A stretch of DNA of 64,000 nucleotides from assembly GCA_964304625.1 (NCBI GenBank), contig OZ199839.1:8278560-8342559 (forward strand). Reading direction: 5' to 3'. This DNA comes from Kudoa neothunni. Lineage: Eukaryota; Animalia; Cnidaria. The notes under the pieces are model-generated. The model made no database searches, had not been told where the DNA came from, and saw only the letters and a program-made list of their open reading frames with translations. This document shows positions 1 to 64,000 of the stretch, piece by piece (position 1 is the first letter of the stretch; every line of letters begins with the position of its first letter). Position numbers and translations under genes: made by a program.

Positions 1-3000
1 CAATGATCACCTACTTATTGATGAAAAATATGTTATGCAGAAAGATGATTTGCATAATAATAAAGGACAAAAACTATACTACCCATACCAGAACGTTGTT
101 GTTGTTGAGAGTCAAGATCCGAACGAGTTAAGTTCAAACAGTGACTTTGAACTTGATAAATCTGTTGAACAGATTGAGGTTGTTAACATTGAACAAGTTG
201 ATAAACAAATGTCGACTGTGAGAGCCCAGACGCTCGATGTCTCGGTTAATCCTTGTAACATTCAGGAAGATAGAAATCAACTGGAATATTCCACGACTCA
301 AAGTGATACTTCTTTCTATGAAAAAATTGCGGATAATGATACTTCCTTTGAATCTGCTCCTAACGTAAACATATTCTCCTCAAAAAAAGCAGATGGGGGC
401 ACTTTGATTGAAGGAAAAACGCCGACTGATTTAAATGTTGGCAGCGATAAGGGTCATGCATACCGTATCATTGATGTTGATAACGAAGCAATTACGTTGC
501 AGCAAGCTCAAATTGAAACTAATGAGGTTACTGAAAAATTAACAACTATAAATGAAGATGTCTCTGTGGTTATTGATAAGGAAAAAGCTATGGAAGCTTC
601 GAATAGTACTTCCTCTGAGAATGACTATTTGGAACATTCCACTATTCAAGGGGACAGGACCGCTCATGCACAAAAAGATATAGATGTTGATTTGAATGAG
701 GTGATTTCCGTCTCTAATCAAGGCGAATTTGGCAATCTAACCGGGAAGGCAACCACTGATGAATCATGTTTGAGCGAAATGCATTCAACATCAATAGATG
801 AAATAGACGTGAACAAAAACTTAAACGAATATGAGATAACGACAGTCCATGAAGAGGAAAGCTACGTCAAAAGCCAAAAATTGAGAGAGGGTTTACAGAC
901 GTTAATCGAAGAAGTAACTGATATGGCTATGATACCTGGAAGCGTCACGTTAGAAAATGCTGACCTAAGTCAAGCTAACCTATCCTCTCTTCGCGATGAT
1001 GTTAAAAAGAGGATAGAGGATGCAATCCACCGGAGGTCAAATGATGCAGAGTTTATGGAAGGTTTACAAGAAATTGTTGAAATGGGACGAGATGACTCTT
1101 GGAATTCTGCTGCGGAGGAATTCAAGGCTGTTGAAGATGGACTTGATCATATTATCTCGAATGTTGGACCCGATAATGCGTTACCATCTAATCAACTAGA
1201 CGACTCATCTTTGGAACATCCTAATGAAGAGGGTGAAAGGCTGTTGATTGTGACATCTTCAACTCCAGTTAAAAAGGTGATTGGAGAGAACGAAATGTCA
1301 GCCGTAGACAAATGCACAAAACGCCTGGACTTTGATGAATCAAATAATGAATATGATCAGAGAAGAAGTTGGGATAGTCAGAGTCAGCCAAATATCCCAG
1401 GAAGTTTGAGATCCGTAGCATTCCCTTTGATTGATAAAAAAATACAACCATTAAAATCTAGTAGTATGTTTTCGGCATCATTTGTTGGGAATGACAAATC
1501 AGTTGATTCGAGCGATTTGGCTCAAACTAGTATTGCTGTTGATACCAATATATCGTTTGACAATACAAAGTTCTATGAAACACTCTCTGGGACCGATACT
1601 CAACCACAGAGTGATGATACTGGCACAGTTTACTGCGAAATTTTTGTTAACAAAACCAATATAGACGAACAAGAAAATAACTCATCTGATCTTGTTGAAA
1701 TAAGTTTATTGGGCAAGTATTTACTGGAAAATGAAGTAGGGGATAGAGCCAAAAAGTCGGTTACATCTCCAAAAACTCAGTGTTTATTTTTGGATGACAT
1801 ATGGCAGGAAGCTCAGAATAAGAGATCCAAAAATTCTATACCAGAAAAAGAAATGTCTTTCCACTCAATCAACTATGTAAACAGATCGCTCGAAAGTCTA
1901 CATGAAGAATGTGCATATGGATATGAAAAACTTTTGATTGACCCCTTCTTTGAAAATAAGAATTTGTATTATATGCACACTCATTTGTACAAATCGAATA
2001 TTGGGGGCAAGTGTTGGTCAGCAGAGAGGCCTCCTTTCTTAATGCTTGTTCGTAATGAAACTGAAGAAAGGAGTGACGCCGAACATGTCTCGTACATAAC
2101 TAACACAATACCTGATTATGATGCTATTTGTTCATCCATATCGATCCTATCTTACTTCTCGTTTCTTATCAATTGTTTCAATGTGGTAGATTATCATGTT
2201 GTTTTGTAGGTTTATGTATTATTTTTTTAAGAAATACTGGAGCATTCCAAAAGTTGTTGTGAAATCGAGGAGCGCGTTAGATGAAACAAGTTATCCTCAG
2301 TTATCCCAAGCATCTTCCAATCTGCTGAGTGGCGAACGGTCTATCAGCTATGAAAGTCTACTCAATAATATTATGACTGGTTACAAAACCGATGTTGAAA
2401 CAAATTCGTTCTCTGAGACACGTTTTGAACCAACCTCCGAAAGAAAAATGCGTCAAATGTACCCAAAATTAAAAAGACTCGAGCACACTTATCTCTCTCC
2501 CATTAGTGTTAGTTGGGTAGTATGATTGTGGAATAAAGTGGATTTTAGGTTATTCATCGCAAAATTCGAAATGAATCGCGTACATCATTAGATTATTCCC
2601 CAAAAGCCTCTAGAAAAGACTCATATGAAAATATTACGTATAAATAAATTTAAAACATGTGTATAATGTTAGAATAGAGCAAGGGTTAGTTCTCACCGCA
2701 ACGATGATTCAAATCTTGATTGGGAATCAAGTGGAAGGTTGAGTTGTGGCAGTAACTTTTTGGATTTTACGTGTGTGCAGTAGTTTTGATTATGGTTTTA
2801 GTTTCGTTGAAAACACCTTCAACTTTCATTCGTTCTAGACAAAATAAACTGAGTAGATCTCTTCACGACAACCAGAAAAATCTTTCTTATAACGTTAGAA
2901 ACCGCCCATACCAACGCTCGAGGTCAATTATCGATAAACCAAAAACCAAGATAGGATTCGGAGAGAGATTTTCTTGGAGTGGAAATGTTAAGGTATTTTT

Positions 3001-3507
3001 GAATGAGAAAAAATGTTGATTGAATTTGAATATAGAGTAAAAAACTCCAGTCGAAAAAGGGAAAACATTTAGAGGTAGGTTTTTTTGGAGACAAATAGCG
3101 ACTCTGCTTGACTCATATTGCGGAGCTGGATTTTATTTGTTATGAATTAACTTTGTAACTAAGTTTGTTGGCTTTAGACACGTGAATCCTTATGCGGAAG
3201 ACGAAGCCATGAATGCTTGCTATTTCATGAAGGGGTTATCACATTCGGGAAGAGATCAATTTTCATTCGAGTATCAATATAAAAACTCTCATTTTTATAA
3301 AATTTAATAGAATTTTGGAGATACATACATGGTAAGAATTGGCGGTGGATGGCAACCTCTTGAGCAGTTTTTAGAGAAACAACGAAAATATAGAGTAACT
3401 CTAGGAATGATAAATTCTCCATATTGATTATAATTTAGAATATCGATGAGCTTGAAAAGAAACTCCGAAAAACTCTCAGCTCAAACGTACTGAATCCAAC
3501 TGAATGA
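1..3507 (+). CDS. GAS2-family protein, 3' part: long acidic low-complexity exon, several short exons, C-terminal GAR domain (5' end outside window)
   Basis: Frame is open from the window edge through ORF 35..2209. Downstream exons are separated by short GT-AG introns. Exons at ~3180-3400 read GVITFGKRSIFIR|NFGDTYMVRIGGGWQPLEQFL (GAR signature VRxGGGW). Last exon NIDELEKKLRK...PTE ends with TGA at 3505-3507. That the acidic exon and the GAR exons belong to one gene is inferred. Confidence 0.75.
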
Positions 3508-6500
3508 TCCTGACCCAAAATCAACCTATTAATACTGTTTATCAGATTTTAGTACTGTTTTCTGTTTTGCTGATAAAATAATATTTTATCGCAACAGCTC
3601 ATTAATACTTTTATATCAATATGAGGTCTAAAAAATATTGATTTCAAATTATTTAAATGATTATTGGGTCAATTCTAATAATATTTGAGTTTATTTCTAA
3701 TCATGACATGTTTAAGTTACCGGCCTTAATTTTAGTTCGACGAAACAATTTCAGATTAAAATATATTTCCAGGCTCTATCATTATAGTTATGCATTTAGG
3801 ACTTTATCTGTGATGTTTAATAACACTCATAATTAAAATTAACTATGATACACTAAAATTTAGAAAATGACTATTATGAGGAATCTTCATAATATTTAAG
3901 AATTAATTTGAACCATATTTAATTATTTCTTATGAATAAGAGCGTAATGATGAATCAAACATAATCAAATATCAGATTCTAACGAGTAGCTGTTCATTTA
4001 ATGATAAATAGGAGTTGGTATAATTGATAATGTCGAAGCACATACATATATTCTACTTGAGATGAAATTTTTTAGCCCAAGTCAAAAAATAATCACGAAA
4101 TATTTGAAATCTAGCGTATTTGTACAAATATGTTAGAAGACAGTAAGGATTCGGCGACATTGAGAAGGTTAATAATTGCTAGTTTTAATAATATTTTTTA
4201 TGGATATGGCATTAGCCAATTTTCACTTTATTATTTTATAAATAAAATGTATTGGATATTTTTTTAAATATCTAACCTAGTAAAATTTAACTTCATTGAG
4301 TAGATTATACCCCGCATTTTTCGTAAATATAATCTATAATTCTTGAAAGCTTTAATTCAAACCTCGCTTAAAAGTTAGGCTTGTAAAGATTATACATACC
4401 TTGCGAAACTAATTTTTTAACAGGATTTATTTTTAAAATTTGTTAAATATAATGTAAGAAATATTTTTGGTTCAACTTGACAACCACTCTACAAACTGAC
4501 AATCTTGATGAAAAATTTGTTCTTGATTCCTTGGCGCGTATTAAATTTAATGAATTTTTCTGTTTACATTATAACAAAAATTTACTTGATGACTTGAGAA
4601 TTTTGTTGTAAAACGAATTTTAAGGGTATATTAAATAATCTCTTTTTTATTACTTGGGAAATCTAGGGGCTTTGATGAAACCTAATTACTTTAAAGAGTA
4701 ATCTATAAAAAAATGAAAAAGTGCCAATTTAAATATTAACTATAATTTAAACAAATTTTTATATAAATAATTTTCTTTTTTAACTTCAGCGTCTTGATAA
4801 ACTTACCCTTGATTATATTTGAGTCTTCATCGCGTAGTTCTCTGAATATATAAAAGTCTAATATTAATAAGGAATTATCGAATGGCTTATTTGTTTTTTA
4901 TTTGCGAGAAGAACTTGAAATTAAACAGTAAAACCACATCGATATATCCCTCCGCAGCTATTCTACTGTAGGAAGTGACTGTTCTTACGAGACCGTGTAA
5001 TCCCTTCTCGAGGCTGTTTATTCGTACGTCAATGAATATCTTTTTTCCTATTTTATATATTTCAAGTCTGAATTTATAAACATGTGATTACATTTTTTTC
5101 CTTTAAAATTTTTAAACTTTATAAATTAGTGTTTTAGTTATCTTAGTTCATAAGTTTTTGGCATTATCCTTTGCTTTCGACCATTTAATGAAACTAAAAA
5201 TCAATTATTTTTCCATTTGTGGCAGTTTGGGCATATTTGAATCAAGGGTTTTTGCTAATTGTGATAACGTAACTTTATTTTCATCCAAACCTTTTGGTCC
5301 ATGCGGCAATGTTACGGCTCCATCTGATTATTGAGAGCCTGACTAAGTCTAATTTTAAGCGCATTTTGACCTACAATACTATTTAAAAAGTTGTTTTTTT
5401 AAATTAGGAATATAAATCGTTGTGTAATTTTTAAATTTTTGTCACCTTATAAATTAATCCTACCTGTATGACACGCGAAAAAATGACGTGTGTACCGATG
5501 GGCTCCAATTTGGACCAATGATGAAATCGATTATAAATGCGACCAATTATTAATAAAATAACGTGATAATATTTAAGGTATTTATAAATTGGTTAAATCT
5601 ATCCCTCTAATGTAGCTTTTAATGCAGATATAAGATCGAGATAGACTGATCGAGTTGGACCAGTGTGGTGGAGACTGCATAAGTTTCAACACCAACGTTT
5701 CCATTAAAATCATATCTAATGAAGTTGGGAATTAATTTTATTTTAAATGTAATTTGCATGTAAAAATGTTAATTTTAATAGTATAATTTAAATTAAGTTG
5801 ATGAATATACTGAAGAAAAAAAGATAAACCAACATAATATTAAATGATAATAATGTTTTTGCCTGAGTAATTGTAAATAAATGTATAAATTAAACAACAG
5901 CTCATAATAAATATAAAAGTAACTAATTTCGAGACATTCATAATAATTTTTATAGACACACCCATTCAATCCTAAGTCAAGTCTGTGGGAGGACCAAAGA
6001 GCAACAGATTAACTACTGTTGGTTTTCCGATTAAAAATCATATTTTTGATAAAAAATTAACGGATTATAAAAATTACCGAATATGAGTCCCTGATTATGT
6101 ATTATGATTTATATTTTTATGTTAAATAACATTCATTATGAAACAGGGAATACATTTTTTTCGGCAGGTCTATTTTATTTAAGATTTTTAAAACAAATCA
6201 TCAATGTTTGCTAAGTTATGTTGTAAATATCCTATAAAATTGATAATATTTCATTCGATTAATTCGTATCAGACTGTAGCATTGACACGTGAGCTAATAG
6301 ATTCGGATGAAAGTGAAGTTAAATTATCATAATTGGAATAAATTAGTGATTTCAATATACATAAATTGTTATAAATATCAGAATAATTAGTTGATAGTCG
6401 TAATAAATAGTTGGAAGGGAGGAATAATGCCAAAAACTTATGAATTAAGATAATTAAAACGTTAATTTGTAAAAAATAAAAATTTTGTAGGAAAACAATC

Positions 6501-7249
6501 TAATCACATGTTTTTAAATATCTAATGTAGGAAAGAAGATATTCATTGTCGTAAGAATAGCCAGTGCCAATTTTAACCCTTCCGTCAGGTGTGTTGTCCA
6601 GCCGGACCTCAAACTCATAATTATTTGATTTTCTTATTACAATAAACAACAGCGACTTTATATACACCATGTAATCTTTCAATTGGTTGAAAAGTTTTTT
6701 TTTGCATTTAATCTATGAATTATTATAAACATGGTGCTTCCAATTTAGCCGAACAATCTGACGTTTTGTTTTCAGGCACATAAGCATGAAAAATATCAGA
6801 AATTTTAATATATTTATATAATTTATATTATTTCAACAGTTAAACGTTAGCCTATTAGTCGTGAAACTTAACCAATCTATAAAATATTAGTCTTAGCATA
6901 CCGATGATTGGATTAGGGCTCTGTTTGATTTTATTGACTTTGAAAGTGTATGTAGTAAATATTTTTATTGAAAAGATATCGTTAATTTTTAAGATATTCT
7001 TTGGGGAGATGATTATCATATCGACTTGTGACATTCGGATAAAAGTTTTGATAGTGATGTTGACTTTGGAGTGTCCATGCCCAAAGGGACTTATTCCAAT
7101 ATTTTAAAATTTATACAAAAGAGGCCAGAGAACAAGGCATTTATAAAATGATTGTATAACTTCTTGAAATTTTTAATTAACACTTTTCTAACATAATATG
7201 CAAAAAATGTCCATAAAGTTTTAAAATTGCTTAATATAGCATTAACACA

Positions 7250-9918
7250 AAACCTTAACGATTACATTTATTTAATCCGAAATCTGTACAAAGGATGCTG
7301 ATTTGGTACGTAAAACGTAAATATCTGGGGGGGGGGCTTGTGTTGTCACGCAATCTAAAACAAATTGACTTTAAATTACTAGTGACTTGATTTCTGTCAT
7401 CAGAGTTATTAATTTTTGATGACATTATATAGCTAGTAATAAACAATCACATTTAAAAAGTTGGTGCGTGTTACGCCAATACAAAGACATTGACTTTTTA
7501 TAATGAATAATTTGAAATATCGATTCTATGTTTTGTAAATAGATTCAATATTAACTTATCATCCAATATCATGGGATTTAAACTGCATCATGCCAGGAAC
7601 TTGATGAACCCCACATCGGAACACACGTTACTTTTGCGAACGCTGTCCTTCGAGGGTTAAGGGGGATGTGTCGTATAAACAACTTCGATTTTTCCCCATC
7701 GTTGCCAACTTTTTTTTTGAGAATGGAATTAATCTGAGGTCGTTGTCCTTGGCGAGGTCATCCTTAACATTCCTTGATCGTACTAGGAAAACCGTTCGGA
7801 AAATCATAATGATATGGATCAACTAACTTTTTTAGAATAAGTAACGGTGTACTTTTCCCATTCCTGACCTTAGACACACACATTAAAGGGATTGTTTGAA
7901 TCATCTGTGATTGGAAGAGGACTTCTCTTTAGATGATTAAGAAGGATTTTTTTGTCCCCCTTCCTACATTAGAGGATCCAAAAATTCCTTAACTTTTTTG
8001 AATGAGGTGTGGGATACAAAATTTAAATTAAAGAATTTCAAAGAAAAATTCGACCCAACCTTACGGCGGGGTTTGAAGTCTATAGGAGACATAATTTAAC
8101 TTTTGTAATAAATATGATTGATGAAACTAGAAATGTCATCATTTGACTTGGCCATTAATTTTTTTATTATTAAAACCCATTTTATGGAGTCTAACTTAGT
8201 TAGCTTCAAAAGATTCTTCATTTCTTTTATGACGTCGCAAATGTTTGGTATACGGGATAATTCCTCAAAATATTCTCGACTTTTTTGGCCAGAATACTCC
8301 CTTTTTAATGAACGTATTTGTATGTCGAGCTATGCGTCCATTTTTTGGGATGTATCCCCATTCATTTTTTAGCTCATCAAACGCCGATCATTCATCCCAT
8401 TTCGTTACGTACACTAATTCTTGTTGATAACTCAAACTTAGTGTTAGATCAATCTAGTTAACGTACGTTAAATTATCAAATAATGTTTTCTGATTTTTGA
8501 GAATTATCTGCGAAAAAAATTTATTTATTTTCTTAAGCATAATAGAATAAGAATTAGCCGACATGGGCGCCCGGGGGATCTTGGAGATATTTTATAAGCA
8601 TATAAACACACAAAATTAATATGAGCATAAAATTTTACATGTTTGGATTGTAAAAAAGGTTACGTATAACGTATAGATTATAGTTCAGCTCGTAGACTAT
8701 GAGTTGATCTGAGTTATTCGTTACTATATGGGATTTGGAAGATATTCTGTGGGTATAAGGAGTTAGATCCATAAAATTTAAGTTATTTTTACTTGTCAAA
8801 GGCGCCTCTTAACGATTTATTCATAATTCCTTGCTGTCCACATTTCTCATCAGTTTGATTAACATTTTTGTTAAAGAGTCGTCGTATACGACTTTTTGCA
8901 GAGGATACATTTGTATCGTGTCTGTTTGAGTTATGATCCCACAAGAGGAGTCATGCCATGAAATCATGTCTCTTCTTGGAGTAAAAGTACAATATAAGTT
9001 GTTTGAGTTGTGTTTCTTTCTGAGTCTTTTTGCATAAACCCTCCAAGTTGAGAAAGTAGCTGCTTCTTTTACGATACAATGTGAGGAAATTGTGTATATT
9101 TTGGGCCACGTAAATTTCGGCAATCATGCTCTTCATAATCTCCTCTATGAAGGAGTTACGGAGGTTTTTAGAGGAGTTAATGATTGGTTGGATGGTTGGG
9201 TAATCAGAAGATGGGTGTATATTTCCATTGATTGTTACTTCGTTTATTGTGGGGAGCGACAAATTAATTGAATTTTCTGCCACGAATATGGCTATGGGGT
9301 TATCTTTATAAAGTATTAGTGTTTTTTTATGTAACCATTGTTGACTTTCTGGTGGGTGGCCTTAATTGTAATAAGTATGAGGTTTTTTTAAGTGTCTATA
9401 TGCATCTAAACAACCACGTCCCTCTTTCTAAACATTTTAATTGACATCTTTTATTTGGAAAAATGAGTTTCGAACAAGAAAAATCTAAAGATTGATAACA
9501 CCAGAGTAAACCAACGACTCTTATTCGTTTTTTGTATACATTCTTTCCATCTTATGGAAAGAGTCTTTTAGTTGAGAGTTGTGGAGGTTATAGGAAGTAA
9601 GCTGATAGAATTTTCTTTTAAATGATAACCCGAAAATTTGACAAATCATTTCCTGGATTTTTGTATAGACTCAATTCTCATTTCAATTGAGGATCCATTT
9701 TCAAGGAGGGATTATGGGATGATATTTTTTAAATTCATTTTAATGCCCATATCGAAATATGGGACTATATGAGAATCCCCGGCATGCACTCAAATATGTT
9801 GTGTTTCGATTTGTTTGATTAGGTTGTTGTAGGATGAGATGGATTCGTAACACCCATAATAGTCAATGGCGTGTATTATGCTTCCTTTGTTTAACGCATT
9901 TATTTTATATGGAGTCAT
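7250..9918 (-). pseudogene. Decayed AEP (PrimPol-type) primase + Zn finger + D5-like SF3 helicase gene; probable endogenous DNA-virus/Polinton-like remnant
   Basis: Manual minus-strand translation across stops and frameshifts. VPYFDMG (~9745-9765, AEP motif I hhhDxD, G one substitution from D); KDSFH (~9554-9568, motif II SxH); DVN*NV*KEGRGCL (~9410-9450, motif III region); C-KKTQ/KK-H-NSNNLY...WHDSSC (~8941-9033, resembles PrimPol C..HKSNN..CHDxxC); V*G..RNGKST.LLILKKL (~7820-7875, Walker A); LKKKVGNDG..CLY (~7670-7705) and KFLA*CSLIP (~7570-7605), resembling D5 motifs. No introns apparent. Confidence 0.7.
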
Positions 9919-11131
9919 TTAAGTTCGTATGAGAATTCGATAGAAACGAGGTTGCACAAATGCTTGTAGTACGTTAATTGCGGGGGGAAGTAGTCAATTG
10001 ATTTTCCCCACACGCTAATGTCTATTATTGATCTTTGAATGAAACTTGGATTCGTGCTTATTGGGGATATACTCATCGTTTATTTAATATTTGTAATGTT
10101 GAAATATTATTTAACACAATATGTATTAAAATGATCAACTTTCCGAGCGCTTTTGGGGTCTATTAAACCCCAAGCCATATTAAAGGTTAGTTTTTTGCCT
10201 CCTTCCAATGATCTAAATTTCCTAAAACTGGGTCTATTCTTGTCAAATTTCTTACACTATATGTCTGCCAAATAAGTTTTGAATTATCTTTAACAAATGA
10301 AAAATAAAATAAAAATTATACACTTGATGTTTATAGGGTCTAATAGATCTCACAATTTTATTTTATCATATTATGTATAAAATTATAATAAAATGGAATT
10401 GAGGATATGAGCAAAATCAATCAACGAAATAAAGAGAAAAATGAGAAATTCTTATTCTTATAGACATAGGATCAACGGCAGGTAATCGCCAAGGAGAAAT
10501 TTAGACAATCCATCAAAATCCTAGTTGTCAAACTTATTTCTTACAATATATAAAGGCTGCCAACTCGATTGAGTATTGGTGCCTTTAACAATAATTACGA
10601 GAGGCTAGGAGTTAGATTTCATCTTACAGAAATTATTATTGAGAATAAATAGAATGCCGAAAGTAATGTAATGGTGATGCAACCCTTATAAGCACAGAAA
10701 TTATAATAATAACGGATTCGTTTTTGTCCGTTGCGGCTTATTTGGATTACTGTCATCTTACTGCAATTTATCTCAAATTTATTATCCGACTTAAACCTTA
10801 AATTAAAAGGTTTTGTTGATTTTTTTAATTATAATTGATTGTTTAATTAGATTAAAATTTGTTTTTAATATTTGCATTACAGCTTCCCGTTATATTTTAA
10901 ATTTCTTGGCTTATGAAAGAAAGAGACAATTTTTTAATGTACCACGTAATAATGAAAATGCTATCTAATGTACATGATAACATTAATAGTATTATTTTTA
11001 ATTGGTCAGTAATTGGCCTTTAGTAACGGAATTATTTGATAATTCGTGACTAGAAATATTCACTTGATTACATTTCGTGACATTGAAGTATCCACTTAAA
11101 ATAAAAAAAGGTGATTCACTAAGTTTAAATA

Positions 11132-11201
11132 CAGTAAGGTCTCGATATTGGGCAGTAAAAGTCCAGGTCCCGATTTAGTGCGCAATATCGAGACCTTACT
11201 G
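11132..11201. mobile_element. 70-bp MITE with perfect 19-bp TIRs (pogo/Tigger-like), TA target duplication
   Basis: TA-CAGTAAGGTCTCGATATTG ... CAATATCGAGACCTTACTG-TA, a perfect inverted repeat. Confidence 0.85.
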
Positions 11202-14200
11202 TAAATAAAAAAATGTGATTAAACATTAGTGTTTGAAGTTTTGGGGGATCTACGTAGGAGGTAATATAACAAATTTTGATGGATGTGGTATTAATAATTG
11301 ACTCCATTCCATTCAATTCTGATTATTTACATAAATATGATAAGCGATTATTTAATATACATAAGTTATTTACCCTATGTGTGCCAGATATATGCACTCG
11401 GAGGAGAAATTTTTCGTCCAAAGACAAACAGGTAATAGACAGGGTGTGGTAGCTAAAAAACCAAATCTGTATATAGACAGCTTGTGATTAAGCTAAAATT
11501 TAGAGGGATTAAAAATTTCAAGTGTGCAAGCGTACATGCCTTAAAGGACTAAAATATACCATGCGAATAGTCTGCGCTTTTATCATTACAGAATGGTTTT
11601 GTTACGCGAAAAAAGTTTTGATTCATGAGGAAAACCGTGATAGGGGTTTTGAGTTTAAAGAATTTCAATTGGATACCGCAATATGTTGTTATTCGTGATG
11701 CTTCTAAGTCCGACATGAAAAGAATAAAATATTAATTACTTGTCATATCGAAATCTAAATGTTTCATTTCGTTTTTTGAAAGTTTTCTTTAAATATAACT
11801 GATTTTTCTATCATTACAGAAAATAATGCTAATCTAATATCCGATGTTTGAATGAGAAGGGAATATTAATTAAAAAATTAAAAGCCTCCTTAGGAATGTT
11901 TATTCCTTACTATCTTTTTTTATAACGTTTCATTGTAAATTATCAAATTTAATTATGTAAAAATGAGAATACGTATAAACAAGAAACAGGTGTATTGCAT
12001 TTTGTGGAAAATACCGACTTTAGTTTGAATGGATAACAATGCAACAAAATACTTTCAAAGTAATTTTTTAATAAAATTAATTTTTATAAATAATTTACCC
12101 TAAAAAATTTTATTTAATCCGTAAAACTTTCATAAAGATAACCCGAAAAAGGGGGTATCACTAATCCGGCATCGCAAAAAATGGATTAAAGACGCCCATC
12201 GGAAAACGTTCAAGACCGACAGTGTGCGGTTGTATTAAAATCGTAAAGCGTTTACATTTTAAAAAGTTGTCATTTAATTTACCATTAACTCTAATACAAA
12301 AACTTTAATATTAACTCTTAATGGACCACCATGTTTTCCGCGAGCTCAAGAACAAGTCTGGGCTTAAATTGGTTAAATATCGTTATTAGCGCGATTAACA
12401 TTTAAGTTATATTGCATTGTAAGGCCTTAAAAAAATAAAACACATTTTCATTACGTAGAGTTACTAAAAGTACAAGTAATGCTGCTTAAAGAGTGTTCGG
12501 TACAGTCGTTCTTATGGCACTGGCAACAAATCTGTTTGCTCCCGCGTGCGACATTAGATGTAGATGAACAAAGCTAACATAGCCTTCTTTTATTTTCATC
12601 TTTGTCGTCATTGTTTGCGTAATGAATATCAAAATCGTATCCCGAGATTTACATTGAACGCTTTAAGGTCACCTGGAAAGAAATTTTAGGATTTTACAAT
12701 CTACTACTCTGTACATCTTTTATCAATGATACACCCAAATCATCTTCAGAACTCTTATTTAACACATTACTTTGGATAAAATTTTGTCTAGATCGCTCGA
12801 AAAAAATACTTTCACAATCAGGCGATATTTTGATTAACATGCAAAAGTGTGTTTGAAATTAAACAAACCAAACGAAGGATTTCATTTTTAATTAATGCCT
12901 GCATTACATGCTTAAAATTTCTCAAAATGAATTAAGTAATAATTAAATTTTTTTGAATTTATGTGAAATTTGGGTTTAAAATAATGAAGTTTTGGGGTTA
13001 TAAACACAATTTAATAGGTGGGGGCTCGCGGAACCCAAGTTGATCCATTAAGGGTTAATTAGTTAAGCTCCTATTTTGAACAGTGATATTTTCCGATTCC
13101 TTTTAACATTAGTTCTAATAGGCTTATTGTTGTAATTACGGCTTCAATAAGTTTTGTAATCGTAATAAATATACAATAAATGCATAAATAGTATTCATAG
13201 TAAATATAAAATTTTCCAATTTATTCAAAGAAACCTCCAAATTACTAGGGTCATAAATGACCTCAACATCCCAAGGGAATTTACCCCAGCATCGCCTATC
13301 GATAGCCTAAATAAAATTTTAAATCTATTATGCAACTATCTTGCCACGTTGCGTTGCACCAAGAAATGATTATTATATTATTAGCGTAAGGAAAGAAGAT
13401 TTGGCTTATCAACAATAGGATTTTCGCTATTCGAAGGGTCGCATCAATAACAGTGATTATTAAATAAATATAGTTAAAACCTAACATTATTTTTTAAGGA
13501 GTTGGGGAAATTCATGAGCATGCCTCAGGATTCTTAAATAACATAAATCTCTCAATAGTATATATGTGAAGCGAGCGTTTTAAATCATTATTTCCGATCA
13601 AGAATTGTTGTTGTTAATGCTCAATTAGGAATTTATCTCCCAGAGAATTATTTATGAGAGAAAATGTAATGCGAAAGTTAAGTTTGAATAATGTGAAGCT
13701 ACATCATCTGCAATCGTGACCCTTAACTGATGTGAAAAATTATATACAGAAAAAAAGATTTAATGATAAATCACCATCACTGATTCAAAAAAGATTAAAT
13801 TTTCTTTTTAATTAATTGTTTCTCTCTGTAGACAGTTTCAACTACTCTAATAACTATACGTTTCTTTTTCCTCAATGAGCTTTTAATTTATAAAAGAATT
13901 TTATTCACTTTTCAAAAATATATGGATTTTTAATTTAGTGTTTACTACGGTATGACAAATTTTCGCCAACAGGCGCGCTCGTAGCATTGGTAAAATTGCA
14001 CGCACAACACAGCAGAGGGATAAATGCTATAATTCAACTCTAATGATCAATTATTTTGAAGGAAATCACTCAGTTATAGTGATATTTTTAAGTTTTCTGA
14101 CAATTATATCGTATACTTCTCGTTCAATATCCGTTTGATATTTATACCTTTTCAACCTTGATACTTCAAATAATGTCTTAAATTATGTCTTAAATCAGGA

Positions 14201-16411
14201 AAATGAGAGAGGCAATTTAGAACAGAGTAATTTTTTGTGCTCTATAGTCATATTTACGAAATTTGTCATCTCTGTGACAATTACCTTCACTTATAAAATC
14301 ACTAATATTGGCGACGTTTTCAATAGTGTTTCAGCCCCATACCTTCACTAGTTTTGAAAAACTTTGTTATTTCATATTTCTCTTTGAATGTCCTAACTCA
14401 ATTTTCATTGCTATCATCCATTTCGCCATTAATCGAAAACAAAAACCTCAACGCACCTGAAAGGTTACGAACCACACCGTCACTACAAAATAATCCATAA
14501 AAAACATAATTAATTAAAAATATATTAGTTGTATTATTGACGGATCAATATAAGTTTTAAATAGCTTGAGAAATAAATAAATTATTAATATCTCATATTT
14601 TTCTCAAATTACGAACTACACGTCACCCACTGTATATAAACTTTTGAAATCCTCGAGAAACAATGACATGAGTTTGTATAAAGGTTATCTTTATAACAAA
14701 TATATTTTTATCGATATTAAAATAACACCTTACATTACTTTTTTTAAAAACAACAAAATTGAATATTTAATTTTACATGTTTAATCCTGGTCAAATATTC
14801 ATCAGAAAACTTCAAAAAATTAGAGTATATAGTCAATATAAAAGTTGTGCTGAATTTTTATATTTGTTAATAAGCACATTTGCTCCCGTATCAATAGGCT
14901 TCGTTGAAGACGAGTACGAAAAAGCATTTAAAGAAAGGAAACGAACTAAAGAATATTAATTTATCTTCATTTTTTCAATATTTTGAAAGAACTACCTAGA
15001 AGGAACCTATTAATCAACTGAATCTTGCAATGCTGATTTTAGAGTCATGGTCAATATTACGTTCACATAAAACCATTTTGGGGATTAGAATCAACATTCC
15101 TGACGCAAACAAAACTTATGTCTCCTGGGTTAACAACTTCATCTGGAAAATTAAAAGTAAATTTTGTGCGCCTGTCTGTTGGGGAATTTTCGCCGTAGGG
15201 TTTATTACTCATTACTCATTAAAAATCCAAAAATCGATTGTACCATCCATAATAACTCTTGTTTTATATTATATTAAATATTATTGAAGTGATCGCTAAG
15301 ATGTTTCAATATATTGATAAGTGAGGTTCTCTACTGCGTGTTATTATTTTATTAAAAATTATTAACCCAAACCATAACAGGTTTCTCATTCATGAGATCA
15401 CATCATTAAAATGGAAACTATATTGATAAATTATGTGTATGTAATCTAACGTGTTCTCGACCACGTATACGAATTGCGTTTTTAATGATTCCAATTTGAT
15501 TAAGCCTTTTAATTAGCTTAATCTGGGAATACATTAAACTTTATTGATATTTTGGAGATCTCTCATCATTAAATAATATGTATAGTTTCTTCAAAATATT
15601 ATAAATTTCCTGCTTTTTATTTGCGGCAATAGATACGCTATTCATTAGGAAGCTCCAACTCAAATGTTCATTGCGCGTGCTCGTATTTACTAACTAAGCC
15701 TTGCCATTTTCATTTTTCGTATAAATATTTAAGATCAAATTTTTTAAATCTATTTCACATTATTTTTTCAAAATTCAATTTTATCACTATGATTTAAATA
15801 CAACGGAGTTCAGTTGATATCTCGACTACCCGAATATTATTTTGATGGCCCTAAGTCTTTCTATTAAATTAATGCGATTTTCGAATAATCACATGCACTT
15901 TTAATTAGATCTCATATGTGGGGATTAGATAATTTTATTTTCGGTTAATTACTAATAAACACTTTAATATTCCCCTATTCTGTCAAATACACAACCTTAA
16001 TATTTTATCGCGTTGATTAAAAATGTAATGAATATTAAACCAATTAGTTGGTTGACGTCGATTAATGATTGAAACCAATTTTTCACTATAAACAAATTAA
16101 GATTTTCTTAATTTAAAAGCTCTTAAAACTTATTCGAGATGAGAGGTTAATTGCCAGGTGAGGGCGGATTGAGCTGGAAAAATTTAAACCTCGTTTCTAC
16201 TCTTCTGGTTGGTTTGTTGACGTTGGGTTGATCAATATATATTTTTTCTTGGCAAATATTTTCATTTTTGTACAACATTATCAAGGTAATTATATTTGTT
16301 TGCGTGACAAAAAACTGATGATAAAATGATAATTACTATCGGCTAAGCTTAATGCATGACTTAGTGAAATTAAGAATTTGGTGCTTATTAAATCAACTAG
16401 ATAACGAAGTT

Positions 16412-18678
16412 ATGGAAAGAAAAGGTAGTCGCCTTGGTAGGAAATCAAGTGAAAGAAATGCCATATTTGGATTTCGCTCCAGCAAGATAGGTAGTGATTT
16501 TATGGTGAATAACATTGTTGAAAATGAGAATGAACTAATGCAACTTATGGTGGAGGATTTGTGCCAATGGATGACTCAAATAGTTGGTCAAGGTATGGAG
16601 ATCACTCCTAATAGTTTTTTCCCTCAACTGGAAGATGGTGTGATTTTGTGTCGTTTGGCAAATTCCATTCAAGAATACGCAATCAAAGCAGCTAGTGACA
16701 GCAAAAGCGGACTACTAGGGAAAAAGATTAAGTTCAAGTCAAGTAACCTTTGCAAACGAGATAAGAGTAAATTCCATGCCCGAGAAAATGTGAGCAAATT
16801 TCTTGAATGGTGCCGATCCCACAAGTAAATCGAATAGGGATGTGTGTATTTGAAGTTGAACTATTTTGTTTGTTTAGCATTCCAAGCCCAATGCTTTTCG
16901 AATCTAATGATATCGTGGTAGGAGGCACAGATGGTGGACGAGAGGTTATTATCTGTTTGATGAATCTTGCCAAAAAGTTCTCTATCGATTATTATGTACC
17001 TGCGCCTGAGATGGTGAAAGTTGAAGTGGAAAATGAGATAAAGACCAAAAAAACGTATATGCACTAACATTATCAAATAACTTTTCTTCAGAAAGATCTG
17101 AGTTTGCCGAATACAATATTAGCTATCACACACTTCGAAACGAACGGGAAACCCACGAAGAATCATTGAATTTGGCTGATAATTCTGCCGCTAGTTGTGA
17201 TGGACCTAATTTTGAGTCTCGAGGCTCATATCATTTTGGACACTTTTCGGATAAAACTAGCGGAACTGAGCTTTCAGAGAAAAATCTTAAATCACTCAAT
17301 AACCTTATTAGTGATAACCCATTCGGTGATGGTGTGCAATCACCAAATGTGAATGTCACAAGAACCCCGGCCAACGATATCCAATCTTTCACTGAAAGTG
17401 AACCTCAACTAACACCTAATAAAGACAAATATGATCTCCAAAAGGTGAATGATGAACGACTAAACCAATCTGAAGATCTTATCAACTTACTGAAAAGTCC
17501 TCAAAATCCCTGGTCGATACCGACGAGGAGAGTCGCGATAAGAACCCATTTGTAATCCAATGTGTAAGCGATGACATTATAGACACGGTTGCCAGGTGAG
17601 CTAATTTAAGGGGTACTCATTTTAAATTTAATCGTTTCTGACTAGATACAGTGATGTTGACTAATGATAAAAAGGGGGAAACTTTAGTTGAAAGTAGTTG
17701 ATATTATGTAGATAGATTGACTGTAACTTTCGTAAGTGGAAGGAGTTTTACTTGAGGAAGATAATTTATTTTCAGCCCCCACACCATCACGACATGTCTT
17801 TTACTCCGCTGGTAACATTATTTATTAATGATTAGTTTGATTTGTCCATTTTTATATTAGAGAAGGAGGGAACTGTTTCGAATTCTCCAAATACTTCAAA
17901 TAATGTGTTTATTGATAAACCTGCTGAACGTACAAAAACTCCAGCTTCAACCGACCTAAGTGATGATGAGTTCAAGACTGAAAAAAATTATTTGACCAAA
18001 GAGATGGCCGATATCATTCTTTCCGGCGTGACTGATTCTCACTCTATTACGAACGAGTCAAAAAAGGAGGACATTGCACACAGTAAAATACCCTTCGCTC
18101 CATCGTCTGAAAGTTGTAAATCTGTGTGTGAATATCATATTTGTGGAGTGAATTGGTATAAAAAATCAATTTAAATTATTCTTTTAGAATTGTGCAAAAT
18201 CTTTCGGCCAAGATATTTCACATGGAGATTCCGCCTATTTGAGCGAGACTGAGTTTTTAGGGAATGAAAAAATCCAATCCTGTCCTCCTTCGTCTGTGGA
18301 AGATGATTTGAACAATCTGAAAAAGGTATCAAATTTTATTGAGCCCTACTTGCTTGTTTGTCCAACCACTAAAATCTTCTAGTTCTGCCATATCATACGA
18401 CAATCTGGCGTCGGACAAGAAATACCCGTGCTAAAGTTTGTGTGTATTCAACTTGGGGAAAAATACATATTTATGAAGGTTGAATTTAAGATATATTTTG
18501 TTTGATAATATTAAGATGAGTATATTTGATTATTATATATTTTCATTTCTAGAAAATCAAAGGTCACATATTTGTTCGTTATAATCGCCAATGGCTTCCG
18601 TTGGATGCCTTAATTAGGGATATCACTAGCCCTAATTCGAGTGGTAATCCCACTCAGCCAACTTCATCTCGTCAATAA
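16412..18678 (+). CDS. GAS2-family protein: CH domain, acidic/Ser-rich linker, degenerate GAR domain; multi-exon
   Basis: CH domain FFPQLEDGVILCRLAN...ARENVSKFLEWCR|..IPSPMLFESNDIV. 3' exons read EKYIFMK|KIKGHIFVRYNRQWLPLDALI, stop TAA at 18676-18678. Apparent frameshift near 17480-17510. Confidence 0.75.
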
Positions 18679-19320
18679 TCATGTCATGACTTATTCTCAA
18701 TTTCCAATTGACGAGGAATATACTTAAACTAATCCCATTACTTATTCATTGACTGAAACTACTCAAAAACTATTTTGATGCCTTAAAATTGTGTTTATAT
18801 TTGTTGGGCCGCAATATCTAGCTCTAGCAGGAATAAATAATTTGCGTGGTTACGGTTTCTGTATTCGTTCAACCAAATACACTTATAGAGGGTTTTAGCA
18901 ATTACCCTAGGTTATTTGCAAATTATGTCGATGTAAATATTATTAAACTTATTAGATGCTTCCATGGGGTTTAATCTAAGTAGGTGAATACTTAGTGATC
19001 GTTTTGTTGATTCTACTATTCACATATTGGTTATACCGAACTGTGAATTAAGTTTATTTCGGTTAGAATATTGTTAAACAAAACAACCAAAAGCTGTGTC
19101 AACAATTGAAGATAATAACAACTCCTTAAAAAGCTAGTTATTTATCATATTCACCTAATTAATGTATGAGATCCAAATTCTATTGACCTATACATAGGTG
19201 TTTAGGCTGGGTAATAGGATTAAATTTTATTTCTTCCGCAATTGAGAATTAGTTATCAATAATAACTGGTCGAATCACGATATTATCATACTGGCGAAAT
19301 ATTAATCTACCTGAGCAAAC

Positions 19321-22035
19321 ATGAAAAAACTATTTCCATCGCTCTACGACACAGAAAAAGTGAACAAAATCCAACAACCTTCCATCCAATTTCGAAAAGC
19401 CGAGTCTCATACCAATTTCACTAATGTTGAAGTGGATATTGTCAACACTGATAATAAAATTTTGCAAATAATGATGGAAGACGAAACACTATGGATCAAT
19501 TCGTTGGTCGAAACGAGTGGACTGAACGTGGGGAATTTTTTCGAAGTATTGAGAGATGGGGTTTTATTATGCCAATTGGGAAATGTGATCGAAGGAATCA
19601 TCGTTGAAAAATCTAATTCTACCTCATCTAAAAGGGACTTGTTGGGCCACTTTAGGCACAGTAATGTTCCACAAAATTTTATCCAATTTAGCAAACCGGC
19701 TAAAACCTCAAACGAGTTCAACAAATTTCTCTACCGAGATAATGTTCATAAATTTTTACAATGGTGTCAATCACATCAGTAATTTTATCATCATGGATGA
19801 AGAAATGTTGATTGATCTTAACATTTTCAAGGGTACCACAATCTGTTCTGTTCGAATCAAACGATTGTGTGGAAATAGATGGTGACGGTAGACGCACAGT
19901 GGTTACAGGTATCATGAACCTAGCCCGCTTTTTCTACTACAAATACAAAATAACACCTCCAGCTATGATTCAGGCCGAAGAAGACATTGGTATAAACAAC
20001 GAAACATTAGGTACATTTTGGTGTACTTTTGATCAAAGTTGTATTTGAACTTGTTAGGAGAATCCAACGTTGAAACCAACAATCAAGTACAATGAATTAA
20101 TGATGAGGTTTATAGATGTATATTCATGTAGGAAACAAAATCCAAAGTCACTCCTCAATTTTCCGAAGTGTGTTAATAAGTTCTTGGCTATTTATAATTA
20201 TTTTTGTAATAGGTTCAAAATATTATGGAAAACTATGATATTGGTAATCACGAAGTTGTGATTACCGACGGAAAAATATCGGTGAACGATAAATATTTCC
20301 TAATAAGAGTAATTTCATCTCTGTGCTATCAGTCATCCATCTCAGCCTTTAAATAATCATTTTTTATAATATTTAAGATTGAATAAAAGATATTTTAAAA
20401 TACAAATTTAAATATACTAACAAAAAGAGGCTTATATACCTTCTATGTTGATGATTTCATATTGAAATAAATATGCCATTAAAAAGTGCAATAAATTTAT
20501 CTAGATATTTTAATATATTTCAAGAGATAAACGAAGCGGGTTTAAGTGTGCTATTGACAAAGAAACAAATTTGTTTAAAGTCGATACCAATAATTATCAG
20601 CTTATAGTTTTATCAATATATCTCATTCACTAAAAATGTATATATTTATATAATTTAACTGTATTTTGATGACAATTAAAGTTATTAAAGCATAAAAATT
20701 TGTAATTAAAATTCCATTAATAATATAATCCTTCGTAAAATCTAGGTAACGCAAGTTAAATATAATTTTGCTTAAAAATCAAAGAATTATTTTTATGTGG
20801 ATTTCATAAAGGGATCACTAGTGGATTAATATTTTGTTAGAAAAAAATTTGATATTTTTATTTTCATATATATTTGATTTTTTTATCTGTGGAAAAAATA
20901 ATTTATTTAAATGTTTATACACGCAAAATGTAAAATTTATCGATTTATTACAATTTTATTTGATCTTAAATAATATTATATTACAAAGATTTGAATAATA
21001 ATGCATACTCTTACACAACTTGTCAATGTGTATCGATATGATATGAGACGGAGGAACCAATGATTTAATTAATGAACTTTATTGATGTATTGAATGTATT
21101 AGAAAATAAATGAACATTTATTGGTGAGAGTTGGTGGTGGCTGGGAGCCGATTGAAAACTTTTTGATAAAGAAATTCAAAAGAAAAAGTATATAGATAAT
21201 TGTATGGGATGAGTTGATTTTTAAAAGTAGTTCATTCATTGACCGATGATGTATTTTGTAACCCTTCGGATGTGCAGATCGGTAGAGCAATTTATAAATG
21301 TAGTAGCTATGAATATTATTTAGAGGAGGTGAATCTTCCAAGCCTTACAGTGTTAAACTCTACCAAATTCGGTACTGAAAACGACGATGATTGCTGTATA
21401 AGACTAAAGTTGAAACTATACGAACATCACGTTTTTTAGATAGTGACTTCAAGAAACTACTGATTTCAAAAACCGCCAGTAGCCTGATCTATAGAACTGA
21501 TATGAAAAATGATCATGTTGAACTGTTAGATATAGTTTGTAATCAGAGTGTAAAAACATTAATTTAGGGTTAAGAAAGACCCTTTGGTTTTACGAAGTTC
21601 CGGGTTTATTGAGTAATTTTTCCCATTTATATTAAAATTTTGTTTATTCAATTTTAAATGTTTAAGAATCGATGACAATTATTGCCACAAATCGAATGAC
21701 AAGAATCAAAATCTTAAAGGTCAGCAATTTTTTAAGTAAAAAACCAATAATGTTTTAGTGCCTACGCGCGATAAAGTCACACAGCCCACGTCTGCGTATA
21801 TTTATTTTGAGTGAAAATTTAGTTAATAGAAAATTTTAGCACTCCTCGAAACAACATATTAAGGTAACTAAAGATTACTATTTTTAAATAACAATCCTTT
21901 AGCTTGGAAGTGTTGAATCGATATCTTGAACGATTCGAGAACATCATTAACACAACCAACACTCAGAACTCGTCTTTATCTATGTATAGAACCTTTCAAA
22001 AATACACCTCTTGTAAAAATAAGTACGTGAATTGA
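19321..22035 (+). CDS. GAS2-family protein (CH domain + canonical GAR domain); multi-exon
   Basis: CH domain FFEVLRDGVLLCQL...YRDNVHKFLQWC|VPQSVLFESND, with the same intron position as the upstream paralog. GAR is split by an ~0.8-kb intron: KYFLIR|KINEHLLVRVGGGWEPIENFL (exon from ~21103). Last exon ...KNKYVN* at 22033-22035; the 3' exons are less certain. Confidence 0.8.
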
Positions 22036-22595
22036 ACAAAAATTCCTTTAACAAATGGTTATAAGAATCACATTAAACACAACTCTAGTTTCAACAAAAC
22101 ATAATTCGACCATTGAAACCACTAAAAACGACATGTATTTATCTAATATTATAAGATAATTAGAGCTTGATTCGTGATGTTGAGATTATACTTTTTATGT
22201 ATTATCGAATATTACATTAAATTAACATTACTTTAATTAGAAATATAAAATCAAAAATTCTCAGAAAAGCCAACAGTATAGGATCTAAAACGTTAATCAA
22301 TCGGTTTAGATTATACTTTTTTTATACATTATATTAGGAAATCGCCTTTGAATCAATTTGCCAAAAGGCAATGTTCCATCGGTTATGCTGAATTTATTGT
22401 GAGTATTCACGTGAAAAATAACATAAGCCAACCGTAATTTAATTATTTTCTTGGTGGAATAGTTCAAATGAGGGTGTGAATAGATCAATTGTTTTATACA
22501 ACAATTTGATAAACGATAAAAAATTGCCGATAAATAAACTTTCAAACGAGTATTCAGAATATATTTCTCTTAAATAGAACTAAGCTAAAAAATTT

Positions 22596-24183
22596 ACGGT
22601 AATGGTATAATGTATGTGACGCCAGAAAAACACCATCTGGCGTCTTTTTTTTCTCGGTTTTTCTTTTAAGATTTTCAATAATAAATAAAAAGAATACTAA
22701 CTGAGAATATTGAGCCGAAATAAATTGCTTCTAAATTTTGTCCTAATTTCTATTCGACTACAATCGGTTACACGTGTACACCACATCCTTTTGAAATAAA
22801 CACTGAAAAATAGCTGATTATTTGCATATTCTGTCCTAATTAGTATATTATAATCATTATTTTAATTTTCTACGTATTCACATACCAAATTTAGCATAGT
22901 AAACCTGCTAAATAAGCTAGTCTATTATTAAGAAATAATGTGTCATCTACCTTTATTTCTAAACACCAAATCAACTTTTAAACCATTTTGTAACATAAAC
23001 AATTGTTGATTTTAGTTTATAAATTTTTATTAGTACATTATTATTAACGAAGTAATTTTTATACATCAATTACTTGCGAAATTGAAACTAACAATAATTA
23101 TATTAATCGTACAATGATATTTTTGATTATAAAATCAAAAATAATCATTAATTAAAAATAATTCAATGCGTATTTATTTATCTGAAGATATTGAATTGGA
23201 AAACTTTTACAAATTATAAATCGTACGTTTATCTATTTATTTTAAATTTCGACACAAAGTACACAATTAATTAGCTTGACAAATTATACTTCATTTATTG
23301 TGATAAAAATATTTGTTTTAATAAAATAATGTTTAATTATTGTTATAATATATAATTAAGCTTTGTAATGAAATCATTTTTAATTTAAATCTGTATGTTT
23401 CGCCTAAATCATTCTTTGCAAAAACTACCAAGCTGTTAACGCGCAGCTGAAGTGTTAAGCAATGTATTTGGAAGTATAATCAGTTTTATGGAGATTTACT
23501 CGTTCAAAATTTCTTACGAATTTTAATATTGAATTTTCTAAACGAGTATATATTTTATTATTGTTAATTTGTTTGTTGAATTAAAGGAGACCACACTAGA
23601 GAAAAAAGTACGGTTTCAAGGGGAAACACTAGTTTTACATCTCAACTACCTCAAGTAGTTATCCCGTAAAAGATAAGTAATTCTTACAGCTGTAAGCGAA
23701 GGAATAATCAATGCGATTTCTCTTTTTTAAAGTGAAGGTTTCAAAATTCCAACAATTAAAATCACATCTTTTTGTAGCAGTTATAAGGTAACCCTTTTTT
23801 ACTAATTTGTAAAATAATCTATCATGATCATTAATTAAACAGAAAAAGTCATTGTCCCCTCTAAACTTAAATGGTCCATTATCACGATTTTCACGTGGTA
23901 AATAGAACCAGAAAATTAATATCGTTTTTATTAAAAATAATGTAAAATAGAAATTTGTGAAATTTGCAACATAAGTAAATTATCAGATATTTTTCGGTGT
24001 TTATTGCAAAACTATGTGGGTTATACGTGAATCCGACTATAGTCGAATAGGAATTGGGGGAAAATTTCGAAGCAATTTATTTGCACTAAATATTCTTTTT
24101 ATTTATTATTGATAATCGTAAAAGAAAAAACGAGAAAAAACGGACGAAAGATGGTGTTTTTCTGGAGTCACATACTTTACCGT
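22596..24183. mobile_element. Non-autonomous foldback/MITE-like element with ~230-bp imperfect terminal inverted repeats
   Basis: 22596-~22830 (ACGGTAA..GTATGTGACGCCAGAAAAACACCATCT...TATTCGACTA) is the reverse complement of ~23965-24183 (TAGTCGAATA...AGATGGTGTTTTTCTGGAGTCACATAC..TACCGT). Interior is non-coding and AT-rich. Confidence 0.8.
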
Positions 24184-26701
24184 TACGAAATGTACATGTA
24201 CATATAAAATATAACTCAATATTATAGTGACCCCAATGCAAATATTCAAAATAATCAACTCCAAATTAGGAGTAACAAAAAGTGATTAAAATTAAGCATG
24301 TTGCCATTTTTACGCCTTTATAAAGTACTGTAAAGTCAACTTCAATAACTGGTTCCAATAAGGCGGAAAGGAATATTAAAAAGTAGACTCTCTTGTACGA
24401 TCGAAGAGTTTATTGAGTGCATGTTTAGATTGCTTCATAGACCAACTAAAATCAATATCCGTGTTAATAAGAATAAACCAAATTCAATGTAATTATCTCA
24501 GTTTAATTAAACAAAAATATTGATTTGTGAAATAAAAATACGTTTAGAGTATTTCAACACTATTACAAAAGTAACAAGCCCCATTCAATACCAAGCCCCT
24601 CACTTTTGCGATTCTTGGAGATTTGGAGAAATAGTATCCAAAGATTGTATTCATATTAATAAATATACTCTTTCATTAAATTGTATGAGTAGAAAGACAA
24701 CATCAAACAAACAGATTTTACCTGTACGAAAATGGAGTAGTGGTAGAAATTCCGTTCAATCTGTTGTGTAAGTCAATAAAATATTTTTCTATTCAAAATT
24801 GCTTTTAATAAAAAATTTATTAAAAATTAAATTCTTTTTCATCTATGCCTGTTTAGGCTAATTTAACCTAAAATAAAAAGTGTCGATCATTATTGATGTG
24901 AACTTAATTTAGGCACAAAAGAAATGTGTCTAACCAGTTGTCATGGAGTCCAATTTGAGCGATTTATGTTACAGAAACCACTATCTCTCTAACTAGTCGC
25001 ATCCTTTGACAATGTTTTATGACTAATTCCTGTTAAATGTTGTGTGTATTCGTTTTTATACAGTTCAAACGAGCGTTGACTCCAAATACAATAGGCAATC
25101 GATTTCCGTACTTTTACTTTTTCTTCTCTTATACATAATTATTAGAGTCAGAACTATTTTAGTAACTTCAGACAGTTTATTTTATGTAATTTATACGAAG
25201 TTTTTTCATAAAAAATAGGGATTATAGATTTTACATAGTTTTTCGGCCCTACTCTAATTTTCACAATTCTATGCATTAATTAATTACATCCGCAATATTA
25301 TTGTGAATCATTTTGACAAAAAGAATAGTTAAATATTTTTCCATTATTTAAAAAGTTGAGAATGAAAGTTGATAAATATTTTAAATTTCGAGATTCTGAT
25401 CCCGTACATATTTCTGGTTCGAGAACTCCGAAAATAAGAATATCGGATTAATTCCCTCATATAAAATAAGTTTGAATCCATTCAAAAGAAACATTCTGGA
25501 TGAGGAATTAAATAATAATTTGTATGCTATAGTTTGTAATTGATTAAAGGCATTAGAGTCAAGAAATCTGATTTATTATAGAAGATTAAATGTGTGAAAA
25601 AATTAGAAAAGGAGTTCAATTAACAAAATTATTACATTTAAGAGATTTTATGGTTCTAGGTTGTGTCTTAATTTAAAACTGATCAATTTTCATGGGTGAC
25701 CATTTATACATTTAATGCTGTCATCATAACTGATAAAACCAATTTAGTGATATTGCTGAAAGATATTCTACAGACCTTTTTTAAAAATTTATATTAAACT
25801 ATAGTATTTAATCAACAAAACAATGTTTAATTATTGTAATATGTACACATTTTCTAAAGTAAACTTTGATTTACGTCTAGAATTCAATTCATACCTAGAT
25901 AGAGATCGAAAATTATTTTTGAGCTAATTTTATACGTCCATTTCTAGGAGATGTTCGGTTCGTCCTTTGATTTGTCATCGCAAGAATTAACGATTTTTTA
26001 TGACAATAAAAATTTACCCATTAAATTTGAGTAAAATAAGAAAGCGAGAATGATGATGAAATATCTAAATAATATCTAATTTTTAAAAATAGTAATTTCA
26101 AAAGTATTGTTAACAATTTATAAGGATGTTACTGTCGCCCAACTCTTAATTATGAAAATAAATTATATAACATCATTAAAAAAATTCAGCAAGTTAACTA
26201 CCATCGCTCAATAAACGAATAATTTATTTTTCAAAGCCCAACTAAATAGTATTTCGTTTAAAACCCTCACTATTGCATATGATAATGATCTAAATACATA
26301 GCCACCCGATTTTCTTCAAGTTGTGTAAAAAATATTTCTTAAAATTAATAATTGTGAAGTTTATTATGTTACTTCAATACAAAATATTTTAAATTGTCTG
26401 CAAACACATAAAAAATGTACGTAAAATCAATCGGTCGGTGATGCATTTTCAGTAACTTTCCTCTGGTCCTAAGGGGATTACGGAAGATCGATTACCCACT
26501 GTACTACAATTAGATCGGCCGGTATAAACATGATTATTTATAATCAAATATTATGTTAGTCTAAATTTACTTAATTATAAAAGCCTCAAAATTATCAATG
26601 AAATTGTAGTTTTTTTTATATATTCATAATAGAGTTTATGGAGTATCCACGTAAATAATGCAGAGCCTAAACTTGAAGTGCACGGTGTCCATAGTTTAAG
26701 T

Positions 26702-26941
26702 TGATGTTTCCCAACCGAGGTCGGTAAATTAATTTCTGGGGTTCCGTGAGAAGGCTTTTATTCTTAGAAAATTAACCTTTGAAAAATTATTGGTTATAAT
26801 AATATTAGGTTTCAATAAAACGTTCTGACACAAAAATATCATGAATTTAAATATATGTCGTTAATATACTTGTTTATGGGTCTCTATTTATTTACTTTGG
26901 CTAATCAAGGGTCTGTAAAACTAAATAAATCGGGAAACACT
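26702..26941. mobile_element. hAT/Charlie-type MITE remnant
   Basis: Left end TGTTTCCCAACC and right end GGGAAACACT resemble CAGTGTTTCCCAA-type hAT TIRs; internal GGGGTTCCGTGA subterminal motif. Confidence 0.5.
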
Positions 26942-27699
26942 ATTAAATGAGAAACAGGAAAGATTGCATGATAATTAAATTTAACGGATTTTAAAATATT
27001 AAATTTTTATATATCCTTTGAGTGAAAGTAACTAGGATTAAAATTTACTGTTTGAATAACCTCCACCATCGTGAATTTGAGTTTTCGGTGTAAAAAACCG
27101 CCCAAATTTTTTTTATTTAATTCGGACCTTTTGATTTATTTAGTAATAATAAAATTCATATTATTGTTGTATTAAAACATTTTCTCTCAGCATTAGGAAC
27201 ACTCCATGTGAGCTTTACTTCAGAGATGATCATATAATAAATGTGAAATTGATGTGCCTAAAAAGCTTTAAGTGCGATTTTTATGCTTTATTCACATAAA
27301 TAACAATTTTTGTAACATATATATGTTAAACCTTTATGTAAATTAATGAGTTAACATAAAAATATTTAATTTCCATAATATAATATATTATAATATAATT
27401 TAAATCCAAATTTCAAAATTTAATTAGCTATTTAAAATACATTTTTGTTTATAAATGGATTCCATATTAAAAAAAATCGCTCAATTTTTATCATGATGGA
27501 AATTCACGTGGGCCTCAAATGGATTAAAAAAACAAACTAAGAATACCGACAATATGCCAATATTTTCTCCTACAAATATGAGTTCTATTAAAATATAACA
27601 GAAAATTTTAATTTGTACATTCATTCAGGTCCCCAAATAATCAAAATCCTTGCACATTCCTCCTTTTGGGTTCCAATGGATCCACGTTTTTTCTACCAA

Positions 27700-30600
27700 C
27701 CATGAAAGAAAAATAATTTACAACAATTTTGATATATAGATAATATTCGATCGAGAGAAAACAGAGATAAATTGAAAAAACTATGTATACATTAAATACC
27801 TATCATTACCGATGAGTAAAACACTGCCATAAATGGCTTTGAGTGTGATATTTTGAATAAATTTTATGATATATTTTGATAATTTGGTTATTTACATCAT
27901 TCCATTATTTTTGAAGATAATAAATGCTATCGAAACATATTCGAAGTTAAGGATGGTGTTAATTGGTTTTCTTATGCTTCAAACAGAATCACCTTCTTAG
28001 CAGGAAATAGATTCCTCATATTTTATGATGAATCTATTTTCTCAACTGCTATTCCAAACATTAGCAAGTTTTCCAACTTTAATTATCCAAATTATTTGAA
28101 GACTTGTCAACAAAAGATTTATTAGCTAGCTTATTTGAAAATCCATAATTTTATTCCCATTGTTAAATTTAATTTAGGATGACTCAAATTGCTTTGGAGT
28201 ATTAGAATGCGAGGGGGTATTTTTCGAAAGATTATACCATTAACAGGTCAATTCAAATTTCGTAGGCTATTCATTATGAAGATTTCAAAAAGAGAGAAGT
28301 TTTAAGAACCATAAATAAGTTCTGCCGCAGTTATGATATTTTTGAGGGTTGGAAAGATTGTCGTTTCGAACTTTATTACCCCCAGGAGAGTTTAACCATT
28401 GGTGAGCAGCTATCTACTTCTAGGGAAAATTTCCCATTGGACAGTATACATAGTATGCATAGTATGCATAGTATACATGGGCTGATAAAAAAATATCGAG
28501 ACTTTTTAAATAAAAAAATATATACACAAATCTAATGAATTTTTTATCTCCCTCAAAATACTCTCCGTCCGCATCAATACATTTTTTCCAGCGTTGCCTC
28601 CACTTAAGGAAGCATTGTAAAAATCATTTTTTTTCAGTGTCTTGAGCTGCTCCATCGCATTCTGTTTTATTTCCTCAATGGAGTGGAATCTCCTCCCTTT
28701 TTATTGGAATTCAATTTCTGGGAACATAAAGAAGTCGAATTATCCAACGTCTCGAGGAATACACATAGGGTGGTTTACGACGAATAGCATCCCGTAAATT
28801 CCGCAAAACTCTGAGATAATGGTAATACTTTAATTTCACACCAAATTTCATCACCTATTACGATACAATTAATGAATTCATCGTCTATTGATGCCCGTTG
28901 AAGTAGATCTTTTGACGTAATAAGCCGCAATTCTTTTTGTTCGGACGTGAGCATTCGCGGGGAAAATTTGTCAGCAATTCTTCTCATATTAAGATTAGCA
29001 GTCAGAATAGCTTGACATGATCCAAACTATCAATCGAATTTCTACCTTCTTTAAATCGTTTATGCCATTCAAACACTCTATTTCTACGCACGGAATTGTC
29101 TAAAAATGCTTTTTGAATCATTTCATAAGTTTCGGTACTGTTTATTCCTAGTTTTACACAGAATTGAATACAAATTCTCTGCTCGTGGTTTCTGACATTT
29201 TCGAAAGCGACGTCGACCCATTCCTCGACTTAAACAACTAGCTGCCATATTTATTTTGATATTCATTGTTAAATTATTTTGCACAAAAATATGCGAATAC
29301 ATATTTTTTATAACATTCTATTGTTTTAAAATTACATCTTTGTTATACGAGGGATATTTAAAAAGTCTCGATACTTTTTGATCAGTCCATGTATGCCGTC
29401 AAAGTTGGCACTGTACGGAATTATGTATTTTCACCTTACCAATCCAGGGACCGAGTACACTCAAAATTTTTCTGTGTATTTTGATAAAGATAATAATGAA
29501 ACGCCAAAAAATGTTGTCGCGAATATTGTTCTAGACCTTGTGTCGACATTAACGGAAAGTGGTAGAAATATCATTTATGATAATTTCTCTATTTCTGTGT
29601 TCGTTGCCCAAGAAATCTTACACGAGGAATGACTGGAACAATCCGAATTAATCAAAAAGATATTACAAATTATTTAAAAAGGAATTCACAACAGGATGTT
29701 TCGATGCATTTTTGTTTAATCGAAAACTAGTCCCAATCTCCTATGCTCCTTCAAAAAGTAAAGCAGTTTTACTACTAACAACATCCGATTTCATTACAAA
29801 TGTTGAAGATACAGACTGAAAACACCTGTTGTTGTGTCTGGAAATAATCGATGTAAAGGAGGGGTAGAAAAAAGGATTATATTATTGCTACAGCAAGTGT
29901 AAAAAGCAGAAGAATCGATGGCTGGCAGCAGCATTCTTCATTATGGATGGTAATAGCATGATTTATTCAATTTATCCTTCTAAGACAATTTTCTATGATC
30001 ACAATTGTTCAAGAATTAAGTTTATAGAAGAGCTTGAAGATGGTTTGGCGAAGGATTATGTTCAGAGAAACAAAAATCGTGTTGATAAAAGTTATAACTG
30101 CATAAAAGAATTTCTTTGTCGCAACCGAAGCTGTTATTGTTCAAGATTTCGAGACAGAAAAGCGAGGAAATTTTTGTTTTTTTCGTATAGCCATCTGCAA
30201 TGAAAGCAATTCAAAAGTTGTTTGCGTGACATATCATGATATTAAAAACCAAAATAATATTAACATCTTGCATTTTATCTATTTTTAAACAAATGTATTG
30301 CGGGTATTATTGGGGGATTCATCGTGAAGGAAAGTATTTTTAGGATTTCTTTAATGGGGACTAATGTACAATTTTTATTAAACTCCGTTAGATTAAAAAA
30401 AGAAGTTAATCTCGTTCAGTTTGACGCCTAATTTATCCCTTTAAATATTTCGGCAATGGTCGTCAACACTCGTTGGTATTATAATTGTAACATTTTTCAA
30501 TATTTTATCAGTAGTTTTCTCTCAAACTTTATTATCTTACTTATTACATTTTTTCCATAATTATTGCGAAAAATGTGGGGTTTATTAGACCCCAAATTAT
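27700..30600 (+). mobile_element. Decayed piggyBac transposon interrupted by a mariner insertion
   Basis: Fragments YPQESLTIGEQL..(GQ)Y | MPSKLALYGI, GRNIIYDNF and NRCKGGV match piggyBac DDD-transposase motifs. GGGGTTTATTAGACCCC subterminal palindrome at ~30577. Boundaries approximate. Confidence 0.75.
28476..29391 (-). mobile_element. Internally deleted mariner element with intact TIRs and TA duplication
   Basis: TA-CATGGGCTGATAAAAAAATATCGAGACTTTT ... AAAAGTCTCGATACTTTTTGATCAGTCCATG-TA. Remnant transposase: PRMLTSEQK, IVIGDEIW (TGDETW-like) and C-terminal RWKKCIDADGEYFE. Confidence 0.9.
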
Positions 30601-31000
30601 AAAATTGTTACTAATAAATTTTATTAAATTAGCGTAAAAAAATTAAAGTATGTTTTTAAACAATCTACTTTTGTTATAACTTAACTATTTTTCTTATTGA
30701 TTGAGTCCTGCTGAAACAAATCTCTTTAGAGTTGTCAACCGCGCATGCAGCCATTATCAACGCAGATACAATTTTTTTCATTATGCATTACAACAATGTA
30801 TTCTTTTATGAAATGAAAACATCAATATTCTGGTGTAGAACAAGTCATACTAATGCTAATTATTTACTGAAATGAAAAAAACTCCACATATATTTAATTT
30901 TGTTAAATACTCATATTATTCTAGCGGTCATAGTTATACTTTTGAATTATTATATTTATTATAAATTGTACAAAGCAGCATAATTTATATAATAAACTTG

Positions 31001-31012
31001 GTGCGCATGCTC
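31001..31012 (+). promoter_or_regulatory. GCGCAYGC (NRF1/Ewg-like) proximal promoter motif upstream of MOCS2B
   Basis: GTGCGCATGCTC ~37 nt before the ATG. The identical 12-mer lies upstream of ValRS, with variants before PMF1, VPS33B, DAD1 and HAUS5. Confidence 0.6.
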
Positions 31013-31048
31013 GAACATTGATACTTATCTTTGCATTCATTCCTACAA

Positions 31049-31573
31049 ATGAGCACAATACATGAAGACCAGCTTGTGAAAATTGTGCTAAGCAATAATC
31101 CCATTCAAACAGACTGGCATTCAAATTTTATGCAAGACAAACATTGTGGCGCGTTGAACATTTTCAATGGGATTGTTAGACAAGATCAAGAGAATCTGCA
31201 AGGTCTGCACTTCGAGTGTTACACACCCATGGTTATCGATCAGTTGATAACAATCTCATACGAAGCGATCAGGAAGAGTGAAGGACAATTGAGAAAAATT
31301 TTCATCTATCACCGAGAAGGTTTTGCTGCGATTGGGGAGATATGTTTAGTGGTGATGTTAGCGGCGGGTCATCGTGAAATAGTTTTCGATGCAATGCCTC
31401 ATGTGTTAACTGAAATCAAATCCAAAGTGCCTATCTGGAAGAAAGCCATAATTAACACCACACCACCTGCAGTTGAACAACAGAACAACAAGGGCGCACA
31501 ATCAGAAACATATTTTTGGATTGCAAACAAAGAATCGAAACCACTTAGCGTCCAAAAAAATTTGGAAGAGTAG
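31049..31573 (+). CDS. MOCS2B: Molybdopterin synthase catalytic subunit (MoaE family), intronless
   Basis: CGALNIFNGIVR, LHFECY, HREG, AGHRE, EIKSKVPIWKK and C-terminal WxxNKE are MoaE/MOCS2B motifs. First ATG at 31049. Confidence 0.92.
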   Translation: MSTIHEDQLVKIVLSNNPIQTDWHSNFMQDKHCGALNIFNGIVRQDQENLQGLHFECYTPMVIDQLITISYEAIRKSEGQLRKIFIYHREGFAAIGEICLVVMLAAGHREIVFDAMPHVLTEIKSKVPIWKKAIINTTPPAVEQQNNKGAQSETYFWIANKESKPLSVQKNLEE

Positions 31574-31623
31574 GAATGGCGCGAGTTTTTGGGTTATGTG
31601 CGCACGCAAATATAATCAGAGTT

Positions 31624-32275
31624 ATGGACGATTCTTTTCGTTCTCAACAACATCAACTTCGACAACAACTAAAAGAAACACTACTCAGTTTATCATCAAG
31701 ATTTAAGTAGACTTAAAGAAAATCATTTTTTATTATTATGGCCATTAATTAGTTCAAAGAATGTTAAAAGTGTGATTTATAACGCGTATTGCGAAAATCC
31801 CGACGAATTCACCGAGATAACTGAACAATGTTATAATGAAGCGTTGGTCAAAATTAAGGTGTGTTGTAATGGTAGGGAGCCATATATTTTTTTATTTATC
31901 TTGCCGATATAGCAAGCCATGGTTAATGCACTGGATGAATCTGGTATGCGAGACCATATGTTGACAGCTCCTGAGCTGGCTGAGGGAAATTGGTAATTTT
32001 TGTTGTTCTGTCATTTTTTATTGTGAATTTTAGGCGCCCTTCAAACGATCCATCAATTTTGGTCGAATCAATTATTAAAAATGAAAAAATTAAAGCATTA
32101 GCCGAGTACAAAGCAATGAATGCTAATGTAGGTGGAATTTTGCTTATTTTTATCGTTCTGAATATCCTCCTAGAATATTGAACTAGCCCAACAACTAACC
32201 AATGATATCCTAGAGATGCAGTCGAAAATTGATGATATTATTGACTCGGTGCAGAAAAATGTGCCTGATTTGTAG
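31624..32275 (+). CDS. PMF1: PMF1/Nnf1 (MIS12 kinetochore complex subunit), 5 exons
   Basis: Spliced reading MDDSFRSQQHQL...EALVKIK|QAMVNALDE...EGNW|RPSNDP...MNAN|NIELAQQL...VPDL*. The WRPSxxP motif followed by a coiled coil is typical of PMF1/Nnf1. GT-AG introns of ~45-60 nt. Confidence 0.7.
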
Positions 32276-32739
32276 AATAATATGCGTTTGTTATTTATAC
32301 ATCTTGTTTTATTACTACGGTGGAATTTATGATGCGAAATCGGCAGTTGTGTTGAATATTGATATTTTACAAATTTTTCTCCAAATAAGATATTAAATAA
32401 TAAAAACTACATCAGTAAATAACCATAATTTTCTCTCAATTTGAGAGATTAAATTTTTAACTTTATTGTTGCAATTTATTGTATATTACAGGGCGTAAAT
32501 CGAAATATTTTAAAATTAGTACGTTTATTTTCGATAATTGATAAATGTGTCTAGGAAATTATAATATTAAGCTGATTGACATATTATTTTTGTTAATACA
32601 CTAATTGTTAAAATTTTAAAATATTCAAATAAGGTGGGTCACAAGACTTTTTTTGTTGAGAAATGGAATGTGAGAATAAAAAGTTTGAGAAACACTGCTG
32701 TATTGAGATTGAGATTGAGACTGAGACACCACAATAAAA

Positions 32740-34598
32740 TATATTCCTCAGTTAGTTGAAGCTATCCCTCGATCAAATAACACAACTAGGGATAGAATGG
32801 TTGATATGTCTCAAAACATTTTGAATCAAGTGATCACGGAACTACAGAACACTTCGTTTACGTGTAGTTTACAACTTGATGAATCCATCGATGTATCTCA
32901 ATACAGCCAACTTATAATTTTTTCCCGCTATGTTCACAAGGATAAACTCAAAGATGAATTTTTGTTGTCAACCATTGATAAAAGGAGTGAAATCATCAGG
33001 TATTTTTGAATTGTTGCATGATTTTTTTTAGAAACATAAATTTGAGTGGACTAAGAAATTATGTAACATATGCACAGATGGGCACCTTCGTTACTTGGGA
33101 AAAAGTCCGGTTTTGATGCACTTGTTAAACAAAAAGTACTAGACCTTTTGGTAACACATTGTTTCCTTCATAGATATGCGCTCGCTTCGAAAACTCTCCC
33201 ATCGACTTTTTAAAATTCTTTGTCAAGAAATGAACAAAGATTATGATGTGCTGCTCTACCATACTGAAGTTCGTTGGTTATCTAAAGGTCAACGCCTCAA
33301 ACGATTATTTATTCTTATAGATGGGGTTGTCATGTTTCTTAGAGAAAGAAATAATGATCTTTATAAATATTTTGATGACAAAATATTCGTTTATGGAATA
33401 GCATACTTATCTGATATGATATCTTTGAGCACATCAAAAACTTAAATTTGTCTCTCCAGAGGAAAACGGTTACTTTAATTGACGCTTCTGGAAAAATGCG
33501 CTCTTTCACAGCCAACTAACACTCTGAGAGAATAGGATTTTATCCGATTCTTTCATGCGAAATTTTCAAAACTTGAAGATTTTCTACAAAATTATGCCAT
33601 TAAATTGTCAACAGTATTAAAATCCTCACTTAAAAATTATTTTCCAATCATCAGCAATCTTCTCCTTGATTCATGGATTCGAAATCCAATTCTATATGAT
33701 ATCAGCACCATGGCCGACAACGATCATTTAAAAGAAGAGCTGATTGATCTGCGACCCATGGAAATCCTGCATCATGAATTTAATCCAAAAAATGTCGAGG
33801 AATTTTGGTGCTCCATTAGAAAACTTTGCCCAAAAATCACAGTATAGGCCTTAAAATAATACCATTCACAACAACATACTTGTGTGAAGCTGGATTTTCC
33901 ACACTGGTTCATATCAAACACAAATTCCACAATAGACTGAATCCAGAACATGATATGCGAGTTTCTACTGCAAAAACAATTCCTCACTTCGAATTACTCG
34001 TCAAAATTAAACAAAATCAAAAGTCTCACTAATTATAAGTTTAATTTTATAATATTAGTAAATCTCTCATCCGTTTTAGTCATAAAGGTGATGATATCGC
34101 GGAGTTCTTTAAAAATGAATACCAATTTTGAATATTCTAAATTTTAAAACATTAATTTATTTTGTTTAATAGCAAATATTACACTTCATGAAAAAATATT
34201 ATTTTTTTCATTAGTTTATTATTTTTTTATTATTGTAATTGGATTTCAACGAAGTTATAAAAAGTCGCTTCATTATTTTATCAAGGCATACTTGTAGGCT
34301 TCTTATTTCTAAAGTCGGTGTTACATTTTTAGTGCTTATCGAAATAAACGGTTTTTCTCTAAGATAATTATCTCAAGGACATTTTTATTAAAACTCGCTT
34401 TTAATGAAAATTATTTTTTAAATAGAGCTAGAACTTGTGAATGTATATGAAAATTTAGCACATAAAACCATATTTTTTAACAAAAATTTACATGAAATGG
34501 AATTCTTAGGGGTTCGTATTCGTTTAGTTTAGCTTAGTTTAGCTTAGCTTAGCTTAGCTAATAGGGGATCCGCGAGTCATAAAGGTTGGGTCCAACTG
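32740..34598 (+). mobile_element. Decayed hAT (Buster/Charlie; ZBED5/8-SCAND3-like) transposon
   Basis: SLQLDESIDVS, ICTDG, THCFLHR, LLYHTEVRWLSKG and PFTTTYLCEAGFS across frameshifts. Right TIR-like end AAGGTTGGGTCCAACTG at 34582-34598. Confidence 0.88.
34524..34560 (+). repeat. (TTAGC/TTAGT)n microsatellite inside the hAT subterminal region
   Basis: ttagtttagcttagtttagcttagcttagcttagct. Confidence 0.8.
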
Positions 34599-35758
34599 TT
34601 CTAATGCCTCTAATCAATTATAAGCTATAGTATAAAAATTATTATTCTATCCTTTATTCAGAGTATTTTATCGGAATGAATCCAAACTTATTTTACATGA
34701 GCATATCAATTAAACATTATTGGTTAGCAGTTTTCAAAGCAAAAATAGGTACAATATCAAAATTGTCAAAAATATAAAAGATTTACAGGCTATCATTCGC
34801 AAATTAAAAAAAAAGCGAAATAATATAATTTTCGTTATGTCTAAACCATTTTAAAAGTTATAATGGATGTAATTCATTAAAAAAAGGATTTTGAAAATTA
34901 GGGTTGGAGCCGAAAAGTTCGTTAAATCGATAAACCTTATTTTTATAAAAAATTGTTTTCTTAGAACTGTTAATTTGATTTGTATAAAATAAACATTTTT
35001 ATTTGAAAAAAATATTTTCAGTCTTGATAATTATATATAAGAGAGGATAAAGTAAAAATACGGAAAACCGATTATCTATTGTATAATCAAATTAAAATTT
35101 ATTAACATAATTCAAAATCTTAATTTCAGTTGAATGATTTATTTGTTATTCAAAAATAAAGCTGGAATATTTTCTTGTGAGCGAACCTTAAAATTTTAAG
35201 ATTAGACTCGAAATTGCTCGTAAAATCGGCTAATCCATATACAACATATTTAAACGAATAAAATTTCAACACAGTTTAAATATACTAATTCTTACTTCAT
35301 AAATTTTACGAAAAAATTTACACTAAAACTTCTGAAAGTCCCAAAAATTAGTTACTCCCAAATAAAATTATTATCGGAATATCTCGCACAACGAATCCGC
35401 ACGAAACATGATAAAACTGAGTTTTAAACATAATAATTCCACAACTAATTAGCTCTAATATCCAAATTTGATTATAAATATATTGAATAAAGAAAAATAA
35501 GTCACTAATTCAGTTTTTTTGTAGTTAAAACAATAATTAAATCAAACATTAGGAGTTATTCATATCATTACTATTATTCCAAAAAGATCATCGGTTTTTA
35601 TAAAGAATGTTGTGACCACATTACGACACACTGTATAGCGTTATACATTCAACAGGAATATATAACGCAACGAGCGCACGCGCAAACCCCTTATTGATAA
35701 TAATCGATATCAATAAAATAAGGTTTCTTCCAAGGCCACATGAAAAAATACAATCCAA

Positions 35759-38700
35759 ATGCCTGATTTAAGTATTCTTTCTAGTCTGGCCAAAAATGAG
35801 GTGTTGAAACACCTTCAATACGTAAATAATGTTTATATGTTGATGTGTATTGATGTGGGTTATTCAAGTTTGATGGCGACAAAGATCTCATTATCGAGCC
35901 ATCATTGATGAAATTTCTCGAAAGGATTGTGGGAGCATCATTTCTACGAGTAAACCAACAACAGCTCCACCTAATAATAATTATAAAACCTGAATATTTC
36001 GTAGAGTCAAGGTGTTAAAAAAATATTCAAGCTAGAGACAGATCTTGGCAGTGACTGCTCGCAGTAGTTTAAATTTAATAGGTGTTAACATGAATTTTTG
36101 TCGTACAAAAAGATTAGTTTATATAATATCTCCAGTAGTTACCGAGGTGAAAATTGTTATAGGTAATCCTTTTTGAATATTATTTTAATTGTGCCCACTA
36201 AAACCACATTTCATACAAGTAATGTAATATTGATTAATCGGAAAAAATTAGATCACATTAAAAACGATAAACAACAGTTGATAAATCGAAACTATGTTAT
36301 ACTTTATTATCCAGCAAGAGTATGTGCTTATGGCTAAAATTCTCTTTTAACCTCATTCCAATATATAATTAGACATATGTGGTTGATTATTTGATGGAGC
36401 AGGAGTGTCTCATTTCGGAGAGTAGATTGCTAAAGTTATAGCTTATAAGTGATATGGATCGTGGTGGTTTAGATATTGTTGTCGAAGATTTGAACCTTCA
36501 TTTTGTACCACTCGAAAACAATGTTCTATCCTACGAACAACCGGTCTACTTCAAAGATTTATATATTGTTAGCATGTGGCGTTGGTGAGTTGTGTTGTTA
36601 TTAGCAATTTATGTAGGAAAACTCCACATGTCCCCTTGAATACATCACAAAATCTTTGATTGTGCTAATGAAACTGTATGGACTGATTCCATTGGTTTAT
36701 TCGTTGGGAGATCGTGCTCACGTAACTATAATATTCCTTGTGACAATTTAATAATATAAATATTCATTGTATGCGACCGTGCAGGAACTCAGTGAAATGT
36801 TAAAATTCAACGTGGTTGCTGGCAGTTTCGACACCAACAACACAAATTTGACAGTTGGCCGACTGATAATCTTTGATAGGAGTACACTATTTTTTTTTGC
36901 TTCGTAAACGGTCAATAGATTAACTATTGATTACGTTAGATATTGACATGGTTACACCTTGTCTATCTCAAGTCACTTACGAAGGAATGCTTAGTGATGC
37001 CTTCACTATCACCAGTGGTAATCTATTCTATTTATTAAACATCACTCACTTGTCTGCTAGAATTTATTCGAAATAAGCATTTGCGAATTTATTTAATTTT
37101 TATTGTAATGAATTGTGGCTTTCGAAAGTTGAGCTTGCGAATCGCTGTCTAGAAGTTTGTTTGTTGGTATTACAATTACATTTAAATATTGTCGATAAAC
37201 GCATTGTTGCAAATCAATGCAATAAGTAATAGAAAGGTTATAGAAACGATTGAGGGCAGTTATTACAAAATACTTAAAGCACGATTCTCTTAAATATTCC
37301 GAAAATAAATGTATGCTTTATAGAAATTGGTTATTGACGTGGATCATAATTCCGAACGAGTGTAGACGTCATTTAGGGTTAAAAATTGATTTAATTTTTT
37401 TTGCGAATATTAAGCACGAATATCTAGTCATTTGACACTCAGAATAATTGTTGTGGATAAGAAGATATACTTTTTTCGGCTGAAATTTTTTTGATCTTAG
37501 AATGTAAGTATAACTAGAAAGAATTTTTGGTCTTCTTTGGAAAATAAATAGTGAATGGAAAGCGTAAGAATCATATTTTCAAGAAAATTGCCGAAGTTTA
37601 TTGCATAATTTCTAAAATTTGAAGATATGTGTAGTGGATAAGCAGTGTTTTTTAAATTACGTAATACGTATTAAATATTCATTTCGGACTCAAAAGGAAA
37701 AAGTGCGACAATCTAGCACAATTCCATTTATCAGAAATGTTCAGAATTTGTTATAATTTCTCTCCTAATTCTACCTAGTTATGATGTAGGTATTAGTTTG
37801 GAGTTATTTTCTTAATTCGCCCTTAAAAAATTAGCGAATAATTTTTATTTATTCCCCACTTGCCGTATGTTACCATATTGCTATGTGACATTGGTTTAAT
37901 GATTTCTCAAGGTGTATTTAATATTTTACCTGAAAATTATATTAAAACTGTAATTGAATTTCTATTAGTTTATAATAAATAAAATAAGAAGGATATCGGA
38001 TTTCTTTGGTGGTAAAAATGAAACGTAAACTGGTTTTTTGAATAATGCGTAAGGAATTTATATCGTTGAATTCATGTAATAATTATTATTTTATTTACTT
38101 GAATATGTGTATATTATAAAATATAACTTCTTCTTTACTTGAATATATGTATATTATAAAATATAACGTCCATTTTTTGCGAATATATGTATATTATTTT
38201 TGAAAAGTAGATTAATTAATGTTGCCTTATAAGAGGGATTCTCAATTAGAAGTGAATTTACCTTCTAGGGATAAATTTTAGATGATAGAGGGTAAATTAA
38301 GTGACATAAAATTGGGTATGGACTATTCTTGCATAATGCGGTTTGTTACGCGCTAAAGGATTCCCAATGAGTTATATTTTTTAAGAAGATCTATTAAACT
38401 CAACTCAATTAAGATGTTAGCAGAAATGCTTAATATGTTTTTGGGAGTAAATAGTTAACTATAATTTATAAAACTATTATCAATCCTTTTCTTGTATGCC
38501 TCGTTTATTTTTCAAAGATATGATCTGATAATACGTAAATAAGTATACCTATTTGAAGTAGATATGAATTTGATCCCAAGTTAAGATAGTTAATTTGGAT
38601 TTTTTTCAGGCTGATGTGGTAAATTTTAAGACAATTAATAACTCTTGTTATATAGAATTATAAATTATGGGGGTTCCTAACTAAACATTTCAATAACTTT

Positions 38701-41376
38701 TATGAAATTTCTTGTATTTACAGATCTAAAATTTTGTTGCTCTTTAAAATATTTTCCAATTTTTTATTTTCAGACACATAAAGGTTTAATGAAGTAATGA
38801 AATGTAATATGTATAAATAATATTAATTTTCGTTAGAATAAATAGAATTTGAAGTTAGCGATATAAATTCGTTTAAAAAACAGATATTATGCAATAACTT
38901 GAATAAAAATTTAAGTCCATATTTAATTAATATTACGAAATTTTGTATATAAATTAAAAAATTGTAAAATCCAATGATAGTCTATATTAAAAGGATTTTA
39001 TTGGAAATAGGCCACCTGTGCTGAATTTTTAGGTCTTATTTTCGTAGTTAATTTTAGTTTGGCTTTGAAATTAACTGTAAATTCATTTCTTCGAATAAAA
39101 CGGAGTTAGGGAATGTCAATCTTTTGTTAATTGGGAGACGCCGAACTAAATATTAGGTCAAATAGAAAAACTTTCTTTTGTGTATTTTATTGATGTAAAA
39201 TAACGATATTTAATCTATTAAAATAAATCGCATTAAACAAATTTATTGGATCTTTTCGTTATGATTTTTTAATATGTTTTAATAATTTTCTTAAAAACGA
39301 AATCAATAATGCTAGAAAAAATAAAAATTGTTTATGAAGTAGATTATAGCGAAATTATGATTATTGGTATAGCTATTTTGTAATTTTATTTCATATTAAG
39401 CTATAATAATTTGTGTAAAAGTGTTATACGCTTATTAAATATCGTGTTCTAGGGTTTTTGACTATAGAAGATCAAGAATTGTTATCAAAATTGCCATCAA
39501 ATAACTCCAAAATTCTATTGAGCGATAAAAACCTCATTTATAATCAAATTAGAGATATGTATCTATCCAATGTGTTTATGTATTTGAAAGAAGAACTGAA
39601 TGTGCTTCATCAACTGCAAGAGGTATTTTAGTATGCTTGGGTGGATTTTTTACACATTAAAAATTAGAAAAGCGAAAAAATATCAAGTGTTTCAGATATG
39701 AAGCAATTTGTATCAAACGATCTTAGAGTTTTACAGGCTAAACGCGCTTGCATTTTAACACGTAATCTATGTGTGAATAAATTGGCAAAACTTCGCCATT
39801 TTATTCAATTTTATCGGTATGTAATGATTTGTTTAAGATATGCTGTGTGGCGAAAAGTTAATGTTCGAAAAAAATAGAGAAAACTTTTCGGATCGCCTTT
39901 TCCACGAATATGGTAACAACTTGAATCCATTAGTTGTGTAATTTTTTGTGATGTTTTTAGAGATTCTCAAAGGTAGATCCACAAAAATCGTTCATGAATA
40001 TATAGAAAATCAAATTATTATGGGGGTAATTTGAATTTGTTTTTGTTTCGAAGTAGCCCCTTTTTAGGAACCCCCCGAAAAATGCCTTTGTCTAATTGTG
40101 TTATGGTGTCGTTGTTCGAGTATTAAAATTTTAACACAATTTGCTATTATCACGGAAATACAATATTCAGTTGAATGCAGCTTTTGCAGTATCTTACCAA
40201 TTAACCTGTCCCATTATGGATTATTATCATAAAATATAAACAATGTCGAATCCATTAAAATTCTTCTTTTATTCCATTGAATTATCGAAGCTTTTGAGAT
40301 AAATGATGGTAGAAGAATTTATACATAATTTTAGTGGTTTAATTTCTCGGTGAAAATAGTTTTTTGTTTCAGGTTAAAATGTTTCTCGATATAAAATATT
40401 TCATATTAGATCCGTCATCTAAAAACTTAACCACAATTAAAAATCTTTTCTACCAAGTAATGAGTTTAAAAATTATCTACTTCTTTGTTAAACCCTGATT
40501 TTTTCATTAGAGTTATGGATATGGATATTTGACTACTTTTGAGGCTTTTGAAAAGTTTGGAATTATACAGGTGATTTGTTGTTGTTATTTGTTTTATTTT
40601 ATTTCGCCATGTTTTTAGGCTGGGAATTCTGCCAATTTCGACAAGTTAGCCAGGGAATTAAAACTTGTAATTTTTTAATTTTCATTTGTGTTCTGAGATC
40701 CCAATAATTTATTATTTTCTGAAAAATCCAATTTAAGTTTAGTATTTGATATTTTGGAAGTTATTTTATTAATTGTATGATTATATATTTTTATTTGAAT
40801 TTTTCGTGTATAATAAAAATTGATTTGTTGTTTTGCCAAATTTTAGTGATATTAAAACACATATCGCCAAATTAGACCGGCCTGAGTAATTTTTTTACAT
40901 CTAGATACCCGATGAGCATACCAAGTGTCATTATCCATTGGATATGGGGAGTATTTACAATAGCAAATATCGGCCGATGTCTTGTCGAATCATAGAATCT
41001 GTAATTTATTTTACCTTATAATTTTTAACCAACCAAATACCATGAATATGGCTCTTTAACAATAATCAAATAGATTCTCAATCCAACGATGATGGAAACA
41101 TTCAAGGCTACTTCATTAGGCGAGTGTTTGAAGCAATTCCAATTTATTCCGTTCAACAATGGTATCTTAACTCTTAGAATAATAAATATCTTTTAATTCA
41201 ATGTGATAGCTGGGAAGGAAGCACAAGACACTGTCATGATATTGATGCTGGGTGGAATTAATCATTCCGAAATTAGTTGCATTAAGACCATAGCAATAAA
41301 TTTGGGAATCAAGATAATCATCGCAACCACTGCTATCACAAATGGGATTCAATTGATGAGTTTGTTTCAACATTAA
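35759..41376 (+). CDS. VPS33B: Vacuolar protein sorting 33 (Sec1/Munc18 family), VPS33B-like; many short introns plus one ~2.4-kb intron
   Basis: MPDLSILSSLAKNEVLKHLQY|FDGDKDLIIEPSLMKFLERI, IIFDR.IDMVTPCLSQVTYEGML, LILMLVGINHSEISC-type segment and C-terminal IIIATTAITNG...FQH* (TAA 41374-41376). The N-terminus resembles VPS33B more than VPS33A. Confidence 0.85.
38094..38197 (+). repeat. ~40-bp minisatellite, ~2.5 copies, in the large VPS33B intron
   Basis: TTTACTTGAATATRTGTATATTATAAAATATAAC repeated with period 40. Confidence 0.8.
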
Positions 41377-41573
41377 CTCATTAATTGTGATTATGAGACT
41401 TTGAGACTAATTTCTATTCAAATTTTTATATGGATCCGTTTAGCATTTATTATTTGTTGATAGTTGTTTTTATTACATATATTATATAAATAGAAGAGGT
41501 TTTAATTATAAATAGCTCTGATTAATTTTAGCAGATCTTATGAAATTGTACATTAACTACAAATAGGAATTGC

Positions 41574-42050
41574 TTATTTCTTAATCCCACGAACGAGGGA
41601 CAGTTGATGCATAATACCTCCTTTACGAAATGAACATCAGGTTATAATATTGGAATATTTCTTGTTGTTAAAAAATTTTGTTAAAATAAGAAAAATACAA
41701 AGAAGTTTTCTTTTAATAAACAAAAATATCATATATAATAGATAGCTACTCTTTATAACAATTTTATGATTAGTTGGTATACCCTCATGAATTTACTTGG
41801 ATTACAGTGTCATAAGAATTCCATTTAATGAAATTTACTCCATAGTTGTGATTACAAGGGGCGAAGCATTCAAGTTTGATTTGATACGACAAAAATTAGT
41901 TGACCAAACAAACTCTGACAAAATTTATTCATTTTTTTCAGCTCTATTTTCCACTATAGCATTTAATCAAACACTCGGAAAATTCTTTAATATTTTGGTA
42001 ATAACAAGATTCAATGATTTTAGATGTGACAGCACTTCAGCAGAAATCAT
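41574..42050 (-). CDS. Putative small spliced gene of unknown function
   Basis: Frame-consistent GT-AG exons give MISAEVLSHLKSLNLVITKILKNFP|KFVWSTNFCRIKSNLNASPLVITTM|DKFMR|EVMHQLSLVRGIKK*. It may extend 5' toward or through the SINE. No recognised homology. Confidence 0.35.
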
Positions 42051-42150
42051 GACCCGAACTATTTATCTATATCATGAAAATTTTAAATTCCTAACCTAGC
42101 GAATACTTGCTGAGTCATGAACTAAATCTGTCCCCTTCTTTTGACATTAA

Positions 42151-42600
42151 GCCGAGGACAGATAGCACATCGGTGTGACACTCGAGCTCAGAACCGTGTG
42201 GTAATGGTTTCGAATCCGCCGGCGGATCTCAATCCCATATTTGGGAGCTGTAGTTGTTACAGTGTACGCTCGCTGTGTGGTGGGGTGCACCAGCTGCCAA
42301 ATTCGCATGAATAGGAGTTGGAATCTCCTATTCACATCGTAAGGCAAGTAATTTGCAGGCCTCACAGAGCCAACATCTTTAAATTGAATTAAAGGGATAG
42401 GATATGGGGTGGTGGTCACCCTAAGACGAGGATGTTTAGTGGGTTAAAGTCCCACATTATCGCATAAGGATAAGGGACGGGATTTCATGTTACGTCCTGC
42501 GGTGCCTACAACGTTAACGTTAATGGAAGATGTATGACCAACCTGAATTCCACAACCTAACAGGTTGCGCCAGGGGTTTCACCTTGTAAAAACAAAAAAC
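42151..42600 (+). mobile_element. tRNA-derived SINE, copy 1
   Basis: A box TAGCACATCGG (42163-42173), B box GGTTTCGAATCC (42206-42217), A-rich tail, flanking TTTTGACA direct repeats (42139-42146 and 42602-42609). Highly similar to 58905-59365 on the minus strand. Confidence 0.88.
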
Positions 42601-42870
42601 ATTTTGACACTGACACATTTTTTGCGTTCGAAATATTTTGTTTCATTAACATAAATTCCAAAACAATTTTCTCTTTTCCATTACTATATATTACGTAGCA
42701 ATGAATAAGGGAGAACTTTTCCCCATAAACAACGATAAACACAAAAAATCTTTCGCTATTAACTGAAATACAACAGATTATGTTGTGGTGTAGTTAACAC
42801 AACTATTTAATTTGCGAATTGAACAAATAAATACACACATATAAGAAAAATCTAGAAATTCATTCAAAAA

Positions 42871-43313
42871 CTATCCCATATAATTGATAGCAGCTAATTG
42901 TGCAACGAGTTGAGCCACAATCACATTCTTTAGAACCTTGTCGTTATTGGATGGGTCGCCACTGTTCAATTGAATTCTCAGAACCACTACACCAACCATC
43001 AACTACTCAAAACTCCAACCAATTCAATACCTCCCATAACAAAAGTGGAAACACAAGAAACTAGAGAGGCAACAAATGGTTTGATTGGACTTCGAGAGAA
43101 AAACACACCATACACACCATTAATTATTCCTATGATCATGACAAATGCCAGAAACAGATCAATGACTTTAACACGTAAACCTGTTTTCTGTTTATACACA
43201 CTAAAAGTGGCATTGAAAACTGTGCTAAAATCCTTTAGAGTGAGTCTGTTTCCTTCTTCGTTTGGAGCGGTTGTGGTGGGAGAAACAACTTTTGTTTGCT
43301 TTCCTTTTGCCAT
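42871..43313 (-). CDS. DAD1: DAD1/OST2 subunit of oligosaccharyltransferase, 2 exons
   Basis: KTGLRVKVIDLFLAF..., SCVSTFVMG|VVLRIQLN and C-terminal AINYMG* match the DAD1 pattern (LKxxDxYL, SxVGxFVL, LRxQ, NFxG). Confidence 0.85.
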
Positions 43314-43774
43314 GTCATGCAAACCTGCGTGCGCGTTACCACATACGATTCAAAAGTTTCTATTAAAATGATAAATATTCAATATTTAAAAATTTTGATT
43401 CTTTCATGATCCTTAGTTTTTTCAACTCATTGGGATCTAAGAGTCTGCTGTTAAAATAAAATCAAGACCTTAAAAAGATTAAAATATTTAATCAAAGCGT
43501 TAATTTATACTTTATCAATTCAATAATTTGGTAATTTTTTGTACTTTAAATTACGTTAATATTCATCGGTTTTTTCCTAGCATCTAGATGAATTAAAATA
43601 AATTAGAGAAATCATTTATTGTTCTCAATCAGCTTCATTACAGTATAATTTTTGATTATTGTGATTTTAGGGTGGATTGTCTAGTTGCTACTATGTTGCG
43701 AATCCTTCAACTTTGGATTAGTCACTTATATGTGCGTGACAATATGATTTTTTTTTAAAATTCATCATTATTAA

Positions 43775-43777
<3 letters not shown>

Positions 43778-43805
<28 letters not shown>

Positions 43806-43816
43806 ATTCATTCATT
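43778..43816 (+). repeat. (CTTT)n(CATT)n microsatellite
   Basis: Direct reading. Confidence 0.85.
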
Positions 43817-45397
43817 AAATTTAAAATTGTTTATAAAAATACTAATTTTAATTAGTTTAATATTTATAACTAAAAATCTGTTCTACTTATGAATGTATTT
43901 TTAGCAAACGCATAATTTTTCAAATATTTATAAAAATCGATGTTATTGTAGACATAATTGTTAATTTCTGCATCTATTTTTAATATAGAAACTCATGGTT
44001 ATTCACATGTATTCCAATTGGCTGCCAAGGATTAAAACTGACCATAAATAGACAATATTTGTTAAGTTAAAATTAAAAAATCTATGAAAATGCCAAAAAA
44101 ATTGATTTTAAATTTTAAATGAAAAATCTAGTCAGTCGCATTATATATTTAGGTAGTGACTATATCTCAGGGAATGAATATCTCTATAACTACCTCATAT
44201 ATCTTATTCATATTTTACGCATTATCTAATATTTATTTAACTTGATTTTTTTGTAAGTTAGAAAAATTTGACGAAGAATAAATCTTCACTAGTGCATCCA
44301 TCCTAAGTTCATCAATATTCAAGTGTAATTATCATATATTTTTAAAAATTTGAATAAATAATATTAAAATTTTCATTATCTTTTTTTTCTTGTAATATTT
44401 TATATTTCTAAAAGAAATGGAGTATATGATGACTTGACCGTGGGGGTTAGAAATCATAAAATATAACAGTTATCACACTCGAAAAATAAATTTAAAAAGA
44501 CAAACTTCGTTAAAAAAGCGTTTTAAGTCACCTATCGCAGTTATTTTTTTTGTTGAGGTTGAAAAAATGGCCACATTGAGATAAATTTTGTTTCTGCTAT
44601 AGTTTTCGACGTTCTTGCACCATAACTTTTTGATAAGAAAAGTTATAAAGAATCTTATTATAATTTTTTTAATTTAAAAGTTAAAACACGCGCGCATGCG
44701 TATTTATGGACCAACCTAAATAAATACAAATACACGTCGATTTAGTCGCCGAATTTTTTAAAAATAAACGTCGAAAACGGCACTGTCTATTTATATATAA
44801 TGTTTCGACCCCCTCGAAATTGTGCTACACATCAATTTTTTAAGTACGCCTTAATTATAAAGAAGCTAAAATAAATTTGAAGCAAATAATTTATATCTTT
44901 AAATGTAATGTTATTTTAAATTATATATCACGATAGTCTTTACGTGATTTAAACAACATAACACATCTTAGTAAGTGTTTAAGGCGCGATTGTGCCTTTG
45001 AATTATCATTTGATACTTGTTAGTTTTAAATTAGGATCGTATTTGATTCATAAGGTATCAAACATATGCTAGTCAACTAAAAATATGGAATATATTTATT
45101 TATTCATTCAAGATTGTTTTTATTAATATTTTAGTGGATAAAAAATTTAAAATTAAATTAAAAATAATGTTAATTGAATATTTAAAAAGCATTTAGTGTT
45201 ATTAGAAAACCGCGAATAAGTCGTTGTATGCAAAATGTTTGCTTACGGTAACTTTAAAATGTATTTTAATGTCAAAAAAATAACTTTCTGAATCCACACA
45301 ATCGTGGAAAAACCGGAATGTAGGATAAGTGATGGTTGTTTGATAAAAATGTTGTATTCTAATGCAAACAATACTAAAGAAACGAAAAATTTAGAAT

Positions 45398-48300
45398 CTA
45401 AAGAGTTATCGACTGAAATTTGGTTATGGTAGCTTCGATTTCTTTAAGTTGTGTCGTGAGGTCGTCGAATTTTTGTTCTGAGGACGTTCGCACATCAACG
45501 GAAACAGCTTGGTCAAAGTTCTGAATGGTCTTTTCGGTTTTAGTTAGTAAAGCTTGAAGTTTTTTTTGCTGATTTTTCAATTTCTCAAGCTCTTTTTGAG
45601 GATCTACCAAGCCCTACCACAAAATAAGATTTGTTTGGATGGTGTAAAAGTATAAAATCCTTACATCGATAACAATGTAAATCTTGCATCGAGTACCAAC
45701 GACATTTTCAGCACACAAAGTCCCATTTACAGGAGATTGGTTATCATTAGTGCTGAATAACTTCAAACTAAAACAGAATTACAGTCAAATGCTGCGTGAG
45801 ACAAAAACAACAAATTATATATCACCTTTTGAGGTTTGATAATGAAATAATGTCTCCTGAAAAATCGTTAAGTATTGAGTTGGTGGAGTTGTTATTAGTG
45901 TTATTGTCACAGGAAATGAAACCTTAATGAAAAAAATAAAAACTGATGCTAAAGTAATATTCCTGAAAGATCAGTGATACAGTCAGTTTTGGTTTTGGCA
46001 GGAGCGTAGGTGTCTTTTGTGGACCTGATGGCACGAATAACCGAAAGCACAAAATTGACGTTCTCTTCAAGTTGAATGTTTCGCATATTAAGCTAAGTAA
46101 AATTAAAAAAAAGGTTGTAGAAATATTAGAAAACCTTTGAAGGAAATGAGGCTATCGTAACACTAACAGGATGATCATCAGAATATGCAATAGGAAGTCG
46201 TTGATAGAGTTCCTCCGAGATAAAAGGCATCAGTGGAGACAGCAACTTTAATCCATTGTGGACACAGTAGAGAAGCACATACTTGGCTGATGCAGATGAC
46301 GTCACTGTTGTTTTTGCACATTCAATAAACACATCGCAGAATTCATACAGCCAAAAGTTGTATGCGGCAGTCGTTGCTTTCTGTAGTTGATATTCCGCGA
46401 AAGCTTCATCAGCGGTTTGAATAGCCACATCGAGACGACTAAGTATCCATTTTTCAATAAGGTTTGAGGTTGCTTTCATCTTTTCGATTAACATATCACT
46501 TGTTATATGTTCACCATCGGGGTTGAACTGCATGAGCACAAATTTCACAGCATTCCAGACCTTGTTACAAAAAAATCGGTATCCTTGCACACGTAGGATG
46601 TCCAAATTTATATCTCTACCCTGCGAGGTGTAAGCGCACAATGAAAATCGAAGAGCGTCAGCACCACATTCTGGAATTCCACTTGGAAAGTCGATCTTTT
46701 GGCATTTGATTGCATTTTCCATTTCTTGAGGAACCAAATTGTAGGATTTCAATTTCTCATTCAACTCTTCCAAAGTGATTCCTTCAATAACATCTATAGG
46801 ATCTATAATATTTCCAAGCGATTTGCTCATTTTTCTGCCATGGGCGTCGCGGATAAGTGAATGCAGAAGAATTTCAGAAAATGGCAATTGATTGGTAAGC
46901 TTACGTCCCAACATAACCATTCTAGCAACCCAAAAGAATAGAATATCGTGGCCAGTTTCAAGAAGAGTGGTTGGGTAGAAATGCCCTAAGTCGGCAGTTT
47001 TCTCTGGCCAACCAAACACACTGAAAGGAAACAGACCACTGGAAAACCATGTATCGAGGACATCCTCATCCTGACTCAAATGTACAGATATATTGGAAGG
47101 AATGTTGAATTTCTGTATGGTTTTTTGACGTGCTTGCTCTTCGTTTTCGGCACTCACCCAGCTGTCGTTATCACTCAACGTGGATAAATGCTCAGGAAGT
47201 GGATCGTTCGAACTTAATGAGAATTTGTACGCAGGTATACGATGTCCCCACCAAAGCTGCCTCGAAATGCACCAATCTCGATGATTTTCCATCCACTGGA
47301 ACCAGGTTTTTTCAAAAGAATTTGGTATTATTTTAAGCTGTTTACTCTTGACCACATCAACTGCATCTTTTGCCATTTGTTTACAGTCGATGTACCACTG
47401 AGGTTTAAGTAGGGGTTCAATGATATCTTTGGAACGACTGCACATGGGCAAAACCATAGAATGGGATTTCACACAATCAAATAGATCCATAGTTTTTAGA
47501 GTGTCTGCTATCATTGTTCTAGCGTTAAATCTTTGAACATCGCAAAACAATGACTTAAATCCAGGTTTCATATCAGCGATTTCAGTAATGCAACCATTTT
47601 CCGTAAGAATGTTGATGAATGGTAGACCGTGCTTGACTCCCAATTCATAATCATTGAAATCATGAGCTGGGGTGACTTTCATGACACCAGTTCCAAATTC
47701 AATGTCAATAGAATCATCAGTTATTATTGGGAGCTTACGATCACAGAATGGATGGCTCACAAATTTGCCGTGTAGGTGAGTGTAACGCTGGTCATTCGGA
47801 TTTACAACAATAGCTACGTCTCCCAACATAGTTTCCAAACGAGTAGTGGCTACTAGAATCTTTTCGTCAGATCCATCCAGTCGGTAGTAGAAATAGGTCA
47901 TGGTGCCAAATTCAATTCGTTTATCATAACCAGGAATGGATAAATAAGTTTTTCCAGTGAGCTCCTTCTTATCAACTTCAATGTCCGAAATAACTGAATT
48001 GAGAGAACAGGACCAATTGACCAATCGGTTGGAACGGTAGATCAACTTTTCGTCATGCAAACGAATAAACGCTTCAACAACAGCTTTGTTTAATTTCTAA
48101 AACCAATCAAAATAAATTTTACAACCTAAAGATGTATTACTTCGTCCATTGTAAAACAAGCACGACTCCAATCGCACGAAATTCCTAGTCTCTTCATTTG
48201 GTTATAGATTGCACATCCCTTTCTATAAAAGTAGCATATTCGTTAAAATATTCTAAGATAAAATAGCAGTTAGTTTCCTTTTAAATGTTAGTTTAGACCA

Positions 48301-51300
48301 TTGTCGTCAAAATATTAAAGTTTTTCGTTGACCTATCAACTTGGACTTTCCATTAGTATACCATAGGTTTACTCATCCAATATAAGTCATCTATTTCTTC
48401 TTATTTAAAATTATTCGTTACAAACGAGGCACATTATAACCTTGTATTATTATGGTATATCTTATTAGTTGAAATTTAAATAAACAAGGGAAGATATATA
48501 TTTTTAATGATATAGTAATTATTTAAAAGAGATTTTCAGATGCAAATTTCATAATTTTTTCATCACGACATGTTTGGAAAACTTAATTAAAATATTCAGA
48601 AAAGTTAATTACTACGAAATTTTGAATTTACTGTAAAATACATTGGCGAAATAATCTGAAAAATAAAATATTTGAACAAATATTTTACATCTGAGAATTA
48701 TTTTTGTTTTGATTTATAACTCTCTTAAACCCCAAAAATGGACTGACATGAGATCACGGAATTAATTTAATTTAATGATTTAGGCCATAATATCTTTTTA
48801 ATTCTTAAAATTTTATTTTTTTCTATATTACTATCGTAAAAATGGAACGTTGAATTTGTTTTTAAACCCTCCCCACTGTTGATTTTTATGAATGTTATGT
48901 GATGGCCTAATATAGATTAATATAGCAGTCAAATGTTGATGAAGTTCCTCAGTAATGAGAAAATATATTTAGAAAGTTCCTTTTATTTACTCTAAAAATT
49001 AAAAGTAAATAATTTTTTTCATTAGAGATAGTGAGTATTAAGGGTACGAAAAGCAGGGAAAGTTCAATTTTAATTACGTAAAGGTTTTCAATAAAAGAGC
49101 ATAATTACTTTTACTTTTCATACTATTTAATTTATAACAAGGATAAACATTTAAGTATAGGTATATTAAACTCAGAAATGCTCTAGTAAATTAAAGATTC
49201 TTCCGCAATTAATTAAAACTAAAACTCGATTCCCATTATTGATTCTTTCGCTTTTAATTTATTTCACCAATATTTTAAGCCTTAGACAGTAATTTATGAA
49301 TATAATTAGTTAATTACACTAATTTTATACAAAAAGCGTTAATTAGACAGGATAAAATATTTATTTTCATCGCCTTTATATATATTTATATATATATCGC
49401 AAAAACTTCCAAAGAAGTTAAGGAGTAAACTTATATCAATTTGTTACCCTGGATATCTTACTACTTTGAAGGATAATGTGAAAAGTTTTTATTAATCAAG
49501 CTTTAATTTTTGAATCTCATTAAAAATTATCAACAAACCAACTATTAGCATTAAATCTCAAAAATAGACATGCAGAAGTTTCTGAATGGCATAAAATGTC
49601 ATTTATGGTAACTAATAAAAAGGTATAAATATAAATAATTAGCCTTGAACATGTATTTACAATATTTAGACAAGAATGATGTTAGAATATGTAATAAATT
49701 TAAATACGATTTAAACACATAAACTACATAAATATTATTTAATTTAGTTTTAGTGACAAAATTAAATTTCAAACAACTAAATAAGAAGAGAAAAATTTAA
49801 TTGTTGACGACAAAAAAATAAAATAATTTGATTTATTTACTTAGTTCAAAAGTTATTTTGTAGATTTAAAAAGGAATATATAAATTTGGAAATGATATTT
49901 GACAAATTATAACCTTGAGTAAATAAGTGATTCTTTTTATTGTTGCTTTGGATAACAACCACTTTTCATTTAAATACGCAGTAGGCAAGCAAGAATTATA
50001 TGGAGATTACATTAATACCCTATGGGCACAGCGCAATCTATTCGAAGTTACTTGACATGAAATTAAAATAGAAATTTTAATTCAAATTTTTATAAGATGT
50101 AGATATTTTGAAGATAAAATCGTTTTTAGTACGAAGCATCAACTAGTACAATAATGTTCATAAGTTAGAAAGCGTGATTGCGACTGACTCCGTAATTACA
50201 TAAAAAAAACGTTTAGTTGTTAATAAATTTATTTTACGACATTAAATGAAAGTCTAACCACTATAAAAAGCGCCAAGCACATTAAATGAATTATGTTTTA
50301 TCCTATGAGACCCAAAGACGATTTTATAATTATTTAATAGAAATAAGAAATATATTTATCTAAAAATTAATAATTGTGACTTTTACTAAAAAAGTTGAAT
50401 TATTAGCCTAAACTTACGCTGTCCTAATCAATAACAAAGAAAATTCAACTTAAATGCGGTAGTATATTAATTGGAATTAATAATATTTAATTTTATTCGC
50501 AAGAAATAATAAAGAAGATTACATCTAATATTCTTAAAATTGTACATGATAGATACATAATAAATAATGCCGTCAAAATTACATATGTTTTTATAATACC
50601 GTTATAAAATAATAAACTAATTGTTTGAATTGACTATACTACCTTGTAGATACTAATTGTTAAACTGTAACAATTAGTATCGTTAATAATGTCATTATTA
50701 TAAATAAAGGGGAATATTAATACAATTAAGTTTCAAATAAACTCCCATAGGAAACTAACAGATTGCTTAAAATAGAGAATAACAATAACGAAATAAACCT
50801 ACTCATTTTTCCACAACCATACTTGCTCGAGAAATTTTTCACGTCCAAGATCAAAACGAGACAAATTCTTCTCGCTTTTTAATTTTCTTTCAACCACAAC
50901 CTATTTTTAATTTTAACTTCCACTAGTAACAATCTGACTAATTTACTTGAGTAGCAATACCAGCATGATCACAACCAGGATTCCATAATACAACTTTGCC
51001 TTTCATTCTAGCCCATCTCACCAGAACATCCTCGATGGAGCACATAAGAGCATGTCCCAAATGAAGAGTTCCTGTGACATTAGGTGGAGGCATAATTACC
51101 ACGAATTTATTGCCATCTTCACTGAGGCGCGAGATTTGATCCGGAGTTTTGTTATATTCCGGCTTGAAGAATCCCTATAAGATTTTCAGTGAATAGAATA
51201 TGTGAGTAGGCTTTGTTGTATAGCAAGCTACTTGACTTTCCCACCATGCGTACCATGCAGCTTCAGTAAATTTTGAGCTGTAACTGCTTGGTAGAGGAAT

Positions 51301-51616
51301 AGTAGTATCTAAGATTGTCGATATTCATTTCCACATTTTTTAAAATCCAGATACTTTTTCTATCACCAAACGGTGTATTTTCGGTGTAAAGTACAGATGA
51401 CGTTTTTGGGGGTGCAGCGACTTTTGATTTGGGTTCCTTGATTAAAGAAAAGTCGATATCCATCAAAAAATTAAATAGAACTTCAATTATTACTTTTGTT
51501 GTATTTTTTTCTAAAGCTGCCTTCTTTTGTTCAAACTTTTCAAGTTTTGCCTTTTTCTTTTCAAGTTTTTCCAACTTTTTCTGTTCAGCTTTTAATTTTT
51601 TTTCTTCCGATAACAT
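45398..51616 (-). CDS. VARS1: Valyl-tRNA synthetase (cytosolic type), multi-exon; possible in-frame N-terminal extension from ATG 51697
   Basis: [57 protein letters not shown] and a C-terminal coiled coil. All introns read are GT-AG, including one of ~2.6 kb (~48223-50803). Confidence 0.96.
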
Positions 51617-51691
51617 TCTCCTTATATAGATGCTATTTAACTGCAATCTAGTAAAATTATTTCTCAATGCGACGATAGGGACCCAGCACTT

Positions 51692-51703
51692 GAGCATGCG
51701 CAC
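51692..51703 (-). promoter_or_regulatory. GCGCATGC (NRF1-like) motif upstream of ValRS, overlapping an in-frame ATG
   Basis: Minus strand GTGCGCATGCTC, identical to 31001-31012. Confidence 0.6.
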
Positions 51704-51859
51704 AAAAAAGATACACATGTAAACTTTACGTGTTAGAATGCTTCAAAAATTATCAATAACTACAATTACGTATTGGTATAGTATATCAAAAGTTCTATCA
51801 TAAATGTAGTATTTTTAATGTTCTTTTGTGATTATTGAATGTACTTCGTTTTCAATACC

Positions 51860-54692
51860 TATAAACCTCTAACAAACTTGAGGTATTTCGGACCCCTAAG
51901 TGGTTTTAAATTGATTAGAATATTTTACATACTCTTTCTTAACACTTGAAATTCATGTTGATACCGGTAAATTACGATATTCACAGTTTATTAAAATTTG
52001 AAAAAAATCAATTTAACTTCGCATTGAAATATAAATTTATATTCCAACGAACTTGGGGTCTTTCGGTCCCCAGATTTTTATTTGGCAGTAACTATTTCAC
52101 AGAAAATTAATATCTCTAAGACTAACCAATCGAATTTGTTGAAAATTTATATATTACCATAATCCATAAAGAGCAATTCATTTATAAATTTTTAAGCACA
52201 TACAGATATGTTATACAGATGTCTCTAAAATAACGCAGGAGACTGAATGTGAACAGGGTTTTTAACTTTAGAAACAGATTAACAATCAAAATATTCGTTC
52301 ACAAATGTAGTAAGCAATTTTATAAATCTGTGACGACAATTTTTGACGATCATTTGCGTGTTACTCATTAATTTGTGCGCCAGAGTGATGAATCAGAATT
52401 TTTTTAACGTTGGCATGAAGTTTAATTATTTTGATGAATTAGAAAGTGCGATGAACACACGCCATATTTTAGCATATATTAATTCCAGGAAAAATCCTCT
52501 TAAATATTAAAAACCCAATATATACATCAACCAATCCATTATTCGTTATTACGAAATTCCATATCGATATATTTTCAGTGGTACTAATAGGCACACAAAG
52601 AATTGATAATGAAATAATGGAATATTCAAAAATAATTGTTCTGTTATACTTTCATTGAGAGCTTCCGAGGACGGTTTGTCTATTGAATTGCGTAGTTCTA
52701 TTTTGGTTTTAACCACCGTCATGTCACCATAAATATATATTGTATATATTTATCGACGAATTTTTAATCAATGATATTTATTGAAGCTATGTCAAAATAC
52801 AAAATTAAGATAAATTTTTTCCTTTAGTTTTTAAAGAAATTAATTGTCTGTGGAGTAGCCACCGCCTTTTTATAATAGATGAGTGATTTGCTTATGGATT
52901 CTATTAATGATAACAAGTCTTTCTTATGGAAGAGCTTCTGCAGTATAACAGCCATGCATTAGTAATGACTGTATTGAGACCCCATATGAAAATTTTCATG
53001 TAAAGTTTTTAAGATTTATTCTAATCTATTCAATGTCATCAGCGTATCTGATAGATCGACATTTCCCATGTTTTTGTTGTATTCAGAAGCAATATTAGGA
53101 CACTCAACATTAATCATTCGTTTGAGGTGTTTATTAAATCTCTTTACATTGAGACTGGGTTCCAAAAAAGAATGTGTTGAGGACAATGTAGCAATTGGAC
53201 CATCATATTGTTGAGATAACACAATACTTTGATGAAGATCTTGCGCTCTTTCTTCCTCAAATATCTTTGCGGGAGTTAAGGGACAATTTTTTATTCTATT
53301 TCTTCAAATTGTACCAATTGAGTAAATATTTTGGATTTTTAAAAATGAATAAAGTGGGATGGAGGTAAAGTAGTTGTCAAAATAAAGGAGATACGTCTTT
53401 GATGTTGGAAGAGTTTCGGAGGGTTTAACAACAAAGTCTCCTGCGACTAGACCACAACTTGGCGTAACCGGGGATCTTTTGCCATCATATACGTAAAAGT
53501 CATACACGATGTCATTAACACCGCATCTAACGAAAATTTTGAAGCCCCAGTTTCAAGGTTTCTTCGGGAGGCATTGCCTTGCTTTACATTTTCCTTTAAA
53601 AGGAATCACTTGCACGACAATTGAATTGCTTACTTCTGGGGTTATCTTTAAGCATACCATCCGGAGGTGCTCAAGAAAAGGTCTGATTTTCGCAAAACGA
53701 TCAAAAGTGGGTGATTTTTGGTCTGTTAAAAGAGTTTCGTTATTATTAAAATGTAAAAAATTGAGGATTTGTTGGAAACGAATTCTGGAGAAAGTATTCG
53801 AAACAGGGAGATAATTCAAGGATTTACTCCAATAACAGCGGTATCTAGGGATTCTAACAATACCCACCAAAATAAGAACGTCGATGAAATTTTGAATTTC
53901 TTCGACATGTGTACGGAAAGTCGATCCAAATTGAATGGAATAAATATTTGGTTGCGATATTATTAATTCCAATAGTTCATTACCAAAGAAGAAATTAAAA
54001 TAGTCTATTGGCTCATGAAAACCGTCAAGTTCTTCAGAATTTTCGTTCGTAGTTACATTTTCAGGTCGTTTAATCCAGGGCCTTTCTTTAGTCCATTTAA
54101 CACCTATTTACACTTCCAAAACAACCGACTCATCCGACGAGTTAGTAGAGGATTCCTCAGAATTTTGGGGTTTTATTGGATCAAATTTAACATCAATATA
54201 CATACCAGGATCTGAAATTTCAACATCTGGAAGAACTATAACTACTGCTTGTATTTTTCTATTATTTGACCTTGTTCTAAAATCGTGATCCATTATAATC
54301 CGACGTTTTAGTTCCATTGCAAGCATTTGTTCACCGTAATGAACACATGGTTTTAAGCTGTGTACATTTTTTTACTTATTGTATCAATGTGAATATTTGG
54401 AAAAATAAACTAACAATAAGTATCCATAATATATTTTTTTTTGATTTTTAAAATGAAACATACTTTTATAAACAGAATTAAATTGGAATTTTTTAATCGG
54501 GATATAGTAAAAAGTATCGTTCAATAAAATTTTGTTATTTCTTAAATATGATACAATTAAAAATATTAGCAATCTCAATACTAAAATCTTCAGTTTAATT
54601 TACTTTTGGTTTTCTATATAGGTATATTCAGTACATGGTGACCAAAATAATGGTTTGTTCACTACAATAAAGAATGGGATCGAGAGGGTTAA
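51860..54692 (-). mobile_element. Decayed piggyBac transposon (PGBD3-like)
   Basis: Fragments FSRIRFQQILNFLHF, DRFAKIRP, VIPFKG..RQCLPKKP, LYFDNYFTS, GTI and YNKNMGNVDLSD. GGG-TTAA terminus at 54686-54692; GGGGTCTTTCGGTCCCC subterminal repeat at ~52055. Left end approximate. Confidence 0.85.
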
Positions 54693-54980
54693 CAAAAATT
54701 TTTAACATAATCTATTATTCTAAAATCCCAGCGTATTACCTAAATAATTTTATTTCTTATATCGGTAATTTTCTTTTAAATTATGTGGAAGAATATTTAA
54801 GGAAAATTTATTTAACTTTAATTATTTACTAATAACACAAAGAAAATAAGAAAAATAATTTCCTGGGATATTCCATTGTGGGTAGACAATTATAAAAATA
54901 TAAGTTGAATTTGAAATATTCCTATTGTATCGATTCATAATGTATTCTTGTCACACCATTTGAAACCTCTCGATTATTAT

Positions 54981-55472
54981 TTTTTGTTTACAAGGTCAAA
55001 CCCTTGGCGCAACTTGTTAGGCTGTGAAGTTCGGGTTGGTTATGCCTTCTCCATTTACACTTTAGGCACCGAAGCGTCATATTAAGGCGACTTACTTTTA
55101 TGCGGTGGTGTGGGATTTTAACCCAAACATTCTTGTTTCGAAGCAACTACCACGTCAGCTATACTAAGGAATAACCCAGAATTAATCTGGAAAAGTCGTC
55201 TGAATGTGGTCGTCGACTCTACGGAAACCTCCCATTGGGTCTTATTTCGTTCCTGTATCCCGGTGTTTACGAGTGCCGAGTTCTGCCCTTCTGATGGACT
55301 CCCTCCCAGAGATAAACAAGACCACGATAAGTGGTAGATCCTCGCGATTAGATTATTACAGCCTTCCACATTTTTTTAGGATTAGGAGTACAGGAACGTC
55401 CGGATTAGGCTTTGAACTCTCAACCTCGTGGTATGCGATCTCGATCTAACACCACTGTGTCATATTGTCCCT
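54981..55472 (-). mobile_element. tRNA-derived SINE, divergent subfamily copy with 11-bp TSD
   Basis: Head TGACACAGTGG (A box) and GAGTTCAAAGCC (B box) on the minus strand. 3' half shared with the other copies (CCT.GGCGCAACTTGTTAGG, TTTAGGCACCG, TATGCGGT..TGTGGGA..TTAACCCA). TSD TCGATTATTAT at 54970-54980 and 55473-55483. Confidence 0.85.
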
Positions 55473-56313
55473 TCGATTATTATGTTCCATTCTTAGATTA
55501 TGGTCTGTAATTTTCAACTACCGCTAGTTACATCCCCAGAAAACATTAAAATGGCCAAGATATAGTTATTAATCAATTCAAATTTTATGACACACACTCT
55601 ACAATCATTTAACATTAATGTTATTAATGATGGTAATTGAAATAAATGTATAAATTGAATGCTGTGATTCAATTTAACTTAGTATTGACACAGAAAATAA
55701 ATGCATAATAATATTAAGCTGTAAGCCTGGATACATTATAAAATAAACCATAATTATTCTTCTTGACGTCATTACACTTTTGTCTCATTAGTTGTGTAAT
55801 AAATTAAGATATATTATAAAAAGTTATAGACAGATATCATTATTCTTTGGATTAAAGTTTTATCATAATTATTTAATGATTGAAACTTCCCCCTATACAT
55901 GGACTAGCCGGTAAACAACATAGGCACTACCTATTCGTGTGTCTAGTAAATATAAGATTTTTATTTATCATTTAATACCTAAATATTTTTACAAGCTAAT
56001 GAATTGATTACATGGAAATTTTTATTGGACAAATTAAATAACCCAATTTATATAACAAGGATTATTTGACTGGAGTTTTACACAGTTATTACAGGCAATC
56101 ATAAGAGCCGCATTTATATTTTATTTAAAAATTACATTATCATGCGACATCTGATTTTACACGTGCATGTCTGTATAGTTATACGCCAATAAGTCTGTGT
56201 TATAAGCTATATAAACGACATAATATGCAAAAATGAAATTAGTTTATTATTTAATAAAGTTAATGGTTTTTTAAAAAGTTAAAAATTTTAATTCGTTGGA
56301 CTGTCTCCTATGC

Positions 56314-57900
56314 TCAAACTTGAGCAGCGGTTGTGTCCCCTTCACCTTGATCAGTTGGCGTCTCAATTTGTTGTTCTTTTGTTTTTGTGACACCATCATC
56401 ATTATCGTCATCATCATCATCGTCATCCTCATCGTCACCATCTTTATCTTCCTTATCATCACCATCATTATTTTGTAGGTCAGTTGGTGTGTCGGGAGAG
56501 GTTGATATAGGTTCGGGACTACTTGTAGAAGTGGTAGTAGTCTCAGTTGTAGTTGCTGGAGTAGTTGTTGGTTCGGGTAAAGTAACTTCAGTTACACCTA
56601 CAATGCAAATGTAATTGCAAAGAGCTTCACTTTCAAAGTTGTTCGCATTTCCACCAATTCCAGTATATGCAAATCGTTTACACACTTTTTCATTATCATC
56701 ATAATACCACCTTGGTAGTGTGCTTACTTCATTTCCATTGCCAGGTTGTTTTGGTTCGCTGCACACAGTTGGGATATCTGGCAAAGTTTCAAGTGTCTCA
56801 TCATCGTTAACTAGAAACATTAAATTATATAATTCTAAGTAATAAAGGGAGTATACGAGCAGGGCAGGCACTAATACATTCTCCAGCAGTATCGAAATAA
56901 TTTTTGGTTGAGTCTACTTCTATATCAACAGCCATCATTTGGACACACAATTTGTTTGTGGAATTGTAGTAATATTTGATTGTTATATGCCCTTCGTTTG
57001 TTGGTTGATAGGCATCAGAATTGCATCTTTTAGTTGCTTTTTCATCAGCTAAATTCACGTAATTACCTTATTTAATTAATTTTTTTATAATACCATGACA
57101 CTTCTTTTGGCATTGAGAAAATGACCTAAAGACACCTCTTAAGTTTGAGTTTTTATCTACGATCGCATGGACACAAATGGACTTTTCACTGTCTCGTACG
57201 ATCTTGATTTCTCTTTCAGCATTAGTGGCAGTGGAACTTAGAATAGCTCCCACTTCGCAGTCAACTTTGTTAGGTATTTCGTGGGGTGCCACATTTGCTG
57301 ATTTTAATTATGGCATGGTAAAACGAAGAACAAACTACTTATGCACATATCTTTGCAATCACTTTCACTTGGAAACGAGTATTTAGGCTCATTACATCCC
57401 ATATATTTATATGTTTGACAAGTTCCTGCAGCATTGTCGGCTCCCTTTTTGAAGTAATATCTGTCTACTTCTGGTTTAGTGCAAACATTGAAGGATTCTC
57501 TGCCATCGCCACTAAGGGCTGTAGATGGCGTGTTTTCCTCTACACAAACACCGACTCGACTCGCGTAATCATATTCAACTAAATCACGTTAAAAAAATTA
57601 ATAGTATATTTTTGAGTACATTCTTTGTTGCATTCTTCCAGTGATTCAAAATTATTGAAGCTTTCGCCACCAGCTCCCTTGTACAAAAAGCTTTTGCAAG
57701 TGGCTGTAGCTTTATCAACGTAATATCTGGTAGGATAAGATTTTATAACAATCCTATGGTTTTTTTCAAGATTAAAATCATATATTGTATCCGCTAAAGT
57801 TAATTTGAGTTATTGATTTTATATTTTAATTACGAGCGAGATAAGAAAGAGGTATGCAGGTTAAGACAATGTAGATCAAGGTTTGTATGTATATCTTCAT
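56314..57900 (-). CDS. Secreted protein with five divergent Kunitz/BPTI-like domains, Thr/Pro-rich stalk and Asp-rich tail
   Basis: Signal peptide MKIYIQTLIYIVLTCIPLSYLA (ATG 57900). Exons carry RYYVD..CKSFLYKG..NNFES, RYYF..CQTYKYMGC..F, two more divergent repeats, and RWYYD..CKRFAYTGIGGNANNFESEALC. Poly-Thr and poly-Asp C-terminus. Confidence 0.82.
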
Positions 57901-58904
57901 GTTTTTAGTTATCTAAACTCTCTACCCTACAAGGAGGATTAAAATAATATTATATTATTCGTGAATGAGTTAAATGATTATTCTGATAATTGTCGTGAAG
58001 ATTATTATATTCACAATAAATCGATTAAACCTATCGTTAGAATACATCAATAACAAAATAGATTAGAGTTGGTCGTTAATGGTTCATGTAATAACTAATA
58101 AGCATCTAAACGTACCATCGTACATATTTATTTTAATTTTTTAACGTTAAATACGTTTATGTTTTCTTAATTTAATTGTTATAAGAATTTTGAAAATTAA
58201 ATATTACTATTTGGAAACATTATAGGGATTATTTAAACATTTTTTTATTAAAATCGAATCCCGTTTATCTGAAAATTGCGCAATCCACACGATTCTTTAA
58301 AATTTATTAGAAAATGACGTAGATTCTAAATAAAAAAATCATTTAAACGAAATAACTTGTTCTTGGGATTTTCGGATAAAAGTGCCTAATTAAAATGGGA
58401 CTACAATTATTTTTTCGGTACATATGTTTAATTTATTCAATATAAGTTTATGACTGATTAATAGAAACAACCTAACGTAGATAATACAATACTCTAAGTT
58501 CAAATTGTAACCAAGTTGATAACGAACAGATAAATGTCGGGTAAAAACCAATTCCCTTATATCCTTTCATTAGTACTATAATAATTATTGACATTCATAT
58601 ATTCGTTTCATCACAAACCATCAACGACTTTACATGACTAATATATTTACAGGGTTGGTCTAATTAGGCGATTATCGCCTTTTTTTCTTTATAACGTTCC
58701 CGCTTTTAAATTCTTATAGAATCTGAATTTTCTATAATAAATAATAAATTATAAGCATAAATCTATATTTAAAATTAAAAAAGATGAAACACTAAAGATT
58801 CTTATGAAAAACTACTCCTCATTGGTACATTAATTATTTTTACCTCCCGCGTTCGAACAACTCATAATATCCAAATAGAGAAGAAATTATTAACGCGGTA
58901 ATTG

Positions 58905-59365
58905 TTTTTTTATTTACAAGGTAAAACCCCTGGCGCAACTTGTTAGGTTGTGGAATTTCGGTTGGTCAGACCTCTTCCATTAACGCTTTAGGCACCGCAG
59001 GACGTAACATGAAGTTCCGCCCCTTATCCTTATGCGGTAATGTGGGAATTTAACCCACTAAACATCCTCGTCGCAGGACGACCACCTCCCCAAACCCTAT
59101 CCCTTTAAAGATGTTGGCTCTGTGAGGCCTGCAAATTACTTGTCTTACGATGTGAATAGGAGATTCCAACTCCTATTCACGCTCACGCTCACCCCACTTC
59201 ACGCAATTCTGGCTGCCAATGCATCCCACTCCACAGCGAGCGTACACTTTAACCACAGCTCCCAAATCCGAATATGAGATATGGGATAGACACCTACCGA
59301 TGGATTCGAACCCATTACCTCAAGGTTCTGAGTCCGAGTGTCACACCGATGTGCTATCTTTCGCG
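58905..59365 (-). mobile_element. tRNA-derived SINE, copy 3
   Basis: Minus strand GATAGCACATCGG...GGGTTCGAATCC head; near-identical body to 42151-42600; T-rich (A-tail) left end. Confidence 0.88.
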
Positions 59366-59636
59366 CGCGTAAATATTAAACTTGGTTTTACCGAAATTGC
59401 ATATCCCGTATCCAGTCCCAGTATCGTAAAGGAAAATGCTAGCTTCAAAAATTTCAGAATAATCGGATAAGACTGTATAAAATCTTAAATTTTATTAATT
59501 TAATTCACGAAAATTAATTTAGAATGATATATAGCACAATCTTGCTAGATTAATTAAAATTCTAATGTGTGAAGTGTAACGATAATCGCGCGCAGGCGTT
59601 ATCGCGCTACTCTCCAAAAAAAGCACCACCAAACAA

Positions 59637-62024
59637 ATGGTTCAAACCAATGATATACACTATTGGGTGATGAACCAATTACCTAAACATAATACTGACT
59701 TTGAATTAAATAATATAGATTCTAAGTAATTTCTGACCACCGACAGGTTCTAAATATCTATCTCTCACTTAGGTACACATTGAGTCCGCTGGAAGGCACT
59801 TGGAATTTTCTGATCAATTTTTGCGTGAATAAACAGTAACAAGGATTGCCTTATCGACATTTTTAATCTTAACTTTAAGGGAGGCTGTCAAAATTAAAAA
59901 AGCTGTTCATGCGTATCTCCCACCACCAATGCTTAAATGATTATTACTCGACTGATTTAGTTATCGAGTCACTGAGGGGAGCAACTTGAGAGACGATGAT
60001 GTTAAGAATGGATTAATTAAAGAAATTATAGAACTGACAAAAAATATTGATCATTACAAGAAACAAACCAAACAATTGATATTCAAACGTTCAAAGCATT
60101 TATCCAATTGTCGTGCATCTGGTGTTAGTTTAAACGTGAAAAAGGACAAATATTTCGCCCAAATTGAAAAACAATTTCATTTAAAAAACCGAAACCAACA
60201 ACTGGCTCATTATCATTTTAAAATGGTTGGAATTAATAATGAGTTAAGTCAATACGCTAGGTATCAAGAACAGTGTTTCAAACCAGTTATTTCGTTGGAT
60301 GATGGTTCAAATTATTACGAGCGTTTACGCCAAGTAATCCCACTATCGTTTGTTCGTATTTTTTAATTCAAACTCTATTTTAGTCTAATACCACCAAACA
60401 ATACGATATTGATTCGTACAATTATGTGATTAAAAAAAGCTTAAGTAAGGTTCAAGAAGAAATAGTTAAGCTATTTAGTTTGCATTCTCTCGATTTGAAG
60501 TATCACCCAATTTAGGTGCTGTTGGTAAAAAATTTAATTTTTACACATGTAGGAATTTTGTTGTGGATAAGAATGATTCGGCGAATAAAATTTCCACAAA
60601 ATCAGTAATAAGTACGCGCTAAACTTTTTAAAAGTCAAATATTTAGATTTTTTCAAAGTTGATAAGTAAATTTGTCGCTAATCGTGAGGCTGCATTGTTG
60701 CGCAATGAGGCACGTAAATACGCTATGGAATCAATCACAATGCTCTTTGGTGGGATTGAGACAAGTGCTAATGACAAGTATTAGTTGTTAGCGGTGCAAT
60801 ATTTTCATTGTTATATCTATTGATGTCCACAGAGAAATATTGCACGATTTCCTCGAGCATTTCCGCCTAACCAAAATGAAACAATTCTTTCAGCGGCATC
60901 CAAATTTTTGTCGTCTATCGCAACAAAAAAAGAAACATTCGCAGTTGTTGAGTGATTTCCAATGCAAAAAAAGTAGAATTGTTTCCCAGTTCTCGGATAT
61001 AGTAAGTTTAAATTGATATTTGATATACCAACCCTATTGTATGAATATTAATCCTCGGTATTGTTGAGGGTTAATTGTATTATTGTCTAATTTTTATTGT
61101 TGACGATAATAAACGAAAATTTGTTTGTTAGGTGGGAGATATGCGCACATTACTTCGCGCGGATTATACTAATGTCAAATTCAAAATTGAAAACGTTTCT
61201 ATGGTTATTAGAAATGTAGAATTAGTGTTATTATGGCTGGCACATCTAAAACTTTTTATTAGTTGATTGAGATGTGTGAGAGTTGCACACTTAAAACTGA
61301 AAAATTCGAAGAATCAGTCAATAAAATTAATATTTTGATACAAAAATCACTTAATGAAACTCTGAATCGTTCCCAATGGAACGCCACGTTAAATACTAGC
61401 GGCGCCTTGCAAAAAAACACATCAACTATCTCTCAATTTATGATTGAGCTTAATGACACCCTTTATCAGAGTCGGAGTGAGTCGGATAGAAGAGTATTTA
61501 GGTAAGATTTTGCTTTGAGTGATTGGTTTGTGTACGTTTTGATCTTCCTTATTAGGCGTGCGATTGAAAACTCATTTTTATTTGTTGATCCTTCTACTTT
61601 TATCACACACATCAATAATATTGTGATTGATTGTAATCCTTTAGTCGACGCGCGCGTATAAAGTTAATCTAGGCACTAAAAATTATTTGCTCTCTCTAAA
61701 TGTAAGCAACAGAAGTTCTGATGACGATTTAACAGTCGATACATTCCATGCTAATTCAAATCACATAAAAAATCGCCCATTAGAGCCATATACATCTGAG
61801 TTTAAACGTGAGGATCATATTGATTATGAAAATATTTTTGATTTGTTGTAGGAGAAATTTGTTCAATTGAAAACCTTATATCCTCGACTTACGCAAAAAT
61901 TCAAGAAAGATTGAACAATCATCACCGAAATGTTGATTCTCTCTCAACCAACAATGATGATATACGGGATGCCATGAATGAATGGTGGGATACACCTGGA
62001 TTTTATTGTTTTCAAGAATTATAA
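59637..62024 (+). CDS. HAUS5: HAUS augmin-like complex subunit 5, multi-exon
   Basis: N-terminus ..HYW...GTWNFLINFCVNKQ|EAVKIKKAV resembles HAUS5 (W...DIWxY..HV..xRxVKKI). Coiled-coil body and C-terminal AMNEWWDTPG (HAUS5 WWEQPG). TAA at 62022-62024. Confidence 0.72.
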
Positions 62025-62085
62025 TTATTATTTTCTCTGTCTGTGTTTGGTTGTTTCTTTAATGAAAAAATACACAAACGCGCAT

Positions 62086-62158
62086 GTGTAAACTATCGAT
62101 TTGCGTGGTAAATTGCTATTCCCAAAAAACCTACATATAATGTCGAGATCTTACTGTA
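62086..62158. mobile_element. Degenerate relative of the 70-bp MITE
   Basis: AATGTCGAGATCTTACTG-TA matches the right TIR of 11132-11201 with 2 mismatches. Left TIR is poorly conserved. Confidence 0.5.
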
Positions 62159-64000
62159 ATAGAGCGGCCTGGAAACAGTTTAGGATTATGCGTACGCTCC
62201 CAAAACTATCTTTTTTTAATACTCTAACGCAGGGATAGATTAAATGAAATTAAAATTAGATAGGGGGAATTTTTGCATTGTGGGTTTGTGTCGTAATTTT
62301 GGATTTCTAAGGAATTATATTATTAAGGGTTATTAAACTCAATAAGAATCAGTCGACAAATTCTTAATATATTTTTAGGAATATGTTTTTAACAGCTATT
62401 TCCAAAACTATTAAGGTGGTTAATTGATTTTCCGCAATTTTGGAAATCTTACAATATACGTCTTAGAAACATTCTAATTTTCTAAGAATCATTATAACTC
62501 CCGTTGTTATAATATTTGTGAAATTTTAAATCAGCAAAACATTTTTATCCCTGTTTTTCAAAAAATAGAGGATTAACTGACTTTCCACACATTTTTTAGT
62601 CTTTAATCCTATTTTTGCTCTGATGAGCATACGATAAAAATAATTTTCATTTAGTTGGATGGAAAATTTGTATAATGTTTGTATATTTTCCATCTCATTC
62701 TCCTTAAACTGTTTTTAATAATCAAATTTTTTTATATTTGATAAACGTACATATTGCTTTACGATAATTCGGACTTCTGTAAATAGCGTACATATCCTAT
62801 TTACAAACACCTACTGACTACTTTTCATGCTATTTCGTGTATTTACTGAAGGTATTCTACTTTGAGAGAAATACGAGAATTACAATAATGTAATAATTCT
62901 AATAGATGTAGTCATAATAATAAATGTAAATGCATTCACGAGAATTATTTTTTTCTTAGTGTACATGTAACACATCCTATAGTTTAGATTGGTTCATAAA
63001 GGCCCTTATTTATATTGTATACTGGATGTAATATATTATTTAATGATATAATTTAAATAAAATGAGGGTAGAATGATGTATTTGTATAAATTTTTAGGGA
63101 CAAACTTAATTTTTTCCTGTGGCGCGCACATAAAAAAGTGCGAAAAATCGATTACCTACTGTATTAGTCTTTTTGTTTTATTCCTCGTTTATCTTTTAAT
63201 GGTGTAGATTAATAATGGAAATACTTAAAATGACTATTTCCATGGTAAATAATATTCAAGTGTCATTAGTTTAGACTATTTTTAATTATTTCTAGCCCCT
63301 AAGAGCGAAGGGATGGGCAAAAAAATTTAATTTGGAAAAATTTAAAAACTTAAAACTAAATACAGATTGTGAGTATAAGATGATGAGATGATGGTAAATT
63401 GTCGATATGAAGGCGTATGTGCCTTTTATGACCAGAATTTACCACTCCAAAAAATAACCCCTGCTACAGCTAAACAAGTATAAAACATTAAGATAACTAT
63501 GGATTTGACTTCCAATTTAGGGGGTTAATTTGAAAAAAACGTTTGAGAACCTAGCTCTAAATGATTTGGGCGTAGTACACCCCAACCTACTTTTAATGTG
63601 GGCATAAAATTTTACAACCTTCTCATAGAAAATTTAAATTTAAGCTACTTTCCTTTATTTATTTACCGTACTATATATCAAAAATTTGGCTAAAACATAT
63701 ATTCAGGTAATACTAAAAAAAATTCCATCCTCTAGGGGGCATAGGGTGAAAAACTCCCCAGGGGTTTTTTGGTTATATTAACTTGAAAAATTATAAATAA
63801 TTAAATGAGAAACTCCTGTAAAAGTCCGTAGAAAAAAAACATGAAAATCTGCAATTAATATCCCTCCTAATTCAATACGGCATTCTTCGTCGATCGCTCG
63901 AAAGTTTCCATTGGTATTAATTGAGGTTCTCCTATGATATGGGCGGAGAAACATCGTTTTTGTTACACATGTTAGGTTTTAACAACTAACAAAAGTTTGT

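Follow-up and report, generated by a model that had tools for sequence, protein, structure and literature searches.

AEP-D5 fusions have been described in nucleocytoviruses and Polinton-like viruses (PLVs), in passages of two earlier papers (PMC4889955; PMC11296320). For the poxvirus E5 protein, an AEP-ZnD-D5N-SF3 architecture and its Zn ligands are set out in parts of two others (PMC11196578; PMC12137749), and a C-terminal UL52 finger is attributed to the NCLDV-herpesvirus AEP clade in a portion of a further study (PMC4538821). Relics of such viruses in cellular genomes are also on record. Excerpts from PMC5294986 report nucleocytovirus core genes isolated among animal genes in Hydra, Exaiptasia and Daphnia, and excerpts from PMC13533422 report endogenous Mycodnaviridae genes in fungi; together with passages of PMC12247965, the latter describes Mycodnaviridae as endogenous and persistent in zoosporic fungi, the hosts of the metagenomic members being unknown. 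The order Mycodnavirales was proposed in 2026, with a host range predicted to be fungal according to sections of the proposal (PMC13524828).

For most families of giant viruses the host has yet to be identified, and few approaches other than the study of endogenous fossils allow one to be assigned. Full-text searches of the literature returned no account of a D5 form with a UL52 finger, nor of such a fossil in a myxozoan or any other animal; the same holds for passages of 10.1101/2025.04.19.649669 and PMC12344493, and the locus or its lineage may be listed in supplementary files of the bioRxiv EVE survey. Here we describe a broken gene of this form at 7250..9918, on the minus strand of the window (the whole stretch of 64,000 nucleotides that was analysed), and compare it with intact viral proteins.

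Intact fusions in environmental giant viruses

Relatives were fished from sequence collections with degenerate patterns for the Zn finger and for a D5 motif. In-frame loci with long fused ORFs made up 3 of 37 and 1 of 42 in the first two finger-pattern scans, and further in-frame yields were 106 ORFs from the third scan, 103 D5 ORFs from the D5 motif, and all 25 of 25 metagenome loci. Of the intact proteins recovered, those closest to the broken gene are fusions of ~950 residues from environmental giant viruses, which consist of an AEP, a Herpes_UL52 Zn finger, D5_N, and an SF3 helicase. Family 1 (~950 aa; Pfam Herpes_UL52, D5_N, and DUF5906) has the finger spacing C-x6-H-x17-C-x4-C and 483 database matches at E <= 1e-10, the 120 listed being 56-88% identical. 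In family 2 (~880 aa) the finger is spaced differently and the linker is shorter. Other groups recovered were stand-alone primases of ~375 residues, which we take to be of the A468R type, and D5 proteins of the PriCT-2 type.

Six carrier GVMAGs were looked up in the supplement of PMC8575486, where three are listed, one as IM_02 and two as IM_18. In passages of PMC13524828, these two groups, formerly placed in Imitervirales, become MY_02 (Mycodnaviridae; IM_02) and MY_03 (IM_18), both within the proposed Mycodnavirales with their predicted fungal hosts. The family-1 N-half as modelled by AlphaFold (pLDDT 91.9) best matches human PrimPol (Z 22.9, rmsd 2.2, 204 aligned), followed by pox D5/E5 (Z 14-15) and HSV UL52, including its finger region. 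The best PDB sequence match of the helicase half is ASFV C962R (E 5e-29), and the top BFVD match of family 1 is A0A1X9VNP7 (UniProt), from Mimivirus AB-566-O17.

Several further arrangements were seen among the fished loci. Two AEP-Zn finger-D5 genes occur in one viral genome or contig in four cases (L099+L219, L101+L223, L097+L189, and L131+L144), as family 1 plus family 2 or as two members of family 1. L299, L317, and L320 are divergent fused members that are GC-rich (50-55%) and 26-27% identical to family 1; their contigs reach up to 32 kb. In L318, L319, and L313, other N-terminal domains are joined to the same Zn finger; L319 is a finger plus DUF5906 helicase without D5_N, and L313 runs on into another helicase-like region.

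A decayed primase-helicase gene on the minus strand

The gene is a single exon for which no introns are needed. Its 5' end is an ATG at 9918, where the profile alignments begin (at profile columns 1-13), and its 3' end is uncertain, the last aligned base being 7568 and an end at ~7100-7250 being expected from the length of relatives. The first-pass annotation had reported AEP motifs I-III, a Zn finger, and NGKST in canonical order, and translation recovered all of them in that order, spread across all three minus-strand frames from 9918 to at least 7570. The aligner's path through the gene takes 13 frame shifts and 8 stops, a count that depends on the path. The gene is dead: it makes no protein function now, and none is evident for the host.

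In the primase half, PYFDMG lies at 9762, within an AEP motif Ia/I region containing YFD (9742..9797, minus strand) that matches family-1 columns 43-74 (0/100 permutations); motif I is degenerate, in that its second acidic position is not acidic. Motif II, KDSFH, starts at 9568 (9554..9568, minus strand) and matches family-1 columns 112-129 (2/100 permutations). The motif III region (9387..9445, minus strand) is split by a frameshift and contains stops, reading VN*NV*KEGRGCL at 9445 with a better continuation in another frame, LFRCI at 9413, and it resembles the family-1 pattern DxSVYREGLFRTIYSSK. Motif III was placed as a block in the ordered-block test below, and was not recovered alone, either by hhalign on the motif II-III frame or in the permutation test of single regions.

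The Herpes_UL52/PrimPol-type Zn finger (8941..9034, minus strand), C-x6-H-x-SNN...HD-xx-C, is assembled across one frameshift from C at 9034, HNSNNLY at 9012, and WHDSSC at 8958, with W at the third ligand position. Its first gap, earlier read as C-x5-H, is six codons plus one base. Three of the four ligands stand at the family spacing, in a test that is partly circular because the relatives had been fished with a finger pattern. A region in the D5_N position (8000..8400, minus strand) has the right position and length and is colinear, being weakly alignable and not significant alone. In the SF3 helicase core (7568..8017, minus strand), the Walker A sequence NGKST is found at 7862 and the K-x-L-T-G equivalent is ILKKKVGNDG at 7724. 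These are 48 residues apart, whereas all 14 intact proteins compared have 65, and because the ~17 missing residues follow Walker A, Walker B is not recognisable. The motif previously given as KFLxxCSLIP is present, with KFLA*CSL at 7602, but reads KFLA*CSLNP; SF3 motif C could be placed at either 7686 or 7602, and the position of the Arg finger is likewise ambiguous.

Traces of coding can be followed independently of homology. The cheapest path through the stops and frameshifts of 7250-9918 cost 27.8 on the minus strand vs 37.6 on the plus strand, with 36-52 in 32 flanking tiles and a mean of 39.4 (minimum 30.6) in 100 shuffles. Residual coding potential is present on one strand only, and it runs 1.4 kb beyond the Zn finger. 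In an ordered-block test, 13 blocks were picked solely because intact viral proteins conserve them, and were then chained within set spacings; none of 200 shuffles, 100 other tiles, or 200 order permutations attained the observed score of 42.0. Ten of the 13 blocks were placed. They covered, among others, motifs I-III, the latter part of the finger (its second half), and Walker A; one finger block fell off-site, and the last two blocks are ambiguous.

Frameshift-aware profiles were built from intact viral proteins, with X written at every break. The first, from the close-knit family 1 with strict gaps, gave 19.5 bits, which is within the tile background. A diverse fused profile gave 41.8 bits over colinear columns 13-752, from the ATG at 9918 to 7697, and this score was matched by 0/40 and 1/150 permuted profiles; host tiles with higher raw scores reflect a composition effect, being equal to their permuted controls (z <= 1.5). 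In this setting the parts were not significant alone (AEP 73/200; post-finger 12/150, also 36/150), and with the finger neutralised 4/100 controls reached the score. The score of a broad D5 helicase profile was reached by 0/100 shuffles and 0/60 permutations, and a forward-algorithm version, run without composition control, ranked the locus first, second, and fourth of 38 tiles for three profiles.

The separate parts scored best under a third and loosest gap setting applied to pre-chosen regions, and were not significant under stricter settings. Here, the family-1 primase core without the finger scored 44.4 (0/80 in three controls) and the helicase core 37.6 bits (0/150 in each of three controls). 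The finger-free primase-core run is a cleaner test than a block run in which one of the two finger blocks is dropped. With other profiles the primase core gave 19/80 for family 2, 80/80 for the A468R-like group, and a weak 1-2/80 for the PriCT-2 D5. By hhalign, the Zn finger matched at E 1.9e-4, with the same circularity as above, Walker A at E 0.004, and motif I at E 0.08.

Taken with the spacings given below, the locus is very probably a fossil of an AEP-finger-SF3 gene, and the block and profile tests support the first-pass proposal of a decayed gene of viral type with a PrimPol-type AEP, a UL52 finger, and a D5-like helicase. Pfam sees nothing relevant in single frames, whereas frameshift-aware profiles of viral proteins match.

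Spacing and similarity point in the direction of family 1. The distance from motif II to III is 42 residues in the fossil vs 42-50 in family 1, that from the Zn-binding His to Walker A is 382 vs 385-404 (261-292 in family 2), and that from H to the third finger ligand is 18 in both; the distance from motif I to II departs from family 1, at 64 vs 48-52. The fossil is 21-27% identical to 23 family-1 rows but 15-18% identical to the remaining 10, and in a FastTree analysis the N-half joins the family-1 clade with a support of 0.92 and a branch length of 2.07, in a tree and profile reference set that is biased towards that family (23/33 rows) and, for the tree, includes no PRIMPOL. The helicase half favours no group and is unplaced in the tree (16-28% identity). 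The fossil's affinity is thus probably to family 1.

The same measurements bear on a host PRIMPOL retrocopy lying beside chance helicase-like motifs, a case raised in the first-pass annotation that we regard as highly improbable. The AEP fold, the Zn finger of PrimPol type, and the intronless structure would suit such an origin, and retrocopies are common in animals. However, motif II to III measures 115 residues in human PrimPol (K165 to D280) vs 42 here, the helicase core scores alone and at the distance seen in viral fusions, and the coding potential continues far past the finger.

No standard search detected the fossil. Pfam hmmscan of the three single frames gave no relevant match, and neither a PDB sequence search nor tblastn against phages gave any. 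There was also no match among 5.8 billion proteins with the AEP/linker piece or the helicase piece, or among 1.84 billion representatives with the AEP/linker piece, no close relatives were present in IMG/VR, and the fossil was not detected by tblastn or hmmsearch with family 1. The best PHROGs match, to a virion protein over the linker (E 0.003), was judged to be chance. Because the searched pieces have no near relative in large protein collections, the source lineage looks unsampled, in keeping with the earlier suggestion of a remnant of an undescribed virus lineage.

Genomic setting and second copy

The stretch is present in four short-read runs, all from one sample. A single 3644-nt contig of short reads spans 6540-10185 and differs from the window by 2 substitutions and 2 one-base gaps; because it agrees almost throughout, at most two of the breaks may be assembly errors and nearly all are real, which largely confirms that the stops and frameshifts are genuine. 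This contig has a depth of 4.2 and reaches into repeats, neighbouring host contigs having depths of 3.7-6.6. The fossil, decayed and contiguous with host DNA at host depth in this one sample, is an endogenous viral element. Other contigs (depth ~8, two runs) match in colinear patches over ~6700-9430 that are separated by unalignable DNA, a pattern suggesting that the same sample contains a second, diverged copy.

These contigs also bear on whether the locus consists of chance motifs in AT-rich intergenic DNA, or of a contaminating free-virus contig, either of which is very improbable. The lack of a Pfam or database match and several negative part-wise tests would fit this account, but chance is opposed by the ordered-block, path-cost, and core-profile tests and by the colinear second copy, while a live virus is excluded by the decay and by the contig that connects, at host depth, with repeats of the host.

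GAS2-like genes lie on either side of the locus, and the 13 kb between them are rich in repeats. Its left neighbour is a host GAS2-domain exon (3320..3385, plus strand; PF02187, E 1.6e-5) and its right neighbour is a host GAS2-like CH-domain gene (16325..16828, plus strand; PF00307; best PDB match GAS2, E 5e-12). High-copy repeats flank the gene at 5008-7011 and 10137-10453. The latter repeat (10137..10453), which bounds the insert upstream, has a summed contig depth of 129-162 vs 4-9 over the adjoining gene, and loose contig ends at 10137 and 10453.

A 53-codon ORF at 9915..10076 (minus strand), which is cut off by this repeat, has a stop that overlaps the fossil's start ATG; it may be a remnant of an upstream viral gene, or chance. 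Downstream, a co-oriented stretch (6269..7103, minus strand) retains residual coding potential and is partly multi-copy, with an 82-codon ORF at 7103-6855 and a 147-codon frame with one stop at 6712-6269. Neither the ORF nor this stretch could be identified, searches of IMG/VR and PHROGs included. Strand bias in base composition is uniform from ~6560 to 10137, and together with the reach of the second copy and the overlapping ORF it suggests that the insert is somewhat larger than the gene.

At least three GAS2-like genes (CH and/or GAS2) stand in tandem, at 1-3440, 16325-18700, and 19315-20050. The remainder of the window holds ValRS, MoaE, DAD1, Sec1, and a four-Kunitz-domain gene whose linker is acidic and rich in Thr (56314-57809, minus strand), and the gene content of the window appears animal-like, judging from domain content. 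The low GC content and divergent genes might tentatively suggest a myxozoan; an exact look-up of one host protein returned no match. Transposase remnants of mariner, piggyBac-type, and hAT-like elements lie at 28473-30200, 32725-33850, and 53019-54107, the mariner having a Mos1 HTH and 40-nt inverted ends (28473/29394). A dispersed repeat family (42147-42603, 54980-55074, and 58900-59470) has copies that are 83-97% identical, in both orientations, and a multi-copy 86-nt hairpin at 11124-11209, with 36-nt arms and sharp loose ends in many contigs, is possibly a tiny transposon or a Helitron end.

Two candidate boundaries were considered and set aside. An inverted repeat at 5014-5315/6276-6564 does not enclose the gene. 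Its arms (5014-5315, plus strand; 6276-6564, minus strand) are 72% identical, each translatable and alike at the protein level, and belong to a multi-copy family (depth 40-60 vs ~6) with no database match; they might represent decayed genes of one family and not the ends of a transposon. A joint of 6820 to 14082, seen in three runs, might mark an insertion site but was not used as one, since a single inverted AT-rich motif is recognisable on both of its sides.

Neither the 15 frames of 1-16350 nor the 117 ORFs that were scanned yielded a capsid, a packaging ATPase, a polymerase (pPolB), an integrase (rve type included), or a tyrosine recombinase, and the window showed no further viral gene, including by comparison with 3275 ORFs of fetched viral loci. 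There are no terminal repeats around the gene, and decay could hide Polinton-type features. A Polinton-like virus, or another small integrating element with a D5-type primase-helicase that spread in the genome, is accordingly an unlikely source, despite at least two copies in the sample, a compact layout in which the upstream ORF overlaps the start, the partly multi-copy downstream stretch, and the PLVs with AEP-D5 fusions described in part of PMC11296320. Besides the missing terminal repeats and element genes, which tell against the transposon or Polinton-like origin considered in the first-pass annotation, the copy number is low, and among the sources of the best-matching intact proteins are giant-virus genomes in which the gene has ordinary neighbours.

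The source virus and comparison with known systems

We consider it likely that the broken gene is the dead D5-type replication gene of an unsampled NCLDV related to Mycodnavirales, which was likely captured in an animal germ line. By analogy with solved relatives such as pox E5, the ancestral protein would have assembled into a hexameric ring of SF3 type and unwound viral DNA, while the tethered N-terminal AEP would have laid primers, perhaps with a C-H-C-C Zn finger needed for priming as in PrimPol and UL52. Viral DNA of at least ~3.5 kb (~6600-10140) would have entered the genome, either in one integration followed by duplication or in two integrations. After capture in the germ line the gene presumably decayed neutrally, and host repeats may have overwritten its flanks.

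It is quite unlikely that the gene is instead the D5 of another large-virus group, whether pox-, asfar-, or iridovirus-like or of an unnamed class, with its likeness to family 1 reflecting shared ancestry and biased references. Poxvirus E5/D5 does have an AEP-ZnD-D5N-SF3 layout, the fossil's helicase half is equidistant from all groups, the PriCT-2 D5 profile scores weakly on the AEP core, and the profiles contained no pox, irido, or asfar sequences. Yet the ligand order of the pox Zn domain, C-C-H-C, differs from that of the fossil, many sampled D5s carry PriCT-2 instead of a finger, and the spacings fit family 1.

For the preferred source, an unsampled relative of Mycodnavirales, the order of the virus is not fixable from one gene, as D5 genes move between viruses and PLVs. 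On a biased reference set, the AEP half favours a D5 of family-1 type and the helicase half is uninformative; possession of this D5 type is a Mycodnavirales trait seen here and without a published definition. It is tempting to speculate, tentatively, that the fossil derives from an undescribed animal-infecting branch of Mycodnavirales, or a sister to it, that integrates in the germ line as Mycodnaviridae do. If so, a Mycodnavirales-type D5 in an animal would either extend the order's host range into a second opisthokont kingdom or bring to light a sister lineage not yet sampled, and PrimPol-finger D5 genes in this advanced state of decay would represent a hidden class of viral fossils that is missed by annotation-based screens. 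The locus also draws notice to a little-described D5 form, a PrimPol-like primase joined to a finger and an SF3 helicase, that bears on the proposed viral origin of PRIMPOL.

Of the described systems, the D5 proteins of Mycodnavirales (such as L021, L099, L117, L131, and L144) share with the fossil the domain order AEP-Herpes_UL52 finger-D5_N-SF3, in which the D5_N of the fossil is a weakly alignable candidate, as well as a similar finger spacing, inter-motif distances, and motif III pattern. The first-pass annotation had called a PrimPol-type finger ahead of a D5 helicase unusual, and it is indeed uncommon, but it is not new, as intact fusions of ~950 residues with the same finger spacing exist. 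Poxvirus D5/mpox E5 (OPG117), from animal viruses, likewise combines AEP, Zn domain, D5N, and SF3; set beside the fossil without direct comparison, it is shorter (785 aa), and its Zn ligands C282, C285, H290, and C314 (C-x2-C-x4-H-x23-C) are unlike the C-H-x-C of the fossil. ASFV C962R and the PriCT-2-type D5 of nucleocytoviruses share AEP, SF3, and probably D5_N with the fossil, but in them the UL52 finger is replaced by PriCT-2, which C962R carries and which was seen in place of the finger in many sampled environmental D5s. PRIMPOL and herpesvirus UL52 have, as the fossil does, an AEP with a C-terminal UL52 finger, but they lack a fused helicase and contain a long insert between motifs II and III. 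The UL52-finger form is therefore known intact in Mycodnavirales, and isolated endogenous nucleocytovirus core genes are known in animals. What sets the present fossil apart from those endogenous genes is that it is heavily decayed, is missed by standard screens, and is a Mycodnavirales-like gene in an animal-like genome.

Follow-up and report, generated by a model that had tools for sequence, protein, structure and literature searches.

Six genes of general function in the 64,000-base window (the whole stretch of Kudoa neothunni DNA that was analysed) are each preceded by a copy of the word GCGCANGC, which is probably, judging from its letters and placement, a proximal promoter site of the NRF1 type. 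We consider this the best reading because the word is enriched at gene starts, because it matches the NRF1 consensus including its wildcard position, and because NRF1 is kept in another myxozoan. The published consensus is GCGCNTGCGC, two GCGC half-sites with a 2-bp spacer, which reads GCGCANGCGC on the other strand (PMC10810270).

Sites and genes

The word was found ahead of six of the nine gene starts in the window, and all six belong to general-purpose genes. The sites and genes are:

31003..31012, plus strand: NRF1-type site GCGCATGCTC of MOCS2B, one mismatch to GCGCANGCGC (position 9)
31049..31573, plus strand: MOCS2B (MoaE family), 174 aa, single exon, Pfam MoaE E=6.7e-22
31579..31584, minus strand: putative E2F-like word TCGCGC adjoining the PMF1-like site, overlapping the context of an alternative in-frame ATG (31576)
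31600..31609, plus strand: NRF1-type site GCGCACGCAA of the PMF1-like gene, mismatches at positions 9 and 10
31624..32275, plus strand: PMF1-like gene, five exons, 154-155 aa, introns of 41-54 nt, open spliced frame
35674..35683, plus strand: NRF1-type site GCGCACGCGC of the Sec1-family gene, full match to GCGCANGCGC
35759..41376, plus strand: Sec1-family gene with many short introns, end approximate, Pfam Sec1 with best E=3.9e-08
43325..43334, minus strand: NRF1-type site GCGCACGCAG of DAD1, end of the 8-mer 13 nt from the ATG
42871..43313, minus strand: DAD1, end approximate, Pfam DAD E=2.3e-12
51692..51701, minus strand: NRF1-type site GCGCATGCTC of ValRS, one mismatch, including an ATG (51697) in frame with ValRS
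59586..59607, plus strand: NRF1-type site GCGCAGGCGT of the HAUS5-like gene (59590-59599), between two TCGCGC words (59586 and 59602)
59637..62024, plus strand: HAUS5-like multi-exon gene, 352-aa spliced frame with seven short introns from a simple search

The MOCS2B site starts 46 nt ahead of the gene's ATG and holds an ATG of its own that opens a four-codon frame. The MOCS2B stop and the ATG that follows are 50 nt apart, with the PMF1-like site between them. Upstream of this site, at 31576, is a further in-frame ATG; should translation begin there, the site could itself be coding. A Pfam Sec1 match was found in 3 of the 12 candidate exons scanned for the gene at 35759..41376, which we take to be of the VPS33 subtype. 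The ATG at 43313 is the likely start of DAD1, since the next in-frame methionine falls within the Pfam domain. The 8-mer of the HAUS5-like site is GCGCAGGC, with one mismatch, and the later exons and end of this gene (about 62024) were read by eye. The names PMF1/Nnf1 and HAUS5 are our assumptions from resemblance only: the former found no support from Pfam (single exons) or the atlas search, and the latter no usable support from Pfam (single exons), the atlas or the homologue search. For MOCS2B the homologue search scored 0 of 14 candidates, so blank results of this sort say little here.

Count and position of the word

In the window GCGCANGC occurs at eight sites, six of which lie less than 100 nt ahead of an ATG, every one on the sense strand. 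The form GCGCAYGC was found in seven copies in 64,000 bases (100 dinucleotide shuffles gave a mean of 0.33 and at most 2); five of these precede gene starts (31003, 31600 and 35674 on the plus strand, 43334 and 51701 on the minus strand), and two, at 30741 and 44692, lie away from them. A sequence-only reading of this DNA had placed the motif about 12-80 nt before six ATGs, in agreement with the 13-77 nt measured from the end of the 8-mer (38, 16, 77, 13, 77 and 39 nt). It had also noted that none is evident at this distance from the GAS2 or Kunitz starts, and we likewise found no site in either orientation from -300 to +50 of the Kunitz ATG or of either CH-domain (GAS2-like) ATG. Its statement that the motif marks every housekeeping gene holds for six of six in this window, although these are six genes only and two of their names, PMF1 and HAUS5, are unsupported. 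For the proposed use as a gene-start predictor, the score within this window is six of eight sites at starts and six of nine starts marked.

These enrichments take ATGs rather than transcription starts as reference points and cover nine gene starts in one window. An unbiased word count over all nine starts put GCGCA.GC at the top (6/9), a result that none of 300 random sets of nine stretches equalled, and GCGCA was likewise present at 6/9 starts, a level reached by 0 of 1,000 random sets. Contiguous 6-mers were weaker, the best being at 3/9 starts and equalled in 10 of 1,000 random sets. No TATA, CCAAT or YY1 word was general to the nine starts (3/9, 1/9 and 1/9, respectively). Chance combined with an after-the-fact choice of pattern, or leftovers of repeats, could be suspected from the small number of starts and from two orphan copies that lie within repeats. 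Besides the look-elsewhere control (0/300), the like enrichment of an independently published consensus (below) stands against this account, as do the flanks of the six sites, which do not align with one another, and the single-copy depth of the bins holding the DAD1, ValRS and HAUS5-like sites; we regard it as extremely improbable.

Seven positions of the motif are invariant across the six sites. This constancy, together with an enrichment of plain GCGC far below that of GCGCANGC, makes it highly improbable that the sites are a loose mix of CG-rich words (E2F and others) or of alternating purine-pyrimidine tracts without a common reader. That idea can point to CG-rich runs away from starts and to TCGCGC, which we label E2F-like by assumption; this word adjoins 2/6 sites (PMF1-like and HAUS5-like) and was found in just 1.6% of 120-nt windows.

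Agreement with the NRF1 consensus

The word found de novo equals the first eight of the ten letters of GCGCANGCGC, with its wildcard at the same place as the N. The six sites carry 0, 1, 1, 1, 2 and 2 mismatches, so the full consensus is present at only one of them and two sites have two mismatches. Allowing at most one mismatch, a consensus scan gave six loci in the window, four of them at gene starts, compared with a mean of 0.6 and a largest count of 3 in 40 shuffles; allowing at most two, 6 of 30 loci were at starts, which span 1.4% of the window. The NRF1/Ewg-like identity suggested earlier is thus supported by the fit of the de novo word to GCGCNTGCGC, wildcard included, and by the presence of NRF1/P3A2 in Myxobolus honghuensis and Thelohanellus kitauei.

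The sites of NRF1, P3A2 and Erect wing share these letters and wildcard and are likewise found upstream of general-purpose genes. Judged by their sequence, the variants among the six sites resemble ones to which human NRF1 still binds: by ITC the human protein has a Kd of 0.31 uM for the full site, 1.38 uM for the variant present at MOCS2B and ValRS, and 3.76 uM when one half of the site is destroyed. Its DNA-contact residues are R206, N242 and R244 in human numbering (PMC10810270). The present case differs from known NRF1 sites in that six of six general-purpose genes carry the word, that the DNA around it is AT-rich and has no CpG island, that the sites have one orientation and a decayed proximal half, and that they approach the ATG to as little as 13 nt. 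Five of the six sites also have a G at position -2, which the published consensus lacks. NRF1 binding increases upon demethylation, and the CpG observed/expected ratio of the window is 1.03, with no depletion (0.96-1.04 in four of the five myxozoans listed). Tests in human cells gave roughly fourfold more initiation with an NRF1 site placed at -50 or -20, and repression with one at +25 (PMC11269187); the spacing to the ATG at DAD1 (13 nt) and at the PMF1-like gene (16 nt) is tighter than these human placements of -20 to -50.

Relative to the gene, the six sites share one orientation, and no reversed site is present at any of the nine starts (two-sided chance about 0.03, with small n). All mismatches to the consensus are on the gene-proximal side, and positions 9-10 vary freely. 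Because the NRF1 dimer site is near-palindromic, a preferred orientation is not expected, and the one-way orientation is left without a reason. A directional core-promoter element (approximately GYGCGCANGC) read by another factor, possibly lineage-specific or transposon-derived, would account for the orientation, the free positions 9-10 and the G at -2. Such an element would fix the start in the manner of insect motif 1 or of the CCC word of microsporidia, and its likeness to the NRF1 site would be due to convergence or descent; MULE transposons have reportedly been domesticated into transcription factors in myxozoans, which could supply the reader. It is, however, an unlikely explanation, given that its wildcard falls at a place identical to that of NRF1, that the distances to the ATG are scattered from 13 to 77 nt and that relatives retain NRF1.

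Short signals of the microsporidian kind offer a partial parallel. In the available text on Encephalitozoon cuniculi, CCC/GGG-like and AAATTT signals lie before most start codons and leaders are shorter than 7 nt (PMC2803860). As here, a short word precedes ATGs in a reduced parasite genome, and the signals described in that text serve to correct start predictions; the microsporidian word differs in having other letters, in being fixed directly at the ATG and in belonging to a fungal-related lineage, and it is not an NRF1 site (PMC2803860, same text). No CCC or GGG word is present in the six bases before any of the nine ATGs.

The sense-strand placement at six of six genes, with the ATG only 13-16 nt away at two of them, would also suit an RNA element of the 5' leader (a signal for translation, stability or trans-splicing) with transcription starting upstream of the word. 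We judge this improbable: two sites contain an ATG of their own, which at MOCS2B opens the four-codon frame, no AG lies between the MOCS2B site and its ATG, and the fit to a DNA-binding consensus is close. A trans-splice acceptor signal was considered and rejected; an AG lies between site and ATG at five genes and at MOCS2B there is none, so the word is not a common splice-acceptor signal. Three raw RNA runs returned 27, 31 and 11 partial reads, all less than 90% alike, and a SINE-tail pattern scan of JGI metagenome contigs returned 0 stretches.

Promoter factors in relatives

In Myxobolus honghuensis, EVM0007581.2 is NRF1 by KEGG, Pfam and Swiss-Prot annotation, and its nr match is P3A2 of Thelohanellus kitauei. 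By annotation this species also retains E2F4/5, YY1, NF-YA, an Ets factor and KLFs. These further factors, and the E2F-like words at 2/6 sites, speak against the single-factor minimal promoter code that had been proposed for this genome. One small Tetracapsuloides supplement file contained no NRF1 term and is uninformative. In the siphonophore Physalia utriculus, the accessible part of one report describes E2F, YY1 and NRF1 motifs in promoter-proximal open chromatin (bioRxiv 10.64898/2026.08.01.742136). The same motif family as here is thus present there at promoters common to all tissues, in Medusozoa, the group nearest in the ValRS tree below; in the same part of the report NRF1 is just one among several enriched open-chromatin motifs, and no positions relative to start codons are given. 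Constitutive promoters of Nematostella are reported to be YY1-rich, in a text that does not mention 'Nrf'. The literature searched gave no promoter element for Myxozoa, and the word 'promoter' is absent from the full text of two genome papers.

Proposed mechanism

Under the NRF1-type reading, this parasite's NRF1 (P3A2/Erect-wing), encoded by a gene presumed to be present in this organism, would bind the word, keep the promoter open and place starts slightly downstream. The dimer would anchor on the intact gene-distal half-site, with the decayed gene-proximal half tolerated. Transcription would start about 10-60 nt downstream of the word, which would leave DAD1 and PMF1-like mRNAs with leaders under about 15 nt. 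Further factors would act beside NRF1, E2F-like ones at the two putative mitotic genes.

A bolder form of this proposal, which we put forward tentatively and consider doubtful, is that in this myxozoan lineage the NRF1 site has evolved into a directional core-promoter element of near-universal occurrence, with short leaders and with ValRS bases that double as a start codon. If so, one oriented word would set starts within a few tens of bases at most conserved genes, leaders of microsporidian-style brevity would occur in an animal, and in ValRS the same ten bases would do double service, as promoter for the cytosolic enzyme and as start codon for the mitochondrial one. An element both near-universal and directional would represent an animal promoter shrinking onto a single ancient factor. 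Myxozoan fish parasites have fast-evolving genomes that are hard to annotate, and a start-marking word would aid the placement of start codons, the sorting of parasite from host contigs and the choice of native promoters for reporters. RNAi has already been applied to blood stages of Sphaerospora in culture.

A site overlapping a possible start codon in ValRS

Two further features belong to this gene:

51617..51697, minus strand: 27-codon in-frame extension of ValRS with five R/K and no D/E, a predicted mitochondrial presequence
46129..48096, minus strand: largest ValRS exon (query for the tree), Pfam tRNA-synt_1 E=2.3e-90

The short form of ValRS starts at 51616. From its composition, the extension is probably a mitochondrial presequence. 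The ATG inside the site may owe its retention to a role as start codon, a point against the promoter reading. In the proposed mechanism the ValRS site would drive a short cytosolic mRNA from within the presequence-coding stretch, and a longer mRNA started upstream would yield the mitochondrial form. In yeast genes of the VAS1/HTS1 type, one gene with two start codons provides the cytosolic and mitochondrial aminoacyl-tRNA synthetases. The upstream in-frame ATG of ValRS similarly adds a basic extension without acidic residues; it differs in forming part of the putative promoter word. The same two-start layout is present in 12 of 90 scorable ValRS homologues, mostly cnidarian and sponge. In a quick tree, which is without myxozoans, the query groups with Hydra and Clytia among 12 rows (SH-aLRT 100; end branch 1.77). 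This long branch with Medusozoa, the short introns (41-54 nt) and the undepleted CpG would fit a myxozoan. A scan for more DNA that used the ValRS exon as query retained 80 loci, none of them more than 56% identical.

Sites away from gene starts

Copies away from the marked starts are:

30741..30750, plus strand: orphan GCGCATGCAG, on the strand of MOCS2B and 308 nt ahead of its ATG
44692..44701, plus strand: orphan GCGCATGCGT, within a multi-copy repeat
62080..62089, plus strand: weak orphan GCGCATGTGT in single-copy DNA, about 56 nt past the HAUS5-like stop and directly followed by a repeat
63122..63133, plus strand: orphan within a multi-copy repeat, depth 150 vs 4.7
15673..15682, plus strand: extra site GCGCGTGCTC, one mismatch to the consensus when this is read on the minus strand

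The bin of the copy at 44692 has a summed contig depth of 22.7, and values of 17-90 run across 44056-45311, compared with about 4-7 in gene bins. The sequence-only reading had counted 62080 and 63122 as motif copies, and neither matches GCGCANGC. Its suggestion that orphans could flag unannotated transcripts mostly fails: 44692 and 63122 are in repeats, and a long spliced frame is found at none. The best spliced frames at orphans were 78, 19, 47, 30, 6, 40 and 6 aa, with at least 57 aa reached by 7 of 60 random ATGs. For RNA genes at the orphans, Rfam gave a single weak match elsewhere (E=0.2) and ARAGORN 0 genes. CG-rich runs also occur away from starts in the window, for example at 61650 and 59363. 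The GCGCGTGCTC site at 15673, which the earlier reading lacked, lies 739 nt ahead of the ATG of the first CH-domain gene (16412).

Gene content of the window and the starts examined

The window has a GC content of about 31% and a CpG observed/expected ratio of 1.03 over its whole length, and consists of short-intron genes interspersed with transposon remnants. Pfam supported MoaE (MOCS2B), DAD, a class I tRNA synthetase (ValRS), four Kunitz domains and two CH domains, together with piggyBac-type and mariner-type transposase pieces, and matched Sec1 on three exons of the gene at 35759. The names given in a sequence-only reading of this DNA therefore stand for MOCS2B, DAD1 and ValRS, and at family level for VPS33. 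At 31624 and 59637 a spliced-frame search gives genuine multi-exon frames; we presume from resemblance that these genes are PMF1 and HAUS5, names that database searches did not confirm. Three tandem CH-type genes, which we take to be GAS2-like, lie on the plus strand (1-3500, 16412-18680 and 19321-22100) and have long low-complexity middles; the CH domain was confirmed by Pfam in two. Because the remaining one begins outside the window, nine starts could be examined. Introns of 41-54 nt are longer than the median introns of myxobolids (22-27 nt; PMC13644364), and gene-body CpG observed/expected is 0.96-1.04 in four of five listed myxozoans (PMC8857923). With the ValRS tree described below, these features suggest a myxozoan that does not belong to the Myxobolidae.

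A GC-rich word upstream of six starts

GCGCAYGC occurs seven times in the window against 0.33 expected. Freeing position 6 gives eight sites, six of them on the sense strand no more than 100 nt upstream of an ATG; among 2300 other ATGs, just 10 have the word upstream.

Gap between the 8-mer and the ATG at the six marked starts
31049 (+), MOCS2B: 38 nt
31624 (+), PMF1-like: 16 nt
35759 (+), VPS33: 77 nt
43313 (-), DAD1: 13 nt
51616 (-), ValRS short form: 77 nt
59637 (+), HAUS5-like: 39 nt

As a control against choosing a pattern after the fact, all words were counted over all nine starts. GCGCA.GC ranked first (six of nine), with a score that none of 300 random sets, each made up of nine 100-nt stretches, attained; GCGCA alone also marked six starts (0/1000 random sets), and contiguous 6-mers were weaker (three starts, equalled by 10/1000). 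The motif seen before six general-purpose genes is thus real, and its reported absence from the GAS2 and Kunitz starts was borne out, as the interval -300 to +50 of these three starts contains no site. Leader introns may separate these starts from true promoters further upstream, and at one of the three starts a near site, at 15673, is found 739 nt upstream of the ATG. GCGCANGC is absent from positions 1-30000.

Correspondence to the NRF1 site

Human NRF1 targets GCGCNTGCGC (PMC10810270), and the opposite strand of the published consensus reads GCGCANGCGC, so that its first eight letters are those of the de novo word and the free positions coincide. A scan with this human consensus, which is independent of the de novo word, found six loci with up to one mismatch, four at starts (40 shuffles: mean 0.6, largest 3), and 30 loci with up to two mismatches, six at starts (mean 10.7, largest 18). 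The proposed NRF1/Ewg-like label is therefore supported by letters, free position and enrichment of the consensus at starts, and the motif is probably an NRF1-family proximal promoter site. Two of the six sites, those of MOCS2B and ValRS, are identical to a single-change variant assayed with human NRF1, for which the Kd was 1.38 µM versus 0.31 µM for the full site; a site that had lost a whole half gave 3.76 µM (PMC10810270).

An NRF1 gene whose best nr hit is a Thelohanellus P3A2 appears in the gene table of Myxobolus honghuensis (PMC8855578, Table S6). Promoter-proximal peaks of the siphonophore Physalia share E2F, YY1 and NRF1 motifs (preprint); constitutive promoters of Nematostella are described as YY1-rich in another preprint, whose main text has no mention of "Nrf". 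An NRF1 site at -50 or -20 is activating in human cells, and one at +25 is repressive (PMC11269187). Start sites in mouse cells are set by chromatin-opening factors, though NRF1 depletion there had limited effect, its tag being compromised (preprint). In the literature retrieved on myxozoan promoters or motifs, cnidarian NRF1 promoters and invertebrate NRF1 CAGE, we found no myxozoan promoter element; a search for Myxozoa with nuclear respiratory factor returned no result, and "promoter" does not occur in two myxozoan genome papers. What we predict is most likely a known, NRF1-type element in a lineage for which we found no promoter element described.

Departures from the textbook site and other promoter words

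The intact half is gene-distal in all six sites, with mismatches confined to positions 9-10; this one-way orientation would arise by chance with a probability of about 0.03, which makes it a lead. Five of the six sites have G at -2. The DAD1 ATG is fixed by the DAD domain, 13 nt from the word, and either the leader is shorter than about 13 nt, which would resemble microsporidia (PMC2803860), or the word is transcribed. The PMF1-like gene has an additional in-frame ATG 24 nt upstream of its site and 2 nt past the MOCS2B stop. Given its prevalence, its one-way orientation and its short distance from the ATG, the word could be more than an ordinary NRF1 site, a reading that we consider rather unlikely and that six genes are too few to show.

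The MOCS2B stop and the following ATG are just 50 nt apart (31571-31624), so the MOCS2B 3' end must overrun the next promoter or the transcript is shared. MOCS2A and MOCS2B are bicistronic in many animals; no MOCS2A frame is evident upstream of MOCS2B (31049-31573, +).

TCGCGC, which we take to be an E2F-like word, has nine copies in the window, three of them adjoining the sites of two putative mitotic genes (PMF1-like and HAUS5-like). The nine starts include three with TATA-like, one with CCAAT and one with YY1-like words. A single-factor minimal promoter code, as had been suggested, is not supported: TCGCGC stands beside two sites, and the M. honghuensis gene table also includes E2F4/5, YY1, NF-YA, an Ets factor and KLFs (PMC8855578); "BANP" and "DNMT1" have no match in that table.

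The ValRS gene and its possible double start

Among the best 120 of 7989 scored proteins, headed by cnidarians, none exceeds 60% identity to the ValRS exon. A quick tree was built from 45 rows, comprising the query plus 44 of these 120 proteins, with myxozoans absent. There the exon sits on a long branch (1.77) and groups with Hydra and Clytia in a set of 12 rows (SH-aLRT 100), and with the anthozoans added in one of 17 rows (support 99). Two upstream ATGs, 51697 and 51718 (51617-51718, -), are in frame with 51616. The former lies inside the ValRS site and adds 27 residues with five R/K and no D/E; a comparable basic, acid-free extension precedes 21 of the window's 2308 ATGs. Of the 90 homologues that could be scored, 12 share the two-Met layout, among them those of Hydra, Clytia, Nematostella, Stylophora and two sponges, and the M. 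honghuensis listing has one valyl-tRNA synthetase gene (PMC8855578). Dual targeting to cytosol and mitochondria is probable from these sequence features, and we infer that both forms are made from one gene, and that the site would set the start of the short, cytosolic mRNA. Because its ATG may be retained for translation, the ValRS site is less independent evidence.

Orphan sites and repeats

Proposed motif copies away from known starts
30741: 308 nt upstream of MOCS2B, same strand
44692: in a repeat (contig depth 17-90 over 44056-45311, versus about 4-7 in gene bins)
62080: single-copy, just past the HAUS5-like stop, with a repeat following
63122: no motif match, in a repeat (contig depth 150 versus 4.7)

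These copies had been offered as possible flags of unannotated transcripts or as noise. Transcripts gained no support, as none opened a long spliced frame or matched Rfam, and 44692 and 63122 lie in repeats. Both unexplained sites (30741-30755 and 15673-15708) are followed at 1-18 nt by GCCAT, presumably a YY1-like word; read on the minus strand, GCCAT forms an ATG context that opens short frames only. The weak copy at 62080 is followed (62084-62235, +) by two GT..AG stretches that resemble introns, each about 40 nt long, and by an Arg-rich frame of 32 aa at 62140, at the repeat edge. An intron of 40 nt predicted in the HAUS5-like gene contains a CG-rich run, GCGCGCGT (61650; 61634-61671). The product of the Kunitz gene (56271-57900, -) is a secreted protein that combines four Kunitz domains with an acidic tail, and the gene belongs to an expanded family, since diverged paralogous contigs reach depth 33-36 versus about 5.

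Repeats and transposon remnants
42150-42605 (+), 58900-59362 (-), 54975-55450 (-): SINE-like family, shared 3' tail
5014-6564, 22608-24179, 28473-29394: elements flanked by long inverted repeats, the last with mariner-type HTH remnants (Pfam)
29330-30200, 52990-54370: piggyBac-type remnants
32725-34030: hAT-like remnant

The head of the SINE-like family is tRNA-like by eye (ARAGORN found none), and its third copy differs in the body but shares the tail. The tail has a contig depth of 1400 versus 4.7, so the family has some hundreds of copies.
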